Assembly: GCA_964291625.2 (NCBI GenBank)
Contig: OZ220089.1
Coordinates: 3,232,001 to 3,296,000, forward strand
Direction of reading: 5' to 3'
From: Candidatus Latescibacterota bacterium
Lineage (GTDB): Bacteria > Latescibacterota > UBA2968 > UBA8231
DNA length: 64,000 nt
Shown here: positions 1 to 64,000 of the stretch, piece by piece
Position numbering within the stretch: position 1 is the stretch's first letter
Layout of the letters: each line of letters opens with the position of its first letter
Made by a program: the position numbers and the translations under genes
The notes under the pieces: model-generated
What the model was told of the DNA's origin: nothing
Seen by the model: the letters and a program-made list of their open reading frames with translations, nothing else
The model's database searches: none

Positions 1-57
1 GAGGGCAACGTGATGGGCCTGTTCCAGAGGGACGACGGTGCCGCGTCCCCGGAGTAG
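1..57 (+). CDS. 3' end of a probable VOC/glyoxalase family protein (partial)
   Basis: Frame 1 reads EGNVMGLFQRDDGAASPE*; the (D)xEGNxxGL ending is typical of VOC proteins. Only 18 codons are visible. Confidence 0.45.
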   Translation, partial: EGNVMGLFQRDDGAASPE

Positions 58-265
58 ATCACGAATTCCCGGTCGCGCCGGGCCTGTCCGAGAAACCGGA
101 CGAGTCCGGCCTGCGAGGGACTGGTTGTCCAGGAAACTGGAAGGATGGTCGATCGAGCAGCCGCGGGGGTCAGTCGAGAGATGATGCGCGGTGCGAAAAC
201 CTGAAGGCACACTTCTTGCGTTCCCTTCCCAGGTAGGTATCGGGGCCATGCCCGCCCGCCGCATG

Positions 266-280
266 CGGCACGGTCACAGC
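266..280 (+). promoter_or_regulatory. Candidate sigma-54 -24/-12 promoter (CGGCACGGTCACAGC)
   Basis: GG-N10-GC spacing with a GGCACG core (consensus TGGCACGNNNNTTGC), ~30 nt upstream of the ATG at 312; RBS GGAGGA at 301-306. The -12 element is imperfect. Confidence 0.3.
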
Positions 281-311
281 GGCCGTCTCCGCGACTGCCT
301 GGAGGAACACC

Positions 312-2744
312 ATGTTGATCCGCATTCTCTGCCTGCTGTTGCCCGCGTTGTTCATCTCCCACAGCTCGGGGGACGAGTTCCCCGAGCCGGAGCAGACCCT
401 CTCCCCCTTCTTCTTCGTCCAGACCGACGATCCGGAGCTGGACCCGCTGCCGATGAAGTCGATCTCGGCCGAGGTCAAGATCGCGGGGGTCATCGCCGAC
501 GTGGTGATCCGCCAGGAGTACGCCAACGAAGGCGGCAAGCCGCTGGAGGCGACCTACGTCTTCCCCGCCTCGACCCAGGCGGCCGTGTACGGGATGGAGA
601 TGACCATCGGCGAGCGGGTCGTCACCGCCGAGATCCGGGAGCGGGAGGAGGCGCGGCAGGAGTACGAAGATGCGATCGAAGCGGGCTACACGGCCTCGCT
701 GTTGGAGCAGCAGCGGCCCAACGTCTTCCAGATGACGGTGGGCAACATCCTGCCCGGCGACCGCATTCTCGTGGAGCTGAGGTACACGGAAACCCTCGTG
801 CCCACGGAGGGTGAGTACGAGTTCGTCTATCCCACGGTCGTGGGGCCGCGGTACTCCGAGATCCCCCTGGCCGAGGCCGACCACAGGGACCTGTTCGTGG
901 CGACGCCGTACACACACGAGGGGAAGCCGGCGATCTACGGTTTCGACATCGACGTGGAGCTGCGGACGGGCGTGCCGATCCAGTCCCTCTCCTCGATCTC
1001 CCACGACATCGAGGTCACCTATCCCGAGCCCAACCGGGCCCGGGTGGCGCTGGCCGATCCGGGCGGGACCGGCGGCAACCGGGACTACATCCTGCGCTAC
1101 CGGCTGGCGGGCGACCAGATCGAGTCGGGCCTGCTGCTCTACGAAGGGGAGGGCGAGGAGGAGAGCTTCTTCCTCTTCATGGGTCAGCCGCCCGAGCGCG
1201 TCCTCGAGGACGAGATCCCCCCGAGGGAGTACATCTTCGTCGTCGACGTCTCCGGCTCGATGCACGGCTATCCACTGGATGTGTCGAAGGCGCTGCTGAG
1301 AGACCTGATCGAGCCGCTCCGCCCCACCGATCACTTCAACGTGCTGCTCTTCGCCTACGGTTCCAGCGTGCTCTCCCCGGAGTCCCTCCCCGCGTCGAGC
1401 GAGAACGTGGAGCGGGCTCTCGAAGTCATCGATGGCCAGCAGGGCGGGGGCGGGACCCGGCTCGCGCAGGCCCTCCGTCGCGCCATCGATCTGCCCCGGA
1501 CAAGCGAGACGACATCCCGTTCCATCGTGATCGCCACCGACGGGTACATCACGGTGGAGGCGGAGGTCTTCGACCTGATCCGGAAAAACCTCGGCGATGC
1601 CAACGTCTTCGCCTTCGGCATCGGCACCGGCGTCAACCGCTTCCTCATCGAGGGCATGGCGCGCATCGGTTCGGGCGAACCCTTCGTCGTCACCGAGGAG
1701 GCCGAGGCGGAGGAGACCGCGGACCGGTTCCGCGAGTACATCCGCACGCCGGTCCTCTCGGGGACGACCTTCACCGCCGATGGATTCGAGATCTACGAGG
1801 TGGAGCCGCTCTCCATTCCGGACCTGCTGGCGGAGCGGCCGGTCCTGGTCTACGGGAAGTGGCGGGGCGATCGCCGGGGAACGGTGTCGTTGCGAGGGCA
1901 TACGGGACAGGGTGAGTACGGCGTCGACATCGACGTCTCCGAGGTGACGCCCGACGAGTCCAACGCGGCCCTGCGCTATCTCTGGGCCCGCCGGCTCATC
2001 GCCACCCTGGGCGACTACGCGGGGTTGGGGTTCGAGGATGAGACCCGGGTGAAGAGCCACATCCTGGAGCTGGGTCTGACCTACAACCTGCTCACCGCCT
2101 ACACCTCCTTCGTCGCCGTCGACCGGGTGGTGCGCAACGACGGCACCGAGGTGGTCAGCGTGGGCCAGCCTCTGCCCCTGCCCCAGGGGGTATCCGACGA
2201 GGCGGTGGGCGGCGGTGGTGGCTACGCCACCACCGGGATCGAGGAAGTGCTCGCCACCGCCTCCTGGTTCGACAGAGACTTCCACCTGAGCGATGGCGTG
2301 TGGATCGACTCCGAGTACACCCCCGGCGATCCGGTGATGGAGCACGCCACCGCCCTCGCCGCGCCGGATGAGCTCGAGAGGTTCGCCTCCCTCCAGAAGG
2401 AGATGATCGTGGTCGCCGAGGGACAGGCCTGGCGGCTGCGGGGTCCGGCCCTGCCGCAGACGGCGGTGCTGCACCAGAACACGCCGAACCCCTTCAACGC
2501 GGAGACCAGCATCCGCATCACCATCGCCGGCGGACACGGTCCGCAGCCGGTGCGCCTGGAGATCTACGACTTGACCGGGCGGCGGGTGCTCGTCGAGGCG
2601 TGGGAAGGCCTCGCCCCCGGGGACCACGTATACTCATGGGACGGCACCGACGACGAGGGCCGCGCCGTGGGAACGGGCGTCTACCTGTATCGCCTGGTCC
2701 AGCCCGGCCACGCGGCGATGCGCAAGATGATGCTGATGAAGTAG
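312..2744 (+). CDS. Secreted VIT + vWA domain protein with C-terminal FlgD-Ig/T9SS-type sorting domain
   Basis: Signal peptide; VIT segment (EATYVFP...EARQEYE...LLEQQRPNVF); vWA MIDAS DVSGS...TDG; C-terminal LHQNTPNPFN...GVYLYRL; RBS GGAGG. Confidence 0.9.
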   Translation: MLIRILCLLLPALFISHSSGDEFPEPEQTLSPFFFVQTDDPELDPLPMKSISAEVKIAGVIADVVIRQEYANEGGKPLEATYVFPASTQAAVYGMEMTIGERVVTAEIREREEARQEYEDAIEAGYTASLLEQQRPNVFQMTVGNILPGDRILVELRYTETLVPTEGEYEFVYPTVVGPRYSEIPLAEADHRDLFVATPYTHEGKPAIYGFDIDVELRTGVPIQSLSSISHDIEVTYPEPNRARVALADPGGTGGNRDYILRYRLAGDQIESGLLLYEGEGEEESFFLFMGQPPERVLEDEIPPREYIFVVDVSGSMHGYPLDVSKALLRDLIEPLRPTDHFNVLLFAYGSSVLSPESLPASSENVERALEVIDGQQGGGGTRLAQALRRAIDLPRTSETTSRSIVIATDGYITVEAEVFDLIRKNLGDANVFAFGIGTGVNRFLIEGMARIGSGEPFVVTEEAEAEETADRFREYIRTPVLSGTTFTADGFEIYEVEPLSIPDLLAERPVLVYGKWRGDRRGTVSLRGHTGQGEYGVDIDVSEVTPDESNAALRYLWARRLIATLGDYAGLGFEDETRVKSHILELGLTYNLLTAYTSFVAVDRVVRNDGTEVVSVGQPLPLPQGVSDEAVGGGGGYATTGIEEVLATASWFDRDFHLSDGVWIDSEYTPGDPVMEHATALAAPDELERFASLQKEMIVVAEGQAWRLRGPALPQTAVLHQNTPNPFNAETSIRITIAGGHGPQPVRLEIYDLTGRRVLVEAWEGLAPGDHVYSWDGTDDEGRAVGTGVYLYRLVQPGHAAMRKMMLMK

Positions 2745-2756
2745 AAGAGGAGATCC

Positions 2757-3137
2757 ATGGAACGGCGGAACATATCGAGCCACAACCCCTTCGAGGAGGA
2801 GTTCGGCTATTCGCGGGCCGTGCGGGTCGGCGACCACGTCCACGTGGCCGGCACCTGCGCCCGCCCGCCCCACGACGAGGGAGGCACCTACGAGCAGTCG
2901 GCGGCCGTCCTCGACATCATCGCCGCGGCCCTGACCGAGGCGGGGGCGAGTCTGAAGGATGTGGTGCGGACCGTGGTCTACGTGACCGACATCTCGGACA
3001 TGAAGGAGGTGGCCCGCGCCCACAACGAGCGCTTCGCCGGCGTCAAGCCGGCGTCGACGCTGGTGCAGGTGGCGGCCCTGGGGAGGCCCCAGCTCCGGGT
3101 CGAGATCGAGGCCTACGCCATCCTGACGGAGGGCTGA
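2757..3137 (+). CDS. RidA/YjgF family protein
   Basis: GYSRAVRVG, VVRT, PASTLVQV..L...VEIEA motifs; RBS GAGGAG. Confidence 0.9.
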   Translation: MERRNISSHNPFEEEFGYSRAVRVGDHVHVAGTCARPPHDEGGTYEQSAAVLDIIAAALTEAGASLKDVVRTVVYVTDISDMKEVARAHNERFAGVKPASTLVQVAALGRPQLRVEIEAYAILTEG

Positions 3138-3144
3138 CCCGCCC

Positions 3145-3597
3145 TCAGTCGTGGGCGCAGTAGAAGTCCTTCAGGTCGACGCCGTGCTCGAGACGGGCCT
3201 TGAGGCTGGCGAAGAAGTGGGTCCAGCCGGAGCACTGCTCGAAGGCGCTGGCGATCCCCTCGCCGTCGGACCGCCAGCCGGACTCGCTCACGAGGACCTT
3301 CGTGCCGTCACCCCTCGGCTCGAAGGTGAATGCGAACCGCGTCCGATAGCCGACGTCGTTGCAGGCGGGCCAGTTGCAGACGATCCGCTCGCCGGGGACC
3401 ACCTCCTCGACGTGGACGTCGATCTCGAGATCCCCGAACCGCCAGAGGACGGTCCGTCCTGCTTCCAGGGAGGCGCTCGAGGCGTCGGTGAAGTAGGTGC
3501 TGATCGCCGCCTTGTCCGTGATCGCCGCGAAGACCTCGTCCACCGCCGCGTCGATGACGCAGCAGAACTCGAAACCCAGCTCCCGCCTGTCTTCCAT
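3145..3597 (-). CDS. SRPBCC/AHSA1 (START-like) domain protein
   Basis: Start trimmed to ATG 3597 (MEDRRELGFEF); IDAAVDEVFAAITD...W...GWTHFFASLKARLE pattern. Confidence 0.85.
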   Translation of the reverse strand: MEDRRELGFEFCCVIDAAVDEVFAAITDKAAISTYFTDASSASLEAGRTVLWRFGDLEIDVHVEEVVPGERIVCNWPACNDVGYRTRFAFTFEPRGDGTKVLVSESGWRSDGEGIASAFEQCSGWTHFFASLKARLEHGVDLKDFYCAHD

Positions 3598-3647
3598 CGA
3601 AACCCCCAGTCCCACGTGTTGACCCGTCCTGCCTCGAGCGCGGGCGG

Positions 3648-5303
3648 CTATGCACCTTCGTCCGGGGCCAGCAGCAGGACCTCGCAGCTCTCCAGGCGCG
3701 GCCACGGCGAGGGCGTCCGGCTGCCGTCGAGGATGACGAGCACGGTGTTGATCCCCTGACGCAGGGGCGGACCGTCGAAGACCCTCCAGCGCCGGCCGCG
3801 GCGATTCTCCACGATGCGGTCCGCCGCCGGGTCCAGGCGCCTGCCGTTGACGGTCAGCTGCAGTCGGTCCTCCGCTCCCTCGCAGTCCTCCAGGCACAGA
3901 CGCAGCTCGCACCGGGCGATCCGCCCCTCGGCGAGTCCCGCCTCGATGTCGTCGTCGACGCGGATCCGCAGGGCGTGCTCGGGCCCGGCGCCGCGGCCGG
4001 CGAGGGCCAGCTTGCGAGGCAGCTGCGGCCGGTGGTCGGGGCCGGCCGCCGCCGGCAGGTAGTAGCAGCGGTTGCGCCGCTCCAGGACCGCGGGATCGCG
4101 CAGCTCGGCCACCATGCGCAGGTGGTAGTCGTCGAAGTCGTTGAAGTCGCCGCTGGCGGCCGGCGCGGCGCGGTGGGAGGGGTAGCCGAAGTTGAAGAGG
4201 TGGACGCCGGCGGCGCCGTCCCGGTAGCCGTTGAGGGCCGTGGCCCGCAGCACGCTGGCGGGGCTCTCCTCGTAGCCCTCCTGGGGCGAGACCGTGTAGG
4301 TCTTGGTGTCGAAGCCGGTGTAGACCGCCACGCCGCTATCCTTGCCAAGGGCCGCCGCCGGAGCGACGTCGATCTCGTGCACGCAGTAGCCCGGTGAACC
4401 GAGGACCACCGCGTCGGCCAGCCCCTCACGGATCCAGGTCTCCACGTCCAGCCCCTCTTCGAGAGACTCGCCGAGCCCGGCGGGCACCCGCGCGATCAGG
4501 CGCAGGTCCCGGCCCGTCCCGGCGCCGCGGCGGTCCACGAGCTGCCGGGCCTGCTCCATGAAGCGGGTCATGACCGGGATGTTGGCGAACTTCTCGCCGC
4601 CGCGGAAGAAGGGCGGCGCCCGGCTGAAGTCGAGCTCCAGACCGTCGAAGTCGTAGCGCTCCAGGGTCTCGTCGAAGAGCCCGAGGAAGCGCTCCCTCAC
4701 CTCCGCCTCGGCGTAGTTCCACACCCACGAGAAGGACCAGTCGGCGCCGTGGCGGCAGCCGAAGGGCACGGGCGAGCCGATGAGCAGGCGGCGGCGGTCC
4801 TGCTTCTGCCGCGAGCGTCCGTACCAGCCCCGGGCCTCGTCGCAGGCGTGGGCGTCGTTCATGCGGAAGCCGGCGAAGACCGGCAGGCCGCTGCGCCGGG
4901 CGCCGTCGATGTAGATCTGCATCAGCTCGTGGCCGTCGGCGATCACCTGGCCGAGGAGCAGGTGCAGGAACTCGTGGGCGTCGGCCGGCCGGCGCCCCCC
5001 GACCTGCTTGATGGGCCGGCCGTGGATGTGGGGCGCCTGGTCCTGCTTCAGCGGATGGCCGTGGATGTCCCGGGGGACCGGGTCCGGCTGCCACTCGGTG
5101 ATGTGGTCGCCGAAGAGCTGCGCGTGCGGGCTGCCCCGCCAGGAGATGTCGTCGTCGATGCCGGCCAGCACGGAGAGGGCATCGACCCCGGCCTCGGCGA
5201 GGACGGGTATCAGCCGGACGATGTCGTTGGGGTCCCGGCGGTCCTGATAGTTGATGATCCAGTGGCCGTCGGTGTTGTGGATGACGCGGGGAGGCCAGCT
5301 CAT
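3648..5303 (-). CDS. Glycoside hydrolase-like (GHL10-like TIM barrel) protein
   Basis: HNTDG, FRMNDAH, WNYAEAEVR, YDFDGLELDF, GVHLFNF motifs and a C-terminal beta-sandwich; paralog at 44680. Confidence 0.7.
   Translation of the reverse strand: MSWPPRVIHNTDGHWIINYQDRRDPNDIVRLIPVLAEAGVDALSVLAGIDDDISWRGSPHAQLFGDHITEWQPDPVPRDIHGHPLKQDQAPHIHGRPIKQVGGRRPADAHEFLHLLLGQVIADGHELMQIYIDGARRSGLPVFAGFRMNDAHACDEARGWYGRSRQKQDRRRLLIGSPVPFGCRHGADWSFSWVWNYAEAEVRERFLGLFDETLERYDFDGLELDFSRAPPFFRGGEKFANIPVMTRFMEQARQLVDRRGAGTGRDLRLIARVPAGLGESLEEGLDVETWIREGLADAVVLGSPGYCVHEIDVAPAAALGKDSGVAVYTGFDTKTYTVSPQEGYEESPASVLRATALNGYRDGAAGVHLFNFGYPSHRAAPAASGDFNDFDDYHLRMVAELRDPAVLERRNRCYYLPAAAGPDHRPQLPRKLALAGRGAGPEHALRIRVDDDIEAGLAEGRIARCELRLCLEDCEGAEDRLQLTVNGRRLDPAADRIVENRRGRRWRVFDGPPLRQGINTVLVILDGSRTPSPWPRLESCEVLLLAPDEGA
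4719..4906 (+). repeat. 188-bp direct repeat, copy 1 (internal to the GHL10-like gene); copy 2 at 30201-30388
   Basis: Manual alignment gives 11 mismatches in 188 nt (~94%), no indels. Confidence 0.9.
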
Positions 5304-8300
5304 GACTTGGGCCGCTGCAATCCATGGGAGCGCATGCGGGAACGGAGGCGTTCCGGATTCATCCCCAACAGCCTGGCCGCACCGTGCTCTCCGTAGATCC
5401 TCCCCTTTGTCGCCCGGAGGGCGTCCATGATCTGCTGCTTCTCGCTCCGTTCATCCGGCAGCGACACATGGCAGACCTCCAGGACCGGGCCTTCGCACAG
5501 CATCAGGCCCCGCCGTATCAGGTGCTCGAGCTCGCGGACGTTCCCCGGCCAGGAGTACTTCCGCAAGTAGGTCAGGGTCTCCTGGCTCAGTGTGGGTACC
5601 GGGCGCCGCAGCTGCCGGGCGAATTCAGCGGCAAAGTGCTCTGCCAGGCCCGGGATCTCCTCGCGGCGGTCTCGCAGAGGCGGCAGCACCACCGGGAAGG
5701 TGTTCAGGCGGTAGTAGAGTGGAGCCCGGAAGGCCTCTTCCTTGACCATTTCCCCCAGATCCCGGTCCGTTGCGGCAATCACCCGGACGTCCACCGGAAC
5801 GGACTCCACTCCTCCCACCCGTCTCAGCAGGCCATCGTCCAGGATGTGGAGCAGGGCCTGTTGCCCGGCGGGTGGCAGATCGGCGACCTCATCCAGGAAC
5901 AAGGTCCCTTCATGGGCCTGCTCCATGAGGCCGATCGTTCGCCTCTCCCCGCCCGGGACTGCTCCCGGTTCATGCCCGAACAGTTCACTCTCGACCCGCG
6001 AGGCGGTCAGGGACCCGCAATTGACGTGGACGAAGGCGTGTTGCCTGCGCGGGCTCAGGTCATGGACTTCACGGGCCACGAGACCCTTGCCCGTACCTGT
6101 CTCTCCATGCAACAGCAAGGTCATGTCGGTCGCCGCCACCCGCCGGAGCCGCTCCAGGATCCGCGCTATGGTCGCACTGTGGCCTGGAACCGAATCCACC
6201 CGGCTCTCGTCGGTTGCGCCCGGGACGATCCGAACCTGCAACAGCGCTGACTCGGACACGTTGCCTTCCGGGTCCCGGACCCGCACCTCGAAACGATACT
6301 CGCCGATGGACAGGTCCTGGTACGACACCCGGTTCTTCGGCGTGAACTCACTCCACTCCGCCTTCGAACCGTTGCCCACGAGACGGTGGCTGTAGAGCAA
6401 CGGATCCTCATCGATCCTGAATCGGATACCCTGAAAGTGAATCACCACTTCAGCCGTACCCCGCGGAAATGAGACGGATTCAGGCGCCTCCAGAAGCCGG
6501 CCCTCCACGAGTTGGCGTATAACGAGGCCAGGGGAGACATGGTGAGGCTGGTACGAGATGAGGCCTGCCCCGGTCCCAAACCAGAGCCGGCCCAGGCGAT
6601 CGCAGAGAATCGCGTGGACCGCCCCGCTCTCCAGCGGACCCTCGCCTGGGCGAAGACGACGGAAGGCCTGGCCATCGTAGCTCGAGACCCCACCGCCATC
6701 GGTTCCGATCCACAGCCGCCCCTGCCGGTCGGTGGTCAGCGACAGGATGCGGTTGGCTGACAGGCCCTGAGCCATGGTGAACCTGCGCACCTCCCGGGAG
6801 CGCGGGTCAACGGAGAAAAGCCCGGCGGTGGTCCCCAGCCAGAGCATTCCCGAGTGCTCGCACAGGGCGTTCACCCCGGGAATCGCTTCCAGCCCGGCGA
6901 AGTCAGCCGCACGGAGACGATCGGCACCGTCCGTGTAGTACAGGGCCGGACTCCCCAGGCCCGAACCGATCCAGAAGACGCCGCCGCTATCCTCCATGAT
7001 CGCCCTGCACGCATAGGGCAACCGATCCTCCAGAGCGACGAACCGTTCTTCCTCGAAGTGTCCGAGGAGCCCATGTGAAGTGCCGACCCACAGACGCCCT
7101 GTCCGGTCCGCGCACAGCCCTGTAACGATCTCGTGATCGTCCCCTGCGAGTTCGGCGACCACCCGGGATTCCGAGCTCGCCCCCTTGGATACCTTGCCTG
7201 CCGCGTCGCCGACCCAGAGCGTTCCCTGCCGGTCCACCTCCATTGCGAAGACCGCAGGCCCCGTCGTCATCGGGCGGATCCTGTCCTCTTCATGGCAGGC
7301 GATCCCCTTGCTGGTGCCGATCCAGACCCGGCCTCGGCGGTCCTCGACCAGGGATCTGACAAGGTTGCCGGGGAGGCCGTCAACCTCCGTGTACCTCCTG
7401 ACGCCGGACCTGGCGACAAAGAGCAGGCCGCCGCCCCAGGACCCGATCCAGATGTTCTTCTCGTGGTCCTCGTACGTCAGACGGGTACTCCTGAAATCCA
7501 TCTCCGGGAAGGCGTCCGAGAACGGATACCAGGTCTGCCCGTCATGCACCAGCACCCCCCGGCGGGCCATCCACAGCCAGCCCCTGTCGTCCACGCGGAC
7601 ATGCCGTATTCCCGGCCTCACGATCTCTGCCGCCTCGGGGGCGCTCACATCGACGAAGTCGAGGTGCCGGCTCCGCGGATCGTAACGGCCCACAACGGCT
7701 TCCTCGTTCCTCTGAGGAGCGATCCACAGACGGCCGGAAGTGTCCTGGGCCAGCTTCCAGGCCCATTTGTGGGCACCGCCCTGGCCGAAGAGGGGGCTCA
7801 TGCAGCGGCCATCCAGGCTGATGATCCCCCGGGTCCGCGTGGCCAGCCAGGTCGTGCCCGTGGAGTCGGTCACCAGGTCGTGCACCCGCCCTATGGGCCG
7901 GCCCCCGATTTCGGTGGTGGACTCCACGCACCGGCCGCCGGCGAACCGGCAGACTCCGGCCCCCGAAAGCACCTGCAATGAGCCATCGGGCTGCGGCTGC
8001 AGGCCCAGGATTTCGTTGGACGGCAGGCCGTGCTCCGTGGTGTACACCCGGAACCCCCGGCCGTCGAAGGCGGCCAGTCCCCCGCCGAGCGTACCGAACC
8101 ACAGCTGCCCGCCCGCGTCTTCGGCGATGGTCATCACCGTGAGAGAGGGAAGGCCGTCGGACAGTCCGAAGTTCTCGAAGACTTCTCCGTCGAACCGGCT
8201 CACCCCGCCGTCGGCGGTGGCGACCCAGAGCAGACCGCGTCCGTCCTGGAAGAGATCCTCAACCAGCATCCCGGCCAGCCCGTCCTGGAGGGTGAACTGG

Positions 8301-8350
8301 CGGGCGCCGGTGTAGCCGAAGGGTGTGGTTCCTCCCGGCTTCATGGGCAA
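5300..8350 (-). CDS. NtrC-type AAA+ transcriptional regulator with N-terminal two-component-regulator beta-propeller repeats and Y_Y_Y domain
   Basis: Many 'GLP.N.V..I.ED..G.LW.GT' repeats; Y_Y_Y (YSHRL...YQDLSIGEYRFEVR); Walker A GETGTGKG, TLFLDEV, LYYRLN, WPGNVRELE; C-terminal Fis-type HTH (GAARLLGM). Confidence 0.9.
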   Translation of the reverse strand: MPMKPGGTTPFGYTGARQFTLQDGLAGMLVEDLFQDGRGLLWVATADGGVSRFDGEVFENFGLSDGLPSLTVMTIAEDAGGQLWFGTLGGGLAAFDGRGFRVYTTEHGLPSNEILGLQPQPDGSLQVLSGAGVCRFAGGRCVESTTEIGGRPIGRVHDLVTDSTGTTWLATRTRGIISLDGRCMSPLFGQGGAHKWAWKLAQDTSGRLWIAPQRNEEAVVGRYDPRSRHLDFVDVSAPEAAEIVRPGIRHVRVDDRGWLWMARRGVLVHDGQTWYPFSDAFPEMDFRSTRLTYEDHEKNIWIGSWGGGLLFVARSGVRRYTEVDGLPGNLVRSLVEDRRGRVWIGTSKGIACHEEDRIRPMTTGPAVFAMEVDRQGTLWVGDAAGKVSKGASSESRVVAELAGDDHEIVTGLCADRTGRLWVGTSHGLLGHFEEERFVALEDRLPYACRAIMEDSGGVFWIGSGLGSPALYYTDGADRLRAADFAGLEAIPGVNALCEHSGMLWLGTTAGLFSVDPRSREVRRFTMAQGLSANRILSLTTDRQGRLWIGTDGGGVSSYDGQAFRRLRPGEGPLESGAVHAILCDRLGRLWFGTGAGLISYQPHHVSPGLVIRQLVEGRLLEAPESVSFPRGTAEVVIHFQGIRFRIDEDPLLYSHRLVGNGSKAEWSEFTPKNRVSYQDLSIGEYRFEVRVRDPEGNVSESALLQVRIVPGATDESRVDSVPGHSATIARILERLRRVAATDMTLLLHGETGTGKGLVAREVHDLSPRRQHAFVHVNCGSLTASRVESELFGHEPGAVPGGERRTIGLMEQAHEGTLFLDEVADLPPAGQQALLHILDDGLLRRVGGVESVPVDVRVIAATDRDLGEMVKEEAFRAPLYYRLNTFPVVLPPLRDRREEIPGLAEHFAAEFARQLRRPVPTLSQETLTYLRKYSWPGNVRELEHLIRRGLMLCEGPVLEVCHVSLPDERSEKQQIMDALRATKGRIYGEHGAARLLGMNPERLRSRMRSHGLQRPKS

Positions 8351-8754
8351 TGCTCGTCATCCCCGTGGCGGTGGTGGAGGCGATCTCCCCGGGCAGCGCG
8401 AAATCTCCAGCCGCCTGCCCGAGCAACCACGTTGGAATTAGGGTGGACCTGCGGAGTTGATCAAGGAGCAGCTCTGAGTCAGGGCCTACCTGCCCTGACA
8501 CGGGTCTCTCGCGCACCTGGGGGACCCGGGCAGAGTAGCCTAGTCAGAAAGTGGAATTGAGCGGATACGCTCTAAACGTATGGATCTAAAACCACAGATT
8601 TCATTGGCCAGCAGCGATATAAGGATGAATGGTCGTATCCATACGTTCATAGCGTACGATGGCCAGACTTTCCATGTATCGCCAGCTTCTGCCAAGTGTT
8701 GAATTTCCACTTGCTTTTTCGCAGTAGGGACCCCCTTATCTGAGGCCATGCAGG

Positions 8755-8769
8755 TGGATATTTAAGTGC
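8755..8769 (+). promoter_or_regulatory. Weak candidate sigma-54-type promoter (TGGATATTTAAGTGC) in the AT-rich divergent intergenic region
   Basis: TGG...TGC with GG-N10-GC spacing ~33 nt upstream of a purine-rich RBS-ATG (8802); poor match at the CAC positions. Confidence 0.2.
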
Positions 8770-8801
8770 CTGTTTCCAATGACATGACAGGAAGAGGCAG
8801 G

Positions 8802-8908
8802 ATGAGACTGAGACAAGCCCCCCCTCCGGTTGCATGCAGGCAGCCTGGCCCCGGCGGCCTTCCTGATGCTGATCCAGGGCCCGTCCGAGGTCCTGGCCGA
8901 CCGCGAGA
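8802..8908 (+). pseudogene. Relic signal-peptide segment homologous to the N-terminus of the A2 gene (14281-14374)
   Basis: Reads LRLHAGSLAPAAFLMLIQGPSEVLADRE versus A2 LRLPAASLALAAFLMLKGVHGPSEVFADHE, with clear DNA similarity. It is out of frame with ATG 8802 (C7 run) and with the gene at 8939. Confidence 0.7.
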
Positions 8909-8938
8909 GACGTCCATGTCCCCAAGAACTGCCGAGAG

Positions 8939-11900
8939 ATGAGAGTGAAAAGTCGAACAGGAATTCTCTGGTGCACCCTGCGTCCAGGCCCGGGTTCTGT
9001 CCTGATCGGCCTGCTTGGGTCGATCGCGTTTCACGACCCCGCCCAGGGCGCCGGTTTCTACCTTGAATGTCTCACCACAGAGGTTCGGGAAGGCGATTCT
9101 TTCGTCGTCACCCTCGTATACACCTCCTCCACCACCAGCATTATAGGCGCCTACTGGCACACTGACGCGGGCACTGCCGACTCCACCGATTACGTGGCCC
9201 AGGAGAATGAACTCCACTGGGGTAGCGTGGAAGATTCGAGGAACAGCCGTGTAGACCACACCTTCAGCACCCGTGAAGACACCCTGATCGAGGGTAACGA
9301 GACCTTCACGGTTTTCTTCACTCCCACGGACAACGTCGTGGACATGAACGACCCCGACCGCGACAACGCGTGCGGGATCACCATCATCGACGACGACCCC
9401 GGCATCACGAGGGTCAGCGTTGTCTCGACCCCGGCCAGGGACGAAACCTACGGGGTGGGCGAAACCATCAGATTCGGGGCGACCTTCAGCCGCGCGGTGG
9501 AGGTGGACGGCAATCCGGCACTTGGCCTCTGGGTCGGCAGCAACTGGAGGTCCGCCCGTTACCTCTGGGGTTCCGGCACCAGGAGACTGGCGTTCGGCTA
9601 CACGGTGAAGTCGGAGGACTCCGACAGCGACGGCGTGAGCATGGACGGCGGTTACCAGGACAGCCAGGGCCAGTGGCACAACTTCATCAACCACACCGCG
9701 GTCACGGCGGTGGGAACAGATACAGTCGCCTACCGGGCCTATGCCGGCATCGGCCACCAGTCGGGCCACAAGGTGGACGGCAGCCTCACTCCCATCGGCA
9801 CCGGAATGGAGATCACCTCCACACCTGCCGGTGGGGACAGCACCTACCGCTACGGGGAGACCATCACCGTTGCTCTCACCTTCAGCGCGGCCGTGGATGT
9901 CGACGGAACGGTTCTGTTGAACGCTCGAGCGGGAACCGGCGACGACACCTGGCGCGGGGTCAGGTACCAGGAGGGCTCCGGCACCCGAACCCTGGTCTTC
10001 GGCTACACGGTGCAGTCGAAAGACCTGGATACCGACGGATTCAGGGTGGAGGGAAGCTACGTCCAGGACGGTGTCCGCCGCGGTTTCGGCGGCAGCGGCA
10101 CCGTAAAGGTCAAGGGCACCGACACCGAGGTGCCGCCGAACTTCTCCGGCCTGTCGGACCAGTCCGGCCACAAGCTGGACGGCCGGCCATACGCCAGAAC
10201 GATCTCCATCACCTCCACCCCCACGGCCAGGAGCGACACCTACGGCAAGGGCGACACGATCCAGGTCAGCATCGACTTCGGCCAGGCAGTGGACGCCGGG
10301 GACGGTGTCATCGCCATCATCAGGATGGGTTCGATCTTGAACCAGAGGCAACCGCCGGTCGCTTCGGGCAGCGGCACCGACACTCTGCGGTTCGAGTACG
10401 AGGTCGTGGAAGGGGACCGGGACAGCAACGGGATCGATGCCTTCCTGCCCCATGGCCTGGACATCAAGGCTGCGGGCACCGACATCGCCTACGTGCCCAA
10501 CCCTGGAGGGGAGACTCCTGCCATGGGCGAAGACCCCGCCCACAAGGTGGACGCCAGGCTCATAGGAAACGACACCCGGGCCCCCACCATCTCTTCGATA
10601 TCCTTCACCGACAGTCCGGGGCCGGGTGCGGATTCCACCTACGTCGCAGACGACTACATCGGGGTCTGGGTGACCTTCAGCGAGAGGGTGCTCGCCACCG
10701 GGGCGCCCCAGGTGGAGCTCGACATCGGCGGCACGGCGCGGATTGCCCGGTACGGACAACTGGCCGGCGGAAGGACGATCGACCCGAGGGTCCAGGGCGT
10801 CGCCAACGCCACGTTGGTATTCGGCTACACCGTGCAGGAAGGGGACGTCGACAGCGACGGCATCTCCATAGGCGAGAACAAGGTGTCCCTGAACGGCGGC
10901 ACGATCGCTGACGAGGCCAGCAACGCGGCGGTATTGACCCACAGCGCCGTGGCGGCCGACCCGGGACACAAGGTGGACGCACCGGACACTACGGCGCCGA
11001 CCGTGTCGTCGGTGGCCATCACCTCCAACGCCGGGGACGACTCCACCTACGCCATCGGCGACAGCATCCGGGTGACGGTGACCTTCAGCGAGGACGTGAC
11101 GGTGAACGTGGGCGGCACCCTGCAGCTGCTGGTCGAGCTGGATGTCGGCGGCACCGCCAGGAACGCGGACTACCACAGCAGCGATTCGTCGGCTGTCGTC
11201 TTCAACTACACGGTGGCGTCGGGGGACGCGGATTCAGACGGCATCTCCATCGGCGCCGACAAGATCAGTCTGGACGACGCCACCATCCGGGACGCCGCGG
11301 GCAACGACGCGACCCTGACCCAAACGGCGGACCCGGAGGTGATCGCCGCCCACCCGACGGTGGCCGCCGATGCCGCTCACAAGGTGGACGGCGTGCGCCC
11401 GGCCTTCTCGAGCGCGGCGACCTCCACGGACGGCACGAAGGTGATCGTCACCTTCAGCGAGGAGACCACCGTGCCGGCGCTGCTGCGCTCGATCAGCACC
11501 ATGGTGAACGTCGCCCTGGATCGGTTCTACATCGCGGTCGTGGGCGTTACCGTGGACGACGACGAGGTGGTCCCAACCGCCGCCAGCCTTGCCGATACCA
11601 CCCTCACAATGACTTTGGGATCGGCTGTAACCCAGAGCCAGGAAGTGGAGGTGGCCTACGACAACATCTTCGCCCGCGACGCCGTCGGCCTCTTCATCGA
11701 CGGGGCCGGCAACGCCCTGCACCCCTTCTCCTCCCGGGATGTCACCAACAACTCCACCGTTGCCGACGCCGACGCGGGGGACGACCCGCCGGCCCTGACG
11801 CTGAGCCACACGGAGCTCGAGATCACCGAAGGGGCGACCTTCGACTACACCGTGGTCTTGGGAAGCGAGCCCACGGCGGACGTGACCGTTACGATCACGA

Positions 11901-12109
11901 GCTCTTCGACCAAGCTGTCGGCGAGTTCGACAACCCTCACGTTCACCACGGGAGACTGGGAGACGGCGCAGTCGGTGAGGCTCACCGCCAACCAGGACGA
12001 CGACGACCTCAACTACTGGGTGAGCGTGGCCCACACGGCCAGCGGTGGAGGCTACGACTCGTCGGCGGCGAATCTGTACGTGGTCATCGACGACGATGAC
12101 GACGAATAG
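8939..12109 (+). CDS. Cassette gene A1: secreted Ig-like repeat (adhesin-like) protein with Calx-beta-like and SwmB-like domains
   Basis: Signal peptide (…PAQGA); Calx-beta-like N-domain (GTADSTDY...DTLIEGNETF); five ~130-aa repeats (TYxxG...TFSE...SGSGT..LVF.Y.V...DxDxDG...HKVD); ends VVIDDDDDE. Confidence 0.8.
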   Translation: MRVKSRTGILWCTLRPGPGSVLIGLLGSIAFHDPAQGAGFYLECLTTEVREGDSFVVTLVYTSSTTSIIGAYWHTDAGTADSTDYVAQENELHWGSVEDSRNSRVDHTFSTREDTLIEGNETFTVFFTPTDNVVDMNDPDRDNACGITIIDDDPGITRVSVVSTPARDETYGVGETIRFGATFSRAVEVDGNPALGLWVGSNWRSARYLWGSGTRRLAFGYTVKSEDSDSDGVSMDGGYQDSQGQWHNFINHTAVTAVGTDTVAYRAYAGIGHQSGHKVDGSLTPIGTGMEITSTPAGGDSTYRYGETITVALTFSAAVDVDGTVLLNARAGTGDDTWRGVRYQEGSGTRTLVFGYTVQSKDLDTDGFRVEGSYVQDGVRRGFGGSGTVKVKGTDTEVPPNFSGLSDQSGHKLDGRPYARTISITSTPTARSDTYGKGDTIQVSIDFGQAVDAGDGVIAIIRMGSILNQRQPPVASGSGTDTLRFEYEVVEGDRDSNGIDAFLPHGLDIKAAGTDIAYVPNPGGETPAMGEDPAHKVDARLIGNDTRAPTISSISFTDSPGPGADSTYVADDYIGVWVTFSERVLATGAPQVELDIGGTARIARYGQLAGGRTIDPRVQGVANATLVFGYTVQEGDVDSDGISIGENKVSLNGGTIADEASNAAVLTHSAVAADPGHKVDAPDTTAPTVSSVAITSNAGDDSTYAIGDSIRVTVTFSEDVTVNVGGTLQLLVELDVGGTARNADYHSSDSSAVVFNYTVASGDADSDGISIGADKISLDDATIRDAAGNDATLTQTADPEVIAAHPTVAADAAHKVDGVRPAFSSAATSTDGTKVIVTFSEETTVPALLRSISTMVNVALDRFYIAVVGVTVDDDEVVPTAASLADTTLTMTLGSAVTQSQEVEVAYDNIFARDAVGLFIDGAGNALHPFSSRDVTNNSTVADADAGDDPPALTLSHTELEITEGATFDYTVVLGSEPTADVTVTITSSSTKLSASSTTLTFTTGDWETAQSVRLTANQDDDDLNYWVSVAHTASGGGYDSSAANLYVVIDDDDDE

Positions 12110-12136
12110 TCGAAAATCGAAGAGCCTGAATTTCAA

Positions 12137-13387
12137 ATGAAGTCCTTGATTTTCGCTTTAGCGGTTATCCATCCCCTTTCGCTGTGGGCCGACCACCCCG
12201 CCCCCCGGCCTCTGGATTCCTGGGAGCTGGCGGGGAACAGTCTGAAGTTCGACGTCGCAACCATTCTCGCCCAGGCGGATGAAGGGGGTGAACCCATACC
12301 CGCAACGCCCTCCGTCACCCTGGAGCTCTTCGAAGGCAACTTCTTCAAGCTCTCCATCCTCACCGAGGCGGAGGAGGGGTACACCTTTCCTCACTTCCTT
12401 CCCGGTCCGCCCGTCCACAGCCCTCCCCCTTCAACGAGGGCTGCGGCGGGGTTCGGATATTTCAGCACGCACTCCGATACCCTGCGGTTCAACGCCCACT
12501 ATCTGAAGCTGTTCGCAGACGGGGAGGACCTGGAAGAGATCATCGGGCGCTCCGGCGACGCCGGGGCGATCGATGAATACAAGCTGGTCATCTCCCTGGT
12601 GAACGGTCTGTACCTGGATCTGTTCAACCACCTGTACGCGTACGAGTCCGCCGACCGGCTGGTGTTCCTGCTGCCGGCGGGCAGCCCGTTCACCGAGGCA
12701 ATGGGGGATCCGGCCGGTGGCGTCGTCTGGGAGCTGGAAAGAGCCGGAGCGACACCGTCCCCGTCGTTGACGGCGGTGAAGGCCAGGGTGCCGGGCGAAG
12801 GGGCCGCGGGCCTGACCCTCGAGTTCGGGCGCGCCGTGGCCGGCAGACCCGTCCACTACGCCTGGGGGGGGATCACCGACGAAACCGGCCGGGTGGAGCT
12901 GACCCTGTCCACTCTGGACCGGTCCGGGGCCACCGGCTTCTACCGGGCCCGGGCAAGCAACCAGGAGGGTCAGGTGGTGGGCAAGTGGCACAGCATTCCC
13001 CTCAACGAGAACCGACGCCAGGTCCTGGAGCTGACCCCGGGAGGAGACGCCCGGGTGGTGTCCAGCCAGTGGCTGGGCGCGGCCAAGACTGCCGCCGGTG
13101 GGGAGCCGGTGGCCATCGGCCTGGCGCGCAATTTCCCCAACCCCTTCAACAGCAGCACCCGGATCGTCTACCGGCTGGCCAACCCCGGTCCGGTGAGTCT
13201 GGAGATCTACAACACCCTCGGACAGCCGCTGGCCACCCTGGTGGACGAGGTCCAGGCCCCCGGCCGTTACCAGGTGCACTGGGACGCCCGCGACCAGCGC
13301 GGTGCTGCGGTGGCCGCCGGGGTCTACCTGACGCGCCTGGTGTATCCGGGAGGAGTGGAGACGCGGCGCGTGCTGTATCTCAAGTAG
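12137..13387 (+). CDS. Cassette gene B1: secreted protein with C-terminal FlgD-Ig/T9SS-type domain
   Basis: Signal peptide (…SLWA); C-terminal LARNFPNPFN...GVYLTRL...YLK; close paralog of 17098-18366. Confidence 0.85.
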   Translation: MKSLIFALAVIHPLSLWADHPAPRPLDSWELAGNSLKFDVATILAQADEGGEPIPATPSVTLELFEGNFFKLSILTEAEEGYTFPHFLPGPPVHSPPPSTRAAAGFGYFSTHSDTLRFNAHYLKLFADGEDLEEIIGRSGDAGAIDEYKLVISLVNGLYLDLFNHLYAYESADRLVFLLPAGSPFTEAMGDPAGGVVWELERAGATPSPSLTAVKARVPGEGAAGLTLEFGRAVAGRPVHYAWGGITDETGRVELTLSTLDRSGATGFYRARASNQEGQVVGKWHSIPLNENRRQVLELTPGGDARVVSSQWLGAAKTAAGGEPVAIGLARNFPNPFNSSTRIVYRLANPGPVSLEIYNTLGQPLATLVDEVQAPGRYQVHWDARDQRGAAVAAGVYLTRLVYPGGVETRRVLYLK

Positions 13388-13462
13388 CTCTCCTGAAATG
13401 GTCCCTGCGCATACATGAAACCAGGAATCGCGTTACCCCATTAAAAGAGGGGAGGAATTCCG

Positions 13463-14233
13463 ATGAGACGCATCGTGTCTCCTTCAATTGCTCTGTTCAT
13501 GGGCCTGGCATCCAGCCTTCGGGCGGACCTGGTACCGTTCGAAGGACAGGTACTGGACCTCAGGTCCGCGCCGGTCCATCGGGCCGAGGTGGTGCTCTTC
13601 AACCTCGACAACCCCAGTTCGAGGGTGAGCACGACAACCGACGAGAGCGGCTCCTTCTCGATGTCCCTGGCCGACCTGGCCCTGCCGCGATCGAACGCGC
13701 TGGGGCAGAACTACCCGAATCCGTTCAACCCTTCCACCCTGATCCCCTTTGAGATCGCTGAGAGCGGACACGTTCGCCTGGACGTGTTCAACATCCTGGG
13801 CCAGCGCATGGTCACGCTGATAGATGAACAGCGCCGGGCCGGTCTCTACCAGGCGCAGTGGGACGCCACCGACGCCGAGGGCCGCCCGGTGGGTACCGGG
13901 GTTTACATCTACCGGCTCACCACGGGGAACTGGCAGGAGACGCGCAAGCTGGTCCTGATCGACGGCCCGGCGGGGAGCCCGAACGGGAGCGGCGGGAACA
14001 TCGAGGGGGAGGGGGCCAGGTACGGTGTGGAGATCTCCGGCGAGGAGATCCTCCCGGCGACCTTCACCTGGAGCCCGGAGATGGGCTCCCTGGTGGCGGA
14101 GGTGACCAGCGTGAACAACGTCCATCCCCCCGATCTCGAGGACTCCGGGATGGCCTCCAGTCCCTTCTACGGGACCAGCCTCGCCTCGGTCATCGAGGTC
14201 GTTTCAGCGTTCTCAAAGCGAGGAAGCGAATGA
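13463..14233 (+). CDS. Cassette gene C1: small secreted protein with FlgD-Ig domain nested in a carboxypeptidase-regulatory-like fold
   Basis: Signal peptide (…SLRA); EGQV...TTTDESGSF, then LGQNYPNPFNP...GVYIYRL, then YGVEISG; RBS GGAGGA. Confidence 0.85.
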   Translation: MRRIVSPSIALFMGLASSLRADLVPFEGQVLDLRSAPVHRAEVVLFNLDNPSSRVSTTTDESGSFSMSLADLALPRSNALGQNYPNPFNPSTLIPFEIAESGHVRLDVFNILGQRMVTLIDEQRRAGLYQAQWDATDAEGRPVGTGVYIYRLTTGNWQETRKLVLIDGPAGSPNGSGGNIEGEGARYGVEISGEEILPATFTWSPEMGSLVAEVTSVNNVHPPDLEDSGMASSPFYGTSLASVIEVVSAFSKRGSE

Positions 14234-17088
14234 GTTCATGCCACTCTTCGAATGATCCAGGTGCGAATCTGGGAGCCGGCACCCTCCGGTTGCCCGCAGC
14301 CAGCCTGGCCCTGGCGGCCTTCCTGATGCTGAAGGGCGTCCATGGCCCGTCCGAGGTCTTCGCCGATCACGAGATTGCCACCATGACGGCGATGAACGTG
14401 ATCTCCGTACCTCCGGATTCCGCGTTCTACAGCGTTTCATCTTCATATTCACATGGCCCCAATGGGGAGACCTACGGGCTGGGAGAGATCATTGAGATCG
14501 AGGCCACCTTCAACAGGGGCATGCTGGTCACTGGCAGTGGCGAGGTCAAGATGGACCTCACCGTCGGCGACTCGACGAGGACCGCCACGTACCATCGCGG
14601 ATCCGGCACGAGAAAGCTGGTCTTCCGTTACGAAGTGATCGCCACGGACGTGGACACCGACGGGATCAGCGCACCCGCGACCGCCTGGAGCGGCAGCGGC
14701 ACGGTGAAGACTCTGGTTTCCAACTTTGCGGCGGTCTTCACGCCCTTGGGGCTCGACACCCAGTCGGGTCACAAGGTGAACGGCAGCCTGGGGCCCTGGG
14801 TCACCAAGGTGGAAATCGCCTCCACGCCTGCCTCCGGCACCACCTACCGGCATGGAGAAGAGGTCGAGATCGACGTGACGTACACCGCTCCCGTGCGGGT
14901 CGACAGCGTCAACCGACCCTGGCTGGCCTATTTCTGGAACCGGGCGTCGGATGGCACAGAACAGCAGAATCTTGCCGGGTACCGGAGCGGGAGCGGTACC
15001 AACACGCTGCGTCTCTCCTTTACGGTGAGATCCGAATTCAAGGACACCGACGGGGTCCGGATCGGGAGTGCTTTCCCTGATCAGTCAGGCGAGAGAAGGG
15101 AAAGAGTCGTCTGGGCGTTGAACCACGACGGCGTGAGGGCGCCCTGGAGAATGTCGGGGCTCGACGCGGATCCCGACCACAAGATGAACGGGGAGCCGTA
15201 CATAAAGGGAGTTGCCGTCACCTCAAGCCCGGCCTACGGCACCACCTACCGGCGCACGGAGGCGATCCGGATCGCGGTCACCTTCGACCAGAACGTCCAG
15301 GTAGAGGGCACCGTGACCAAGGGCTTGAAGTTCACCGATGGCGACGGCGGGTTCACCAGCCCCCATGCCCAGTTCGCCTCCGGTAACCGCACCACGACCC
15401 TGGTCTTCAAACACACCGTCGTGGAAGGGGATGAAGACACGGACGGTCTCACCGTCCTGGCGGGCGATGACGGTGGATGGGGGGGGAGCGGAAAGATCTG
15501 GTCGTCGCGCCCGGCGGGCTCCCTGGAGAGTTCAGTGCAAGCCGATGGGAGGCACAGCGAGATCGCGAACGCCGCCAGCCACAAGGTGGACGGAGCGCTG
15601 ACCCTGCCCGTTCCCGGCATCTCGTCGGTCGAGTTGGTAACGGATCCGGGGGACGACTCCACGTATGTCGCCGGCGACTGGATTGGCGCCAAGGTGACCT
15701 TCGACGAAAGCGTGTCCGTCACGGGCACTCCGCAGCTCAGGATGGGAGTCGGGACAACGGAGAAGATCGCCCGGTTCGGGCAGGGCTCGTTCGAGGGAAG
15801 TGTCAGCCCCGCCGACAGGACCGCCGGCCCCGAGGTGGTCTTCGGCTACCAAGTGCAGGAGGGCGACATCGACAGCGACGGCATCGCCATCGGGGAGGAC
15901 AAGCTCACGCTCAACGGCGGCGCCATCAAGCAGGCCGTGACGGACGTGGCCGCGGACCTGAGCCACGATCCCGTGACCCCCGACGCCGGCCACAAGGTGG
16001 ATGCCGTGGCCCCTGTCGTGTCATCCATCGCCATCAGCTCCCGCGCGGGCGGCGATTCTCACTACGCCATCGGCGACAGCATCAAGGTGACCCTGACCTT
16101 CAGCGAGGAGGTGACCGTTTCCGGCGCCCCGCAACTGGAGCTGGACCTCGGCGGCGGGGCGAAAACGGCCACCTACAACTTCACCGGAGATTCAACCGCG
16201 GTCTTCGCCTACGTCGTTCAGGAGGGGGACGCCGACACGGACGGCGTCGCCATCGACGCCGACACCCTCAGTCTTGCGGACGACAGCGCCATCACGGACC
16301 GCGTCGGCAATCCAGCGGAGCTGGCCTACGGGGCCGTCGCCGCCGACCGCGCCCACAGGGTCGACGGGGTGTCTCCCACTTTCAGCTCCGCGGAAGTCCT
16401 CCACACCGGCCGTCAGGTCAACCTGTTCTTCAGCGAGCAGGTCACCGTTCCCCGGATTCTTCGCACGATCAGTGGCATCGTCAACGTAAGTCTCGGTCAG
16501 TTCTTCATAGCGGTCTTGACCCTTGAGGTGGACGGCCATCAGGTGCGGCCCAGTTCCGCCTCTCTTCACGGTCTCACGTTGCAGCTGGGCCTCTACGCCT
16601 CGAATCGGGTGACCGAGAGCCAGCGGGTCAAAATATCCTACGACAACATCTTCGCCGCCGATGCGGTGGGCCTCTTCATCGACGGGGTCGGCAACCCGTT
16701 GGCCAACTTCGGCGCCGCCACTGCACAAAACCTTTCCAACCAGGCGGACGGGGAGGAACCGGACGTGGGGGAACTGGTATTGAGCCGGGACGAATTCAGG
16801 ATCACCGAAGGGGAAACCAGAGGGTATACGGTAGCCCTGGAGTCTCAGCCTTCCGACAGCGTGACCGTTGCCGTCAGCAGCTCCTCGAGCAAGGTGTCGG
16901 CCAATCGCGACAGCCTCACCTTCACCACGGACAACTGGAGTACGCCGCAGAGGGTGAGGCTCACCGCCAACCACGACGACGACGACCTGAACTACTGGGT
17001 GGCCGTGACCAACAGGGGCAGCGGGGACGGCTACGAGGGCGCAAGGAAGTGGGTGCTTGTGGTCATCGACGACGACGACGGGGAATAG
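14230..17088 (+). CDS. Cassette gene A2: secreted Ig-like repeat protein, paralog of A1
   Basis: ATG 14230 overlaps the C1 stop (ATGA); hydrophobic signal segment; five HKVD-type repeats; same SwmB-like and terminal domains as A1; ends VVIDDDDGE. Confidence 0.8.
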   Translation: MSSCHSSNDPGANLGAGTLRLPAASLALAAFLMLKGVHGPSEVFADHEIATMTAMNVISVPPDSAFYSVSSSYSHGPNGETYGLGEIIEIEATFNRGMLVTGSGEVKMDLTVGDSTRTATYHRGSGTRKLVFRYEVIATDVDTDGISAPATAWSGSGTVKTLVSNFAAVFTPLGLDTQSGHKVNGSLGPWVTKVEIASTPASGTTYRHGEEVEIDVTYTAPVRVDSVNRPWLAYFWNRASDGTEQQNLAGYRSGSGTNTLRLSFTVRSEFKDTDGVRIGSAFPDQSGERRERVVWALNHDGVRAPWRMSGLDADPDHKMNGEPYIKGVAVTSSPAYGTTYRRTEAIRIAVTFDQNVQVEGTVTKGLKFTDGDGGFTSPHAQFASGNRTTTLVFKHTVVEGDEDTDGLTVLAGDDGGWGGSGKIWSSRPAGSLESSVQADGRHSEIANAASHKVDGALTLPVPGISSVELVTDPGDDSTYVAGDWIGAKVTFDESVSVTGTPQLRMGVGTTEKIARFGQGSFEGSVSPADRTAGPEVVFGYQVQEGDIDSDGIAIGEDKLTLNGGAIKQAVTDVAADLSHDPVTPDAGHKVDAVAPVVSSIAISSRAGGDSHYAIGDSIKVTLTFSEEVTVSGAPQLELDLGGGAKTATYNFTGDSTAVFAYVVQEGDADTDGVAIDADTLSLADDSAITDRVGNPAELAYGAVAADRAHRVDGVSPTFSSAEVLHTGRQVNLFFSEQVTVPRILRTISGIVNVSLGQFFIAVLTLEVDGHQVRPSSASLHGLTLQLGLYASNRVTESQRVKISYDNIFAADAVGLFIDGVGNPLANFGAATAQNLSNQADGEEPDVGELVLSRDEFRITEGETRGYTVALESQPSDSVTVAVSSSSSKVSANRDSLTFTTDNWSTPQRVRLTANHDDDDLNYWVAVTNRGSGDGYEGARKWVLVVIDDDDGE

Positions 17089-17097
17089 GGGAGAGGC

Positions 17098-18366
17098 GTG
17101 ACCAATCAAGGCGGCAAGCCAGGACTGTCGATACTTGCTCTTGCCCTGGTGTTTCCCCTTTCGCTGCGGGCCGACCCCGACGCTCCCCGGCCTCTCGATT
17201 CCTGGGAGCTGGCGGACAACAGCCTGAAGTTCCGCGTCGAGACCATCCTGGCTCAGCCGGTAGATGGGGATGAACCGATACCCGCAACACCCTCTGTCAC
17301 CCTGGAACTATACCAGGGCCACTTCTACAAGCTCTCGATCCTCACCGAGGCAGCGGAGGGGTATGCCTTTCCCGACCCCGGTCCCCCTGTCCACAGTCCT
17401 CCCCCTTCAACGAGGGCTATGGCGGGGTTCGGATATTACAGCACGCAGTCCGATACCCTGCGGTTCAATGCCCACTATCTGAAGCTGTTCGCGAACGGGA
17501 AGGACCTGGAGGAGCTCATCGAGCAGTCCGGCGACGCCGGGGCCCTCGAGGAGTTCAAGTTCGTCATCTCCCTGGTCAACGGTCTCTACCTGGATCTGTT
17601 CAACCACCTCTACGCCTACGAATCAGGCGACCGGCTGGTGTTCCTGCTTCCCGCGGGCAGCCCCTTCACCGCCGGAATGGGGGATCCCGCGGGCGGGGTG
17701 GTCTGGGAGCTGGAGAGATCCGGACCTTTGCCGTCGTCGTCGATGACGGCCGTGGAGGCCACGGTGCCGGGCGACCAAGCCGCGGGCCTGACCATCGAGT
17801 TCGCGCGCTCCATTGCCGGGCGTGCCGTCCACTACGCCTGGGGCGGGATCACCGACGAGGCCGGCCGGGTGGAGCTGGACCTGTCCACCCTGGACCGGTC
17901 CGGAGCCACCGGTTTCTACCGGGCCCGGGCCAGCCATCGGGGGGGCGAAGTGGTGGGCCAGTGGCACAGCATCCCCCTGAACCGCGACCGTCTCCAGGTC
18001 CTGGAGCTGGTCCCGGGCGGACGGGCGCGCGTGGTCTCCAGCCGGCCGCTGGAGTCGGCCAAGGCGGTGGCGGGGCGGGAGCCGGTGGCCGCCGGGCTGG
18101 CGTCCAACTACCCCAACCCCTTCAACAGCAGCACCCGGATCGAATACGGGCTGGGCGCCGCCGGGCGGGTGCGGCTGGAGATCTACAACGTCCTGGGGCA
18201 GCCGGTGCGCACCCTCGTGGATGAGGAGTCCCAGGACGCCGGGATGTACCAGGTCGAGTGGGACGCCCGGGACCAGCGCGGGGCCGCCGTGGCCGCCGGG
18301 GTCTATCTGACGCGCCTGGTCTACCCGGGAGGAGTGGAGACGCGGCGCGTGCTGTATCTCAAATAG
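17098..18366 (+). CDS. Cassette gene B2: secreted protein with C-terminal FlgD-Ig/T9SS-type domain
   Basis: Highly similar to B1 throughout (e.g. ISLVNGLYLDLFNHLYAYES, identical last ~35 aa); GTG start after GGAGAGG. Confidence 0.85.
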   Translation: MTNQGGKPGLSILALALVFPLSLRADPDAPRPLDSWELADNSLKFRVETILAQPVDGDEPIPATPSVTLELYQGHFYKLSILTEAAEGYAFPDPGPPVHSPPPSTRAMAGFGYYSTQSDTLRFNAHYLKLFANGKDLEELIEQSGDAGALEEFKFVISLVNGLYLDLFNHLYAYESGDRLVFLLPAGSPFTAGMGDPAGGVVWELERSGPLPSSSMTAVEATVPGDQAAGLTIEFARSIAGRAVHYAWGGITDEAGRVELDLSTLDRSGATGFYRARASHRGGEVVGQWHSIPLNRDRLQVLELVPGGRARVVSSRPLESAKAVAGREPVAAGLASNYPNPFNSSTRIEYGLGAAGRVRLEIYNVLGQPVRTLVDEESQDAGMYQVEWDARDQRGAAVAAGVYLTRLVYPGGVETRRVLYLK

Positions 18367-18381
18367 CCGGAGGGAACACCG

Positions 18382-19137
18382 ATGAAACGCATCTCGAGTC
18401 TCCTGCTTGGGTCCATGGTCCTGTCAATCGGCGCGTTGGCCGACGTGGTGCCCTTTGAAGGACGGGTCCTGCTGGCGTCGGAGCCTCTTGCCATACCTGG
18501 AGCCCGGATCGTGCTCTACGACCTGGAGCGTCCGGAGTCCCGGATCACCACCACCACCGCCGCCGACGGCTCCTTCTCCCTGGCCTGGAGCGAGCTGGTC
18601 CGGCCGGAGTCGGATGTGCTTGGGCAGAACTATCCCAATCCCTTCAACCCCTCCACCCTGATGCCCTTCCAGCTCTCCGAGGCCGGGCCCGTGCGTCTGG
18701 ACGTGTTCAACATGCTGGGCCAGCGACTGGTCACCCTGGTGGACGGAGAGCAGTCCGCCGGCCTTCACCAGGTTCAGTGGGACGGCACCGACGGGGCGGG
18801 CCGGGCCGTGGGCGCGGGCGTCTACATCTACCGGCTCACCACCCGTGAAGGCCAGCAGACGCGGAGGCTGGTCCTCGTCGACGGCCAGGCAGGCCGGCCC
18901 GGCCGCGGAGCGGGGACGTCCGAAGGGGTGGTGAGCCCGCGATACGGCGTGGAGATCTCCGGCCAGGACATCGTCACCTCGACCTGGGTGTGGTCGCCGG
19001 AGATGGGGGCGCTCGTTGCCCAGGTCGAGGGCGCCCGGCCGCGGTTGCCGACCGAGCTCGACACGCCCCAGGTGGGACCGAATCCCTTCTCCGGGATCGA
19101 CCTGGACTCGGTGATCCAGGTCATCACCGCGCTCTGA
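18382..19137 (+). CDS. Cassette gene C2: paralog of C1 with internal FlgD-Ig domain
   Basis: Signal peptide; VPFEG, LGQNYPNPFNPSTL, YGVEISG, WSPEMG shared with C1; RBS GGAGGG. Confidence 0.85.
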   Translation: MKRISSLLLGSMVLSIGALADVVPFEGRVLLASEPLAIPGARIVLYDLERPESRITTTTAADGSFSLAWSELVRPESDVLGQNYPNPFNPSTLMPFQLSEAGPVRLDVFNMLGQRLVTLVDGEQSAGLHQVQWDGTDGAGRAVGAGVYIYRLTTREGQQTRRLVLVDGQAGRPGRGAGTSEGVVSPRYGVEISGQDIVTSTWVWSPEMGALVAQVEGARPRLPTELDTPQVGPNPFSGIDLDSVIQVITAL

Positions 19138-19150
19138 TCGGCCAGGGTGC
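19027..19150 (+). repeat. ~125-bp direct repeat, copy 1 (3' end of C2 plus downstream); copy 2 at 29929-30054
   Basis: Near-identical sequence gagggcg..cgacctggactcggtgat..caggtcatcaccgcgctctgat..ggccagggtgc in both places. Confidence 0.9.
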
Positions 19151-19524
19151 CGCGTTTCCACCACCGTCTGTGTGTGGTGGTGGTGGCCACATGTGTGGCC
19201 GTTGCCATCCTGATCTGGGGTGACGGGAGGGAGCGGGGTCGTCAACGCCCCACCCGGGTGCCAGCCGGCGAGCCCCCCTTGGCATCGTTGAAGCTCCTCT
19301 ACCCCTGCGACCCCTCTTCCCTCCCCTGCTGCCTGGTTCGCCAGGAAGCTGACCCCTCCCCGGCCTTCCCGGGCCCAGCGGGCTCTTTCTACAACCCGCC
19401 ACTCGGACAAGAACCCGCCGAAAGCACCTGACCGTCCACCGTACGGGGGTAGCCCCAGGACGCGATGGGTCCGAGCAAATCACCCTGATCTGCGCAGGGG
19501 TTGGGGACAACGAATGAGCCGCTG

Positions 19525-22500
19525 ATGGACGCACCCGAATCCACTCCGAGGATTCACGCGCCGTGCTCGGGTGACCTCGGGATTCTGAGGTTCGTGGTCG
19601 TCGGGTTCCTGTGTTTGTTGCCGGGGGCGCTGTCGGAGTCGCGGGTGGAGGGTCAGGGCGGGGCCGTGGTTCCGTCTCGTCTGTACTGGACGGACGGGGG
19701 TCTCGACAAGATCCAGCGTTGCCTGTTGGACGGGTCGGAGGTGGAGGACGTGGTCACCGGCCCGCGTCAGATGCGCGGGCTGGCGGTGGATGTTGCCGGC
19801 CAGCGGCTGTACTGGGCGGACCGGGCCCGCGGCAAGATCCAGCGGTCGGACCTGGATGGCTATGGGGAGCGGGACCTGGTGAGCCACGGCCTGAGCCATC
19901 CCCGGAGCGTGGTGGTGGACCCCGAGGCCGGCCGGATGTACTGGACCGACTCGGGCAGCGACAAGATCCAGGTGGCCGACCTGGACGGCTCGAACGTGCA
20001 GGACCTGATCACGGAAGGCCTCCAGACCCCCCTGGGCCTGGCCCTGGATGGGGACGCCGGGCAGCTATACTGGAGCGACCGGGGCACCGGCAAGATCCAG
20101 CGGTCCCACCTCGACGGCTCCGGGGTGGAGGATCTGGTCACCGGTCTGGGCACCCCCCGGGGCCTGGCCCTGGACCTGGGTGCCGGCCAGATCTACTGGA
20201 CCGACTCCAGTACTGACAAGATCCAGCGATCCAACCTCGACGGCTCCGAGGTGGAGGAGGTGGTGAGCGGTCTGCGCCTGCCGCGGGGCCTGGCCCTGGA
20301 CCCGACCGCGGGCCGGATCTACTGGACGGACTCGGCCGCCGGCAAGATCCAGAGCGCCAACCTGGACGGCTCGGACATGCGCGATCTGGTCACCGGTCTG
20401 CGCGATCCCCGGGGGCTGGCCCTGGCTCTGGCGGAGCCGTCGAACCGCCCCCCGGTGGTGACTCCGATCGAGGACCGCACCCTGGCCGCCGGCGACACCC
20501 TGAGGCTGCCGGTGGGGGGTCAGGATCCGGACGGCGACGAGTTGACTTGGTCGGCGCGCTCCGACGACGAGGCGGTAGCCACTGCAGAGGTCCAGGGCGA
20601 GACCCTGCGCCTCGTGGCCATCGCGCCCGGCCAAGCCTCCATCGAGGTCACCGCCCGCGACCCGGGCGGCCGGAGCGCCACCGAGGCCTTCACCGTCACG
20701 GTGCCGGCCAACCAGCCGCCCGAGGCGGTGGCCCGCCTCTACTGGACGGACGCCGGCACGGGCCGGATCCGCCGGGCCGCCCTCGACGGGTCGGGGGCGG
20801 AAGACCTGATCACCGGGCTGAGTCAGCCCCGGGGCCTGGCCCTGGACGCGGCCGGGGGGCGGCTCTACTGGACCGACAGCCGCGCCGACAAGATCCAGCG
20901 CGCTTCCCTGGACGGCTCGCTGGTGGAGGACCTGGTCACCGACGGCCTGCGGTCGCCCTCGGGTCTGGCCGTCGACCCGGGCGGCGCCAAGGTCTACTGG
21001 AGCGACTACGGCACCCGCCGGATCCAGCGGGCCGACTTGGACGGCAGCGGGGTGGAGGACGTGGTCGTCCGGGGCCTGCGCAGCCCCCTGGGCCTGGCAG
21101 TGGACGGGACCGCTGGCCGGCTCTACTGGACCGACTGGGGCGCCGACCGGATCCAGCGGTCCGGCCTCGACGGCCGGGGCGTGCGCAACCTGGTCACCAC
21201 CGGTTTGCAGTCTCCCCAGGACATCGTCGTGGACCCGGTCGGCGGCTATCTGTACTGGGCCGACTTCGGGACCGACAAGATCCAGCGGGCGGCCCTCGAC
21301 GGCTCGGGGGTGGAGGACGTGATCACCGAGGGCCTGCAGGCTCCCCAGGGTCTGGCGATCGACCCGGCGGCGGGCCGGCTCTACTGGACCGACCCCGGCA
21401 CCGACCGGATCCAGCGGTCCAACCTCGACGGCTCCGAGGTGGAGGACGTGATCACGAAAGACCTGGACACGCCCTACGGGCTGGCCCTGGGCGCGGGTCT
21501 GCCGGCGCGGCAGGTGCGGGCCGGCTACGAGCCGGACACCCTGTCGCTGGCCGGCCGCTTCCTCGACCCGGAGGGCGGCGCCCTGAGCTACCGCGCGGTC
21601 TCGGGGGACACGGCCCTGGCGCTGGCGTCCGTGACCCGGGACACACTGACCGTCACGGGGGTCGCCGCCGGGTACACGTCGATCGAGGTCACCGCGCGGG
21701 ATCCGGAGGGGCTGGAGGCCTCCCTGCCCCTGGCGGTGCGGGTGCTGCCCCACGCCAACCGGCCGCCGGTGCTGACCCCGCTTCCGGACCTGGCCGCCCT
21801 CACCGGGGACACCCTGACCGTCGGCATCGAGGCCACCGACCCCGACGGCGACAGCCTGAGCTACGCGGCCGCTTCCGCTGACACCGCCCTCGTCCAGGCC
21901 AGTACCGCCGATTCGGTGATCACCCTGCGGCCCATCGCGGCGGGCGAGACGTCGATCGCGGTGACGGTCCGCGACGACAGCCTGGCGGTGGCCGACACCT
22001 TCGGGGTGACGGTGTCGTGGTCGAACCGGGCGCCGCAGCCCGGCAGCCTGCGGGCCCGCCAGGTGTTCCTGGGCGGGGTGGCCAGGATCGTCCTGCGCCG
22101 GGAGTTCACCGACCCCGACGGCGACAGCCTGAGCTATACCGCCGCGTCGCGGGACTCGACCGTGGCCACGGCCGCGGTCTCCCGCGACACCCTGACGATC
22201 ACCCCGGTGGCCTCGGGCCGGACGGCGATCGACATGACGGCCACCGATCCGGAGGGCCTGCAGGCGGCCGGGTCCTTCGCCCTCACCGTCCGCCGCCGCC
22301 CCCCGCCCCCACCGCCCGGCGGCGGAGGGGGTGGCGGCGGTGGAGGCGGTGGAGGCGGAGGTTTCTTCATCCCGCCGCCCCCGCCCCCTCCGCCCCGGAC
22401 CACCAACGAGGCGCCGGTCTTCCCCGAGGCGCCGAGCACGTCCCGCACGGTGCCGGAGAACACCGCCGCCAACCGCAACATCCAGCACCCGGTGCGGGCC

Positions 22501-25500
22501 ACCGACGGCGACAACGACCGGCTGACCTACCTGCTCTCCGGCACCGACGCGGACAGCTTCTCCGTGGTCTCCACAAGCGGCCAGTTGCGTACGCGGGCCG
22601 GCATCACCTACGACTTCGAGCTCCGGGACCGCTACCAGGTGCTGCTGGAAGCCGCCGACGGCTACGGCGACACGGCCGACATCGCCGTGACAATCCACCT
22701 GTCCGACGTCGACGAGCCGCCCCGGCCGCCGGCCCGGCCTTTGGTCGAGCCGGCCTCCACGACCCGCCTGACAGTGAGCTGGAGCGAGCCGGTCAACACC
22801 GGCCCCGAGGTCGACGACTACGACGTGCAGTACCGCAGGAGCGGCAGTTTCCTCCCATGGCCTCACGACGGCCCCGGCACGAGCACCACGATCCCGGACC
22901 TGGACCCGAACACCCGCTACGAGGTGCAGGTGCGGGCCTCGAACGCGGAGGGCACGGGCGGCTGGTCGCCTTCGGGCTTCGGCAACACCAGCGCCAACCA
23001 GCGGCCGGTCTTCGACGAGTCCTCTCCCACCCGCACTCTCGACGAGAATACGACCGGGACAAGCGGCATCGGCGGTCCGGTGACCGCCACCGATCCGGAG
23101 AACACCTCCCTGACCTACCGCCTATTGACCGGACGGGACGCGGGCTCCTTCACCATCGGCGAGGCCAGCGGGCAGCTGCGCACGCGGGACGGCGTGGACT
23201 ACGACTACGAGACGAAGAGCCGCTACTCGGTGTTGGTGGAAGCCGAGGACGAGCACGGCGGCCGCACGACCGTCATCGTGACCATCGACCTGATCGACGA
23301 CGACAGCGAGCAGCCCGGGCGGCCGGCCAAGCCGACGGTGTCGGCCTCGACGTCGAGCAGTCTGTCCATCCGCTGGACGGCCCCGGACAACGCAGGGCCG
23401 GCGATCAACGACTACGACGTGCAGTACAGCGAGGACGGCGGCGCCTTCGAGGCGTGGTCCCACACCGGCCCGGGCACGAGCACGACGATCACCGGTTTGA
23501 CGGCCAACACCCCCTACCGGGTGCAGGTGCTGGCGCGCAGCGACGAGGGCGAGAGCCTCTGGTCCGAGTCGGTCGAGGCCACGACCAGCGCCAACCGGGC
23601 GCCCACCTTCAACGAGGGGAACCGCACCACACGGAGCTTTGCGGAAAACACCACCGGGACCAACGACATCGGCAACCCGGTGACCGCCACCGACCGCGAC
23701 GGGGGCACGCCCGACTACAGCCTCGAGGGCACGGACGCGGCGAGTTTCACCATCGACGCGAGCGACGGACAGCTGCAGACCGGGTCCGGCCAGACCTGGG
23801 ACTTCGAGGAGAAAGACCGCTACGAGGTAATCGTGCGGGTCGAGGACGGCCAGGGCGGCAGCAACACCATCGAGGTCACGATCCATCTGACCGACCTGCA
23901 GGAACCGCCGGAAACCCCGGCGGCCCCCAGCGTCTCGGCGGCCTCGTCGACGAGTCTTGCGGTGACTTGGGATGAACCGGCCAACACCGGTCCCGACATC
24001 ACCGACTACGACGTGCAGTACCGGCCGCGGGACACCGGCGGTTTCCGCGGCTGGAGCCACACCGGCGCCGAACGCACGGCCACGATCCCCAGTCTGATCC
24101 CGGACTCCACCTACCAGGTGCAGGTGCTGGCGCGCAGTCCCGAAGGGGCCAGCGGCTGGTCGCCGACGGGCACGGGCACCACCGGCCCCAACGGGCTGCC
24201 CCTCTTCACCGACGGGTCGAGCGCCACCCGCAGCTTCGACGAGAACACCACCGGCGTCGTCGGTGTCGGCGATCCGGTGAGCGCCACCGATCCGGAGAAC
24301 ACGACCCCGACCTACAGCCTCCAGGGGGCGGATGCCGATTCCTTCACCATCGACACCCGCAGCGGACAACTGCGCACCCGGGCGGACAAGATTTGGGACT
24401 ACGAGACCAGGTCCAGCTTTTCGGTCTCGGTGAAGGCCGTGGACGGCCACCAGGGGGAGCGCACCATCCCGGTCTCCATCGACCTGAACGACCTCAACGA
24501 GGCGCCGGTCTTCACCAGCGGCGCGGCCTTCGAAGCGGCGGAAAACCAGACCTTCGCCGGCCGGGTGGAGGCGGAGGATCTCGACAACGCCGACGATATC
24601 ACCGGCTACACCCTCACCGGCGGCGCCGACCGCGACCGCCTGGAGATCGACAACGCAGGCTCCCTGACCTTCCAGGAGGCCCCCGACTTCGAGAGCCCTT
24701 CGGACGCGGGAGGCAACCGGCAGTACAACGTGGTCGTCACCGCCACCGGGGGCGGCGGAGGCCGCGCCCTGACCGCTCAGCAGTCGATCGCCGTCACCCT
24801 CACCGATGAGAACGAGCCGCCGGTGTTCACCAGCGCCGACACCTTCGAGATCCGCGAGAACACCCGGGTCGCCGGCCGCGTGACCGCCCGCGACGTCGAC
24901 GCCGGCGACGCCGTCACCGGCTACGAGGTCACCGGCGGCGCCGACCGGGACGAGTTCGAGATCGTCAGCACCAACCAGCTGCGCTTCAAGGACGACGACG
25001 ACCCCGACTTCGAGGACCCGGACGATTCGGGGGGCGGCAACGACTACAGCGTGGTGGTGGAGGCCACCGGCGGCACGGATCCCCGGGACATGACCGCCTC
25101 CAAGACGGTCGTCGTCCTCGTGGAGGACGTGAACGAACCGCCGGCCCGGCCCGACCCGCCCGCCGTCAGCGACGAGACGGAGAGCAGCCTGACCGTGAGC
25201 TGGGACGAGCCGGCCAACACCGGCCCCGTGATCAGCAACTACCACGTGCAGTACCGCCACAGCGGGACCTATCTCGCCTGGTCCGACAGCGGCGCCGCCC
25301 GGAGCCGCGTGATCACCGGCCTGCGCTCGGGACGGAACTACCAGATCCAGGTGCAGGCCAAGAACGACGAGGGCACGGGAGCCTGGTCCAACGCCGGCAG
25401 CGGCCGGACGCTCACCGCGCCGACGGTCTCCCGCGTCGCCTTCACCTCGACCCCGGCCACGGGACAGAACAACACCTACAAGCTCAGCGACACCCTCGAC

Positions 25501-28500
25501 GTGACCGTCACCTTCAGCGAGGCGGTGACCGTCACCGGCACGCCCCAGGTCGACCTGACCCTCGGCTCCAACGTGCGCCAGGCGGACTACGAGAGCGGCT
25601 CGGCCACGACCCAGCTCCTGTTCCAGTACGAGGTGCAGGACACCGACCAGGACGACAACGGCGCCGCCATCAACGCCAACGGCCTCAGGCTCAACAGCGG
25701 CCGCATCTTCCTCCAAAGAACCAACACCACCGTCAACGCCGACCTGGTCCACTCGGCCCTCGCCAACCAGTCCCGACACAAGGTCGACGGCGTCGCCCCG
25801 ACCCCCACCAAAGCGGAGGTGGATGGAACCAGGCTGACCCTGACGTATGGCGAAGCGCTCGTCAGCAGCCCAAGGCCGGCCAACACCGATTTCGAAGTGA
25901 CCGTAGACAGCGAGACGCGAGATGTTACCGCGGTAGCCGTCAGCAACACCAAGGTAACCCTCACCCTCGCCTCGGCGGCAAACACGGGGGAGACGGTGGC
26001 CCTGGCCTACACACCGGGGACCAACCCGATCCGCGACCTGGCGCAGAACCCCGCCGGCACCCTCAGCAACCTGGCGGTGACCAACCTCAGAAACGTCTGC
26101 CACCGCACCGCCCAGGTGCGGGACGAGATCATGGATGAAGCAGGGGTCAGCGCCTGCGGCGACGTAACCGCGGACCATCTGGCGGCCATCACCCGCCTCT
26201 CCCTGAGCGACGAGAGCATCTCCACGCTGAAAGCCGGCGACTTTGCCGGTCTTACGAGCCTCGAAAAGCTCTACCTGTCAGACAACAATATCAGCACCCT
26301 GCCGGAGAACATCTTCTCCGACCTGTCGGCCCTGGAGGAGCTCTACCTCAAGCAGAACAACCTCTCCAACCTCGGAGCGAACACGTTCTCCGGGCTGACC
26401 TCCCTGTCATCTCTCGACATGTCCTTCAGCCAGCTCGGCGACTTCGACGCCGGCTTGTTCTCCGGGCTGACGTCCCTGACCCATCTCGATCTGCTGAGCG
26501 CCCGTATCTTCAACCTGCCGGCCAACGGCTTCTCCGCGTTGACGGCGCTGGAGACACTCATCCTTCGAAGCAACCTCCTGGGTGACCTCGCCGCCGACGA
26601 ATTCTCCGGTTTGTCGGGGCTGGAACACCTCGACCTGAGCAGTACCCGAATCACCAGCCTTCCCGTGGACGCCTTCTCCAACCTGTCCGGGCTCAAGCAC
26701 CTCGACCTGGAGTATGCCCGACTCACCAGCTTTCCGCCGGCCGTGTTCTCCGGCTTGTCGTCGCTCGAACACCTCGGCCTGAACCTCAATAGGATGAGCA
26801 GCGGCAGCCTCGACGCCGGCCTGTTCTCCGGGCTGACGTCCCTGACTCATCTCGACCTGCGCAGCATGGATCTCACCTCCGTGCCCGCCAACCTCTTCTC
26901 CGGGCTGACCGCGCTCGAGTTCCTCGACCTGGGCTACAACAACGACCTCGCCACACTGCCGGCCACCGTCTTTTCCGCCCTGACGGACCTCAGAACCCTG
27001 AACCTGAGAACCAACGACATCTCCACCCTGCCGACCGGTCTTCTTTCCGGACTGACGGAGCTGAGATCGCTGGACCTCAGACAATGGGATCTGTCGACCC
27101 TGCCGGACGGCGCGTTTACCGGACTGACGAAGCTGACCAAGCTCCAGCTCCAGTGGAACCCGGTCGACCCCTTGCCGATCACCGTCTCACTGGAATCGGC
27201 CGGGACGGATCAGTTCCGGGCCAAGGCGCACACCGGCGCGCCCTTTGACATCGTCCTGCCGCTGCGGCTCGCCAACGGCGAGATCGAGGGCGGCGAATCG
27301 AGCCTCACCATTCCGCAGGGCAGCGTCGAGAGCGGAACCCTCACGGTCGCCCGCACCGCCGGGACCAAGGCGGCGGTCACCGTCGATCTCGGGGCGCTGC
27401 CGGAACGGCCCGCCAGCGACAACGGCTACGAGCTGGTGCGGTCCGAGGACCTGCCGCTGGCAGTCATCGACGCCGAAGCCGGGGTGGAGATCTATCCCAC
27501 CGAACTGACCTTGGCAGAGGACGAAAGCGACACCTACACGGTGGTGCTGACCATGCAGCCCACCAGCGACGTGACGGTAACGGTGACCGTGCCGTCGGGG
27601 GCCGATGTCACGGTGAACCCGTCGCCGCTGACTTTCACGACCGACAACTGGGATACACCGCAGACCGTGACGGTGAGTACCAGCGCCGACACCGACAGCG
27701 ACGACGACGAGGTCACCCTCACCCACACCGTAAGCGGGGGCTACCAGGGAGTGACCGCCGATGACGTGGAGGTGACGGTCACGGAGGCCGCGGTCACCAC
27801 CAACAGCCCGCCGTCCATCTTCCACAACTCCTGGACCGTAAACGAGAACTTCACCGGTCACATATCCATAGTGGGAACGGATCCGGATGCCAGGGACTAC
27901 ATCACCGGGTACGAGATCACCGGGGGCCCCGACCGGGCGCTGTTCGAGATCACCACCCGAAGCGGCCGGGGCGAGCTCACCTTCGTCGATGTACCCGACT
28001 TCGAACGTCCGGCGGGCACCAGCAACCGGAATGAGATCGTTGTCACCGTCACCAGCGGCATGGGCACCCGGGAACGGACCGGGCAGCGGCAGATCGCCGT
28101 CAACGTGTCCGACGTGGACGAGCCGCCCGGCCGGCCGCCGGCGCCACGGCTGAGTTTCCGAGACGGAGTTACTCCCACCATCGCGGTGAGCATGGGGGGC
28201 CGGATCCCGCCGGTGAATACGGGGCCGGAAATCACTGGCTGGGGAGTGCAACACCGGGAGAAGGACAGCGGCGACGATTTCACCAGTACCACGTACACGT
28301 CCGCGACCCTGGATGGGCGGATCGAGAATCTGACAAAAGACCTCACTTACGAGGTGCAGGTGCAGGCGAAGAACGACGAAGGCGACAGCGAGTGGTCCCC
28401 CTCGGCGGAGATAGAGATACCCAACCAGCCGCCGGTCGCCGTCGGCACCTTCAACGACCTCACGCTGGCGGTGGGGGGCGCTGTCGAGACCGTATCCGTG

Positions 28501-29928
28501 GACGGCGTGTTCAGCAGCCCGGACCGGGACCTGCTCACCTATACGGTGTCGTCCGGCAACACGGCTGCCGCTACCGTTCGAATGGTCAGCACGGAGATCC
28601 TCGTAGATCCGCAGGCCGCCGGCACCGCGACGATCACGGTAACGGCCAGCGATCCCTATGGCGCGTCCGACTCCGAGACGTTCGACGTCACAGTCCGGAC
28701 ACCGACCCTTTCGGCGCCCACCCTGACCATCACCGGCGACCTCTTCACGCTGTCATTCACGGATGACTTCGCGTCCGAGGAAACCCGGGCCTACCACGTA
28801 CGAATCCGTCAGAAGACGAACCATGGACCCTGGGCGACAGGGTGCCATACCGAGACCAACGATGAAGCTTCTCAACAGTCCATTTCCGTAACGCTGGAGG
28901 ACGCGGTATCGGATCTCTTCGAACCGGGCACCACATATGAGGCCGACTACGGATACCTGGGGGCATCCTGCGACGGCGGCCTGACGGGCTCGAGGTCCGC
29001 GACCGACGAGGAGACCACGTCCGGGACGGCTTCCTTCGATATCGAGCTTGTCTTCGTCGGCAGCGTCTCGTCGACATACCGAACCTATGTTGAAGACGCG
29101 GCCGAGCGCTGGGAGGAGATCATCACCGGCGATCTTCCCAACCATCGTCTATCCAGCAGCAACCGCAGCTTTCTGAATGGGGAATTTCCAGGGACTGCCG
29201 CCCCCGAGGTTGTGGATGACCTCGTGATCTACGTGCGCGTCGTTGACCTGGTCGGTGTGATCGGACAGGGGGCGTCGCTGGTGAGCCGGGTCCCTTCCTT
29301 TCTGCCGGCCGTATCCCAAATCACTCTCGATTCGGACATACTGAGCACGTATTCGGAAGGAATACAGAGAGCCGTCGTTCTGCACGAGATAGGCCACGCG
29401 CTGGGATTCTCAGCCAAGACATGGACATTTCTCGACTTGCTGAAGGACCCCTCCCTCACTCCATTCCAAACTCCCATCGATCCCGCTCCGGACACCTATT
29501 TCCCGGGCGCCAAGGCGATTGTCGCCTTCGACGCGGCGGGTGGAACGAGCTACACCGGCGCCAAGGTGCCGGTGGAGAACGTCGGCGGAGGGGGCAACCG
29601 GGACAGCCACTGGCGGGAATCCGTAATGGACGGCGAACTGATGACGTCAAGGTTGGAATCCTCTTCCAATCCGCTCAGCGCGATCACCATCCAGTCGATG
29701 GCCGACCTCGGCTACACCGTGGATGTCACCCAGGCCGACGCTTACACCCTGCCGTCTACCAACAACTACCCTTCCATTCTTTCTTCCATTTCCGCCAAGC
29801 GGGTTGCAGGTGCGGCCGGAGACGAACAGGAGGAGTTGGTCCTGAACTGTGCCCTGGACCATCCCGAAACCGGACCCGACGAGTCCGAGCCGATCACCCT
29901 GAATTTGCGCAGGGTCAAGAAGGAGTGA
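19525..29928 (+). CDS. Giant secreted multidomain protein: two YWTD (LDL-receptor class B) propellers, Ig/cadherin repeats, FN3 repeats, A-type Ig repeat + SwmB-like domain, ~14 LRRs, C-terminal leishmanolysin (M8)-like Zn metallopeptidase
   Basis: Repeated RLYWTD...KIQRSNLDGS; cadherin motifs (ATDxD, DYE, DVNEPP); FN3 (W..P.NTGP...YDVQY...YEVQV); LRR LxxLxLxxNxLxxLPxxxFSGL; HEIGHALGF plus SHWRESVMDGELMT. ORF is open from 19501; ATG 19525 preferred. Confidence 0.88.
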   Translation: MDAPESTPRIHAPCSGDLGILRFVVVGFLCLLPGALSESRVEGQGGAVVPSRLYWTDGGLDKIQRCLLDGSEVEDVVTGPRQMRGLAVDVAGQRLYWADRARGKIQRSDLDGYGERDLVSHGLSHPRSVVVDPEAGRMYWTDSGSDKIQVADLDGSNVQDLITEGLQTPLGLALDGDAGQLYWSDRGTGKIQRSHLDGSGVEDLVTGLGTPRGLALDLGAGQIYWTDSSTDKIQRSNLDGSEVEEVVSGLRLPRGLALDPTAGRIYWTDSAAGKIQSANLDGSDMRDLVTGLRDPRGLALALAEPSNRPPVVTPIEDRTLAAGDTLRLPVGGQDPDGDELTWSARSDDEAVATAEVQGETLRLVAIAPGQASIEVTARDPGGRSATEAFTVTVPANQPPEAVARLYWTDAGTGRIRRAALDGSGAEDLITGLSQPRGLALDAAGGRLYWTDSRADKIQRASLDGSLVEDLVTDGLRSPSGLAVDPGGAKVYWSDYGTRRIQRADLDGSGVEDVVVRGLRSPLGLAVDGTAGRLYWTDWGADRIQRSGLDGRGVRNLVTTGLQSPQDIVVDPVGGYLYWADFGTDKIQRAALDGSGVEDVITEGLQAPQGLAIDPAAGRLYWTDPGTDRIQRSNLDGSEVEDVITKDLDTPYGLALGAGLPARQVRAGYEPDTLSLAGRFLDPEGGALSYRAVSGDTALALASVTRDTLTVTGVAAGYTSIEVTARDPEGLEASLPLAVRVLPHANRPPVLTPLPDLAALTGDTLTVGIEATDPDGDSLSYAAASADTALVQASTADSVITLRPIAAGETSIAVTVRDDSLAVADTFGVTVSWSNRAPQPGSLRARQVFLGGVARIVLRREFTDPDGDSLSYTAASRDSTVATAAVSRDTLTITPVASGRTAIDMTATDPEGLQAAGSFALTVRRRPPPPPPGGGGGGGGGGGGGGGFFIPPPPPPPPRTTNEAPVFPEAPSTSRTVPENTAANRNIQHPVRATDGDNDRLTYLLSGTDADSFSVVSTSGQLRTRAGITYDFELRDRYQVLLEAADGYGDTADIAVTIHLSDVDEPPRPPARPLVEPASTTRLTVSWSEPVNTGPEVDDYDVQYRRSGSFLPWPHDGPGTSTTIPDLDPNTRYEVQVRASNAEGTGGWSPSGFGNTSANQRPVFDESSPTRTLDENTTGTSGIGGPVTATDPENTSLTYRLLTGRDAGSFTIGEASGQLRTRDGVDYDYETKSRYSVLVEAEDEHGGRTTVIVTIDLIDDDSEQPGRPAKPTVSASTSSSLSIRWTAPDNAGPAINDYDVQYSEDGGAFEAWSHTGPGTSTTITGLTANTPYRVQVLARSDEGESLWSESVEATTSANRAPTFNEGNRTTRSFAENTTGTNDIGNPVTATDRDGGTPDYSLEGTDAASFTIDASDGQLQTGSGQTWDFEEKDRYEVIVRVEDGQGGSNTIEVTIHLTDLQEPPETPAAPSVSAASSTSLAVTWDEPANTGPDITDYDVQYRPRDTGGFRGWSHTGAERTATIPSLIPDSTYQVQVLARSPEGASGWSPTGTGTTGPNGLPLFTDGSSATRSFDENTTGVVGVGDPVSATDPENTTPTYSLQGADADSFTIDTRSGQLRTRADKIWDYETRSSFSVSVKAVDGHQGERTIPVSIDLNDLNEAPVFTSGAAFEAAENQTFAGRVEAEDLDNADDITGYTLTGGADRDRLEIDNAGSLTFQEAPDFESPSDAGGNRQYNVVVTATGGGGGRALTAQQSIAVTLTDENEPPVFTSADTFEIRENTRVAGRVTARDVDAGDAVTGYEVTGGADRDEFEIVSTNQLRFKDDDDPDFEDPDDSGGGNDYSVVVEATGGTDPRDMTASKTVVVLVEDVNEPPARPDPPAVSDETESSLTVSWDEPANTGPVISNYHVQYRHSGTYLAWSDSGAARSRVITGLRSGRNYQIQVQAKNDEGTGAWSNAGSGRTLTAPTVSRVAFTSTPATGQNNTYKLSDTLDVTVTFSEAVTVTGTPQVDLTLGSNVRQADYESGSATTQLLFQYEVQDTDQDDNGAAINANGLRLNSGRIFLQRTNTTVNADLVHSALANQSRHKVDGVAPTPTKAEVDGTRLTLTYGEALVSSPRPANTDFEVTVDSETRDVTAVAVSNTKVTLTLASAANTGETVALAYTPGTNPIRDLAQNPAGTLSNLAVTNLRNVCHRTAQVRDEIMDEAGVSACGDVTADHLAAITRLSLSDESISTLKAGDFAGLTSLEKLYLSDNNISTLPENIFSDLSALEELYLKQNNLSNLGANTFSGLTSLSSLDMSFSQLGDFDAGLFSGLTSLTHLDLLSARIFNLPANGFSALTALETLILRSNLLGDLAADEFSGLSGLEHLDLSSTRITSLPVDAFSNLSGLKHLDLEYARLTSFPPAVFSGLSSLEHLGLNLNRMSSGSLDAGLFSGLTSLTHLDLRSMDLTSVPANLFSGLTALEFLDLGYNNDLATLPATVFSALTDLRTLNLRTNDISTLPTGLLSGLTELRSLDLRQWDLSTLPDGAFTGLTKLTKLQLQWNPVDPLPITVSLESAGTDQFRAKAHTGAPFDIVLPLRLANGEIEGGESSLTIPQGSVESGTLTVARTAGTKAAVTVDLGALPERPASDNGYELVRSEDLPLAVIDAEAGVEIYPTELTLAEDESDTYTVVLTMQPTSDVTVTVTVPSGADVTVNPSPLTFTTDNWDTPQTVTVSTSADTDSDDDEVTLTHTVSGGYQGVTADDVEVTVTEAAVTTNSPPSIFHNSWTVNENFTGHISIVGTDPDARDYITGYEITGGPDRALFEITTRSGRGELTFVDVPDFERPAGTSNRNEIVVTVTSGMGTRERTGQRQIAVNVSDVDEPPGRPPAPRLSFRDGVTPTIAVSMGGRIPPVNTGPEITGWGVQHREKDSGDDFTSTTYTSATLDGRIENLTKDLTYEVQVQAKNDEGDSEWSPSAEIEIPNQPPVAVGTFNDLTLAVGGAVETVSVDGVFSSPDRDLLTYTVSSGNTAAATVRMVSTEILVDPQAAGTATITVTASDPYGASDSETFDVTVRTPTLSAPTLTITGDLFTLSFTDDFASEETRAYHVRIRQKTNHGPWATGCHTETNDEASQQSISVTLEDAVSDLFEPGTTYEADYGYLGASCDGGLTGSRSATDEETTSGTASFDIELVFVGSVSSTYRTYVEDAAERWEEIITGDLPNHRLSSSNRSFLNGEFPGTAAPEVVDDLVIYVRVVDLVGVIGQGASLVSRVPSFLPAVSQITLDSDILSTYSEGIQRAVVLHEIGHALGFSAKTWTFLDLLKDPSLTPFQTPIDPAPDTYFPGAKAIVAFDAAGGTSYTGAKVPVENVGGGGNRDSHWRESVMDGELMTSRLESSSNPLSAITIQSMADLGYTVDVTQADAYTLPSTNNYPSILSSISAKRVAGAAGDEQEELVLNCALDHPETGPDESEPITLNLRRVKKE

Positions 29929-30054
29929 GAGGGCGTCCGGCCGCCGTTGCCGGCCGAACTCGACATGCCCCAGGTGGGACCGAATCACCTTCTCCGGGAT
30001 CGACCTGGACTCGGTGATTCAGGTCATCACCGCGCTCTGATTCGGCCAGGGTGC
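29929..30054 (+). pseudogene. Frameshifted relic of the 3' end of a C-type cassette gene (repeat copy 2)
   Basis: Matches 19027-19150 and has a 1-nt insertion (aatcaccttc vs aatcccttc); starts immediately after the giant gene's stop. Confidence 0.85.
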
Positions 30055-30200
30055 GGGGTCTCGCCCCTCCGTGACCTCCTTGAGGCGGCACGACCCTCGT
30101 GCCTGGACGAAGATCTACGGACTATCGCTGGCACAACTACAGCTGAGCCGGGGAGGGACTACTCCAGGCGCGGTCCACGGGCGGGCGTCCGGCCGCCGTA

Positions 30201-30388
30201 CCACACCCACGAGAAGGACCAGTCGGCGCCGTGGCGGCAGCCGAAGGGGACCGGCGAGCCGATGAGCAGGTGGCGGCGGTCCTGCTTCTGCCGGGAGCGC
30301 CCGTACCATCCCCAAGCCTCGTCGCTGGCGTGGGCGTCGTTCATGCGGAAGCCAGCGAAGACCTGCAGGCCGCTGCGCCGGGCGCCGT
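30201..30388 (-). pseudogene. Internal fragment of a GHL10-like gene (repeat copy 2 of 4719-4906)
   Basis: Translates MNDAHASDEAWGWYGRSRQKQDRRHLLIGSPVPFGCRHGADWSFSWVW, nearly identical to part of 3648-5303; no start or stop context of its own. Confidence 0.85.
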
Positions 30389-30402
30389 TGGCCGCCGACG
30401 GC

Positions 30403-30927
30403 CTACCTCAGATCGAACCTGACGCCAAGCCCCCGAAGCATCTCGACCGTGTTGTGACAGGTAATGTCGAACTCTCGGCACAGGTTTGGGATAGGCACTC
30501 GCCTCTTTACGTTTGGGTCGAATACCTCGTTTGTGACCAGGATGGCGCCGTGAACCTTTGCGTACGCCGCCAGCCATCCGTCCGCGCTACCTGCAAACTC
30601 ATGCTTCCCTACAGCAAGAAAGCGGGCACCGCCTTGGACCCAATTCTGCATGTCTGAGAAGACTTCCACAACCTCTTGTTCACCAGTAGAAGCGAACGCG
30701 CCGGACCAGTTCTCACTCAGCCAATTGACCAATCCATCGGGACTGGCCAATTCACTTCGTACTCGATCAATGCTCAACAACCTTCCTTTGCGCGCATAGC
30801 GTTCGAGGCAATCCCAGAATCCTGGATACAGGTCTATTGGATAGTGATCGTGCCAAGCAGTCATGAGTACATTGGCGTCCAATACATACAGACCCGTCGA
30901 GCTTCTGCGGGTCGAAGGGGTCGTCAC
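30403..30927 (-). CDS. DUF4411-family PIN-domain protein (putative toxin)
   Basis: YVLDANV..., YP...PGFW, ADGWLAAYAK, LVTNE, IPNLC pattern; ATGA overlap with upstream gene; lower GC. Confidence 0.85.
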   Translation of the reverse strand: MTTPSTRRSSTGLYVLDANVLMTAWHDHYPIDLYPGFWDCLERYARKGRLLSIDRVRSELASPDGLVNWLSENWSGAFASTGEQEVVEVFSDMQNWVQGGARFLAVGKHEFAGSADGWLAAYAKVHGAILVTNEVFDPNVKRRVPIPNLCREFDITCHNTVEMLRGLGVRFDLR

Positions 30928-32099
30928 AATACAAACCCCATTTCCTCCGGCATCTTGGCAAAGGTATCTCCCTTGAGTCCCGTAAGGCTGTATGCCTCGC
31001 GGTAGGACAACCGACCTTCCCTGACAGCACGACTCACTGCGGCCCCAAGACGAGCGCCCAACCGCCAGTGTTGGTTCCTCCAGAAGTCACCGCCGCGCCG
31101 GGGCTCGTCTTGTGAAGTCCTACTCGCGTCTCTTGCCTTGTTTGCTTCGTAGTATTCGAAGAAAACGCTTCGAGCTATCAACCGGCAGTCAAGAGCGCGG
31201 CGGGCAGCTACCACCGTGCTCACCTTGAAGTGTCGTGCCAGGTCCCGGAAAGGATCAGCTGTCTTCTTGGCAGAGGGCCATCGTTGGGTGAGTTCGCTCT
31301 CTGGCACCAGGAACTCGGCTGCCATGTGGTTGCAGGATTCCTCGGTCCGATCGCCCGTCCAGTGCAAGTCTTCAAGTTTGGACAAGCCAGGTTGATTGAC
31401 AAAGATGTGAGCGAGCTCATGGGCGAGGGTGAATATCTGAGCCGTCTTGTAGTCTGCGTTATTGACGAAAACAAGTGGAGCGTACTCATCTACCAGGGCA
31501 AATCCCTGGAATTCACCAGGATCCAGTTTTCGGTGAGTGTCGTTACCCACAACTCCATTGAAAACGACCAGGACGCCAGCGGATTCAATGCAGTCTCGCA
31601 ACGTCCGGAGGGCATTGGCCCAACTTCCTTCAGCTGCCGCCCACCCGCTCCTGAGGCGTAGCGCGTCGCTCATGGCCGCAGCAACCTGCTGCAACTCAGA
31701 GTCCGGGCTGAAAGCCCCAACGAATCGTAGAGGTGCAGCTTCCTGATGGATCAGCTCCTCTCGCATCCACAGCTGCCGCTGCTGCATCTGGAACACCGTT
31801 TCCAGCAGATTGGGACTTGGGCGGCTGGGCGTAGTACCCCCTCGGACACGAAAGTCCCTGATTGGCAGACTATCGTCCGGAGGTTCGGCCAGGTAGAGAT
31901 GACCGACAGGTGTATGGGTGCGCCTCGCCAGGGCGTCGGCCCTGGCCAAAGTGATCTTGCCGGAACTCTCCCACTCAGAAACGACCCGAGACTCAACCCC
32001 AAGCCGTTGAGCGAGTTGGCCCCGGTCCAGGCCGGCTCGCTCCCGTGCCCATCTCAGGACCGTAGGCTGAAGCGTTACTCTTGCGCGTCGACCCGTCAT
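30924..32099 (-). CDS. XRE-HTH + ImmA/IrrE (peptidase M78) metallopeptidase
   Basis: LRWARERAGL...EWESSG HTH; FVNNAD...QIFTLAHELAH zinc motif; E..CN..AAEFLVP; FKVS. Confidence 0.9.
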   Translation of the reverse strand: MTGRRARVTLQPTVLRWARERAGLDRGQLAQRLGVESRVVSEWESSGKITLARADALARRTHTPVGHLYLAEPPDDSLPIRDFRVRGGTTPSRPSPNLLETVFQMQQRQLWMREELIHQEAAPLRFVGAFSPDSELQQVAAAMSDALRLRSGWAAAEGSWANALRTLRDCIESAGVLVVFNGVVGNDTHRKLDPGEFQGFALVDEYAPLVFVNNADYKTAQIFTLAHELAHIFVNQPGLSKLEDLHWTGDRTEESCNHMAAEFLVPESELTQRWPSAKKTADPFRDLARHFKVSTVVAARRALDCRLIARSVFFEYYEANKARDASRTSQDEPRRGGDFWRNQHWRLGARLGAAVSRAVREGRLSYREAYSLTGLKGDTFAKMPEEMGFVL

Positions 32100-32366
32100 C
32101 ACTCACCGTCGTGCAACGTCCATTTGTATTCTGGGAGGCCGGCCGCCTTGAGGCTGACCACCCTCACTACACTTGGGGAAACGCAGTACCTGGGAACATA
32201 GATGCTCAAACGTGCAGGGACAAGCCTGTTGCCCCTGCGCTCTACCGGGGCCCTGTGGCTTCGAGCGTTCGGGAGGGCTGAAGCCTGGGGCGGTCCACGG
32301 GTACATCACTTGGCGACTGTGGACTCCATCTAGATGGCTGAGGGGCAGGAACCACTCGGAAAGATA

Positions 32367-32441
32367 TGGTGCTCCCACGGGGAGTCGAACCCCGGTTGCC
32401 AGATTGAAAATCTGGAGTCCTGACCGTTAGACGATGGGAGC
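32367..32441 (-). tRNA. tRNA-Glu (anticodon UUC)
   Basis: Reverse complement GCTCCCATCGTCTAACGGTCAGGACTCCAGATTTTCAATCTGGCAACCGGGGTTCGACTCCCCGTGGGAGCACCA: acceptor stem, CCAGA/TCTGG anticodon stem with TTC, GTTCGA T-loop, encoded CCA. Confidence 0.97.
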
Positions 32442-32515
32442 GACGCGGTGACGCGGGTACTGCGGAGGCGCTCGAAACTACGGGCGCCCCCAAACCTTAG
32501 CAAGACGGCTTCGCT

Positions 32516-33943
32516 TCAGTCGAAACCGCTCAGGTCGGGGTGGCGGCCGTTCCAGCCGGCGGCCGACTCGTAGGCCCGGGCCAGGCGCAGGAGCCCGGCC
32601 TCCTCGAAGGGCCGGCCGATCAGCATCAGGCCCACGGGCAGCCCGCCGCGGGTGAAGCCGCAGGGCAGGGAGATCGAGCACAGGCCGAGTTGGTTGGCCG
32701 CGGCGGTGTTGCGCAGGCAGAGGGCGTTGACGCGGCGGTAGGTCTCGCCCCAGTCGTCGCACTCCTGCAGGGGCAGCGCCGGGAAGGGGGTGGCCGGCGC
32801 CAGCAGGGCGTCGACGTTGCGCAGGGCCTCGGCGGTGCGGCGGCGCAGCGCATCCCAGGCGCGGCTGATCTCCACGTACTCGTGGGCGCTGACGTCGCGG
32901 CCGTCGAGCATGCGCTCGTAGACGATGGGATCGAAGTCGTCGGGGCGCCCCTCGAGCCACTCGCGGTAAGTGGCGTAGGTCTGCACGGCGATCAGGCTCT
33001 TGCTTGCCCGCAGCTCGGTGAGCCGGTCCAGCTCCTCCATGGAGATCTCGTCCACGTGGACGCCGAGGTCGGCGAAGACCTGGGCCGAGGCCCGCACCGC
33101 GCCCTCGACCTCGGGATCGACGTCCTCCCAGAAGTACTCCCTCGGAATGCACAGGCGGGTGCCGCCGGCCTCGCCCTCGAAGTCGTCGTCGGTGAGGTCG
33201 GGCTGGGCCAGGGTGTCGGGATCGGCGGGATCGGGGCCGGCGAGGAGGCTGTAGAGGAGGCCCACGTCGGCGACGCAGCGGGCCATGGGGCCCACCGAGT
33301 CGAGACGGGGGTCCAGGGGCAGCACGCCGGCGCTGCTGACGCGGCCGAAGGTCGGCTTGAGGCCGACGATCCCGCAGAAGGAGGCGGGGATGCGCACCGA
33401 GCCGCCCGTGTCGCTGCCGATGGCGGCGGCGGCCAGCCCCGCGGCGGCGGCCACGGCCGAGCCGCTGCTGGAGCCGCCGGGCAGGCGCTGCACCTCGGCG
33501 TCCCAGGGGTTCCAGGGGGTGCCGTAGTGGTGGTTGATGCCGGCCCCGCCGAAGGCGAACTCCACGGTGTGGGTCTTGCCGAGGAGGACGGCGCCGGCCT
33601 CGAAGAGCCGCCGCGCCACGGAGGCGTCGCGGGCGGCCACGTTGTCCCGCAGGATGGTGGAGCCGGCGGCCGTGGGCAGCCCGGCCACGTCGATCAGGTC
33701 CTTGAGGGCCAGCGGCAGGCCGTGCAGGGGGCCGCGGCTCACGCCGGCGTCGGTCCACTCGTCGGCGGCGCGGGCCATGGCCAGGGCGCGCTCGGCGGTG
33801 ACCAGGGCGTAGGCGTTGAGGGTCCCGTCGTAGCGCTCGATGCGGTCGAGGTAGAGCTCGGTCAGCTCCACGGAGCGCAGCTCGCCGTGGGCGATGAGGG
33901 AGGCCTGCTCGTGGAGCGGCGCGAAGGGAAGCCGGTCATCCAT
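32516..33943 (-). CDS. Amidase signature family protein (GatA/AtzE-like)
   Basis: GPLHGLPLALKD, GGSSSGSA, IGSDTGGSVRIPA; start trimmed to ATG 33943. Confidence 0.92.
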   Translation of the reverse strand: MDDRLPFAPLHEQASLIAHGELRSVELTELYLDRIERYDGTLNAYALVTAERALAMARAADEWTDAGVSRGPLHGLPLALKDLIDVAGLPTAAGSTILRDNVAARDASVARRLFEAGAVLLGKTHTVEFAFGGAGINHHYGTPWNPWDAEVQRLPGGSSSGSAVAAAAGLAAAAIGSDTGGSVRIPASFCGIVGLKPTFGRVSSAGVLPLDPRLDSVGPMARCVADVGLLYSLLAGPDPADPDTLAQPDLTDDDFEGEAGGTRLCIPREYFWEDVDPEVEGAVRASAQVFADLGVHVDEISMEELDRLTELRASKSLIAVQTYATYREWLEGRPDDFDPIVYERMLDGRDVSAHEYVEISRAWDALRRRTAEALRNVDALLAPATPFPALPLQECDDWGETYRRVNALCLRNTAAANQLGLCSISLPCGFTRGGLPVGLMLIGRPFEEAGLLRLARAYESAAGWNGRHPDLSGFD

Positions 33944-33948
33944 GGAAT

Positions 33949-34785
33949 TCAGCCCGCGTCGAAGGAGCCGAGGCCGCGCAGGTAGGCGGCGCTGCGGCGG
34001 GCGGCCTCCCCGGCGCCGCCGAGGGCGGCCGAGGCCTGGTGGACGGTGACCCAGCCGTCGTAGCCGAGGGCCGCGAGCTGCCGGAAGATCAGGGGGAAGT
34101 CGATGCCGCCCCCCTCCCACAGGGGGATCTGGTCGAAGGGGACGGGGCCGCGGCACCAGGTCTCGATGCGGTCGGCGCCGCCGTCGTGAAGGCGGTGGTT
34201 CTGCACGTAGACGTTGAAGATCCAGGGCGCCAGGGCCTGGAGCGTCGCCGCGCCGTAGTCCTGGCCGCACAGCTCTAGGTTCGCCGGCTCGTAGGTGACG
34301 CCGAAGTTGGCCCGGTCCACGGCGCGCAGCACCCGCACCGACTCGTCGACGGTCTCGAAGAGGGAGCGAGTGTGGCACTGGTGGGCGAGCCGCAGGCCGC
34401 GCTCGCGGGCCTCGTCAGCGGCGCGGCGGGCCCACTCGACGTCGTCCTCGGTCTTCATGCAGACCCGCAGCAGGTCGCAGTCGAGGCCGTCGGCCAGGTC
34501 CAGGTAGGGGGTGATGTTGCGCAGGGAGTCGGGGCCCTCGTCGGAGTTCTCGGGGATGGGGAAGTCGCCGGTGACCATGGAGACGCCGAGACCGCGGGCG
34601 GCCAGCAGCTCCCGCGCCGCCTCCACCTCCTCCCGGGAGGAGTCGACCCCGACCTGGGAGGCGCGCATGCAGATCGCCTGGTAGCCCTCGCCGGCGGCGA
34701 GGTCGGCCAGCTCCGCCAGGGGCATGGCGGCCTGGCGCTTGTCGGAGAAGCTCTCCGCCACCCGCGTCGACAGGGACAGCTTCAC
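33949..34785 (-). CDS. Sugar phosphate isomerase/epimerase (xylose-isomerase-like TIM barrel)
   Basis: GTG start overlapping the upstream stop; NFGVTYEPAN, GGIDF, GYDGWVTV motifs. Confidence 0.75.
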   Translation of the reverse strand: MKLSLSTRVAESFSDKRQAAMPLAELADLAAGEGYQAICMRASQVGVDSSREEVEAARELLAARGLGVSMVTGDFPIPENSDEGPDSLRNITPYLDLADGLDCDLLRVCMKTEDDVEWARRAADEARERGLRLAHQCHTRSLFETVDESVRVLRAVDRANFGVTYEPANLELCGQDYGAATLQALAPWIFNVYVQNHRLHDGGADRIETWCRGPVPFDQIPLWEGGGIDFPLIFRQLAALGYDGWVTVHQASAALGGAGEAARRSAAYLRGLGSFDAG

Positions 34786-35786
34786 GACAGCGGCCCCCGG
34801 TGGCCGGCGCGGATCGCCTCGCACAGCTGCATGGTGCGCACCGCGTCCTCCAGCGTGGACCAGGGCTGGCGGTCCTCAAGGATGCAGTCGGTGAAGTGCC
34901 TCACCTCGTCGAAGTCGGGACCGCCCACCGGCTCCAGGTCCAGCTCCTCCTCGACCGGCTCTCCCCGGGTCATGCCCTCGCCGGCGTCGGCGGCGGTGTA
35001 GAGCTCCACCTGCCGGCCCCGGGTCAGCTCCAGGTAGGCGGACAGGTCGTCGGCGTGGACCTCGGCGCGCTGGATGCGGAAGCCGACGCCGTAGTGGCTC
35101 ATGAGGACGCCGATGGCGCCGGTGTCGAAGCGGACCACGGCGTTGTGGCGGTGGTCGGTGGTGCGCCCGCCGTCGGCGACCTCCCCCTGGACGGCGATCG
35201 GCCGGGCCGCCGTCATCCCCTCGCCGGCGAGCCAGCGGATCAGGTCGACGTGGTGGATGGCGTCGCAGATCAGCGGGTCCGGGCTGCCCGGCACGTCCGG
35301 GGTGCCGATGCGGATCAGGGGCTTGTTGTAGGTGGCGGCCACGTGCACGGCGCCTCCCCGCTCCTGCACCATCCGCCGCACGGCCAGCACCTCGGGGTAG
35401 TAGCGCCGATTGAGGGAGACGATGGCCCGGCCCTTCGAGGCGGCCTCGGCCTCGGCCATCTGGCGCGTCTCCTCCGAGGTCATGCCGGGCGACTTCTCCA
35501 CCGACACGTGCAGCCCCCGGTCGAGCACCTCCACCACGATCGGCAGGAGATGGCCGGGCATGGTGACCACGTGGACCACGTCCAGCTCGACCTCGTCCAG
35601 GAGCCGGCGGTAGTCCTGGAAGCCGGGCACCGGCCCGTGCTCCTCCACCGCCCGGGCGAGCCTCTCCGGGTCGAGGTCGCAGACCCCGGCCAGCCGCAGG
35701 CGCGGCTCCTCGGCGATCATGCGGAAGTGGCCCTGGGCGTGGCCGCCGCAACCGATGACGGCGGCGTTCAGGCAAGGTGTGGACAT
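34782..35786 (-). CDS. Gfo/Idh/MocA family oxidoreductase
   Basis: VIGCGGHA Rossmann motif, VEKSP, NRRY, DAIHHVD. Confidence 0.9.
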   Translation of the reverse strand: MSTPCLNAAVIGCGGHAQGHFRMIAEEPRLRLAGVCDLDPERLARAVEEHGPVPGFQDYRRLLDEVELDVVHVVTMPGHLLPIVVEVLDRGLHVSVEKSPGMTSEETRQMAEAEAASKGRAIVSLNRRYYPEVLAVRRMVQERGGAVHVAATYNKPLIRIGTPDVPGSPDPLICDAIHHVDLIRWLAGEGMTAARPIAVQGEVADGGRTTDHRHNAVVRFDTGAIGVLMSHYGVGFRIQRAEVHADDLSAYLELTRGRQVELYTAADAGEGMTRGEPVEEELDLEPVGGPDFDEVRHFTDCILEDRQPWSTLEDAVRTMQLCEAIRAGHRGPLS

Positions 35787-35828
35787 GAGATCTCCTCTAC
35801 GGCGGTCAGCCGAGGTGCCGGCACGGGA

Positions 35829-36074
35829 TCATCGCCACGGCTCCGCATCGATCTGGTCAGAACGGCGGAGCTGGCGATCGAACTCGTCGGCTTCCTCCTG
35901 GCTCCAGGTGCCGGCCAGGGCGGACAGGTCCCTCTTCTTGCGGGACGGGTTCAGGCCCACGGCTTCCCGAAGCAGCCGGACCATGGTCCGGTTCAGACTC
36001 TCGCCCGACCTCCGCGCCCGCTCTCGAAGCGCGCGCTCCAGGTCCTCCGGAATGCCCCGGATCGTGGTCTGCAA
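35829..36074 (-). CDS. FitA-like ribbon-helix-helix antitoxin (no partner toxin seen)
   Basis: TTIRGIPEDLERALRERARRSGESLNR, then DLSALAGTWS..EA.EFD...QID..W, the pattern of VapC-associated antitoxins; TTG start. Confidence 0.7.
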   Translation of the reverse strand: MQTTIRGIPEDLERALRERARRSGESLNRTMVRLLREAVGLNPSRKKRDLSALAGTWSQEEADEFDRQLRRSDQIDAEPWR

Positions 36075-36145
36075 GGGGTTTCTCCCGTGCCGGTCTCAGT
36101 GGATGCCACAGTCTATGAAATCTCCTTGATGCAATCGCATTCCGC

Positions 36146-37960
36146 TCACCCCATCCTGGTGAACCCACCGTAGCCTTGGCGGTCCTCCTCGCCCTCCACG
36201 TCGCCGGCGGGGAAGTACTCGGGCCAGCGCCGCGTGACCCGCGCCAGGGTCTCCCCGTCGGCGAACAGCTCCTCCGGGAAGCCGGGCTTGAGGCGGCAGT
36301 CGAAGACGACCGGCGGTGTGAGGACCTCGTGATGGCGGTGGATCCGCGAGCCGGCGGCGTGCACGTCGGCGGCCGGCTCGAAGCGGGTGAAGGCGCTCCA
36401 CAGGAAGGCGACGTTGCGCTCGACCACGGCCGTGTCCTCGACCAGGAACAGCAGCGGCCACGAGGCAACGCGCGGATCCTGCGCCAGGCGTTGCGGGTAG
36501 TCCCGGTCCTCGGCGTAGGAGGGGCCGGCCACGGCGAGGGCGCCGGGACAGTAGACAGCCGCCTGGCGGGCGCCGGCGGGCAGCTCGCCGCTGAACTCGC
36601 CCGGCAGCTCCCGCACCGGATCGCCGATGCCGAGGAGGATCCCCTTGCTGCCCTCGTTCACGGCGGGCCCCGAGTAGTCGAGGGTGTCCATGGCGAGGTT
36701 GGCGATGACGAAGAGGTCGGTCTCGAAGCGGCAGCGGGCGAGCACGTGGGCCAGGACCTGCCGGAAGTCGGCCTGGTCGACGCCCGGGCCGTCGTAGACG
36801 ACGAGGAACTTGGTCAGCGCCAGCTGGCCGCCGTCCTCGCCGAGGATGCGGAAGGCGAACTTCATCGCCTCGCGCTTGTAGCGCTCCTCCACGACGATCG
36901 AGGTCAGGCAGTGGTAGCCGGTCTCGCCGTAGCTCCAGACGGAGTGGATCGAGGGCATGACGAGACGGGTCAGCGGCGCCATCAGCTCCTGGATGTAGTT
37001 GCCGAGCCACAGGTCTTCCTGGGGCGGCTTGCCCACCACGGTGGCGGGGAAGACGGCGTCCCGGCGGTGGAAGAGGCGCTCCACCTGCAGGACGGGGTAG
37101 TCGTGGCGCAGCGAGTAGTAGCCGAAGTGGTCGCCGAAGGGTCCCTCCGGCCGCCGCTCGTGAGGCGGGACGTGCCCCTGGACGGCGAACTCGGCCTCGG
37201 CCAGGAGCGGGTGCGGGTGACCGTCGACGTGCGTGCGGCGAACCTTGCCGCCCTGCAGCAGCGAGGCCAGCACCAGCTCGGGCACGTTCTCGGGGAGCGG
37301 ACCGATCGCCGCCAGGATCAGCGCCGGAGGGCCGCCCACCAGCAGGGTGAGGGGCAGGGGCCGGCCCTCCCGTTCGGCGGCGTGGTAGTGGAAGCCGCCC
37401 CCCTTCTGGATCTGCCAGTGCACGCCGAGGGTGCGCTCGTCGTACCGCTGCATGCGGTACATGCCGAGGTTGTGGTGGCCGGTCCCGGGGTGCTCGGTGT
37501 AGACCAGGGGGAGGGTGACGAAGTGGCCGCTGTCCTCGGGCCAGGTCTTGAGCAGGGGCAGCCGCGCGAGGTCCGGCCTCGCCTGGCGGCGCTCGGCGAC
37601 GGGGGCGGAGCGCACCGACTTCAGGCCCACCCGCAGGGCCTCGCGGGCCAGACCGCGGCGGGACCACAGCTTCCCCGGCGACAGGTCGGGCAGGTCCTGC
37701 GCCAGGCTGACCAGCTCGCGCAGGAACCGCCCCGGCCGGGGCCCGAAGGCGAGCTCCACCCGCCGCGGCGTGCCGAAGAGGTTGGTGACGCAGGGGAAGT
37801 CGGCGCCCTCGACGTTGCGGAACATCAGCGCCGGGCCCCCGGCGGCGATGACCCGGCGGTGGATCTCGGCGATCTCGAGGTCGGAGGAGACCGGCGCCTC
37901 CACGTCGACAATCTCCTTCTCGCGCCGCAGCAGGTCCAGGAACTGCCCGAGGTTGGTCAT
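36146..37960 (-). CDS. UbiD-family (prFMN) decarboxylase, possibly menaquinone (futalosine pathway) type
   Basis: EIAEIHRR, NLFGT, NLGMYRMQ, EGPFGDHFGYY, VVGKPPQED, DTLDYSG. Confidence 0.88.
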   Translation of the reverse strand: MTNLGQFLDLLRREKEIVDVEAPVSSDLEIAEIHRRVIAAGGPALMFRNVEGADFPCVTNLFGTPRRVELAFGPRPGRFLRELVSLAQDLPDLSPGKLWSRRGLAREALRVGLKSVRSAPVAERRQARPDLARLPLLKTWPEDSGHFVTLPLVYTEHPGTGHHNLGMYRMQRYDERTLGVHWQIQKGGGFHYHAAEREGRPLPLTLLVGGPPALILAAIGPLPENVPELVLASLLQGGKVRRTHVDGHPHPLLAEAEFAVQGHVPPHERRPEGPFGDHFGYYSLRHDYPVLQVERLFHRRDAVFPATVVGKPPQEDLWLGNYIQELMAPLTRLVMPSIHSVWSYGETGYHCLTSIVVEERYKREAMKFAFRILGEDGGQLALTKFLVVYDGPGVDQADFRQVLAHVLARCRFETDLFVIANLAMDTLDYSGPAVNEGSKGILLGIGDPVRELPGEFSGELPAGARQAAVYCPGALAVAGPSYAEDRDYPQRLAQDPRVASWPLLFLVEDTAVVERNVAFLWSAFTRFEPAADVHAAGSRIHRHHEVLTPPVVFDCRLKPGFPEELFADGETLARVTRRWPEYFPAGDVEGEEDRQGYGGFTRMG

Positions 37961-38070
37961 GGGGCCGGAAGGTAACGGCGGCTGCGGAGGGGCGGCAATG
38001 CGGCCGCCGTCGGTGCTTTGCCGTTGTGAGAGGGGCCGGCTAGATTCGGCGAGGACTGGGGAGCGGTGAC

Positions 38071-39558
38071 ATGCTGACGAGACTCAAGGTTTCGGGGTTC
38101 AAGAACCTGGTGGACCTGGACGTTCGCTTCGGGCCCTTCACCTGCGTGGCCGGGCCCAACGGGGTGGGCAAGTCCAATCTCTTCGACGCGATCCGGTTTC
38201 TGAGCAACCTGACGACGATGACCCTGGCGGAAGCCGCGCTCTCGGTACGCGACGAGGACGCGAGGTCGACGGACGTACGCAGCCTCTTCCATCGGACAGG
38301 CGAGAGCTACGCCGAGGCGATGTCCCTGGAGGCGGAGATGCTGTTGCCCATGGAGGACTGGGATGACTTGGGTCAGAAGGCCGAGGCGACCATGACCTTC
38401 GTGCGCTATCGGCTGGTGCTGGGACTGAGAGAGGACGCCGATCGAGCCGGCGGCCCGGGGCTGGAGATCCGGCATGAGGAGCTGACGCACATCCGCAAGG
38501 GGTCCGCTCCCGGGAACCTGCCCTTCGCCCACGGCAAGTCGAAGTGGAGGGACAGCGTGCTGCACGGCCGGCGGCAACCACCCTTCATCTCCACGGAGAG
38601 TCGCGGAGGACAGCGGGTTATCCGCCTGCACCAGGACGGCGGCAGCCGGGGCAGGCAGGTTCCTTTCCCGGCGGAGACCCTGCCGAGAACGGTGCTGTCG
38701 TCGACCACGGCCGAGAGTCCCACGGCCCTTGTCGCTCGCCGGGAGATGGAGTCCTGGCGGCTGCTGCAGCTCGAGCCCTCGGCCATGAGGAAACCCGATT
38801 CCTTCAACGATCCCGACGAACTGGGGGCCGACGGCTCCCACCTCGCCGCCACACTCTACCGGCTCGGCCGTGGTGAGAGGCAGGAACGTGGCAACGGCCG
38901 GGAGGATGCGGAATCCAGGGTCCACGCGCAGATCGCCAACCGGCTGTCGGAGCTGGTCGAGGACGTCGCCGAGTTGCGCGTCGAGCAGGACGAGCGACGG
39001 GAGCTGCTGACGGTCAACGTGCGCATGCGGGACGGGACCGAGCATCCGGCCCGGGCCCTGTCGGACGGGACCCTTCGGTTCCTGGCGCTGTCGGTGCTGG
39101 AGCTGGACCCGCAATGCCGGGGAGTGCTCTGCCTGGAGGAGCCGGAGAACGGGATCCACCCCGAGCGCATTCCGGCGATGCTGTCCCTGCTTCAGGACAT
39201 TGCCACGGACACGCAGGAGCCGGTGGGTGACGACAACCCGCTGCGGCAGGTGATCGTCAACACCCATTCGCCGGCCGTGGTGTCCCAGGTCCCCGAAGAC
39301 AGTTTGCTCGTGGCCGAGTCGAAGGAAATGGTCAAGGGCGAAGAGCGTTTCGACCGGCTTTCCTGCTCCTGTCTCCGCGGCACCTGGAGAGCCGCTGAAA
39401 ACGGTGGGGAGGAGGTCTCGCTCGGAAAGCTGCTGTCCTACCTGAATCCGGTGCTCTCGAAGGCAGCCCAAGCAGGGGACGGGCTGGGGGGATCGACCAG
39501 GGTGATCGACCGCTCCGACGTGCAGATGCTGATGCCCTTCGATGGGCACGAGGGTTGA
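38071..39558 (+). CDS. ABC-type AAA ATPase (AAA_21/AAA_15-like, defence-associated)
   Basis: GFKNL, Walker A GPNGVGKS, signature LSDGT, Walker B LEEPENGIHP, H-loop NTHSP; no transmembrane partner. Confidence 0.88.
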   Translation: MLTRLKVSGFKNLVDLDVRFGPFTCVAGPNGVGKSNLFDAIRFLSNLTTMTLAEAALSVRDEDARSTDVRSLFHRTGESYAEAMSLEAEMLLPMEDWDDLGQKAEATMTFVRYRLVLGLREDADRAGGPGLEIRHEELTHIRKGSAPGNLPFAHGKSKWRDSVLHGRRQPPFISTESRGGQRVIRLHQDGGSRGRQVPFPAETLPRTVLSSTTAESPTALVARREMESWRLLQLEPSAMRKPDSFNDPDELGADGSHLAATLYRLGRGERQERGNGREDAESRVHAQIANRLSELVEDVAELRVEQDERRELLTVNVRMRDGTEHPARALSDGTLRFLALSVLELDPQCRGVLCLEEPENGIHPERIPAMLSLLQDIATDTQEPVGDDNPLRQVIVNTHSPAVVSQVPEDSLLVAESKEMVKGEERFDRLSCSCLRGTWRAAENGGEEVSLGKLLSYLNPVLSKAAQAGDGLGGSTRVIDRSDVQMLMPFDGHEG

Positions 39559-40193
39559 AGGAACTCCGCTGTACGCTACTGACCGATGGTCCCAGTGACC
39601 GGGCGCTGATCCCGATACTGGAATGGCTGCTGCGACAGCAAATCGCCTTGGGGGTCGAGATCACCTGGGCGGACCTCCGACGCTTGAGTCCCCCTCCCAG
39701 GCACTTGGCCGCCCGAGTGGCCCAGGCCACCGAATTGTATCCATGCGATCTGCTCTTGGTGCATCGCGATGCGGAGGCCGAGCCGAGGGAGCGACGCCTG
39801 GCGGAGATCGAGGAGGCCGTGTCCGCGGTTGAAGCTTGGGATCGTGACCGCACGGTGGCTGTGGTGCCGGAGCGCATGACGGAGGCGTGGCTGCTGATCG
39901 ACGAGGCCGCGCTGCGCAGCGCGGCGGGGGATCCGCGAGGGACGGTTCCTCTTGCCATGCCCGCGGTGCAGCAGTTGGAGAGGCTTCCCGACCCCAAGAG
40001 GACTCTGCATGATCTCATCAGTACCGCCAGCGGCCTCCCGGGGCGCCGCCTGCGCAGATTCAGGATGGATCAGGCCGTCCATCGCCTGGCCCAAGGGATT
40101 GAGGACTACTCCCCGCTGCGACAACTGGCCGCCTTCAGGGCCCTGGAGGAAGAGGTCGGACGGATCACCAAAGCGAAAGGTTGGCACCGATGA
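39555..40193 (+). CDS. Partner of the ATPase; putative TOPRIM-like nuclease (DUF4276/RloB-like)
   Basis: Overlaps the ATPase stop; LLTDGPSD, VHRDAE, MTEAWLL, DPK motifs. Confidence 0.6.
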   Translation: MKELRCTLLTDGPSDRALIPILEWLLRQQIALGVEITWADLRRLSPPPRHLAARVAQATELYPCDLLLVHRDAEAEPRERRLAEIEEAVSAVEAWDRDRTVAVVPERMTEAWLLIDEAALRSAAGDPRGTVPLAMPAVQQLERLPDPKRTLHDLISTASGLPGRRLRRFRMDQAVHRLAQGIEDYSPLRQLAAFRALEEEVGRITKAKGWHR

Positions 40194-41821
40194 TGAACCG
40201 CTCCGACGCCGGTCAACTCCAGTACTTCCGCTCCCCGGTGGACGGCCGCCTCCACCCGTACGCCGTCTGCGCCACCGATACGGGTCCGGAGCCGAAGCCG
40301 CTGCTCATCGAGGTCAGCCCCGGCGCCATGAGCGACCTGCCCGGGGCCGTGGCCCTCACCGAGGAGATGGCGGCCATCGCCGCGGCGGCGGGCCGGTCCT
40401 GCGTGGTCCTGCGGCCCACGGGGCGCGGACCCGGCTCGGTCTACCAGAACTACGGCGAGGTCGACGTCCTCGAGGCGATCGAGCATGTCGCCGCCCACCA
40501 CGCGATCGACCGGGACCGCATCAGCATCACCGGCGCCTCCATGGGCGGCGCCGCCGTCTGGTACCTGGTCTCCCACTACCCCGACCTCTTCGCCGCGGCG
40601 GCGCCCTTCTGCGGGTACTGCGACTACCGGCTGTGGGAGAAGCCCGGCGGCCTCAGCTTCCACATGCACCCATGGGAGGAAGCCTCATGGCAGTCCCGCT
40701 CGGCCGCCTTCCTGGTGGACAACCTGCGGCACACGCCGCTGTGGATCGTCCACGGGGAGTGGGACCGCGCCGTGGGGGGCGGCGTGCCGGTGGCGCACTC
40801 GCGCCAGATGGCGGAGCTGCTGGCCGAGAGGGGGTTCCCCCACACCTACACCGAGGTCCCCGCCACCGGCCACGACTGCCGCACGCCGGAGATCTGGAAG
40901 CGGGTGATCCCCTGGCTGCTGGACCAGCGCCGGCCCGGCAGCCCGGAGCATGTATCCCTGGTCGCCCACACCCTGCGCCACAACCGCTGCCACTGGGTGG
41001 AGATCGATCAGTTCGCCAGTTGTGACTCACCCGGCGAGGTGGACGCCCACCGGTCCGGAGATCACCTGACGGTGAGCACGGAGGGGGTCCGCGCTCTGTC
41101 TCTGGGTCCCCTGGAGGCGGGAGCCGCCCCGGAGGTGGTCCTCGACGGCCAGGACCTCGGCCGCCTCGACGCGGGCCTCCGCCAGTCCTTCCGCCTCCGA
41201 CCGGACGGCGCCTGGGAGAGGGGCGCCGGCCCCCTGGAGAGCCAGAAGCGGCACGGGTGCTCCGGCCCCATGGGGGACCTGTTCTTCGACGGCCTGCTGC
41301 TGGTGCCCGGGACCGCCGGCTCGGAGGAGGGGGGCTTCTTCAACGAGTGGGTGGCCGGCCACGCCGCCGCGTACTTCCGCAGCCGCAACGGCGGCGTCCA
41401 CCGCGGCGGCATCATGGGCGAGAACACGGTCGATCTTCCCATCGTCCGGGACGCGGACCTGAGCGACGAGGACCGCGACGGCCACAACCTGCTGCTCTAC
41501 GGGACCCCCGCAAGCAACTCGGTGATGGCCGAGTTCGCCGAGCACCTGCCCGTGGCCTTCGAGGACGGCGCCGTCCGCCTGGGGGGCCGCCTCTACAGGG
41601 GCGATGGCGCGGCCGTCTTCGCCCTCTTCCCCCACCCCCGCCACCCGCGGCGCTACGTCGCCGTCCACGGCGGCGCCACGCCCGACGCCGTCTGCTGGGG
41701 CAGCCACCTGGACATGCAGCTGCTGCCCGACTACCTCGTCTACGCCGGGGGCGAGGTCCTGGACTGGGGCTTCTGGGACAACGACTGGAGCTCGATTCAG
41801 CCGGTGATGAAGTCGAGGTAG
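40190..41821 (+). CDS. Alpha/beta-hydrolase (prolyl oligopeptidase/esterase-like)
   Basis: GEVDVLEAI, IDRDRISITGASMGG nucleophile elbow, HGEWD, GH; ATG overlaps the upstream stop. Confidence 0.85.
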   Translation: MMNRSDAGQLQYFRSPVDGRLHPYAVCATDTGPEPKPLLIEVSPGAMSDLPGAVALTEEMAAIAAAAGRSCVVLRPTGRGPGSVYQNYGEVDVLEAIEHVAAHHAIDRDRISITGASMGGAAVWYLVSHYPDLFAAAAPFCGYCDYRLWEKPGGLSFHMHPWEEASWQSRSAAFLVDNLRHTPLWIVHGEWDRAVGGGVPVAHSRQMAELLAERGFPHTYTEVPATGHDCRTPEIWKRVIPWLLDQRRPGSPEHVSLVAHTLRHNRCHWVEIDQFASCDSPGEVDAHRSGDHLTVSTEGVRALSLGPLEAGAAPEVVLDGQDLGRLDAGLRQSFRLRPDGAWERGAGPLESQKRHGCSGPMGDLFFDGLLLVPGTAGSEEGGFFNEWVAGHAAAYFRSRNGGVHRGGIMGENTVDLPIVRDADLSDEDRDGHNLLLYGTPASNSVMAEFAEHLPVAFEDGAVRLGGRLYRGDGAAVFALFPHPRHPRRYVAVHGGATPDAVCWGSHLDMQLLPDYLVYAGGEVLDWGFWDNDWSSIQPVMKSR

Positions 41822-42945
41822 TTCCCCGGGTGAACCACCCGGAAGGAGCTGTCCGGGTAAGCCTTGCGCCAACCGCCGGGCGCGCGGACCCCGGCCCGGC
41901 CGGACCACTTCATCTCCGCCGCCTCGAGGCGCCCGCCCCACTCCTCGACGAGGTCGATCTCCTGCTGATCGTAGGTGCGCCAGAAGCGGCTCTCCACCAG
42001 TCGGCCCGTGTAGAGGTTGTGCTTCATCCGCTCCACGACGACGTAGTTCTCCCACAGGGCGCCCGTGTCCTGCCGCAGGGACAGGGGGTTGAAGTTGTTG
42101 ATCAGGCCGTTTCGCAGGCCGTTGTCGTAGAAGTAGTAGCGCCGGCTCTTGGTGACCTCCTTGCGGAGATTGCGGCTGAAGCCTTGCCGGCTGTAGACGA
42201 CATAGGCTTTCTCCAGCAGGTCGAGGTAGCGATCGACGGTGTTCCGGGTCATGCCGAGGTGGGTCCCCAGTTCCGCCACCGAAACCTCCCGGCCGATCTG
42301 GAAGGCGAGCAGCTGCAGCAGGCGCTGCAGCTTGTCGGCATGCCGTACGCCCTCCAGCTGCAGGATGTCTTTCAGGAGATAGGAGGCGATCAGCTCCTTG
42401 ATGTAGAGCTCGCGATCCTCGTTCGAATCCATGAGAACGACCTCGGGATAGGATCCGTAGATCAGCCGCAGCTCGAGCTGGGCCTTTGTCTCATGGGCTT
42501 CCTCCACTTCCTGGAGCTCCATCTGCGCGAGGGGGAGGAGCAGCAGCGTGTACTTGCGGCCCGTCAGGGGCTCGCCCGTCTGTTGGGCGAGGTCGAAGGA
42601 CGACGAGCCCGTGGCGATGATGCGGAGATCCTCCACGTGATCGGCCAGCAGCTTGAGGTTCAACCCGATATTCCGCACGTACTGGGCCTCGTCCACGATC
42701 AGTGTGCGCCGCCGCCCGACGAGAGCCTTCAGCCTGGACAGGGACTGGCTCTCCAGGTACTCGCGCACCGAGATGTCCTCGCCGGTCACCACCAGGGCCT
42801 CCCGGTCGTACTCTTGGGCATAGCGCCGGATGAGGGTGGTCTTCCCGACCCTCCTGGGGCCGTACACCACCACGACCTTGCCGGGAGCGACCAGACCCGT
42901 GAGGCGTGCCATCTGGGCCTGGGGGATGTAGGAATAATCACCCAT
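41797..42945 (-). CDS. ATP-binding protein, AAA_14 + DUF4143
   Basis: GPRRVGKT, IVDEAQ, TGSS, LTGR, GSYPE, YFYDNGLRN, LWEN, FWRT..QQEIDL, EMKW. Confidence 0.9.
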   Translation of the reverse strand: MGDYSYIPQAQMARLTGLVAPGKVVVVYGPRRVGKTTLIRRYAQEYDREALVVTGEDISVREYLESQSLSRLKALVGRRRTLIVDEAQYVRNIGLNLKLLADHVEDLRIIATGSSSFDLAQQTGEPLTGRKYTLLLLPLAQMELQEVEEAHETKAQLELRLIYGSYPEVVLMDSNEDRELYIKELIASYLLKDILQLEGVRHADKLQRLLQLLAFQIGREVSVAELGTHLGMTRNTVDRYLDLLEKAYVVYSRQGFSRNLRKEVTKSRRYYFYDNGLRNGLINNFNPLSLRQDTGALWENYVVVERMKHNLYTGRLVESRFWRTYDQQEIDLVEEWGGRLEAAEMKWSGRAGVRAPGGWRKAYPDSSFRVVHPGNYLDFITG

Positions 42946-42956
42946 AAACTGAACGA

Positions 42957-42983
42957 ATTAACGTTAATGTTGTCATTTGTCAA
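42957..42983. promoter_or_regulatory. Perfect 12-bp palindrome ATTAACGTTAAT (42957-42968) plus TTGACA on the minus strand (42978-42983) in the divergent intergenic region
   Basis: Directly visible AT-rich island in ~70% GC context. Confidence 0.45.
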
Positions 42984-43004
42984 TCCGAAATCTCCGAGGA
43001 CTCC

Positions 43005-43799
43005 ATGACCGATGTCACCCTGAGCGCCGACCAGATCCGCCGGTTCGAGGAGGACGGCTACCTCATCCTCGAGGACCAGCTCGATCCGGACCTCGTCGCG
43101 CGGGTCCTGCGGATCGCGCGCCGGGACCCGAAGCTGTCCGCCGACGCCAAGGGCAACCAGAACTACGAGGACGAGGGGCTCGATACCCGCCTGGCCTACC
43201 GTCCCGCCCTCGGCGACGATGCCTACAGCGCCCTGGCGCAGAGCCGCCGAATCATCGGGCCCCTGGAGCAGTTGTGGGGCGATCGCGTGCGCTACTACTA
43301 TCAGCTTCAGATGCTGAAGGACCCCCGGACGGGGGGATGGCAGTATCACCAGGACTACGGCTACCACTACCAGCAGTTCCTCTTCCCCGCCTTCGCCAGC
43401 GTCATGGTCGCCCTCGATCCGGCCACCCGCGCCAACGGCTGCCTCAAGGTGGTGCGCGGCTCCAACCGCCTGGGCCGGCTCGAGCACCAGTCCTCCGGCT
43501 CCCAGCTGATCACCGATCCCGGCCGCCTGGAGCTGGCCCTGCGGGAGCTGGAGGAGGTCCACTGCGAGCTGCAGCCGGGAGCGGTCCTCTACTTCCACGG
43601 CAACACCCTCCACGCCTCGGACCCCAACCTCAGCGAGCAGCCGCGCTGGTCGCTCATCTACGCGTACGTGGCCGCCTCCAACCCCTACGTCCTGCCCGAC
43701 TGGCCCGAGGACCAGTGCCCCCTCGTGGAGGTGTGGGAGGATGCCGAGGTCGAAGGCGCGGTGCGGGGCCACGAGGAGGCGCTGGGCCGACTCCCGTGA
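43005..43799 (+). CDS. Phytanoyl-CoA dioxygenase (PhyH) family Fe/2OG enzyme
   Basis: FEEDGYL, YHQD, VALD...NGCL, FHGNTLHAS..N...R; RBS GAGGA. Confidence 0.9.
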   Translation: MTDVTLSADQIRRFEEDGYLILEDQLDPDLVARVLRIARRDPKLSADAKGNQNYEDEGLDTRLAYRPALGDDAYSALAQSRRIIGPLEQLWGDRVRYYYQLQMLKDPRTGGWQYHQDYGYHYQQFLFPAFASVMVALDPATRANGCLKVVRGSNRLGRLEHQSSGSQLITDPGRLELALRELEEVHCELQPGAVLYFHGNTLHASDPNLSEQPRWSLIYAYVAASNPYVLPDWPEDQCPLVEVWEDAEVEGAVRGHEEALGRLP

Positions 43800-44683
43800 C
43801 GCGGCTCCAGCTCCTGTGCACGGGCACGCCCACGCCCCTGGCCCACCGCGGCGGCTCCAGCTACCTCGTCCGCGCGGGCGGGGAGACCCTGGTCTTCGAC
43901 TGCGGCCCGGCCTCGGTGCGGCGCATGCTCGAGGCCGGCGTCGAGCTGCCCTCGATCGACCACCTCTTCCTGACGCACCTGCACTACGACCACTGCGTCG
44001 ACTACGCCTACCTCGTGCTCACCCGCTGGGACCAGGGCGTCGGCCGGATCCCGGAGCTGCGCGTCTACGGCCCGCCGCCGACGGCGCACATGTCGCGGCG
44101 GCTGCTGGCCCCCGACGGCGCCTTCGGGCCGGACCTGGAGGCGCGCACCGTGCACCCGGGCAGCCACTTCGTGTACGAGGCCCGGGGCGGGGTCATGCCC
44201 CGGCGCAGGCCCGATCCCCAGGTGCGGGAGGTGGCCCACGGCGACCGCGTCGAGACCGCCGGCTGGCAGGTCGACGTGGCCGAGGTGGTCCACGTGCAGC
44301 CCCAGCTCACCTGCCTCGCCTACCGTCTGACCACGCCCGGCGGCACGATCGTCTTCGGCGGGGACACGGCGCCGGTGGAGAGCCTCACGGAGTTGGCTCG
44401 CGGCGCCGACGTGCTTCTGCACATGTGCCACTTCATCAACGGCGCCGAGGACGACGAGCGGATCACCGCCTGCTGCTCCGGACATCTCGACGCGGCGGCC
44501 ACGGCGAGGGACGCCGGCGTGAAGACGCTGGTCCTCGTCCACCTGACGGAGCAGCTGGAGACGCCCGGCGTGCAGGAGCGCGTTCTGCAAGAGGTGGGGG
44601 AGGTCTTCGGCGGCCAGGTGATCCTCGGGCAGGACCTGCTCGAGGTGCCTCTCGGGACGATCGCACCGGAAGCGTTGCGGTGA
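43796..44683 (+). CDS. MBL-fold metallo-hydrolase (RNase Z/arylsulfatase-like)
   Basis: GTGA overlap; CTGTP, FDCG, THLHYDH, GDT, DVLLH, LVH. Confidence 0.88.
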   Translation: MTRLQLLCTGTPTPLAHRGGSSYLVRAGGETLVFDCGPASVRRMLEAGVELPSIDHLFLTHLHYDHCVDYAYLVLTRWDQGVGRIPELRVYGPPPTAHMSRRLLAPDGAFGPDLEARTVHPGSHFVYEARGGVMPRRRPDPQVREVAHGDRVETAGWQVDVAEVVHVQPQLTCLAYRLTTPGGTIVFGGDTAPVESLTELARGADVLLHMCHFINGAEDDERITACCSGHLDAAATARDAGVKTLVLVHLTEQLETPGVQERVLQEVGEVFGGQVILGQDLLEVPLGTIAPEALR

Positions 44684-46269
44684 GCCCGCGCCCGCCCCCG
44701 CCCGACTACGGGATCATCCTCAACAACGACGGCGGCTACCTGAAGAACGCCGAGGTCCCCATCTCCGTGGAGGACCTGCTGGAGCGGATCTACGGACCCC
44801 TGGAGGGGACCCAGGTCGGCGCCCTGTCGTGGTGCGTGGGGGTCGAGGAGGCCCACTGGCCCTCGGAGCGGCTGTCCATGGTCGGCGAGGCCGAGGGCCG
44901 CCGCTACTTCTCGGTGAGCGACATGCGCCGGGCCGAGAGCCTGCGGGCGATGTTCGACGCCGGCGTCGATCTCTACGGCGCCATGGTGCGCCGCGGCCAC
45001 GAGTTGGGGCTCGGGGTGTATGCCTCGATCCGCATGAACGACAACCACTTCTGGTCCGACAAGGCCCGCCGCGCCCCGCCGCTGAAGCCCGAAGAGATGG
45101 CGGCCATCGACAGGCCCCATCTCACCGCCTTCCGCAAGAGCCACCCGGAGTGGGTCCTCGGCGCCGGCGCCCCGGCCTGGGCGGCCACGTCGTGGAACAT
45201 GGCCGTGCCCGAGGTCCGCGAGTACACCCTGCAGCGCATCGCCGAGGCCTGCGAGCTGGCGGACTGGGACGGCGTCGAGATCGACTGGGAGCGCCACGCC
45301 TTCCACCTGCCCGAGGAGGACGCCTGGCGACTGCGCCACACCCTCACCGACCTGCACCGCGAGGTCCGCCGCATCGGGGACGGGATCGCCGAAAGCCGCG
45401 GGCGGCCGTTCTTCGTGATCGTCCGCGCCGGCGCCTCCCGGGAGACGAACCGCCGCGTCGGCTACGACCTGGAGGCCTGGATCCAGGAAGGCCTGTGCGA
45501 CATCGTCGTCACCGGGGCCAACTCGGGGACCGATCCCGGCGTGGAGGTGGAGGCCTACCTGGAGATGATGCGCGGCACCGGGACACGGCTCTATCCCGGG
45601 TTCGACAGCCACGGCGAGTGGGGCCAGGGGCACCTGCTGCCGGCCGGCCGCTGGCGGGAGGCCTGGTTCCGCGGCCTGGCCGCCGGCTTCTACGAGCGCG
45701 GCGCCTCGGGGGTGCACCTGTTCAACTGGCACAGCCACGTGCTCAGGGTGAGGCCGCTGCTGCAGAGCCTCGGCGCGCCCGATACCCTGCGGCGCCGAGA
45801 CAAGGTCTACGCCGCCGTGAAGCGCCACATCCGCGACCGCGGCGAGCTGCGCTACGGCGCCGAGCGCGACGACCGGCTGGCCGGCGAGGTGCCCGTCGAC
45901 CTGCGGCCCTCGCCGGAGGGCGGAGGGCCGCGGTTCCACGTCGGGGTCTACGAGGACCTGTCCGGGGACGCGGCCCTGGAGCTGCAGGTCGACCTGGACC
46001 ACCTGGCTCCCCTGGACCGGGTCTTCGTGGAGCTGGACGGGCAGCGGCTGGGGGAGCCGGAGCGCCGCAGTCCGGCGGCCGGGGACGCGACGAATCCTGC
46101 GGACGTGTCGGAGAACACGTGGCTCGTCTGGCCGCTGGAGCCGTCCCGGGTGCGGAAGGGGGTCCACGTCGTGGGCATCGACCTCCTCGAGCGGGACCCG
46201 CGCCTGCGGCCGCCCGTGGTGGTGCAGAACGTGGAGATCCACGTCCGCTATCCCGGGGAGGCTGGATGA
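44680..46269 (+). CDS. Glycoside hydrolase-like (GHL10-like) protein, paralog of 3648-5303
   Basis: NNDG, SIRMNDNH, WNMAVPEVR, WDGVEIDW, GVHLFNW; GTGA overlap. Confidence 0.7.
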   Translation: MSPRPPPPDYGIILNNDGGYLKNAEVPISVEDLLERIYGPLEGTQVGALSWCVGVEEAHWPSERLSMVGEAEGRRYFSVSDMRRAESLRAMFDAGVDLYGAMVRRGHELGLGVYASIRMNDNHFWSDKARRAPPLKPEEMAAIDRPHLTAFRKSHPEWVLGAGAPAWAATSWNMAVPEVREYTLQRIAEACELADWDGVEIDWERHAFHLPEEDAWRLRHTLTDLHREVRRIGDGIAESRGRPFFVIVRAGASRETNRRVGYDLEAWIQEGLCDIVVTGANSGTDPGVEVEAYLEMMRGTGTRLYPGFDSHGEWGQGHLLPAGRWREAWFRGLAAGFYERGASGVHLFNWHSHVLRVRPLLQSLGAPDTLRRRDKVYAAVKRHIRDRGELRYGAERDDRLAGEVPVDLRPSPEGGGPRFHVGVYEDLSGDAALELQVDLDHLAPLDRVFVELDGQRLGEPERRSPAAGDATNPADVSENTWLVWPLEPSRVRKGVHVVGIDLLERDPRLRPPVVVQNVEIHVRYPGEAG

Positions 46270-49247
46270 GCCGCCCCCGGGCGGCGCTCCTCGCCCTGCT
46301 GCTGGCCGAGGCCCTCGGCGCCGAGCCCCGACTGCTGGAGGTCGCCCCGGGAGGGGACCGCTGGCGGACCGCCACCGCGGGACCCTACGACGTCGTCCTC
46401 GACATCCGCGACCTCTACCAGATCAACGCCCACTGGGAGATCAGCCGCGCCGGCAACCACGGCTCCCTGTCGACCACGGTGACCCTGCCTTCCGACTGGG
46501 TGCGGCCCTGGCGGCTGCGGTTCTTCCAGGCCGACGACTACCAGGCCTGGGGCATCGACCGCTCGCAGGCGGCGGACTGGTACGCCGAGACCGGCTTCGT
46601 CGGCCACCGCTTCAAGCAGGTCCTCGTCGACGGGCGGCTGGTGTGGGAGAAGGACGTGGCCGACACCGGCACCGGCCAGTACGAGGAGGTCGACCTCAGC
46701 TGGGTCGTGCGCCCCGGCCAGAGCTTCGAGCTCACCTTCCGCGTCTTCGACCGGGTGGCGAGCGACGAGGAGCTGGAGGGGGACTACTTCCGGATCCGCT
46801 CCGAGGCCTTCCGGCCCCAGGACAACCCGGCGTGGTACGAGCCGACCACCTACAAGCGCTTCGAGACGCGCACCTACTGGGGCGACGTGGTCCTCCACGA
46901 CGCGGCGGCGGCGGACTCGGCGGTGGCCGCGGCGGCGGCCTACGACTGGCTGGAAGGCGCCCGGCCCCAGGGGGCGTGGGAGCGGGGACGGCGCGGGACC
47001 CCGGCGGAGGGACCGATCGGGCTGACCCTGGAGACGGACGCGCCGGCGCCCCTGCCGGAGGCGGGCTACCCGGTGCGCTCGGGCGTGCCCTTCGCCCGGG
47101 GCATGCTACCGCCGGGGCGGCCGGTGGCCCTGCGCGACCCCGGCGGCGCCGTGGTGCCGCTGCAGACGACGGTGCTGAGCCGCTGGCCGGACGGCTCCAC
47201 GAGATGGCTCCTGCTGGACTTCGTCGCCGGCCCGGGGAGCGACGGCGGCCGCTACAGTCTCCACTGGCAGGACGTCGAGGCGGGTCCGCCGCCTGCGCCG
47301 CCGATGCACCGGCGGACGGCGGAGGGCCTCGTCGTCGACGGCGGGCCCCTGCGGTTCACGGTGCCGGAGGCCCCGGGGCCGGACCTGCTGGCGGACGTGG
47401 CGCTGGACGGCAGGGTGGTGGTCTCCAGCCTGGTCGGCGCCCTGGAGGCGCGGGTCCAGGACGCCGACGAGGCCGAGCCCCCCGGCCCGAGCCGGCGCTA
47501 CGTGGCCGGCCGCGACCGCTACGTGGTGGAGGCGGCGGGGCCGGTGCGCACCACCGTGCGCCTCCACGGGCACCTCGTCGACGCCGCCGGCGATACCCTG
47601 GGGGCCGTGATCACCCGGGCCAGCGTCTGGGCGGGGCTGCCGTACCTGCATCTGACGTACCGCGTCTTCAACGGCTCCGACCGCCACCGGCGGCTCGATC
47701 TGTCGCGGCTGTCGCTCCGGGCTCCCGGCGGATCTCCGCGATGGGAGGGGCTGCCGGAGGTGCGCTGCCTGGAGGCGGACGGCCGGAGCCCGGGGCCCGA
47801 CGGCCTGCTGAGCCGGGACGGCTTCGGCGTCGGCGTGCGCTGGTTCTGGCAGCAGTTCCCCAAGGCGATCCTCCCCGGGACGGACCGCCTCGACATCGAC
47901 CTCTACCACCCGGCCGACCCCGCCAGCGTCCACAACTGGTTCGCCGCCGGCGAGGCGAAGCGCCACGAGGTGCTGCTGACCTTCGCCGCCGACGCCGGGC
48001 AGAGCCGGCGGGCCCTGGAGGCCTTCCAGCATCCGCCGCGGCTCTTCGACGCCCCCTGGCACCGCCGCAGCGGCGGCTGGGGCCCGGCGGGCGGACACGG
48101 CCCGGCGGCCTTCCCGGAGCTGCACGAGGCGATGGAGAAGTACGGCGCCACCCTCGAGGGCCGCTGGTCCTGGGGGAACGAGTACGGGATCCGCAACTTC
48201 GGCGACAGCCGCTACGGCGACGGCTGGTACAACAACTACTACGACATGGCCCACACCCTGCTGGGCGAGTACCTCCTCGGCGGCTCGGCCGCCTTCTACC
48301 GGCTGGGCGAGGCGATGGTCCTGCACCTGATGGACGTGGACGTGGTCCACGACCACGCCGCCGACGAGCCGATCGCCGGGCCGGCGGCCCCGGCCATGTG
48401 GGCGGCGAGGCCGCAGCTGCCGTCGGGTCCGCCCCGCCGCCGCTCCACGGGGGCCGTGCGCGCCTTCGGCTCCAGCCGGCACCACAACCTGACGCCGGTG
48501 GTCGACTACAAGGGGCTGTCGCCGAAGGCCTACCTGCGTCTCTACCACCTGACGGGCGACCTGGACGCCCTCGAGACGGCCCTGGCCGTCGGCGACTACG
48601 TGGCCCGCAGCGCCAGCGGCCTCGGCGGCCGCTCCTCGCGGGCCCAGGCCTTCCCCCTGGCGGCGCTGATGGCGGTCTACGAGGAGACCTTCGACGAGCG
48701 GCTGCTGCAGGCGGCGCGGCGGCTCTTCGAGGACGCCCTGAGCTTCGGGCCGCGGCGGGGCGCCTACGTGGAACCGATGATGAGCTTCGAGTACATGTCC
48801 AACGGCGGCGGCATGGTCACCCACCTGACGGAGGGCATGATGCTCTACTGGGCCGCCAGCGGCGACCGCCGGGCGGCGGCGGCGATCGTCGCCCTGGCCT
48901 CCTCCGTCCTCGCCGAGAACACGGGCGGTCCCGAATCCCTGCCCTGCTACTGGGAGCGCGGTCCGGGGGGCCTGCGGCTGCTGCCCGAAGGACAGGGGGA
49001 CCGCGGGCAACCGGGCGTCACCCACTACTCCGGGAACCCGCTGCAGAAGAACTGGGCGCCCGAGTACGTCCACCAGGTCTGCCAGGGGTTCGCCTACGCC
49101 TACGACCTCACCGGTGATCCACGCTTTCTCGAGGCGGCGCGGGGCGGCTACGAGGCGGCGGCCCGGGCGGGGCTGCTGAACGCGATGTACGTCTACTGGG
49201 CCGCGCCGGTGCTGCTGTTCTACCTCGACGCCTTCGCCGGCCACTGA
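46266..49247 (+). CDS. Large secreted protein, exo-rhamnogalacturonan lyase/YetA-like
   Basis: Signal peptide; PVRSGVPF..G, PLQT.VLSRWPDGS.RWLLLDF, GPVR, FWQQFPK, GIRNFGD, WYNNYYD, helical C-terminus. Confidence 0.6.
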   Translation: MSRPRAALLALLLAEALGAEPRLLEVAPGGDRWRTATAGPYDVVLDIRDLYQINAHWEISRAGNHGSLSTTVTLPSDWVRPWRLRFFQADDYQAWGIDRSQAADWYAETGFVGHRFKQVLVDGRLVWEKDVADTGTGQYEEVDLSWVVRPGQSFELTFRVFDRVASDEELEGDYFRIRSEAFRPQDNPAWYEPTTYKRFETRTYWGDVVLHDAAAADSAVAAAAAYDWLEGARPQGAWERGRRGTPAEGPIGLTLETDAPAPLPEAGYPVRSGVPFARGMLPPGRPVALRDPGGAVVPLQTTVLSRWPDGSTRWLLLDFVAGPGSDGGRYSLHWQDVEAGPPPAPPMHRRTAEGLVVDGGPLRFTVPEAPGPDLLADVALDGRVVVSSLVGALEARVQDADEAEPPGPSRRYVAGRDRYVVEAAGPVRTTVRLHGHLVDAAGDTLGAVITRASVWAGLPYLHLTYRVFNGSDRHRRLDLSRLSLRAPGGSPRWEGLPEVRCLEADGRSPGPDGLLSRDGFGVGVRWFWQQFPKAILPGTDRLDIDLYHPADPASVHNWFAAGEAKRHEVLLTFAADAGQSRRALEAFQHPPRLFDAPWHRRSGGWGPAGGHGPAAFPELHEAMEKYGATLEGRWSWGNEYGIRNFGDSRYGDGWYNNYYDMAHTLLGEYLLGGSAAFYRLGEAMVLHLMDVDVVHDHAADEPIAGPAAPAMWAARPQLPSGPPRRRSTGAVRAFGSSRHHNLTPVVDYKGLSPKAYLRLYHLTGDLDALETALAVGDYVARSASGLGGRSSRAQAFPLAALMAVYEETFDERLLQAARRLFEDALSFGPRRGAYVEPMMSFEYMSNGGGMVTHLTEGMMLYWAASGDRRAAAAIVALASSVLAENTGGPESLPCYWERGPGGLRLLPEGQGDRGQPGVTHYSGNPLQKNWAPEYVHQVCQGFAYAYDLTGDPRFLEAARGGYEAAARAGLLNAMYVYWAAPVLLFYLDAFAGH

Positions 49248-49293
49248 GGTCACTGTACATACAGGAGGATGTGCTCTCCTGAGGGGAAGAGCT

Positions 49294-50304
49294 CTACTTG
49301 GGAGCTCTAATCCTATGACGGATAGTCCTCTCCTCAGTTCCAAACGACATGGCAAGTCCTCCATCAAATCGGAGCCAAGCTTGAGCTGATGAAAACACAT
49401 CGTCCGGTACTTCCAAGCATAACACGGGAGAAGGAGAGCCCTTCTGAGCAAGCTGGTTGTACAGATACATGGCCGTCTGAAAGACTATCAAATGACTGTA
49501 TCGTATACCACACGTTCTCAGATGGCCCAAGATGTGAATCTCAGAGTCCTTCACGACCCTGAACCTAGCAGTATCCTCCTGTCCCTCAACGAGCATAAGC
49601 CGTTCCACAGGAGGAGAGTGGGCTCCCTCCACGTTAACCATCACTCTTATCACATCCCTCAGAGTAATCCCTCGCCCATCAAAGACCACAAGCTGCTGAC
49701 CAAGCCATGATTCACAGTCAAGACTCTCTGGAGAATGAGAGTCAAACAGCTCCTCTGGCCTTACCTCGAACATCGGCTGAGTGCCCCAACTCACCATGCC
49801 GGGCAACGGCCACTCTACATGAAAGTTGAGGCTTTGAGGAGCTATGGGAAGAATATGCTCCACTTCCGGATCTCCTGTCTCATCATTCAGTTTGGTAGCG
49901 TGCATCCGACCGCCCTTGACAGTAAAAGGAGTAAGCGAGAGATGCACTCGTTCCCCTGAAACCTGGCGAATTCTGCCGAACTTCAATCCCTCCTTACAGC
50001 AGACTTCTCCATCGAGCAGCCTCTGGGTATGTCTGTCTCCCAAAACCATCTTGCGCAAGAAAAGGGAACAATGCCTAGCAAGGCTCGCCGTTAGGTCAGC
50101 AATCAGACCAGAGGTCATCTCTATCCTACGTCCTTCAGCAGGCAGAGTACCACCACTGACCATTGAACCGGTCCCTTCGAATACCAATCGAAGGTCCATC
50201 ATCGCCTCACGAATCCGTTCCTCCCTAGTCCTGCGACCGACCATCACAGGACTGCCGGTCATCGGAACGAATTCTATTCTCTCAATGGACTCATCTTCGA
50301 TCAT
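49294..50304 (-). CDS. Hypothetical protein, low GC, possibly HEPN-like
   Basis: Long ORF in a region visibly much lower in GC than its flanks; ARHCSLFLRKM and W...ITLRDVIRVMVNVEGAH motifs. Start uncertain (ORF open to 50337). Confidence 0.6.
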   Translation of the reverse strand: MIEDESIERIEFVPMTGSPVMVGRRTREERIREAMMDLRLVFEGTGSMVSGGTLPAEGRRIEMTSGLIADLTASLARHCSLFLRKMVLGDRHTQRLLDGEVCCKEGLKFGRIRQVSGERVHLSLTPFTVKGGRMHATKLNDETGDPEVEHILPIAPQSLNFHVEWPLPGMVSWGTQPMFEVRPEELFDSHSPESLDCESWLGQQLVVFDGRGITLRDVIRVMVNVEGAHSPPVERLMLVEGQEDTARFRVVKDSEIHILGHLRTCGIRYSHLIVFQTAMYLYNQLAQKGSPSPVLCLEVPDDVFSSAQAWLRFDGGLAMSFGTEERTIRHRIRAPK

Positions 50305-50514
50305 TGCGAACCACTCTCCGACTTTCGCACCACCCAAGTGGGGCGGATCAGGCTTGGACTTTGGGAAATCGACAGGGCTGTAACCTGGGGATGTGGAATC
50401 CAGGGAGGGAGCATCCTAGATCATCGGCAACGGAACAGTTGGCTTCCGGAGCGATTCTCCGGGAGAGCAGAAGGGTCGCGGGCTCGGAGTGTCCAATAAT
50501 GTGTCATATCGCCG

Positions 50515-53259
50515 TCAACGCAGCAGCAACAGCTTCTCCGTGCCGATCCAGCGCCCGGCCGACAGCCGCACCAGGTACACGCCGGAGGCCAGGGGGAGGC
50601 CCGACCCGTCGCGCCCGTCCCAGCTCACGCGGTGGGCCCCGGCCTCGCGGCGGCCTCGGAAGAGTTCCACGACCCGCTGCCCGGCGAGGTTGTAGACGGA
50701 CAGCCGAACCTCGGAGGCCGCCGGCAGGTCGAAGCGCAGGACGGTCTCGGCGTTGAAGGGGTTCGGATAGCTCGGCCCCAGCGCGTACTCATCCGGCGTG
50801 CCGTCCCCGATGATCTCGCTCACCGCCGTCACAGGCTCCGGCTCCGCCGCCGGGATGCGGGTGACGAGGCGCACGTCGTCCAGGTAGAGGGTGCCGGACA
50901 TGGAGCCGCGCAGCACGATCGCGTCGACCTCCTCGACGATACGGTCCGGGCCGCCGTACCGGTTCTCCACCGTGAAGGCGTCGAAGTCGATCTCCACGAC
51001 CTGCCACCCCGGGTCTCCGGGGACGACCTCGTACGGCGGGCGCAGCAGGTCGACGGAGAGATCGTCGACGACCACCGACAGGGCTGCGGGACCGGGCATA
51101 GCGGCGGCGCCCACGTGGAGGACGAGACGCAGGCCGGCGAAGCCCTGGATGTCCACGGGGGAGGGCGGCACCATGGTGGCCCGCCAGAGGGTCCAGAAGT
51201 TCACCGGCTGCAGGTGCAGCTCCAGGGCCTGGCGGCCGTTGAAGACGGGTCCCGCGTCCGTGGGACCGACGATCGTCGCCCCCTCCTCGCCGAGGAGCTG
51301 CCAGCCGCCGGCGAGCCCGTCGTCGAGGATCGGCAGGTCGGGCGGCGAGAGCACCATGTCGTGGCGGAACTCGTGGCCGAAGACGACGCCGCCGACCTCC
51401 TGCTCGAAGCGCACCCGAAGCGGGTAGGTGCCGGGGGGCACGTCGAGGGCGACGACCGCCCGCAGCGAGTACTCGTCCTCGCCGGCCGGGGTCAGCGGCA
51501 CCTCCGCGGGGCCGCCAAGGGCCGACAGGTCCGCCGTCACGCGCGGGTCCCCTCCGTCGGCCGACAGCGGCTCGATGCGCACCGTGGCCCGCAGCTCGGC
51601 CGTCTGCCCGAGGGTCAGGCCCGCGGGCAGGTCGTGACTCCAGATCGGGGGCAGCACGTACACGGTGCTGGCGAAGCGCAGCGACTCGGTGCGCTCCCCG
51701 GCCCGCTGCTCGACGCGGATGACGATGTCGCGGCGGCCGACCTCGCCGGCGACGAGCTCGACCTCCAGGCCGTACTCCCCGTCGCCGAGGGGGGTCAGCT
51801 CCACCTCGGCGGGTCCGCCGAGGGCGCTCAGGTCGGCGGTCACCCGCGGCTCCCCGCCGCCTTCGGCCAGGCGCTCGAGGCGCACGGTGCCCTTCAGCGT
51901 CACCCGGCCGGCGAGGCCGACCGACTCCGGCAGGTCGTGCTCCCAGGAACCCTGCAGCTGGCTGTGGGTGATCTTCAGGATCACCGTGTTGCGGCTGTCG
52001 CTGCCGACGTAGAGGCTGCCCTCCGCGTCGCTGGCGAGGCCGTGGGGGAAGCCCCAGACGCTGCTGGTGGTGGTGCCCGTCTGGAACCCCGTGACGAAGT
52101 CGGCCATGACGGCATCGGAGCCGTCAGGGTCGCTGAACAGGGCCTGCACCTTGTACCCGGGGTGGGAGGAGAGCTTGGCGCGGCCGGCGCGGAAGGCGAC
52201 GAAGGCGGCGTTCCTGTACCTCGCGGGGAACTGCTCGCCCGTGTAGAAGTGGATGCGCATCGGCGCCCAGTGGGCCGGCACCAGGACCGCCGGCTTCTTC
52301 TGGGTCATGGCCAGCAGCGAGTCCTCGCGCGTGATCGGCAGCATCGGGTGGTAGCGGCCGATGGTGAAGTCGTTCCAGACCTGGTGGCTCTGCACGAAGG
52401 GGTAGCCCTGGAAGTCGCCGTCGCGCAGCACGTCGATCCACTCCGGCGGACGGGAGCGGCCCTCCTCGTCGTGGCCGTTGTTGGTGCCCCACAGCTCGTT
52501 GGTGACCGGGTGCAGGTCCATGCCGACGACGTTGCGCACGCCGGTGACGAAGATGCGCCCGCCCGTGCCGTCGGCGTTGAACTCCATGACGGTGCCGCGC
52601 TCGGGGCGGTAGGGGAGGACATCGGTGGTGCTGGCCCCGGCAAACTGGTGGCCGGGCTCCATGCGGCACAGGTCGCAGGGGGAGCCGACGCTGACGTAGA
52701 GCTTCTCGTTCGGCTCGTCGAAGACGATCGTCTTGGTGTCGTGCCAGGCCTCGTAGGGCAGGTCGGAGACGAGGACCTCGGTATCCTCGTAGAGGCCGTC
52801 GCCGTCGGCGTCGATGGCTCGGATCACCCGGTGCTCCTCGCCGACGTACATCTCCCCCTTGTAGAACGCCAGACCGTCGCAGGTCCGCAGGCCGCCGAGG
52901 ACGACGGTCTCGTCGTCGGCGACGCCGTCCCCGTCGCGGTCGGGCAGGGCCATGACCTGGCCCCGCCGGGTGACGGCGTGGAGCACGCCTTCGGGGCTGA
53001 ACTGCAGGTCCCGCGGGCCCCCCTGGACCACGGCGAAGAGCCGGGCGCTGAAGCCCGGCGGGAGGTTGACGCTCAGGCCCCTGGGCACGTCGCCGCGGTA
53101 CTTCTCCGGCACCTCGATCTCGACCTTCTGCAGGCCCAGGTCGATGGTCGGGGTCAGAGTGCCGGGTGGGTAGTCGGCGCCGTAGTCCTGGGCGGACGGG
53201 GCGCCGGCGGCGAGCAGGCTCAGCAGGGCGAGGGGCCGGGAGGTCCGGAAGGCGCGCAT
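50515..53259 (-). CDS. Secreted PQQ-dependent sugar/sorbosone dehydrogenase with duplicated beta-domain, CBM-like domain and C-terminal FlgD-Ig domain
   Basis: Signal peptide from ATG 53259; LPPGF, DRDGDG, LYVSVGSPCD, GVRNVVG, ELWGTNNG; C-terminal PSYPNPFN...SGVYLVRL. Confidence 0.85.
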   Translation of the reverse strand: MRAFRTSRPLALLSLLAAGAPSAQDYGADYPPGTLTPTIDLGLQKVEIEVPEKYRGDVPRGLSVNLPPGFSARLFAVVQGGPRDLQFSPEGVLHAVTRRGQVMALPDRDGDGVADDETVVLGGLRTCDGLAFYKGEMYVGEEHRVIRAIDADGDGLYEDTEVLVSDLPYEAWHDTKTIVFDEPNEKLYVSVGSPCDLCRMEPGHQFAGASTTDVLPYRPERGTVMEFNADGTGGRIFVTGVRNVVGMDLHPVTNELWGTNNGHDEEGRSRPPEWIDVLRDGDFQGYPFVQSHQVWNDFTIGRYHPMLPITREDSLLAMTQKKPAVLVPAHWAPMRIHFYTGEQFPARYRNAAFVAFRAGRAKLSSHPGYKVQALFSDPDGSDAVMADFVTGFQTGTTTSSVWGFPHGLASDAEGSLYVGSDSRNTVILKITHSQLQGSWEHDLPESVGLAGRVTLKGTVRLERLAEGGGEPRVTADLSALGGPAEVELTPLGDGEYGLEVELVAGEVGRRDIVIRVEQRAGERTESLRFASTVYVLPPIWSHDLPAGLTLGQTAELRATVRIEPLSADGGDPRVTADLSALGGPAEVPLTPAGEDEYSLRAVVALDVPPGTYPLRVRFEQEVGGVVFGHEFRHDMVLSPPDLPILDDGLAGGWQLLGEEGATIVGPTDAGPVFNGRQALELHLQPVNFWTLWRATMVPPSPVDIQGFAGLRLVLHVGAAAMPGPAALSVVVDDLSVDLLRPPYEVVPGDPGWQVVEIDFDAFTVENRYGGPDRIVEEVDAIVLRGSMSGTLYLDDVRLVTRIPAAEPEPVTAVSEIIGDGTPDEYALGPSYPNPFNAETVLRFDLPAASEVRLSVYNLAGQRVVELFRGRREAGAHRVSWDGRDGSGLPLASGVYLVRLSAGRWIGTEKLLLLR

Positions 53260-53562
53260 AGCGGGTCTCTCTTCGGAGGAGGGAGTGCCAGGGCGCGGAC
53301 AGTCGCGCGGGGCCACACCAACACCAAGAACTAACTCAGGCCTCCCGTCATCTGCCAGGGCGAGAGAGCGTCGGCGCACGAGCAGCAGGCGCCGGGGCCG
53401 GCCGCGAAGGTGATTCCGAGGGGGAGTTGACCGGGAGCGCGGACCCGGCGTAGCGTGCGGGCCCCCGCCGTCGCCGAGCCGCGGCGGGCGGCTGGCATCG
53501 ATCTGCTCAGGGCCTCGGGCCCTGCCGCCGATGGCGATGCGCAACGTGGAGATACAGGTCCC

Positions 53563-54561
53563 CTGCAACTGCCCAACTACCCCCCGGCCCAGGGCATCCG
53601 CGTGCCGGCGGCCGAGATGCGCCGGCTGACGGCCTCCCTCCTCGAGCGGGCCGGCATGCCCCGGGAGCGGGCCGGGTGGCTGGCCGCCCGGCTCGTCGAG
53701 TGCGACCTGCGCTGCGTCTTCAGCCACGGCACCAAGCACGTGGCCCACTACGTGCGGCTCATGCGCGACGGCCGCGTCAACCCCGCGCCCGAGGTCCGGG
53801 TCGTGGACGAGTCCGGGACCACGGCCGTCCTCGACGGCGACGGCGGCCTCGGCTACTTCCCCTGCCAGCGGGGGATGGAGATGGCGCTGGCCCGGGCCGG
53901 CGCCCACGGCCTCGGAGCGGTGACGACCGGCAACCATCACCACATCGGCTCGGCGGGCCTCTACTCGCGCCTGGCCCTGGAGGCCGACTGCATCGGCCTG
54001 GCGGCGTCGTCGGTGCGCTACCCCATGGACCCGGACGACCTGGTGCTGCGCGCCGCCGGGGCCTCGCCCCTGAGCGTGGCCGTGCCGACAGACAAGCAGC
54101 CGCCGCTGGTCGTCGACATGGGGGCGCACATGCTGCCCCACGAGCCGGAGCTGCTCGAGCGCTTCCCGCGGGTGTTCTTCAAGAGCCTCGGGCTGGGGGC
54201 CGTGCTGCAGGTCCTCGGCGGGGTGCTGGCCGGCATCCATCGGCCGGAGCTGCAGGCCACGGGGTCGCCATGGGTCTCCGACCAGGGCGGTTTCGTCGCC
54301 GCCATCGCCGTCGAGCGGTTCATGCCCGCGGCCGAGTTCAAGGCCGCCATGGACGGGTACGTCTCCCGGGCGCGGAGCATGCAACCCTTCCCGGGCGTGG
54401 ACCGCGCCGAGCTGCCAGGCGGCCTGGAGTGGCAATGGGAGCGGGACCACGCCCGCGACGGCATCCGCGTCGGCGCCGAGCACCGGGAGGTGCTGGAGGA
54501 GATCGCCGCCGAGGTCGGCGTGGCCACACCCTTCGCCCGCTACGAGAGCACCCGTTTCTGA
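53563..54561 (+). CDS. Ldh_2 family (malate/L-lactate/sulfolactate dehydrogenase-like) oxidoreductase
   Basis: DLRCVFSHG, DGDGGLG, NHHHIGSAG, PLVVDM, LPGGLE. Start uncertain: CTG 53563 after GGAG, or ATG at 53617. Confidence 0.85.
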   Translation: MQLPNYPPAQGIRVPAAEMRRLTASLLERAGMPRERAGWLAARLVECDLRCVFSHGTKHVAHYVRLMRDGRVNPAPEVRVVDESGTTAVLDGDGGLGYFPCQRGMEMALARAGAHGLGAVTTGNHHHIGSAGLYSRLALEADCIGLAASSVRYPMDPDDLVLRAAGASPLSVAVPTDKQPPLVVDMGAHMLPHEPELLERFPRVFFKSLGLGAVLQVLGGVLAGIHRPELQATGSPWVSDQGGFVAAIAVERFMPAAEFKAAMDGYVSRARSMQPFPGVDRAELPGGLEWQWERDHARDGIRVGAEHREVLEEIAAEVGVATPFARYESTRF

Positions 54562-54574
54562 CCAGGAGCCGCTA

Positions 54575-55798
54575 ATGAGGATCACGGACGTCGACATCAT
54601 CCCCATCCATCCCCGCCTGGCGGAGCGCAACCGGCACGATCCGGTGCGCTTCGCCGGCATCGACCACCGCGTCGTCTGCCGGGTGCGCACCGACGACGGC
54701 CTCGTCGGCTACGGCGACCACCGGGGGGGCGCGCCCTCGGCCGCGAGCGTGGAGCCGCTGATCGGCCGCAGCCCCTTCGAGTTCCTCGGCAACGGATTCG
54801 ATCCGGCCGTGGGCGGCGCCCTCTACGACGTGATGGGAAAGCACCTGGGGGTTCCCGCGTACCGGCTCATGGGCCCCAAGGTGAGGGATGCGGTCTCGGT
54901 GGCCGCCTGGACGCGGCAGGCGTCGCCGGAGGAGTTCGCCGCCGAGGTGCGGCGGGCGGCGCAGCAGGGGTACCTGGTGATCAAGATGCACACGACGCCG
55001 GTCCACGACGTGCGGGAGCAGGTGCTCGCCGCCGAGGAAGTGGCGCCGGAGGGTTTCCGCCTGCACTTCGACCTGAACGGCTCGCGGACGCTGGCCACGC
55101 TGCTGCCGATCGTGCGCTGGCTCGAGGGCCGTCCCGTGGTCGGCTGCATCGAGGACCCGTGCCAGAAGGACGACCTGGACTCCTGGTGCCGGCTGCGCGA
55201 GCAGACCACCCTGCCCCTGGTCTTCCACGTGCCGCCCGGCGAGTCCCGCCTGCCGGCCCTGGGCCGGGGCGCCGCCGACGCCTACCTCATCGGCAGCGGC
55301 GGCAGCAGCATCGGCGACACTCTGGCCAACGGCACCGCCTGCGCCCGGCTCAACACCCAGTGCCTGATCCAGCTGACGGGCGGCACCCTGACCAAGGCCC
55401 TGGGCCTGCACATGGCCGCCGTGCTGCCCACGGCCACGGGCCACTCGATCCACCTCGACGACCAGTACGAGGACGACATCACCACCGAGAGGATCGAGGT
55501 GGCGGCGGGGTGCTCTCCCGTGCCGGAGCGGCCGGGGCTCGGCTTCGACGTGGACGAGGACGCCCTCGAGCGGCTGGCCGCGAACCCGCCCGCCCAGGTC
55601 CCGCGTCACCTGGAGCGCGTGCACCTGCCGGGCGGACGAACGCTGTACGGGCGCTCGCCGGGGGACGTGGCCCGCGCCACCGGGCGCGAGGAGGGGGCGA
55701 TCCAGGGCCTGCGGAGCGAGACCTGGCACGACGACGGGTCGGAGGAGTTCCGCCGGACCTGGGAGCGCGTGCGGCGGGACGGACCCTACATCCACTGA
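54575..55798 (+). CDS. Mandelate racemase/muconate lactonizing enzyme family protein
   Basis: MRITDV, VRTDDGLVGYG, ALYDVMGK..GVPAY.L.G, IEDP, PERPGLG. Confidence 0.85.
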   Translation: MRITDVDIIPIHPRLAERNRHDPVRFAGIDHRVVCRVRTDDGLVGYGDHRGGAPSAASVEPLIGRSPFEFLGNGFDPAVGGALYDVMGKHLGVPAYRLMGPKVRDAVSVAAWTRQASPEEFAAEVRRAAQQGYLVIKMHTTPVHDVREQVLAAEEVAPEGFRLHFDLNGSRTLATLLPIVRWLEGRPVVGCIEDPCQKDDLDSWCRLREQTTLPLVFHVPPGESRLPALGRGAADAYLIGSGGSSIGDTLANGTACARLNTQCLIQLTGGTLTKALGLHMAAVLPTATGHSIHLDDQYEDDITTERIEVAAGCSPVPERPGLGFDVDEDALERLAANPPAQVPRHLERVHLPGGRTLYGRSPGDVARATGREEGAIQGLRSETWHDDGSEEFRRTWERVRRDGPYIH

Positions 55799-55914
55799 GA
55801 GGGGGCCCCACGCCGATCGACCACCGAGCATCGACGGAAGAGCCGGCGGCAGAGCTGCCAGGAGCGGGGAGTTCTCGACATGAATGCAGTCGCCATCGAG
55901 AGGGAGCGCGAGCG

Positions 55915-57648
55915 ATGACCGGCGCCCTCGGGATCCTCACCGAGGCCGACGTGGGCGTGCCGATGCGGGACGGCGCGCGCATGGAGGCCCACGTCTTCCG
56001 GCCCGACGCCGGGGGCCCCTTCCCGGCGATCCTGCACCGCACGCCGTACGGCCGCTCGAAGGGCGGGTACGAGCGCTACGTGCGCGCCGGGTACGCCGTC
56101 GTCTCCATGGACTCCCGCGGCCGCTACGGCTCCGAGGGCGACTGGGTCCCCTTCACCGTGGAGGACACTGGGGACGCCGAGGACGGGTACGACTCGGTGG
56201 AGTGGCTGGCGGCGCAGCCGTGGTGCGACGGCCGGGTGGGCACCCTCGGGGCCTCGTACGACGCCTGGATGCAGTGGCAGCTCGCCCGGCTGCGGCCGCC
56301 CCACCTGCAGGCGATGTGCGCCTACACCATCCCCCTGGAGCTGACCGAGGTCGACTGGCCGGGCGGCTTCCGGCCGGGGCGGCGCATCAAGTGGTGGCTC
56401 ACCTCCATGGCGCCGGACCTGCGCCGCCGGCGGGGACTGCCGCCGCCGCACACGCCGGCCGAGGCCCGCCGGGAGTGGGACGAGGCCGACGGCGAGTCCC
56501 CCTGGGTCGAGTACCTGCCCTGGCTCGACCTGCCGCGCCACCTGCCGCCGGGTCTGGCGGAGTACGCCCGGGACTGGCTGGAGCACCCCAACCGCCGGCC
56601 CTGGCGCCTCGACGAGGTCCACGGCGAGGTGGAGGTGCCGAACCTCGACTTCAGCGGCTGGTACGACCACTGCAACGGTTCCATGCGCCACCTGCAGCTC
56701 ATGCAGCGCCGCGGCCGCACCGAGTTGGCGCGGTCCCAGACGAGGCTGATCGCCGGCCCCTGGAACCACCCCGGCCTCGGCAGCCGCGCCGTGGCCGGCG
56801 TCGACTTCGGACCCCAGGCGCGGCTCGACCTCCCCGACCTGATCATCCGCTGGTTCGACCGCTGGCTCAAAGGCGTCGACAACGGCGTCGACCGCGAGCC
56901 GGCGGTGCGCTACTTCGTCATGGGCGGCGGCGGCCGGTGGCGCTCGGCCGAGACCTGGCCGCCGGCTGAAACGACACCCCGGGAGTATCAGTTGAGCAGC
57001 GGCGGCGGCGCCGGCTTCGGCGGTTCGGGGCGGCTGTCCACCGGCGGCCGGCAGGACGGCGCCGACGGCGCCGAGGCCGACCGCTTCGACTACGATCCCC
57101 GCGACCCCGTGCCGACCCTGTGGACGAAGGAGTGGTTCACGGGGCCCTCGGACCGCCGCCGGGTGGAGGAGCGCGCGGACATCCTCTGCTACCGCACGGA
57201 GCCGCTGGCCCAGGCGGTGGAGATCGCCGGCTACCCGGAGGCCGTGCTCTTCGTCAGCTCCTCGGCGCCGGACACGGATTTCTTCGCCCGCCTCGTGGAC
57301 GAGCATCCCCCGGAGGGAGAGGACCGGTCCTCTGGGCGGGCCCTGGAGGTCTGCTACGGCATGGTCCGCGTCCGCCACCGCAACTCCCTCGACGCCGAGG
57401 AGCTGCTCTCACCGGGGGAGGTGGTGGAGCTGCGCATCCAGCTCGGGCCGACGGCCTGCCGCTTCGAGCCCGGCCACCGCATCCGCCTGGAGATCACCTC
57501 GAGCGACTTCCCCAACCACGACCGCAACCACAACACGGGGAAGAACGACCTGGCCGACACGGAGCTGGCGGTGGCGGCCAACGCCGTGCACCACTCGGAC
57601 GGGCGGCCGTCGCGGCTGGTGCTGCCGGTGCTGGGGGGCGAGGGGTGA
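55915..57648 (+). CDS. CocE/NonD family hydrolase
   Basis: PMRDG, RTPY, DSRGRYGSEG, DGYDSVEW, GASY, GWYD, GPWNH, SSDFPNHDRN. Confidence 0.92.
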   Translation: MTGALGILTEADVGVPMRDGARMEAHVFRPDAGGPFPAILHRTPYGRSKGGYERYVRAGYAVVSMDSRGRYGSEGDWVPFTVEDTGDAEDGYDSVEWLAAQPWCDGRVGTLGASYDAWMQWQLARLRPPHLQAMCAYTIPLELTEVDWPGGFRPGRRIKWWLTSMAPDLRRRRGLPPPHTPAEARREWDEADGESPWVEYLPWLDLPRHLPPGLAEYARDWLEHPNRRPWRLDEVHGEVEVPNLDFSGWYDHCNGSMRHLQLMQRRGRTELARSQTRLIAGPWNHPGLGSRAVAGVDFGPQARLDLPDLIIRWFDRWLKGVDNGVDREPAVRYFVMGGGGRWRSAETWPPAETTPREYQLSSGGGAGFGGSGRLSTGGRQDGADGAEADRFDYDPRDPVPTLWTKEWFTGPSDRRRVEERADILCYRTEPLAQAVEIAGYPEAVLFVSSSAPDTDFFARLVDEHPPEGEDRSSGRALEVCYGMVRVRHRNSLDAEELLSPGEVVELRIQLGPTACRFEPGHRIRLEITSSDFPNHDRNHNTGKNDLADTELAVAANAVHHSDGRPSRLVLPVLGGEG

Positions 57649-58799
57649 GAGCGCGGGCCGAGGCGAGGACCGGCGACGCCGCCGACCTCGACTTCCTCGA
57701 CGAGGGATCGGTGGACCTGGTGGTCACCTCCCCCCCGTACCCGATGATCGAGATGTGGGACGAGGCCTTCGGTTGCCAGAGATCGGGCGTTGCGGAGGCC
57801 CTGGACGCGGGTGACGGAGCCCGGGTCTTCGAGTTGATGCACGAGCTGCTCGACGCCGCCTGGGCCGAGGTCCACCGCGTCCTGCGCCCGGGCGGGATCG
57901 CCTGCATCAACATCGGCGACGCCACCCGCACCCTGAACGGCGACTTCCGCCTCTGGTCGAACCACTCCCGGGTCCTGTCCGGCCTGCTGCGCGCCGGATT
58001 CGTCCTTCTCCCCGACATCCTCTGGCGCAAGCCGAACAACGCGCCCAACAAGTTCCTCGGCTCGGGGATGCTGCCCGCCGGCGCCTACGTGACCTACGAG
58101 CACGAGTACGTCCTGATCGCCCGCAAGGGCCCGCGCCGGGAGTTCGCCACCGAAGAGGAGAGGAGCCGCCGCCGGGAGAGCGCCTACTTCTGGGAGGAGA
58201 GGAACCTCTGGTTCTCGGACGTCTGGACGGACATCCCCGGGGCCGGCCAGGAGCTTGTCGACCAGGCTTCCCGCAAGAGGAGCGCGGCCTTCCCCTTCGA
58301 GCTGGCCTACCGGCTGATCTGCATGCACTCGGTGAAGGGAGACACGGTCCTGGATCCCTTCGCCGGCACCGGGATCACCGCCGCGGCCTCCCTGGCCTCG
58401 GGGAGGAACGCCGTCTCGGTGGAGCTGGACCCGACGCTGCTCCCCGTGACGCGGCGTCTCCTCCTGTCGCTGCCGGAGTTCGCGAACCGGCATCTCCGTC
58501 AGCGGCTCCGCCGCCACGTGGAGTTCGTCGAGAGGAGGACCGCCGAGGGCGGGGCCTTCAAGCACGTCAACCGGAACTACGGCTTCCCCGTGGTGACCTC
58601 CCAGGAGCGGGACCTGCTGCTCAACGATCTCCTGTCGGTGACCGACAACGATGGTTCGATGGTCGCCCGGTACGACGAGCAGCCGCAGCCGGAGTTCGTG
58701 AAGGAGTGGACGCCGGAGGAAGTGGAACGCTTCACCTTGAGCCCGAGCGAACTTCAGGCCGAGCTCCCGCTAATCCCTCCTCAGAACACCGACAGGTAG
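57645..58799 (+). CDS. Beta-class DNA methyltransferase (N4-cytosine/N6-adenine), orphan
   Basis: Motif IV TSPPY N-terminal to motif I VLDPFAGTG; GTGA overlap with cocE. Confidence 0.88.
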   Translation: MRARAEARTGDAADLDFLDEGSVDLVVTSPPYPMIEMWDEAFGCQRSGVAEALDAGDGARVFELMHELLDAAWAEVHRVLRPGGIACINIGDATRTLNGDFRLWSNHSRVLSGLLRAGFVLLPDILWRKPNNAPNKFLGSGMLPAGAYVTYEHEYVLIARKGPRREFATEEERSRRRESAYFWEERNLWFSDVWTDIPGAGQELVDQASRKRSAAFPFELAYRLICMHSVKGDTVLDPFAGTGITAAASLASGRNAVSVELDPTLLPVTRRLLLSLPEFANRHLRQRLRRHVEFVERRTAEGGAFKHVNRNYGFPVVTSQERDLLLNDLLSVTDNDGSMVARYDEQPQPEFVKEWTPEEVERFTLSPSELQAELPLIPPQNTDR

Positions 58800-60115
58800 G
58801 TCTCCCGCTCCCAGTCGCTGACCGACTGGTGGTAGTCCCGCCACTCCTCGCGCTTGCACTCCAGGTAGTAGCCGGAGTACTCCCGGCCGAGGGCCTCGCG
58901 GACCACCTCGTCCTGCTCCAGGGCGTCGCAGGCGTCGCGCAGGGTGGCGGGCAGGTAGTCGATGCCGCGCTCGGCCAGCTCGGCCTCGGTCAGCTCGTAG
59001 AGGTTCTCGTTGTTGCGGCGGCCGGGGTCGGTCTCGTTCTCGATGCCGTCGAGGCCGGCGGCCAGGAGCACGGCGCTGGCCAGGTACGGGTTGGCGGCGC
59101 CGTCGACGCAGCGGTTCTCGATGCGGCCGGGCGCCGGGATGCGGATCATCTGGGTGCGGTTGGAGCCGCCGTAGGTGACGTAGACCGGAGCCCAGCTGGC
59201 GCCGGAGCGGGGGGCGCCGCGGGTGAGGCGCTTGTAGCTGTTGACCAGGGGGCCGGAGACCGCCACGAGGGCCTTGGCGTGGGCCAGGACGCCGCCCATG
59301 AAGTGGTAGGCCATCCGCGACAGGCCGCTGGGGTCGCTCTCGTCGAAGAAGAGGTTGGTCTCGTTGTCCGTGTCCCACAGGCTCATGTGGAAGTGGGCGC
59401 CCGAGCCGGTGAGGTCGCCGAAGGGCTTGGGCATGAAGGTGGCGTGGAGGCCGCGCTCCTCGGCCATGGTCTTGACCATCCAGCGGTAGAAGGTGTGGCG
59501 GTCGGCCGTGGTCAGGGCGTCGGAGTACTCCCAGTTGATCTCGAACTGGCAGTTGGCGTCCTCGTGGTCGTTGGCGTACGGACCCCACCCGAGGGCCTGC
59601 AGGTGGCCGATGAGGGTGGTCATGAGGTCGAAGTTGCGGTTGAGGGTGACCAGGTCGTAGCAGGGCTTGTCCAGGGTGTCGAAGGGATCGCTGGTGGTGA
59701 AGCGGCCCTCCTCGTCGCGCTTGAGGAGGATGAACTCGGCCTCGACGCCGACGTTGAAGCGGTAGCCGAGACCGCGGGCCCGCTCGAGCTGGCGGTTGAG
59801 GATGGTGCGCGGGCAGTAGTCGAAGGGCTCGCCCTCGACCTCGAGGTTGCCGGGGACCCAGGCCATGTCGGGCCGCCAGGGCACGATCATCCCCTGGCCG
59901 AAGTCGGGCATGTTGGCCAGCTCGGGGCTGTGGGGGCCCTGGCCCATGTTGCCGGCGGCGAAGCCGGCGAAACCGGCGCCCTCGGCGGCCATGTCCTGAA
60001 GGTTGGTGGCCGGCACCAGCTTGGCCTTGGGCATGCCGCCCATCTCGACGAAGGAGCACAGGAAGTACTCGATCTCTTTGTCCTTCACCCACTTCTCGAC
60101 ATCTCTGAGTTCCAT
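58781..60115 (-). CDS. glnT: GlnT-type glutamine synthetase-like protein, probable gamma-glutamylmethylamide synthetase
   Basis: KAKLVP, GAGFAGFA, KPCYD, NDHEDANCQFEINW, TFMPKPF, SGASWAP, NRTQMIR, DGAANPYL; downstream of sarcosine-oxidase-like subunits. Confidence 0.85.
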   Translation of the reverse strand: MELRDVEKWVKDKEIEYFLCSFVEMGGMPKAKLVPATNLQDMAAEGAGFAGFAAGNMGQGPHSPELANMPDFGQGMIVPWRPDMAWVPGNLEVEGEPFDYCPRTILNRQLERARGLGYRFNVGVEAEFILLKRDEEGRFTTSDPFDTLDKPCYDLVTLNRNFDLMTTLIGHLQALGWGPYANDHEDANCQFEINWEYSDALTTADRHTFYRWMVKTMAEERGLHATFMPKPFGDLTGSGAHFHMSLWDTDNETNLFFDESDPSGLSRMAYHFMGGVLAHAKALVAVSGPLVNSYKRLTRGAPRSGASWAPVYVTYGGSNRTQMIRIPAPGRIENRCVDGAANPYLASAVLLAAGLDGIENETDPGRRNNENLYELTEAELAERGIDYLPATLRDACDALEQDEVVREALGREYSGYYLECKREEWRDYHQSVSDWERETYLSVF

Positions 60116-60150
60116 GACCCTCTCCTCGGGGGATGCGTTTGAAGTAATGC

Positions 60151-60834
60151 TCAGGCTTCCAGCTCTCGGAGGGCGGCGGCGCCGATGGGGACGATGCCGA
60201 ACTCGGCGCCCGCCTCCATGAGGATGTCCCAAACGTAGGCGCCCGGGGCGCGCCCGCCGAGGACGCGGTAGGCGGGCCGACCGCCGGCGTCGGCGCGGAC
60301 CACCAGGGCCTTGACGCGGGCGACGCTGGTCTCGCGGCAGCGGCGGTCCGGGAAGGCGTCGTCGTCGAAGTCCAGCCCGCAGAGCTTGCTCAGCAGCCGC
60401 GGGGCCTCCGGGCCGACGATGCGGTACTCGAAGCGGCCGTGGGTCACGTCGGTGACGGTCACCAGTCCGGTGGCTCCACCAGCGGCTTGCTCGATGGTCT
60501 TGAGGATTGCCGCTCCCTCGCCGGGGCCGGCGGCCATGAGCAGGAGGTCGGGCCGGAGGCCGCAGGCGGTCACCCGGCCCCCGCTCACCTCTCCCATTCC
60601 GGGGGCCGCCAGGCCGGTGGCCGCGGCGATCACCGCGCCGGCCTCCTCACCCTGCACGAGCAGCTTCGCCCGGGGCGTCTCGTCGCCGAGGGCCACCCCT
60701 TCCCGCGCCGCCCGCGCCTCGGCGGCGCCGTCGCCGAAGCGCTCGGGGAACTGCCACCCGTCGATCTCGGTCAGGTGCGCGCCCAGGGTCTCCCAGCGGC
60801 CGTGGAGGGGGGTCGCGTACCAGGGCCCGGCCAT
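60151..60834 (-). CDS. soxG: Sarcosine oxidase gamma-like / N-methylglutamate dehydrogenase subunit (GcvT-like)
   Basis: TPLH, VTDVTHG, GPEA..LLSKLCGLDF...FP; 1-nt overlap with the alpha-subunit stop. Confidence 0.7.
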   Translation of the reverse strand: MAGPWYATPLHGRWETLGAHLTEIDGWQFPERFGDGAAEARAAREGVALGDETPRAKLLVQGEEAGAVIAAATGLAAPGMGEVSGGRVTACGLRPDLLLMAAGPGEGAAILKTIEQAAGGATGLVTVTDVTHGRFEYRIVGPEAPRLLSKLCGLDFDDDAFPDRRCRETSVARVKALVVRADAGGRPAYRVLGGRAPGAYVWDILMEAGAEFGIVPIGAAALRELEA

Positions 60835-63761
60835 CAGCTGCGCAGCCTCTCGCCGGCGGGATCGTAGAACGCCCCGTGGTGCACCCGTCCCTCCTCCAGG
60901 CCTCCGCCGGAGTACACGGAGAAGGCGGCTCCCTCCTCCTCGGCGAGGTCGGCCGGCAGCCAGCACAGGCCGATGACGCCGCCGAGGGTTGGCGAGCGCC
61001 GGCAGGAGGTGATCCAGCCGATGATGTCGAAGCCGCCGCCGGAGCGGCGGGTGACGATCTGCAGGCCCTCCTCCACGACGGCGTCGTCGCGGCTCATGCG
61101 GAAGCCCGTGAGGCGCTGCTTCGGTCCGGTCTCCGCCACCCGGGTCAGGGCCCGCTTCCCGAGGAAGTCGGGCTTCTCCAGCTTGACGGCCCATCCGGAG
61201 TCGGCGGAGATGGCGTCGGAGAGGGCGTCCGTGTCCTGGCCGACGATCAGGTGGCCCTTCTCCAGTCGGAGGATGCGCTGGGCCTCGACGCCGAAGGGGC
61301 GGATGCCGTGGTCGGCCCCGGCCTCCATGAGCGCCTCCCACAGGTGCCGGCCGCCGCCGGCCGGGCCGTGGATCTCGTAGGACAGCTCGCCGGTGAAGCC
61401 GATGCGCAGGACCAGGCAGGAGAGGCCGGCGACCCGGGTGCGGCGGGCGCGCATGTAGGGGAACTTCGCCTTCGACAGGTCGCGGGAGGTGAGCTTCTGC
61501 AGCACCTCGCGGGAGGCGGGGCCGGCGAGGTTGACGGCGGCCCGGGCCTCGGTGAGGTCGGTGACGTGGACGCCGTCGCCCCAGCCCGACTGGCGCCACC
61601 ACTCGACCCACTCCAGGGCGCCGGCGGCGCCGGTGGAGGTGGTGCTCACGTACCAGTCGTCGTCGGCCAGGCGGGCGCAGACGCCGTCGTCGAGGACGAC
61701 CCCCTCGTCGTTGCACATCAAGCCGTAGCGCACCCGCCCCCGGCGCAGGTCCCGCCAGGAGTTGACGTAGAGGCGCTCCAGCAGGTCCGGCACCCCCGGC
61801 CCGGTGAGGCGCAGCTTGCCGAGGGGGCTCACGTCGATGAGGCCGACGGCGTTGCGCACCGCCGCCACCTCCTCGGCGGGGTCGCCGTAGCGCTCCGGCC
61901 GCAGCCAGGTGCCGGCGGTCATCATGCGGGCGCCGTGGGCCAGGTGCCAGTCGTGCATCGCCGAGACCTGCACCGGCTCCATCTTCTGGCCGGCGAGAGT
62001 CCCCAGGGAGAGCGGCGTCACGGGAGGCCGTGCCGTCGTCCGGCCCGTCTCCTGCACCGAGCGGCCGGTGCCGGCGGCGCACAGGCGGATCCCGTGGAGG
62101 TTGCACATGCGGCCCTGGCAGGGACCCATGCCGATGGTCGTGTATCGCTTGAGCAGCTCGAGGTGGTCGTACCCCTCGGCCAGGGAGGTGTCGATGTCGG
62201 TGTCGGTCACGTCCTCGCACAGGCAGACGAAGCGCTTGCCGCCGCCGCAGGCGGGAGCGCTGACCAGCGCCGAGGAGCGGGAGGCGGCGTCTTCGGGCGG
62301 GTCCGCGTCGGCCGCTCCGGGGTCCGCCGCCAAGGGGTGGGCGGCATCGGCCTCCGGGGCCTGCCCGGCCTCCGCTGTCCCCGAGCCCCGGGCGTGGGCC
62401 GCCGCGGCGGCGCCGGCCCGGCGGCCGTGCTCCTCCTCGGCCTCCAGCGGTCCCTGCAGGCCGGCGGCCCTCCCCGCCAGGAACACCCCCGCCGGCAGGT
62501 CGACCACCCGCATCTCGGCGCGCTCCTCGTCGTAGCGGCTGCCCGCTCCGGCCATCCAGGCGAGCTCCGCCGAGGGCTGCCGCCCGGTGCTGACGGCGAC
62601 GAGGTCGCAGCGCACCCGGCGCCTCGCGCCGGCGCCGGAGACCGGCACCAGCACCGCCGAGCGCACGCGGCGGCGGCCCCGGGCGGCGCCGATGGTGTAC
62701 CCGGTGAGCACCTCCGCCCCGGAGGCGGCCACCTCCGCGGCCCCGGGCGGCTCCGCCCCGGGCCGCTCGTCGGCCACGGCGGCGACCTCGACCCCGGCGG
62801 CCAGCAGGTCGGCGGCCACCTCCCAGCCGCCGTCGCCGGCGGTGACGACCACCGCCCTCCGGCCCGGGGCCACGCCGTGGAGGCGCAGCAGCCGCTGCAC
62901 CGCCGTGCCGAGCATGACCCCCGGCCGGTCGTTGCCGTCGAAGAGCGGCGGGATCTCGTGGCTGCCGGTGGCCACGACCACGGCGCGGGCGCGGATCTTG
63001 AACAAGCGGTGGCCGCACGCCGCCGACAGCCAGTGGTCCTGGTACCAGCCGGTCACCGAGGTCCCGGTGAGCACCTCCACGCCGGCCCGGGAGAGCCGCT
63101 GCGCGGCGTCGTCGAGATCGCCCCGGGGGGTGCCGCTGTAGCGCAGGTGCCCGCCGAGGCCGGGGTTCTCGTCGAGCAGCAGCACCCGGGCGCCGCTCTC
63201 GCGGGCGGCCAGGGCGGCGCCCTGGCCGGCGGGACCTCCCCCGGCGACGACCACGTCGGCGTGGAGGTACTGCTTGTCGTACTCCCCCTCCGGCGTCTGC
63301 TCGTCCACGGTGCCGAGGCCGGCGGCGGTGCGCAGCACCCGGTCGTAGAGGGGCCACAGCCGCCGCGGCCGGATGAAGGTCTTGTAGTAGAACCCCGCCG
63401 GCAGGAAGCGCGAGACCCGCTCCGTCAGGGCCATGAGGTCGAGCTTGAGCGACGGCCAGGCGTTCTGGGGCCGCACGTCCAGGCCTTCCTCCAGCGGCCG
63501 GGTGCAGGCCCGCACGTTCGGCTCGGTGCCGACCTGCACGAGGCAGTTGGGGCAGTGGCCGGCGCAGCACAGCAGGCCGCGGGGGCGGTGGTACTTGAAG
63601 GAGCGGCTGAAGAGGGAGACCCCGGCGGCGGCCAGGGCCGAGGCGATCGTGTCCCCGGCGCAGCCGCTGTACTCGCGGCCACCGAAGCGGAAGCGCAGGC
63701 TGCGCCCGCGGTCCAGAACCTCTCCCGGCCGCGGCTCGATGCGGTGCGAGGGCCCGCTCAT
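60834..63761 (-). CDS. soxA: Sarcosine oxidase alpha-like / N-methylglutamate dehydrogenase large subunit
   Basis: GDTIASAL, RSFKYHRPRG, GGGPAG, CLCEDVT, KRYTTIGMGPCQG, RPP, GcvT domain (RIGFTGELSYE, LRLEKG). Confidence 0.9.
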   Translation of the reverse strand: MSGPSHRIEPRPGEVLDRGRSLRFRFGGREYSGCAGDTIASALAAAGVSLFSRSFKYHRPRGLLCCAGHCPNCLVQVGTEPNVRACTRPLEEGLDVRPQNAWPSLKLDLMALTERVSRFLPAGFYYKTFIRPRRLWPLYDRVLRTAAGLGTVDEQTPEGEYDKQYLHADVVVAGGGPAGQGAALAARESGARVLLLDENPGLGGHLRYSGTPRGDLDDAAQRLSRAGVEVLTGTSVTGWYQDHWLSAACGHRLFKIRARAVVVATGSHEIPPLFDGNDRPGVMLGTAVQRLLRLHGVAPGRRAVVVTAGDGGWEVAADLLAAGVEVAAVADERPGAEPPGAAEVAASGAEVLTGYTIGAARGRRRVRSAVLVPVSGAGARRRVRCDLVAVSTGRQPSAELAWMAGAGSRYDEERAEMRVVDLPAGVFLAGRAAGLQGPLEAEEEHGRRAGAAAAAHARGSGTAEAGQAPEADAAHPLAADPGAADADPPEDAASRSSALVSAPACGGGKRFVCLCEDVTDTDIDTSLAEGYDHLELLKRYTTIGMGPCQGRMCNLHGIRLCAAGTGRSVQETGRTTARPPVTPLSLGTLAGQKMEPVQVSAMHDWHLAHGARMMTAGTWLRPERYGDPAEEVAAVRNAVGLIDVSPLGKLRLTGPGVPDLLERLYVNSWRDLRRGRVRYGLMCNDEGVVLDDGVCARLADDDWYVSTTSTGAAGALEWVEWWRQSGWGDGVHVTDLTEARAAVNLAGPASREVLQKLTSRDLSKAKFPYMRARRTRVAGLSCLVLRIGFTGELSYEIHGPAGGGRHLWEALMEAGADHGIRPFGVEAQRILRLEKGHLIVGQDTDALSDAISADSGWAVKLEKPDFLGKRALTRVAETGPKQRLTGFRMSRDDAVVEEGLQIVTRRSGGGFDIIGWITSCRRSPTLGGVIGLCWLPADLAEEEGAAFSVYSGGGLEEGRVHHGAFYDPAGERLRS

Positions 63762-63843
63762 GACCGGCCCTTCCGGACGCCGCTGCCGCGGCTGGAGGAG
63801 GTCGCCCAACCCACCCGGGTGCCGCCGGGGCGGCCGGAGCGGC

Positions 63844-64000
63844 TCATCCGGCGCCTTCGGCCGGCGCGCCGTCGGGGGACCACCGGAAGGTCCGGGAGAC
63901 GGCGTTCGTGCGGCGGTCGCGCTCGGCCAGGAACCACAGGCCGCAGCCGGCGCGGTGGATCCACCACTCGCGGCGGGGGCCCATGGGGTTGTCGCGCAGG
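63844..64000 (-). CDS. soxD: Sarcosine oxidase delta-like subunit (partial, 5' end outside the window)
   Basis: Reads LRDNPMGPRREWWIHRAGCGLWFLAERDRRTNAV..., the R.NP.G...E.W.H..GC..W...RD..T pattern. Confidence 0.85.
   Translation of the reverse strand, partial: LRDNPMGPRREWWIHRAGCGLWFLAERDRRTNAVSRTFRWSPDGAPAEGAG

Follow-up and report, generated by a model that had tools for sequence, protein, structure and literature searches.

This locus bears on the question of how sponge symbionts place their many eukaryote-like repeat and adhesin proteins on the cell surface. In the excerpted account of PMC8163846, genes for cadherin, fn3 and repeat proteins are transferred laterally among sponge symbionts, and few of their lineages encode classical secretion systems. 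The genome studied here, from a Candidatus Latescibacterota bacterium, ties such proteins to T9SS-type domains by a classical C-terminal placement, by an undescribed N-terminal placement, and by a CTD-less adhesin with two CTD-bearing neighbours. The last arrangement lies in the window (the whole 64,000-nt stretch of DNA that was analysed), where a first-pass annotation had seen a repeated three-gene cassette, A-B-C. The relevant features are:

5300-8350, minus strand: sigma-54 enhancer-binding protein with a Reg_prop/Y_Y_Y sensor (Pfam), divergent to the cassette
8939-12109, plus strand: A1, 1056 aa; Sec-type N-terminus, HKVD/DxDxDG Ig repeats and tail module, without a T9SS sorting domain
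11372-12106, plus strand: tail module of A1 (aa 812-1056); SwmB-like and Calx-like 'LTFTTxxW' domains, ending in VVIDDDD
12137-13387, plus strand: B1, 416 aa; orphan N-domain, Ig-like domain and C-terminal T9SS type A sorting domain
13463-14233, plus strand: C1, 256 aa; signal peptide, CarboxypepD_reg-like domain, internal CTD-like FlgD_ig, G/P linker and 90-aa tail
14230-17088, plus strand: A2, 952 aa; second adhesin type, its ATG overlapping the C1 stop codon (ATGA)
14330-17090, plus strand: segment exchanged horizontally; mature A2 coding region, beginning just past the signal peptide (GPSEVFADHE...) and closing with the stop codon
17098-18366, plus strand: B2, 422 aa; paralogue of B1 (77.7%), sorting domain at aa 338-419
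18382-19137, plus strand: C2, 251 aa; divergent C
19525-29928, plus strand: giant gene for a secreted multidomain protein, 3467 aa from its ATG; the open reading frame starts from TTG at 19501
29929-30065, plus strand: 137-nt relic of a C2-type gene, aligned with the C2 3' end

The genes follow one another as A1-B1-C1-A2-B2-C2-giant-relic with intra-unit gaps of 27, 75, 9 and 15 nt, and the reported coupling of C1 and A2 is visible in their ATGA overlap. By BLASTP, B1 and B2 share 77.7% identity, C1 and C2 53.1%, and A1 and A2 43.7% over 916 aa, in line with the annotated strong conservation of B and clear conservation of C. The host genome holds exactly two A, two B and two C genes plus the one relic. 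An assembly artefact was ruled out as the origin of the tandem, since contigs built from short reads of run X1, which may be the source sample, span every junction with 0 differences (C1 to A2 at 13809-14420) and the same A1..A2 tandem is present in two further genomes, G105 and G160. Contigs from an RNA run span A1 to B1 (11918-12201) and B2 to C2 (18232-18542), where DNA carry-over is possible. Contig joints from 12105 to 16973 fall in GAC-repeat (poly-Asp) codons at both A ends, and we read them as alignment slips.

Across the phylum, B is present at 22 loci in 17 of 168 genomes. An A-like gene ends no more than about 70 nt upstream of B at 21 of these loci, the remaining B standing at a contig start, and C lies directly downstream at 19 of the 22. 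True C orthologues were found in the 17 genomes with B and in G056, which retains a B remnant. Some genomes carry two units with different A types, and incomplete units also occur: unit 1 of G105 is A1-C, without B, and G160 has A1-B-A2-B, without C. The synteny supports A-B-C as a real, conserved cassette. Its occurrence is limited to a few sponge-associated genomes within a single phylum, and near-identical stretches occur in sponge metagenome runs.

Both B and C match FlgD_ig / Por_Secre_tail in Pfam and exceed the TIGR04183 cut-off of 23 bits (B1 34.1, B2 33.4, C1 43.8 and C2 44.4 bits). The annotated FlgD-Ig/T9SS-CTD-like domain is therefore present in both proteins, but the C copy is internal (aa 84-164 of 256 in C1 and of 251 in C2) and belongs to an 'N-terminal' subfamily, whereas the B copy occupies the extreme C-terminus (aa 333-416 of 416 in B1, aa 338-419 of 422 in B2). 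Because of this difference in placement we filed B, and not C, as cargo. In B1 the sorting domain (aa 333-416) follows the N-domain (aa 22-205) and an Ig-like domain (aa ~205-325), and the predicted structure consists of beta-sandwich-type domains plus the CTD. The model of aa 324-416 aligned to the PorU CTD with a Z of 10.0 and an rmsd of 2.5 over 89 residues, to PorZ with a Z of 8.1 and to the RgpB CTD with a Z of 7.6; this fold comparison covers B only, the C model (pLDDT 36) being unusable. Gingipain RgpB is an example of T9SS type A CTD cargo, and PorU and PorZ keep their CTDs. By sorting-domain score, C-terminal position and modelled CTD fold, B is a predicted T9SS type A cargo.

The N-domain of B represents an orphan family, with seven matches at E<=0.001 among 1.84 billion representatives, five of them B proteins or fragments. 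Its fold gave no clear match in Foldseek and VIA, whose lists were filled by the CTD, and the Atlas offered lipocalin-like leads only (0.79-0.83, under the 0.9 line). A scan of metagenome contigs with the N-domain returned 116 pattern matches, none of them a relative.

C1 is built from a CarboxypepD_reg-like domain (aa 27-68), the CTD-like FlgD_ig (aa 84-164) and a conserved 90-aa tail, and by this domain placement C is not a classical T9SS cargo. Among the 118 such Ig domains in the genome, that of C clusters exclusively (support 0.919) with the 12 copies that lie N-terminally; these stand on proteins of 758-2077 aa ahead of Dockerin_1, CARDB, YWTD, LRR or WD40 domains; Dockerin_1 follows in 6 of 10 paralogues. 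Since its clade mates front large repeat proteins, C has the appearance of a handle without a cargo, and it looks like the clade's 'N-terminal handle' (a CarboxypepD_reg and a CTD-like Ig domain) in free-standing form, with its own 90-aa tail. The tail is an orphan family as well (16 proteins found). C2 is 53% identical to C1 and 45-56% identical to every other C compared. One alignment of C sequences leaves out rows L044, L047 (whose range contains a stop) and L048. CHU_C reached C at a sub-threshold 17 bits against a cut-off of 27, and neither B nor C matched the PorP family.

As for the secretion machinery, whose presence the annotation had made a point to check, SprA (607 bits summed) and two PorU genes (572 and 537 bits) score over their cut-offs. 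A PorV-like gene adjoining PorU stays below its cut-off of 250 with 114+37 bits, and the GldL and GldM models of NCBIfam matched nothing in the genome, in searches whose controls matched nowhere either. The genome also yields 127 CTD-like matches, plus many eukaryote-like repeat proteins. The likeness to T9SS type A cargo thus consists in the signal-peptide-like N-terminus of B, its C-terminal TIGR04183 domain, a CTD fold resembling that of PorU, PorZ and RgpB, and the encoded SprA and PorU. The differences are the large adhesin A without a CTD, the internal domain of C with 90 further residues after it, and a host outside Bacteroidota.

The absence of an FlgD-Ig/CTD domain from the A genes was confirmed: A1, A2 and the giant gave no sorting-domain match in Pfam or NCBIfam, no tblastn CTD match, and no type B CTD match (CHU_C PF13585 / TIGR04131) at E<=0.01, and A1 and A2 matched 0 NCBIfam families of any kind. 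The HKVD-type DxDxDG Ig repeats described for A are readable in the translations and correspond to DNA repeat family D3. The A heads vary, comprising two Ig-repeat types (A1 and A2) and one LRR type, the Calx+fn3+LRR head being found in G061, G040, G104, G090 and G056. Irrespective of head type, the A-slot proteins share a tail module of 240 aa at the extreme C-terminus. It is conserved in 22 of 22 aligned proteins with a mean column identity of 67%, and no other part of A is as well conserved. Neither its profile nor A1 retrieved anything from the PDB by sequence (best E 0.25). The 'SwmB-like' label of one A domain comes from the first-pass annotation and from weak similarity, the first half of the tail resembling the SWM stretch of the giant. 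For SWM_repeat itself (PF13753), A1 and A2 gave no match at E<=0.01 and the A of G104 scored 22.4 bits, below the cut-off. SwmB-type giants resemble the locus in that the giant matches SWM_repeat; they differ in that A1 and A2 do not reach the Pfam model and no link to swimming motility appears here.

The A slot had been called swappable and far more divergent than B and C. The divergence holds within the host genome, where A1 and A2 differ as given above, but not across families: A1 and A2 are each an old type with 84-93% conservation, and A1 orthologues in G105, G054 and G055 are 85-91% identical. The lineage-specific parts of the cassette are B and C rather than A. Compared with seven genomes of another family, A2 shows 84-89% protein and about 90-92% DNA identity, against protein identities of 53-59% for B, 69% for GlnA and 41% for UbiD in the same comparison. 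At four-fold sites A2 is 86-89% identical, the adjacent B 47-56%, and two housekeeping genes 39-53%, the figure for GlnA being 38.6% (a baseline that leaves out rows L053, L054 and L057). In 100-nt bins, DNA identity to G052 is 82-99% within 14330-17090, 26-44% before it and 46-75% after it, and the break points are sharp: one coincides with the signal-peptide junction or the start codon, the other with the stop codon. Families stay separate in the B tree (100/100) but are intermingled in the tree of the A tail. The C genes of three genomes of genus g24 (family f3) match C1 at 67-70% of four-fold sites (n about 80). This exceeds the 39-53% of the housekeeping genes, and the contrast with A is accordingly less clean for C than for B.

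With break points at the two edges of the gene, and different heads on one tail module, the slot is really swapped. The alignments show A genes to have been replaced by recombination, from the start codon or signal-peptide junction to the stop codon; different families therefore have adhesin alleles in common, yet each retains its own B and C. The A-B-C order survives replacement of A by an allele of another family. In the g24 genomes, GC3 is about 0.82 in A and about 0.72-0.79 in its neighbours, which hints that their A was imported from the higher-GC family. This clean between-family replacement of a mature adhesin gene stands independently of any mechanism, and it documents at high resolution a gene-exact, modular exchange between symbionts that live together. 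It shares habitat, domain types and lateral transfer of attachment genes with the eukaryote-like adhesins of sponge symbionts, as far as the excerpted literature describes them; it differs in that one gene of a fixed three-gene cassette is swapped at the signal-peptide junction and stop codon, and in that the cassette proteins are tied to T9SS-type domains.

The annotation had proposed that B and C export or tether A in trans, and that they carry or anchor A is plausible from sequence. Our preferred account, held tentatively and at somewhat short of an even chance, is a mobile, operon-like, tandem-duplicated three-gene surface module in which B and C take A out or hold it through the tail module. 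As part of this account, and with the same reserve, A would be a Sec-exported, calcium-binding Ig-repeat adhesin with an interchangeable head, lacking a T9SS signal. B and C would travel to the surface by way of the T9SS and, by binding the conserved tail module, hold A there or aid its exit, so that any head could be displayed. B1 and B2 are each other's near relatives and B does not track the A type, which fits a partner reading the shared tail and not the head.

The nearest working analogy is SprB-SprF and PG1035-PorP, in which, in the excerpt of PMC9143113, a type B CTD cargo has a neighbour-encoded PorP/SprF-like partner that binds it and anchors it at the surface. The likeness is a large adhesin gene followed by dedicated small partner gene(s). 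The partners described there, however, are outer-membrane beta-barrels and the cargo carries a type B CTD, whereas A lacks CHU_C/type B domains and B and C are soluble-looking Ig proteins with type A-like domains. Hitchhiker ('piggyback') transport by the Tat route and into the peroxisome (PMC9251779, in part) and cohesin-dockerin pairing resemble the cassette in idea, a signal-less protein being exported or displayed by a signal-bearing partner. Dockerin_1 does follow the same N-terminal handle in the six paralogues mentioned, but A, B and C have no Dockerin_1 or cohesin match, and T9SS hitchhiking is absent from the excerpted hitchhiker account. A literature search found no T9SS export of a CTD-less partner; if the neighbours act in trans, the cassette would represent adaptor-mediated T9SS display outside Bacteroidota, of which that search returned no earlier case.

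A broader version of the preferred account would make B and C trans-acting 'handles', C-terminal-type and N-terminal-type respectively, that bind the A tail and export it via the T9SS or tether it. The cis N-terminal handle on at least 10 LRR/YWTD/WD40 proteins would then be a general surface route for eukaryote-like symbiont proteins, and the A slot a plug-in site for traded adhesin alleles. We consider this extension doubtful.

Among the alternatives, the one that survives best has A exporting or anchoring itself, with the tail module as a new secretion or anchoring signal and B and C as accessory co-adhesins, shield or maturation factors. Conservation in A peaks in this module, which is extreme C-terminal as a sorting signal would be, and units without B or without C exist. 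A-like genes with the full module (40-45% identity) also occur in tandem in G072 and singly in G078, with no match to the B N-domain or C tail beside them (16 kb and 8.8 kb), a result of tblastn alone at lower-GC loci (L083, L084). Non-type-A T9SS signals with a dedicated neighbour gene are known too, namely the type B CTD with PorP/SprF in the excerpted PMC9143113. However, the Calx-like half of the module behaves as an ordinary internal repeat elsewhere, with 12 tandem matches at C1:1018-1024 kb (a genome coordinate, not the C1 gene) and a copy in the giant, unlike a dedicated signal; no sorting-domain model of Pfam or NCBIfam matches the module, and strict A-B-C synteny would be left unexplained. 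We regard self-export as unlikely.

Co-regulation and co-transfer alone, with secreted proteins gathered in a genomic islet and the tandem a plain segmental duplication, appear improbable. The abundance of CTD-like domains and eukaryote-like repeat proteins noted above makes such neighbours common, and sponge symbionts are reported to exchange genes for cadherin, fn3 and repeat proteins laterally (PMC8163846, in part); yet the B N-domain and the C tail are orphan families found only in the cassette, and the gene order outlasts replacement of A by an other-family allele. A recognition or competition module (self/non-self or host type), with A as polymorphic ligand, B and C as lineage-specific receptors or protectors and shared A alleles reflecting selection for a common 'type', would suit the discrete, highly conserved A types (A1, A2 and LRR), the lineage-specific B and C and the paired units of different type in some genomes, but it is very improbable given that A, B and C contain no toxin, nuclease or immunity-like domain in Pfam or NCBIfam and that B does not co-vary with A type.

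Regulation of the cassette by the divergent sigma-54 enhancer-binding protein is possible, and genes of this kind lie just upstream of A in five other loci. A search for a -24/-12 promoter (TGGCAC-N5-TTGC) ahead of A1, between 8350 and 8939, was negative with 0 and with up to 2 mismatches allowed; the whole window contains 16 matches to this pattern against 17.6 expected.

The giant had been read as the A gene of a third unit carrying the same modules as A1 and A2. Two regions are indeed shared with A, aa 1964-2175 (Ig/SWM) and aa 2655-2760 (a single Calx-like 'LTFT' domain), but both are internal with LRRs between them, and most of the giant is unlike A: YWTD propellers with fn3, cadherin and LRR domains make up most of the protein, alongside Big_9, SWM repeat and Calx-like domains. 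PF13753 reaches 55 bits against a cut-off of 27, whereas TIGR02059, at 39.0 bits, stays below its cut-off of 40.1. Its C-terminus bears an M8-like zincin domain with HEIGH in place of the A tail module, which speaks against the third-unit reading, and on its domain content the giant is not a clear third A. The C-gene remnant described behind it was recovered: the 137 nt at 29929-30065 align to 19027-19163, the 3' end of C2 plus about 26 nt past its stop codon, with one 1-nt insertion.

Two tandem units, each of a large Ig-repeat adhesin-type gene (A) and two small partners with sorting-type domains (B and C), are followed in the window by a giant gene. The ORF map gave the one-strand order and short gaps (27, 75, 9 and 15 nt within units) that the first-pass annotation had described, and the claimed C1/A2 coupling was found as an ATGA overlap of the C1 stop with the A2 ATG.

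Genes of the cassette region (ORF map, window coordinates).
8939-12109, + strand, A1
12137-13387, + strand, B1
13463-14233, + strand, C1
14230-17088, + strand, A2
17098-18366, + strand, B2
18382-19137, + strand, C2
19525-29928, + strand, giant gene, 3467 aa counted from ATG

By BLASTP, the paralogues share 77.7 % (B1/B2), 53.1 % (C1/C2) and 43.7 % (A1/A2) identity. B and C matched FlgD_ig / Por_Secre_tail and, above cut-off, TIGR04183, the T9SS type A C-terminal domain (CTD); the same models and a tblastn CTD search gave no sorting-domain match in A1, A2 or the giant. The annotated contrast between conserved, CTD-like-domain-bearing B and C and an A slot without this domain therefore stands. 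Contigs from short-read run X1, possibly the source sample, span all cassette junctions including C1 to A2 with 0 differences, and the A1 to A2 tandem is also present in two other genomes, so the tandem is real and not an assembly artefact. The observation of a tandem A-B-C cassette is thereby confirmed.

For the distribution of the cassette, the N-terminal 210 aa of B were located in 22 places, in 17 of 168 genomes and 6 of 49 genera of the phylum; about 20 kb was fetched around each of the 20 places outside the window, and counts were taken over all 22 B genes. An A-like gene ends within about 70 nt upstream in 21 of the 22, the remaining one lying 178 nt from its contig start, and C follows directly in 19 (one of these C frameshifted), so the proposed neighbourhood of B and C with A-like genes is the rule. 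Of the other B genes, one precedes a C-like N-module that continues into an ORF of 1917 aa, one in genome G160 precedes A2 and not C, and one is cut by a contig end. Unit 1 of G105 is A1-C without B, G049 has the order A-A-B-C, and G056 retains A and C with a remnant of B; all 17 B genomes, and G056 as well, have a true C orthologue. A profile search with the B N-domain against 1.84 billion representatives hit 7 proteins (E<=0.001), of which 5 were B itself or pieces of it; a pattern scan across the genomes of 185,579 species gave 19 loci, all in genomes known from the phylum search, and no relative was found by the pattern scan of JGI metagenome contigs. The C tail, confined to 16 proteins in a database search, is as narrow. 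The cassette is conserved but narrow in distribution, and the B N-domain is, as judged by its sequence, an orphan.

The A-slot proteins differ in their heads, with two Ig-repeat types (A1 and A2), intermediate Ig types in G073, G057 and G049, and a Calx-beta + fn3 + LRR type in G061, G040, G104, G090 and G056. Their last about 240 aa are common to all 22 aligned proteins (mean column identity 67 %), and this tail module consists of a SwmB-like domain and a Calx-like 'LTFTTxxW...VVIDDDD' domain. The A slot had been called far more divergent than B and C, which holds between A1 and A2 within the window genome but not across families: identity is 84-93 % for A2-type proteins (10 genomes of two families) and 85-91 % for A1-type proteins (4 genomes of two families), against 53-65 % for B and 45-58 % for C between those families. 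As a housekeeping baseline, the window genome and g24, a genus of the other family f3, share 68-69 % in GlnA and 41 % in UbiD.

Four-fold degenerate sites agreed at 86-89 % for A2 (against g24 genomes G052, G048 and G054) and 77-81 % for A1 (G054 and G055); the adjacent genes in the same genomes gave 47-56 % for B and 44-70 % for C. The corresponding values were 38.6 % for GlnA against G055, and 53.1 % against G052 and 88.5 % against the same-genus genome G160 for UbiD. Binned by 100 nt, identity to G052 runs at 26-44 % up to 14330, rises to 82-99 % between there and about 17030, and falls to 46-75 % in B2. Nine aligned A2-type 5' ends keep a signal peptide of their own per family and are about 90 % identical from GPSEVFADHE... 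onward; the A1 high-identity tract starts at the start codon. The families stand apart in the B tree (100/100) and intermix within the A2 clade of the A tail tree, and B sequence does not follow A type. Slow evolution of A beside fast B and C is ruled out because synonymous sites, too, are conserved in A. Assembly cross-talk is countered by distinct alleles per genome, several in single-contig assemblies. With its sharp identity edges, high four-fold identity and conflicting trees, the A slot is really swapped between families, as the annotation had proposed. Lateral movement of genes for cadherin, fn3 and repeat proteins between sponge symbionts is described in general terms in the available part of PMC8163846; what is new here is gene-exact replacement within a fixed cassette. 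There are hints that transfer ran from the higher-GC family to g24. GC3 at g24 loci L043-L048 is about 0.82 in the imported A, 0.70-0.75 in B/C and 0.72-0.79 in most neighbours; window A, B and C all have 0.80-0.87.

A structure model of B (pLDDT 71, from a 33-sequence alignment) superposes aa 324-416 on the CTDs of PorU (Z 10.0), PorZ and RgpB. An Ig-like domain at aa about 205-325 is common to 5 other loci in the same genome, and the C-terminal half recurs in many relatives' proteins of ~300-710 aa (about 49-63 % query cover, 48-65 % identity). For aa 22-205 no clear fold match was found, a lipocalin-like fold being a lead only.

Protein C begins with a signal-peptide-like segment and a CarboxypepD_reg-like stretch; the CTD-like Ig domain (aa 84-164) comes next, and a G/P-rich linker leads to a conserved tail, which in the alignment ends ...NPFSGTSLASIIQVVSA. 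By eye, these last residues (window 14180-14230 and 19084-19134) look like the sorting domain first-strand motif NYPNPFNPSTLIPFEI; that such a lone strand could complement another Ig-like domain is pure speculation. Among 127 CTD-like domains found in the genome by tblastn, 85 end <=10 aa and 24 end 11-40 aa before the stop; the other 18 lie farther from the stop (>40 aa), and behind 12 of them another 520-1860 residues follow. Of these 12, eleven sit about 80-400 aa from the beginning of the open frame and the twelfth (C1:913053, on contig C1) 940 aa from it. A Pfam scan of ten such ORFs (758-2077 aa) found FlgD_ig near the start in 10/10, CarboxypepD_reg ahead of it in 8/10 and Dockerin_1 behind it in 6/10, then CARDB, YWTD propellers, LRR, WD40 or an M66-like peptidase; the Pfam tables held no second, C-terminal FlgD_ig/CTD copy. 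At least 10 large secreted proteins with a T9SS-CTD-like FlgD_ig near the N-terminus, an 'N-terminal handle', form a family.

N-terminal handle proteins in the window genome, G000.
Contig C1: 1669036-1671312
Contig C1: 3998701-4001607
Contig C1: 3741991-3745179
Contig C1: 892330-896046
Contig C1: 1661254-1665162
Contig C1: 1143528-1147451
Contig C1: 957140-962911
Contig C1: 900900-906962
Contig C1: 3650313-3656546
Contig C2: 1058270-1062091

Many large ORFs from genomes of the same family also carry the full two-domain handle module, at 50-57 % identity. A tree of 118 CTD-like domains unites the 12 N-terminal copies with those of proteins C1 and C2 to the exclusion of all others (support 0.919); C is therefore a short free member of the handle family and not a classical C-terminal cargo. 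C2 is an outlier (45-56 % identity to all other C compared) and the second unit of G105 holds a C1-type C (85 %), indicating that C is also shuffled between units; no donor of the C2-type was found among the C compared.

The genome around the window (5.9 Mb, about 68 % G+C) encodes, of the T9SS components in question, SprA (607 bits summed) and two PorU genes above cut-off, among 52 model matches mostly to PorU's CTD part. A PorV-like gene adjoining one PorU scores below the PorV cut-off, and the GldM and GldL models matched nothing in the genome or in control genomes. Cassette-bearing public relatives are titled Gemmatimonadota, Gemmatimonadaceae or Candidatus Latescibacterota MAGs, and near-identical stretches occur in sponge metagenome-labelled runs X2, X3 and X4 from three further studies.

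Established are the build of the three proteins, their conserved gene order, B's connection to the T9SS, the separate class to which the domain of C belongs, and the modular exchange of A. The annotation's idea of B and C as carriers can be put as an adaptor mechanism: as secretion-competent parts, B and C would bind the invariant A tail module, and a CTD-less adhesin with any head would thus be displayed or exported. B and C are found only in cassette context, B does not co-vary with A type, and C resembles a handle with its cis cargo swapped for a small tail, all of which favour this hypothesis; units without B or without C, and A-like genes with neither nearby (by tblastn) in G072 and G078, argue against it, and we regard it as possible, leaning slightly to the doubtful side. 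As a working comparison, the closest system is that in which a PorP/SprF protein encoded by a neighbouring gene binds type B CTD cargo (PMC9143113, available part); the features that define that system were not found in A, B or C. Neither T9SS hitchhiking nor a cassette with a swappable slot was found described in the literature searched, including the available part of PMC9251779. The cassette with its swappable slot is real, and we class it as a T9SS-linked surface-protein operon.

The giant, read earlier as the A slot of a third unit now without B and with only a remnant of C, carries a signal peptide and internal copies of the Ig/SWM + Calx-like modules, and has a C relic behind it, but it does not end in the A tail module and no CTD was found in it; the third-unit reading is at most possible. 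Its C-terminus (29026-29928) is an M8-like (leishmanolysin-like) zincin domain with an intact HEIGHALGF zinc motif, so it may be an adhesin-protease fusion. G105 and G160 have, in place of the giant, a gene behind the cassette for a protein built of N-terminal handle + dockerin + CARDB (+YWTD). The relic (29929-30065), which follows the stop codon of the giant immediately, is a copy of the C2 3' end (about 110 nt) plus about 26 nt of downstream sequence and contains a 1-nt insertion; it shows that rearrangement of the region duplicated or cut a C2-type 3' end. Just past it lies the second copy (30198-30388) of a 191-nt direct repeat, 94 % identical to 4716-4906, a fragment of an unannotated 551-aa gene (3648-5303, - strand) downstream of a sigma-54 activator. 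The position of this fragment suggests an older, larger duplication or rearrangement across the whole cassette region.

Sigma-54 enhancer-binding protein genes stand directly upstream of A in the window (5300-8350, - strand) and at five further loci (L035, L036, L037, L040 and L042), with Reg_prop/Y_Y_Y sensor domains in those of the window and of G073 (L040); a pattern scan found no -24/-12 promoter upstream of A1. At the cassette edge, a DUF4411 + Peptidase_M78 (IrrE-like) gene pair (30403-32102, - strand), in the window's lowest-GC stretch (0.60), looks like an inserted toxin-antitoxin-like or mobile pair. Farther on, 38071-42945 holds an AAA_21/AAA_15 (AbiEii-like) ATPase gene followed by a small unannotated gene, and a DUF4143/AAA_14 ATPase gene on the other strand, which may be defence-related.

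Follow-up and report, generated by a model that had tools for sequence, protein, structure and literature searches.

Leishmanolysin (GP63) has a membrane anchor and an N-terminal cysteine switch. The solved enzyme of Leishmania major (1LML, PF01457, MEROPS M8) is the described system against which the protease of the giant protein analyzed here is best compared. Both have the HExxHxxGF motif, an aligned Met-turn and a long insert before the third zinc-binding histidine, and a structural alignment of the two covered 247 of 465 residues at 19% identity. The giant protein differs from GP63 in having no N-terminal pro-segment beside the domain, which instead lies at the end of a 3475-aa protein, with a conserved tail behind it. 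Bacterial proteins annotated as "leishmanolysin-related" belong to the same protease family; those listed are mostly 200 to 530 aa long and carry Big_1/Big_2 domains, to which the giant protein adds YWTD, cadherin, FN3, and leucine-rich repeat (LRR) arrays. Searching the literature, we found no characterized member of this bacterial leishmanolysin-like branch.

Two further groups of metzincins bear on the comparison. In the switch-latent metzincins, a short, mostly unstructured peptide supplies a single residue, Asp or Cys, to block the catalytic zinc, and the two residues interchange at the switch: astacins use Asp (in F-E-G-D-I) and myroilysin uses Cys, while MMPs use Cys and karilysin uses Asp (PMC9629494). 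A Cys switch is likewise reported to confer latency on mirolysin (PMC6949598, PMC8259862). In astacins, myroilysin, mirolysin, MMPs, and karilysin the switch peptide is N-terminal, whereas the candidate in the giant protein is C-terminal. Cytophagalysin CPL1 is also a large, secreted, multidomain bacterial metzincin, described as having many accessory segments (PMC11674741), but it belongs to the pappalysin family, is much smaller (137 kDa) than the giant protein, and has other accessory domains.

The remaining modules have their closest described setting in the eukaryote-like proteins of sponge symbionts, which contain the same module types (LRR, NHL/YWTD-type propellers, cadherin, and FN3). 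Cadherin, FN3, and LRR domains are reported to be enriched and laterally transferred in sponge-symbiont metagenome-assembled genomes (MAGs), including those of Latescibacterota (PMC8163846, PMC12993501), in agreement with what an earlier, sequence-only reading of this DNA had stated about metazoan-type modules. In their available text, these surveys give domain counts per genome and not this architecture or a protease fusion, and a literature search on leishmanolysin in sponge symbionts found nothing related. The product of the locus described below is probably a Sec-exported extracellular protein with a head-stalk-LRR-protease layout, made by a sponge-associated member of Candidatus Latescibacterota; for this protein we infer binding, cleavage, and a switch in the tail.

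Layout and probable export of the giant protein

Within the window (the whole stretch of 64,000 nucleotides that was analyzed), a single intact open reading frame (ORF) on the + strand runs from a TTG codon at 19501 to 29928 and translates into a product of 3475 aa; its first ATG, at 19525, was the start chosen in the sequence-only reading. The analysis confirmed that 19501-29928 is a real gene encoding a module-rich protein with a C-terminal metzincin. The overall order is putative signal peptide, two propellers, Ig-like domains, a cadherin/FN3 stalk, LRRs, further beta-sandwiches, and the metzincin (Table 1). A hydropathy scan identified aa 26-44 as the sole strongly hydrophobic stretch near either terminus and, over the whole protein, revealed no other transmembrane-like stretch except a buried strand within the protease.

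Table 1. Features of the giant protein gene (positions in the window; aa numbering from the TTG codon)
Feature	Position	Strand	Basis or detail
Signal-peptide-like segment	19525..19635	+	Hydropathy scan; homologues' N-termini similar
YWTD (LDL-receptor class B) six-bladed propeller 1	19672..20454	+	Six YW[TSA]D motifs, aa 62-274; Pfam Ldl_recept_b
Ig-like domain (He_PIG/Big_9/Big_2)	20461..20715	+	Pfam
YWTD six-bladed propeller 2	20728..21516	+	Six motifs, aa 414-628; Pfam
About three Ig-like domains (Big_9, Cadherin_4)	21526..22290	+	Pfam on tiles 7-9
Pro/Gly-rich linker (aa 931-975)	22291..22425	+	Translation; 9-base tandem repeat 22318-22358
Stalk, six cadherin and four FN3 domains	22426..25395	+	Pfam Cadherin and fn3 in tiles 10-20
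Two beta-sandwich units	25396..26085	+	First without assigned family; second is SWM_repeat (aa 2096-2174), PF13753 and TIGR02059
Two-Cys N-cap and 14 LRRs	26086..27225	+	Pfam, segmentation
Beta-rich region without firm family	27226..28206	+	Weak fn3_6 match; tiles 27-28, 0-1 families
FN3, then Big_9 Ig-like domain	28207..28692	+	Pfam on tiles 29-30
Predicted pre-domain, seven-strand beta-sandwich with Cys3115/Cys3157 pair	28699..29010	+	AF2 model 2, pLDDT 73-93
Compact leishmanolysin-like (M8) metzincin catalytic domain	29011..29775	+	Pfam, motifs, 1LML alignment, fold
HEIGHALGF zinc motif (aa 3295-3303)	29383-29409	+	
Third zinc ligand His3370 (SHW, motif at aa 3369)	29608-29610	+	
Met-turn Met3381 (ELMT, motif at aa 3379)	29641-29643	+	
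Linker and conserved C-terminal tail with Cys3450 (29848-29850)	29776..29925	+	37-row alignment

The head contains twelve YW[TSA]D motifs at a spacing of ~43 aa, in two sets of six, and Pfam Ldl_recept_b matched it over 10 stretches (E 1.2e-96); the DNA of propeller 2 shows tandem periods of 126-129 and 258 bases. The best solved relatives of this part are metazoan receptors (LRP2/LRP4/LRP6, LDLR, and nidogen). Whereas metazoan YWTD propellers have an EGF module packed behind each, EGF was absent among the Pfam matches to the giant protein, and an Ig-like He_PIG/Big_9 domain sits behind each propeller instead. The stalk, as read from the translation, runs Cad-FN3-Cad-FN3-Cad-FN3-Cad-Cad-Cad-FN3. 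Pfam matches in the protein include Cadherin (E 2.4e-43, 5 stretches), fn3 (E 1.2e-66, 5 stretches), Big_9 (E 7.9e-20), and SWM_repeat PF13753 (E 9.7e-15); in the beta-rich region behind the LRRs, a DxDEPP-type end by itself suggests a cadherin-like unit.

Segmentation of aa 2230-2575 gave 14 tandem LRR units of the LxxLxLxxNxL type, eleven of them exactly 24 aa long, two slightly longer (25 and 26 aa), and the last 31 aa long; the cap that precedes them carries Cys2200 and Cys2219. Pfam LRR_8 matched 9 stretches (E 7.9e-67), and no C-terminal LRR cap family was among the Pfam matches. The best solved relatives are the metazoan typical LRR proteins IGF-ALS, LRRC15, TLR13, and LGR4. The two YWTD propellers, the Ig/cadherin and FN3 stalk repeats, and the ~14 LRRs of 24 aa with a Cys N-cap that the sequence-only reading had described are thus all borne out by the motif sets, the unit segmentation, the Cys pair, and the Pfam matches. 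The type III effectors XopAC, XopL, XopAE, and SlrP were rejected as relatives; their NCBIfam matches lay far under the cutoffs and were due to the LRRs alone.

Family searches and hydropathy revealed no recognized outer-membrane export or anchoring signal on the giant protein. TIGR04183, for the T9SS type A/B sorting domain, matched neither the whole protein nor its last 410 aa in NCBIfam; RTX/T1SS-type and PEP-CTERM-type signals had no Pfam or NCBIfam match, and there is no hydrophobic C-terminal segment. Three upstream neighbors carry a T9SS sorting domain at 33-44 bits (cutoff, 23), and the source genome contains two PorU genes. Related loci held no conserved neighbor fit to serve as a dedicated secretion or activation partner. 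The 236-aa ORF immediately downstream (29947-30657) is probably no partner gene, because it has no family match and no counterpart in any related locus.

The protease domain and its bacterial family

The protease is leishmanolysin-like by sequence and predicted fold. Peptidase_M8 (PF01457) matched aa 3240-3414 at 48.1 bits (cutoff, 21; E 9.7e-13). Because this match was limited to profile positions 166-334 of 529, with positions 1-165 and 335-529 unmatched, the domain is a compact catalytic core. Among solved sequences, 1LML alone matched at E<=0.01: HEIGHALGF aligns with its HEMAHALGF, His3370 in SHW aligns with the His in SHI and lies 71 residues past His3299, and Met3381 in ELMT aligns with ELMA. 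In the AF2 model of the protease, pLDDT exceeds 90 across model residues 31-270. Foldseek returned 1LML (E 2.6e-11) as the sole match at E<=1e-3, and VIA-align placed the 247 aligned residues on chain range 105-460 of 1LML with an rmsd of 4.1 and a Z score of 22.2, far above any other metzincin (next entry, Z 9.2). The sequence-only reading had assigned a HEIGH plus SHW...ELMT peptidase of M8/GP63-like type to the C-terminus and had named alignment of this domain to M8 as a check; the motifs, the family assignment, and the alignment were all recovered.

Inactive metzincin homologues occur in other families, and a weak match to one family named for such homologues, which is nothing specific, is what could be cited for regarding the domain as a catalytically dead binding module. 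In an 82-row alignment across phyla, however, the zinc motif was invariant at H, E, H, and G, and conservation was at least 90% for both the third His and the Met-turn Met, so this reading is very improbable. The third His and the Met-turn Met were invariant in the 37-row clade.

No pro-peptide was found ahead of the protease; in AF2 model 2, a predicted beta-sandwich pre-domain precedes it instead. Over 37 rows, Cys3157 of this pre-domain never varies and Cys3115 reaches at least 90% conservation. Since the flanking profile positions are unmatched and a beta-sandwich takes the place of the pro-peptide, the protease represents a compact bacterial branch and not an orthologue of GP63. At E<=1e-3, 5331 cluster representatives, 147-3936 aa long, matched the protease, which nearly always sits at their C-terminal end. 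Judged by these relatives, the protease has a compact form, belongs to a very large bacterial family, and was not recently imported from a eukaryote. The sequence-only description "eukaryote-like" agrees with the best solved relatives of the YWTD and LRR modules, which are metazoan, but the protease is not specifically eukaryote-like.

In the database, 1277 proteins of similar length matched at E<=1e-3, mostly with PF01457 precomputed, and public automatic names such as "leishmanolysin-related zinc metalloendopeptidase" and "leishmanolysin/Big-like domain" already exist. Matches at E<=1e-10 were present in 60 of 168 genomes of the phylum, in four families only, with up to 9 per genome; the relatives carry the label Candidatus Latescibacterota. 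In the source genome, PF01457 alone detected one copy and a profile specific to the family detected six ORFs, so the Pfam count understates the family. Some of the MAGs that contain members bear isolate names pointing to soil, groundwater, lake, or sediment (habitat is taken from the names only), and for this reason the protease on its own is no argument for interaction with a host.

The full architecture recurs in several related MAGs, with full-length collinear homologues in L027 (aa 36-3471, 59.9% identity), L031, L049, and L045. From ~aa 690-1026 on, depending on the homologue, the body is 72-75% identical to those of L020, L019, L031, and L028; the head of L031 has YWTD repeats, and the heads of L019, L020, and L028 are without the YWTD motif. 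A gammaproteobacterial MAG (L048) encodes a similar stalk-LRR-protease protein, and a quick tree did not resolve whether Latescibacterota or Gammaproteobacteria was the donor. A conserved body, exchangeable heads, and the gammaproteobacterial protein together make this a suitable system in which to study domain shuffling and transfer among co-resident symbionts.

A candidate zinc switch in the C-terminal tail

Some 50 residues that follow the protease were absent from the sequence-only description. A low-complexity linker leads into this tail, in which Cys3450 is invariant (37/37 rows) and, by Cys parity, unpaired. The tail Cys was likewise the odd one next to paired Cys in 36/36 of the Cys-type loci listed. 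Among 292 non-identical tails, one alignment column holds Asp in 165, Cys in 106, and Glu in 4, and Asp- and Cys-type tails alike have I/V at +1 and a Pro ~5 residues further. The minimal members of the family consist of protease and tail behind a lipoprotein-type signal and a short linker, with nothing else, and thus the tail is the sole candidate for a pro-segment in these proteins.

We propose that the tail is a C-terminal zinc-switch latency peptide; structure prediction gave no confirmation. The tail Cys would sit on the catalytic zinc until the tail was removed or displaced, like the cysteine switch of other metzincins. In both AF2 models the tail has pLDDT values of 32-59, so its position is not predicted, and repeating AF2 on an alignment limited to the clade gave no higher confidence. 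Prediction of a complex of protease (model residues 28-278), tail (279-330), and Zn gave scores of 0.12 and 0.18, below the mark of 0.32, and weighs neither way on docking of the tail.

Extending this proposal, we suggest tentatively, and with less than even confidence, that the whole bacterial M8-like family, whose thousands of members range between lipoproteins of 300 aa and mosaic giants of 4000 aa, may be latent through a C-terminal switch residue on the catalytic zinc. The residue would lie ~55-70 residues past the Met-turn methionine, and its identity would differ by group, with Cys in the giants of Latescibacterota, Asp in most forms from Gemmatimonadota, and Glu in a few. In the giants, capture of ligand by swappable YWTD or other heads might then be coupled to local release of the protease on sponge matrix or surface proteins. 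If true, this would be the first metzincin family in which a Cys/Asp switch is C-terminal and not N-terminal. The Asp/Cys/Glu column provides a concrete and cheap hypothesis for regulation of the whole branch.

The tail might alternatively have no part in latency, with the Cys/Asp/Glu residue serving instead in sorting, in attachment, in a disulfide between molecules, or at a structural metal site. The low predicted order of the tail would fit such a role, as would the basic residues in which both tail types end and the absence of a known export signal on the giant protein. We nevertheless consider this rather unlikely: there is no hydrophobic anchor past the Cys, related loci have no conserved neighbor gene as a dedicated partner, and alternation of Cys, Asp, and Glu is typical of metal ligands but unusual for a disulfide or sorting residue.

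Sponge association and possible roles

Two data sets from different studies, both labeled sponge metagenome, contained contigs with 0 mismatches: X2, an RNA library, and X3, a DNA run. The RNA-library contigs are no proof of transcription. Four further runs (X4-X7) contained small shares of the words; the listed pieces of X4, at 7-19 mismatches, were left out as habitat evidence.

From the module content, we infer that the giant protein may bind to a host and cleave host proteins. The head consists of the two YWTD propellers, lies at the N-terminus, and is where homologues differ. Behind it come the stalk, an extended series of Ig, cadherin, and FN3 beta-sandwiches, then the 14-repeat LRR solenoid, and finally the C-terminal protease cassette of pre-domain, compact M8 zinc endopeptidase, and ~50-residue tail. 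The propellers and LRRs would recognize ligands outside the cell, for example components of the host matrix or surface proteins of the host or of microbes, and the metzincin would cut proteins held nearby.

The same layout could serve nutrition, as a tethered or secreted digestive enzyme with no role in signaling or immune evasion. Its modules would then act like the carbohydrate-binding modules of glycosidases, holding collagen/spongin-type matrix or particulate protein while the M8 domain freed peptides for uptake. The family is widespread in Gemmatimonadota MAGs with free-living soil, lake, or groundwater names, where members typically span 400-1400 aa and contain Ig-like domains, the source genome has its six family ORFs, and degradation of complex substrates has been proposed for sponge Latescibacterota (PMC12993501), all of which agree with such a function. 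A 3200-residue array of animal-type receptor modules, however, goes far beyond the usual need for substrate tethering, and variable heads on a conserved body fit diversifying recognition better, which makes a purely nutritional role unlikely.

The location of the protease at the extreme C-terminus whatever the length of the protein, followed by the linker and tail, would also suit a self-processing giant adhesin for host, biofilm, or other bacteria. Here the metzincin would free the adhesin or bring it to maturity, acting on its own molecule or on a sister molecule, with the tail cut first; clustering of family genes, of which four lie within 41 kb in G019, speaks for this reading. But minimal members consisting of protease and tail have nothing to release, and evidence for a cleavage site is nil, so that we regard self-processing as quite improbable.

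To our knowledge, almost none of the animal-type repeat and adhesion domains of sponge symbionts has an assigned activity. The gene described here combines modules of this kind with an intact catalytic domain, whereby an effect on the host becomes testable. Also in favor of a sponge habitat, the source genome has 76 YWTD repeat matches in 11 ORFs, compared with 0/14 control genomes having any.

Module order and reading frame of the giant protein

The giant gene is a single open reading frame (ORF) without interruption, and its product has 3475 residues. Because G+C is 0.60 to 0.74 along its length, other frames also contain long but spurious ORFs that overlap the gene; curated family matches over the entire length show that the + strand frame from 19501 is the coding one. 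A hydropathy scan found just one strongly hydrophobic segment close to either end of the protein; it fits a putative Sec signal peptide or signal anchor, and homologues have comparable N termini. GC3 declines from 0.89 to 0.97 in the N-terminal two thirds to 0.72 to 0.75 in the pre-domain (the region just ahead of the protease), protease, and tail, which fits a mosaic history. Over window positions 19501 to 29925, the values are ~0.95 in propeller 2, the Ig domains, and the linker versus ~0.73 in the pre-domain, protease, and tail.

Positions of modules and genes (aa, residue of the giant protein; nt, window position)
Feature	Position	Basis or remark
Hydrophobic segment	aa 26-44	hydropathy scan
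Pro/Gly linker	aa 931-975	ahead of stalk
Stalk, Cad-FN3-Cad-FN3-Cad-FN3-Cad-Cad-Cad-FN3		Pfam tiles and translation
SWM_repeat region		after stalk; Pfam tiles
LRR cap	Cys2200 and Cys2219	after SWM_repeat region
LRR array, 14 units, 11 of exactly 24 aa		behind two-Cys cap
Beta-rich stretch, no family assigned		after LRR array
FN3 and Big_9 domain		after beta-rich stretch; Pfam tiles
Peptidase_M8 match	aa 3240-3414	Pfam
VIT and VWA protein, 810 aa	nt 312-2744 (+)	T9SS-type sorting domain at end
Sigma-54 activator, 1016 aa	nt 5300-8350 (-)	Reg_prop/Y_Y_Y propeller sensor repeats before AAA+
Series of exported-protein genes	nt 8939-19137 (+)	upstream of giant gene
Giant gene	nt 19501-29928 (+)	TTG at 19501, first ATG at 19525
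236-aa ORF; 392-aa M78/IrrE-type peptidase (-)	nt 29947-32102	236-aa ORF unconserved
AAA_21/AAA_15 ATPase, 495 aa	nt 38071-39558 (+)	AbiEii-like/OLD-type family
Protease paralogue L102	G000:C1:1296309-1296998	two in-frame TGA
Four cassette-ending genes (L012-L014)	G019:C2:3761000-3803000	related genome; one strand, ~41 kb

The binding and stalk modules described in the sequence-only reading (two YWTD propellers, an Ig/cadherin/FN3 stalk, and ~14 LRRs of 24 aa with a Cys N-cap) were all recovered. A motif scan of the translation found 12 YW[TSA]D motifs, spaced ~43 residues apart, in two groups of six (Pfam Ldl_recept_b, E 1.2e-96). Pfam searches on tiles found no EGF domain behind the propellers; Ig-like domains come after each propeller instead. 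The best solved relatives are LRP2, LRP4, LRP6, LDLR, and nidogen for propeller 1 and IGF-ALS, LRRC15, TLR13, and LGR4 for the LRRs, so “animal-type” is a fair label for both. In the window's genome (G000), 11 ORFs together hold 76 matches to the YWTD repeat; 14 control genomes hold none. In two reports, cadherin, FN3, and repeat proteins are described as enriched and laterally transferred in sponge metagenome-assembled genomes (MAGs), Latescibacterota included (PMC8163846, PMC12993501).

The same architecture was found in relatives. L027 is a full-length collinear homologue (single alignment over aa 36 to 3471, 59.9% identity), as are L031 (aa 974 to 3474, 74.8% identity), L049, and L045, and all four have the same Pfam set as the giant protein. 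In three others (L019, L020, and L028), the body is 72 to 75% identical from a point at approximately aa 690 to 1026 onward, but they start differently and lack YWTD repeats. A quick tree built on the protease domain groups the window's protein with L019 and L020 (support, 98), and within a Latescibacterota clade of 31 rows (support, 97) the YWTD-bearing proteins fall in three subclades. This scatter of YWTD heads shows that heads and protease cassettes (pre-domain, protease, and tail) have been repeatedly recombined or lost. A 3019-aa protein from a gammaproteobacterial MAG (L048) combines FN3, cadherin, SWM, and LRR modules and is 47% identical over aa 2323 to 3426.

A leishmanolysin-type protease and its family

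The C-terminal HEIGH and SHW...ELMT segments had been read as an M8-like peptidase, and each search agreed. The Peptidase_M8 match scored 48.1 bits (cut-off, 21), and leishmanolysin (1LML; E 0.0011) was the only sequence match at E<=0.01 among all solved chains. The alignment pairs HEIGHALGF with HEMAHALGF, SHW with SHI (third zinc His), and ELMT with ELMA (Met-turn). An AF2 model from 82 sequences had pLDDT >90 across model residues 31 to 270; with Foldseek, 1LML was the sole match at E<=1e-3 (2.6e-11), and VIA-align gave Z 22.2 over 247 aligned residues (chain range 105 to 460; rmsd 4.1), with an MMP as runner-up at Z 9.2. Together, profile, alignment, model, and fold matches indicate that the domain is a compact leishmanolysin-type metzincin with every catalytic residue present. 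We rejected a GP63 orthologue, since the core is compact and covers only profile positions 166 to 334 of 529. A second AF2 model predicts a seven-strand beta-sandwich for the 104-residue pre-domain.

The family is widespread. With a 305-residue protease query, 5331 cluster representatives matched at E<=1e-3, of which 694 also passed E<=1e-30; the match was nearly always C-terminal, in proteins of 147 to 3936 aa. Among proteins of similar length there were 1277 matches, named, where names are given, “leishmanolysin-related zinc metalloendopeptidase,” “leishmanolysin/Big-like domain-containing protein,” “Ig-like domain-containing,” or “hypothetical.” Of 379 candidate stretches in species-representative genomes, 310 were confirmed; the top loci were Candidatus Latescibacterota MAGs (46 to 82% identity across the whole cassette), followed by gammaproteobacterial MAGs (Azotimanducaceae, Pseudohongiella, and Pseudomonadales) and then Gemmatimonadota, including Candidatus Palauibacter. 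Judged from isolate names alone, some Gemmatimonadota MAGs may come from soil, groundwater, lake, or sediment. The family is neither eukaryote-derived nor limited to host-associated bacteria, and the protease is not specifically eukaryote-like. Of the phylum's 168 genomes, 60 have a match at E<=1e-10; matches are restricted to families f1 (29/75), f2 (14/31), f4 (15/22), and f8 (1/1), and none of 35 genomes from nine other families has one.

In G000 (5.9 Mb, 2 contigs, 95% complete), a family-specific profile found six members and Pfam alone found one; the paralogue L102 may be a pseudogene. Small T9SS-tail proteins are interspersed in the four-gene cluster of the related genome (4059, 612, 3808, and 1734 aa). 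Proteins of 981 to 1164 aa in Palauibacter MAGs (L064 and L079) end in an Asp-type cassette and have 4 to 5 YW[TSA]D-like tetrapeptides each; on L079, no Ldl_recept_b match passed 1e-6.

A candidate switch peptide in the tail

About 50 residues extend beyond the protease, and of all findings on the giant protein, the conserved Asp/Cys/Glu position in this tail is the newest and the most open to testing. At the Cys3450 position, 37 of 37 clade members have Cys. In the 36 Cys-type loci listed, the pre-domain has a Cys pair ~42 residues apart, some have a second pair within the protease, and by count the tail Cys is left over in every case. Gemmatimonadota-type proteins have Asp in similar context instead, and a Latescibacterota protein (L097) has Cys inside an otherwise Asp-type tail. 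When 292 non-identical tails were aligned with MAFFT without guidance, Asp (165), Cys (106), and Glu (4) fell in one column, followed by I/V at +1 and a shared Pro ~5 residues on; by eye, most of the 21 remaining rows had Glu, Asp, or Cys a few residues away. The five shorter G000 paralogues have Cys or Asp there. Minimal members consist of a lipoprotein-type signal, short linker, protease, and tail, and we found no other pro-segment candidate in them. The same interchange is known elsewhere: the Asp of F-E-G-D-I blocks zinc in astacins and Cys does so in the bacterial relative myroilysin, and MMPs have a Cys switch and karilysin an Asp switch (PMC9629494). We therefore propose that the tail would act as a C-terminal switch peptide. 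Its pLDDT of 32 to 59 in both AF2 models counts against the proposal.

Habitat, export, and neighborhood

One sequencing run (X1) holds 67% of the sampled words and is possibly the source run. Three contigs with 0 mismatches, at 25919 to 26160, 28212 to 28406, and 29702 to 29896, come from an RNA library labelled sponge metagenome (X2), and a DNA run with the same label from another study (X3) has one at 29728 to 29918 with 0 mismatches and a second with 1. These contigs place the organism in sponges, and the RNA contigs give a weak hint of transcription. The giant mosaic protein ending in an M8-like metalloprotease was borne out, with one intact ORF and its modules and catalytic residues; we regard it as a new variation on known kinds of protein, in which symbiont adhesion arrays are joined to a bacterial leishmanolysin-related peptidase. 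The suggested host interaction has partial support, in that the protease, the animal-type modules, and the sponge association hold up; the protein may bind and cleave host proteins.

The giant protein has no T9SS sorting domain, either in the whole protein or in its C-terminal part searched separately, and related loci share no conserved partner gene beside it. Three genes of the upstream series, for proteins of 416, 422, and 251 aa, have T9SS type A sorting domains above the cut-off of 23. The VIT-VWA protein scored 22.9 for this domain; its similarity to the “marine proteobacterial sortase target” family, at 383.8 bits, falls short of the 551.65 cut-off. Two ~1050-aa ORFs of the series, without family match, have middle parts that resemble an inner stretch of the giants; by locus coordinates, this stretch was judged to be the SWM-repeat region. 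The sigma-54 activator gene adjoins this secreted-protein block. G000 has two PorU genes above cut-off and ~50 ORFs with T9SS-tail-like ends, which, with the YWTD matches, suggests that the organism secretes a very large set of proteins. Right after the giant gene, G+C drops to 0.60, and the 495-aa ATPase farther downstream is a possible defence gene.
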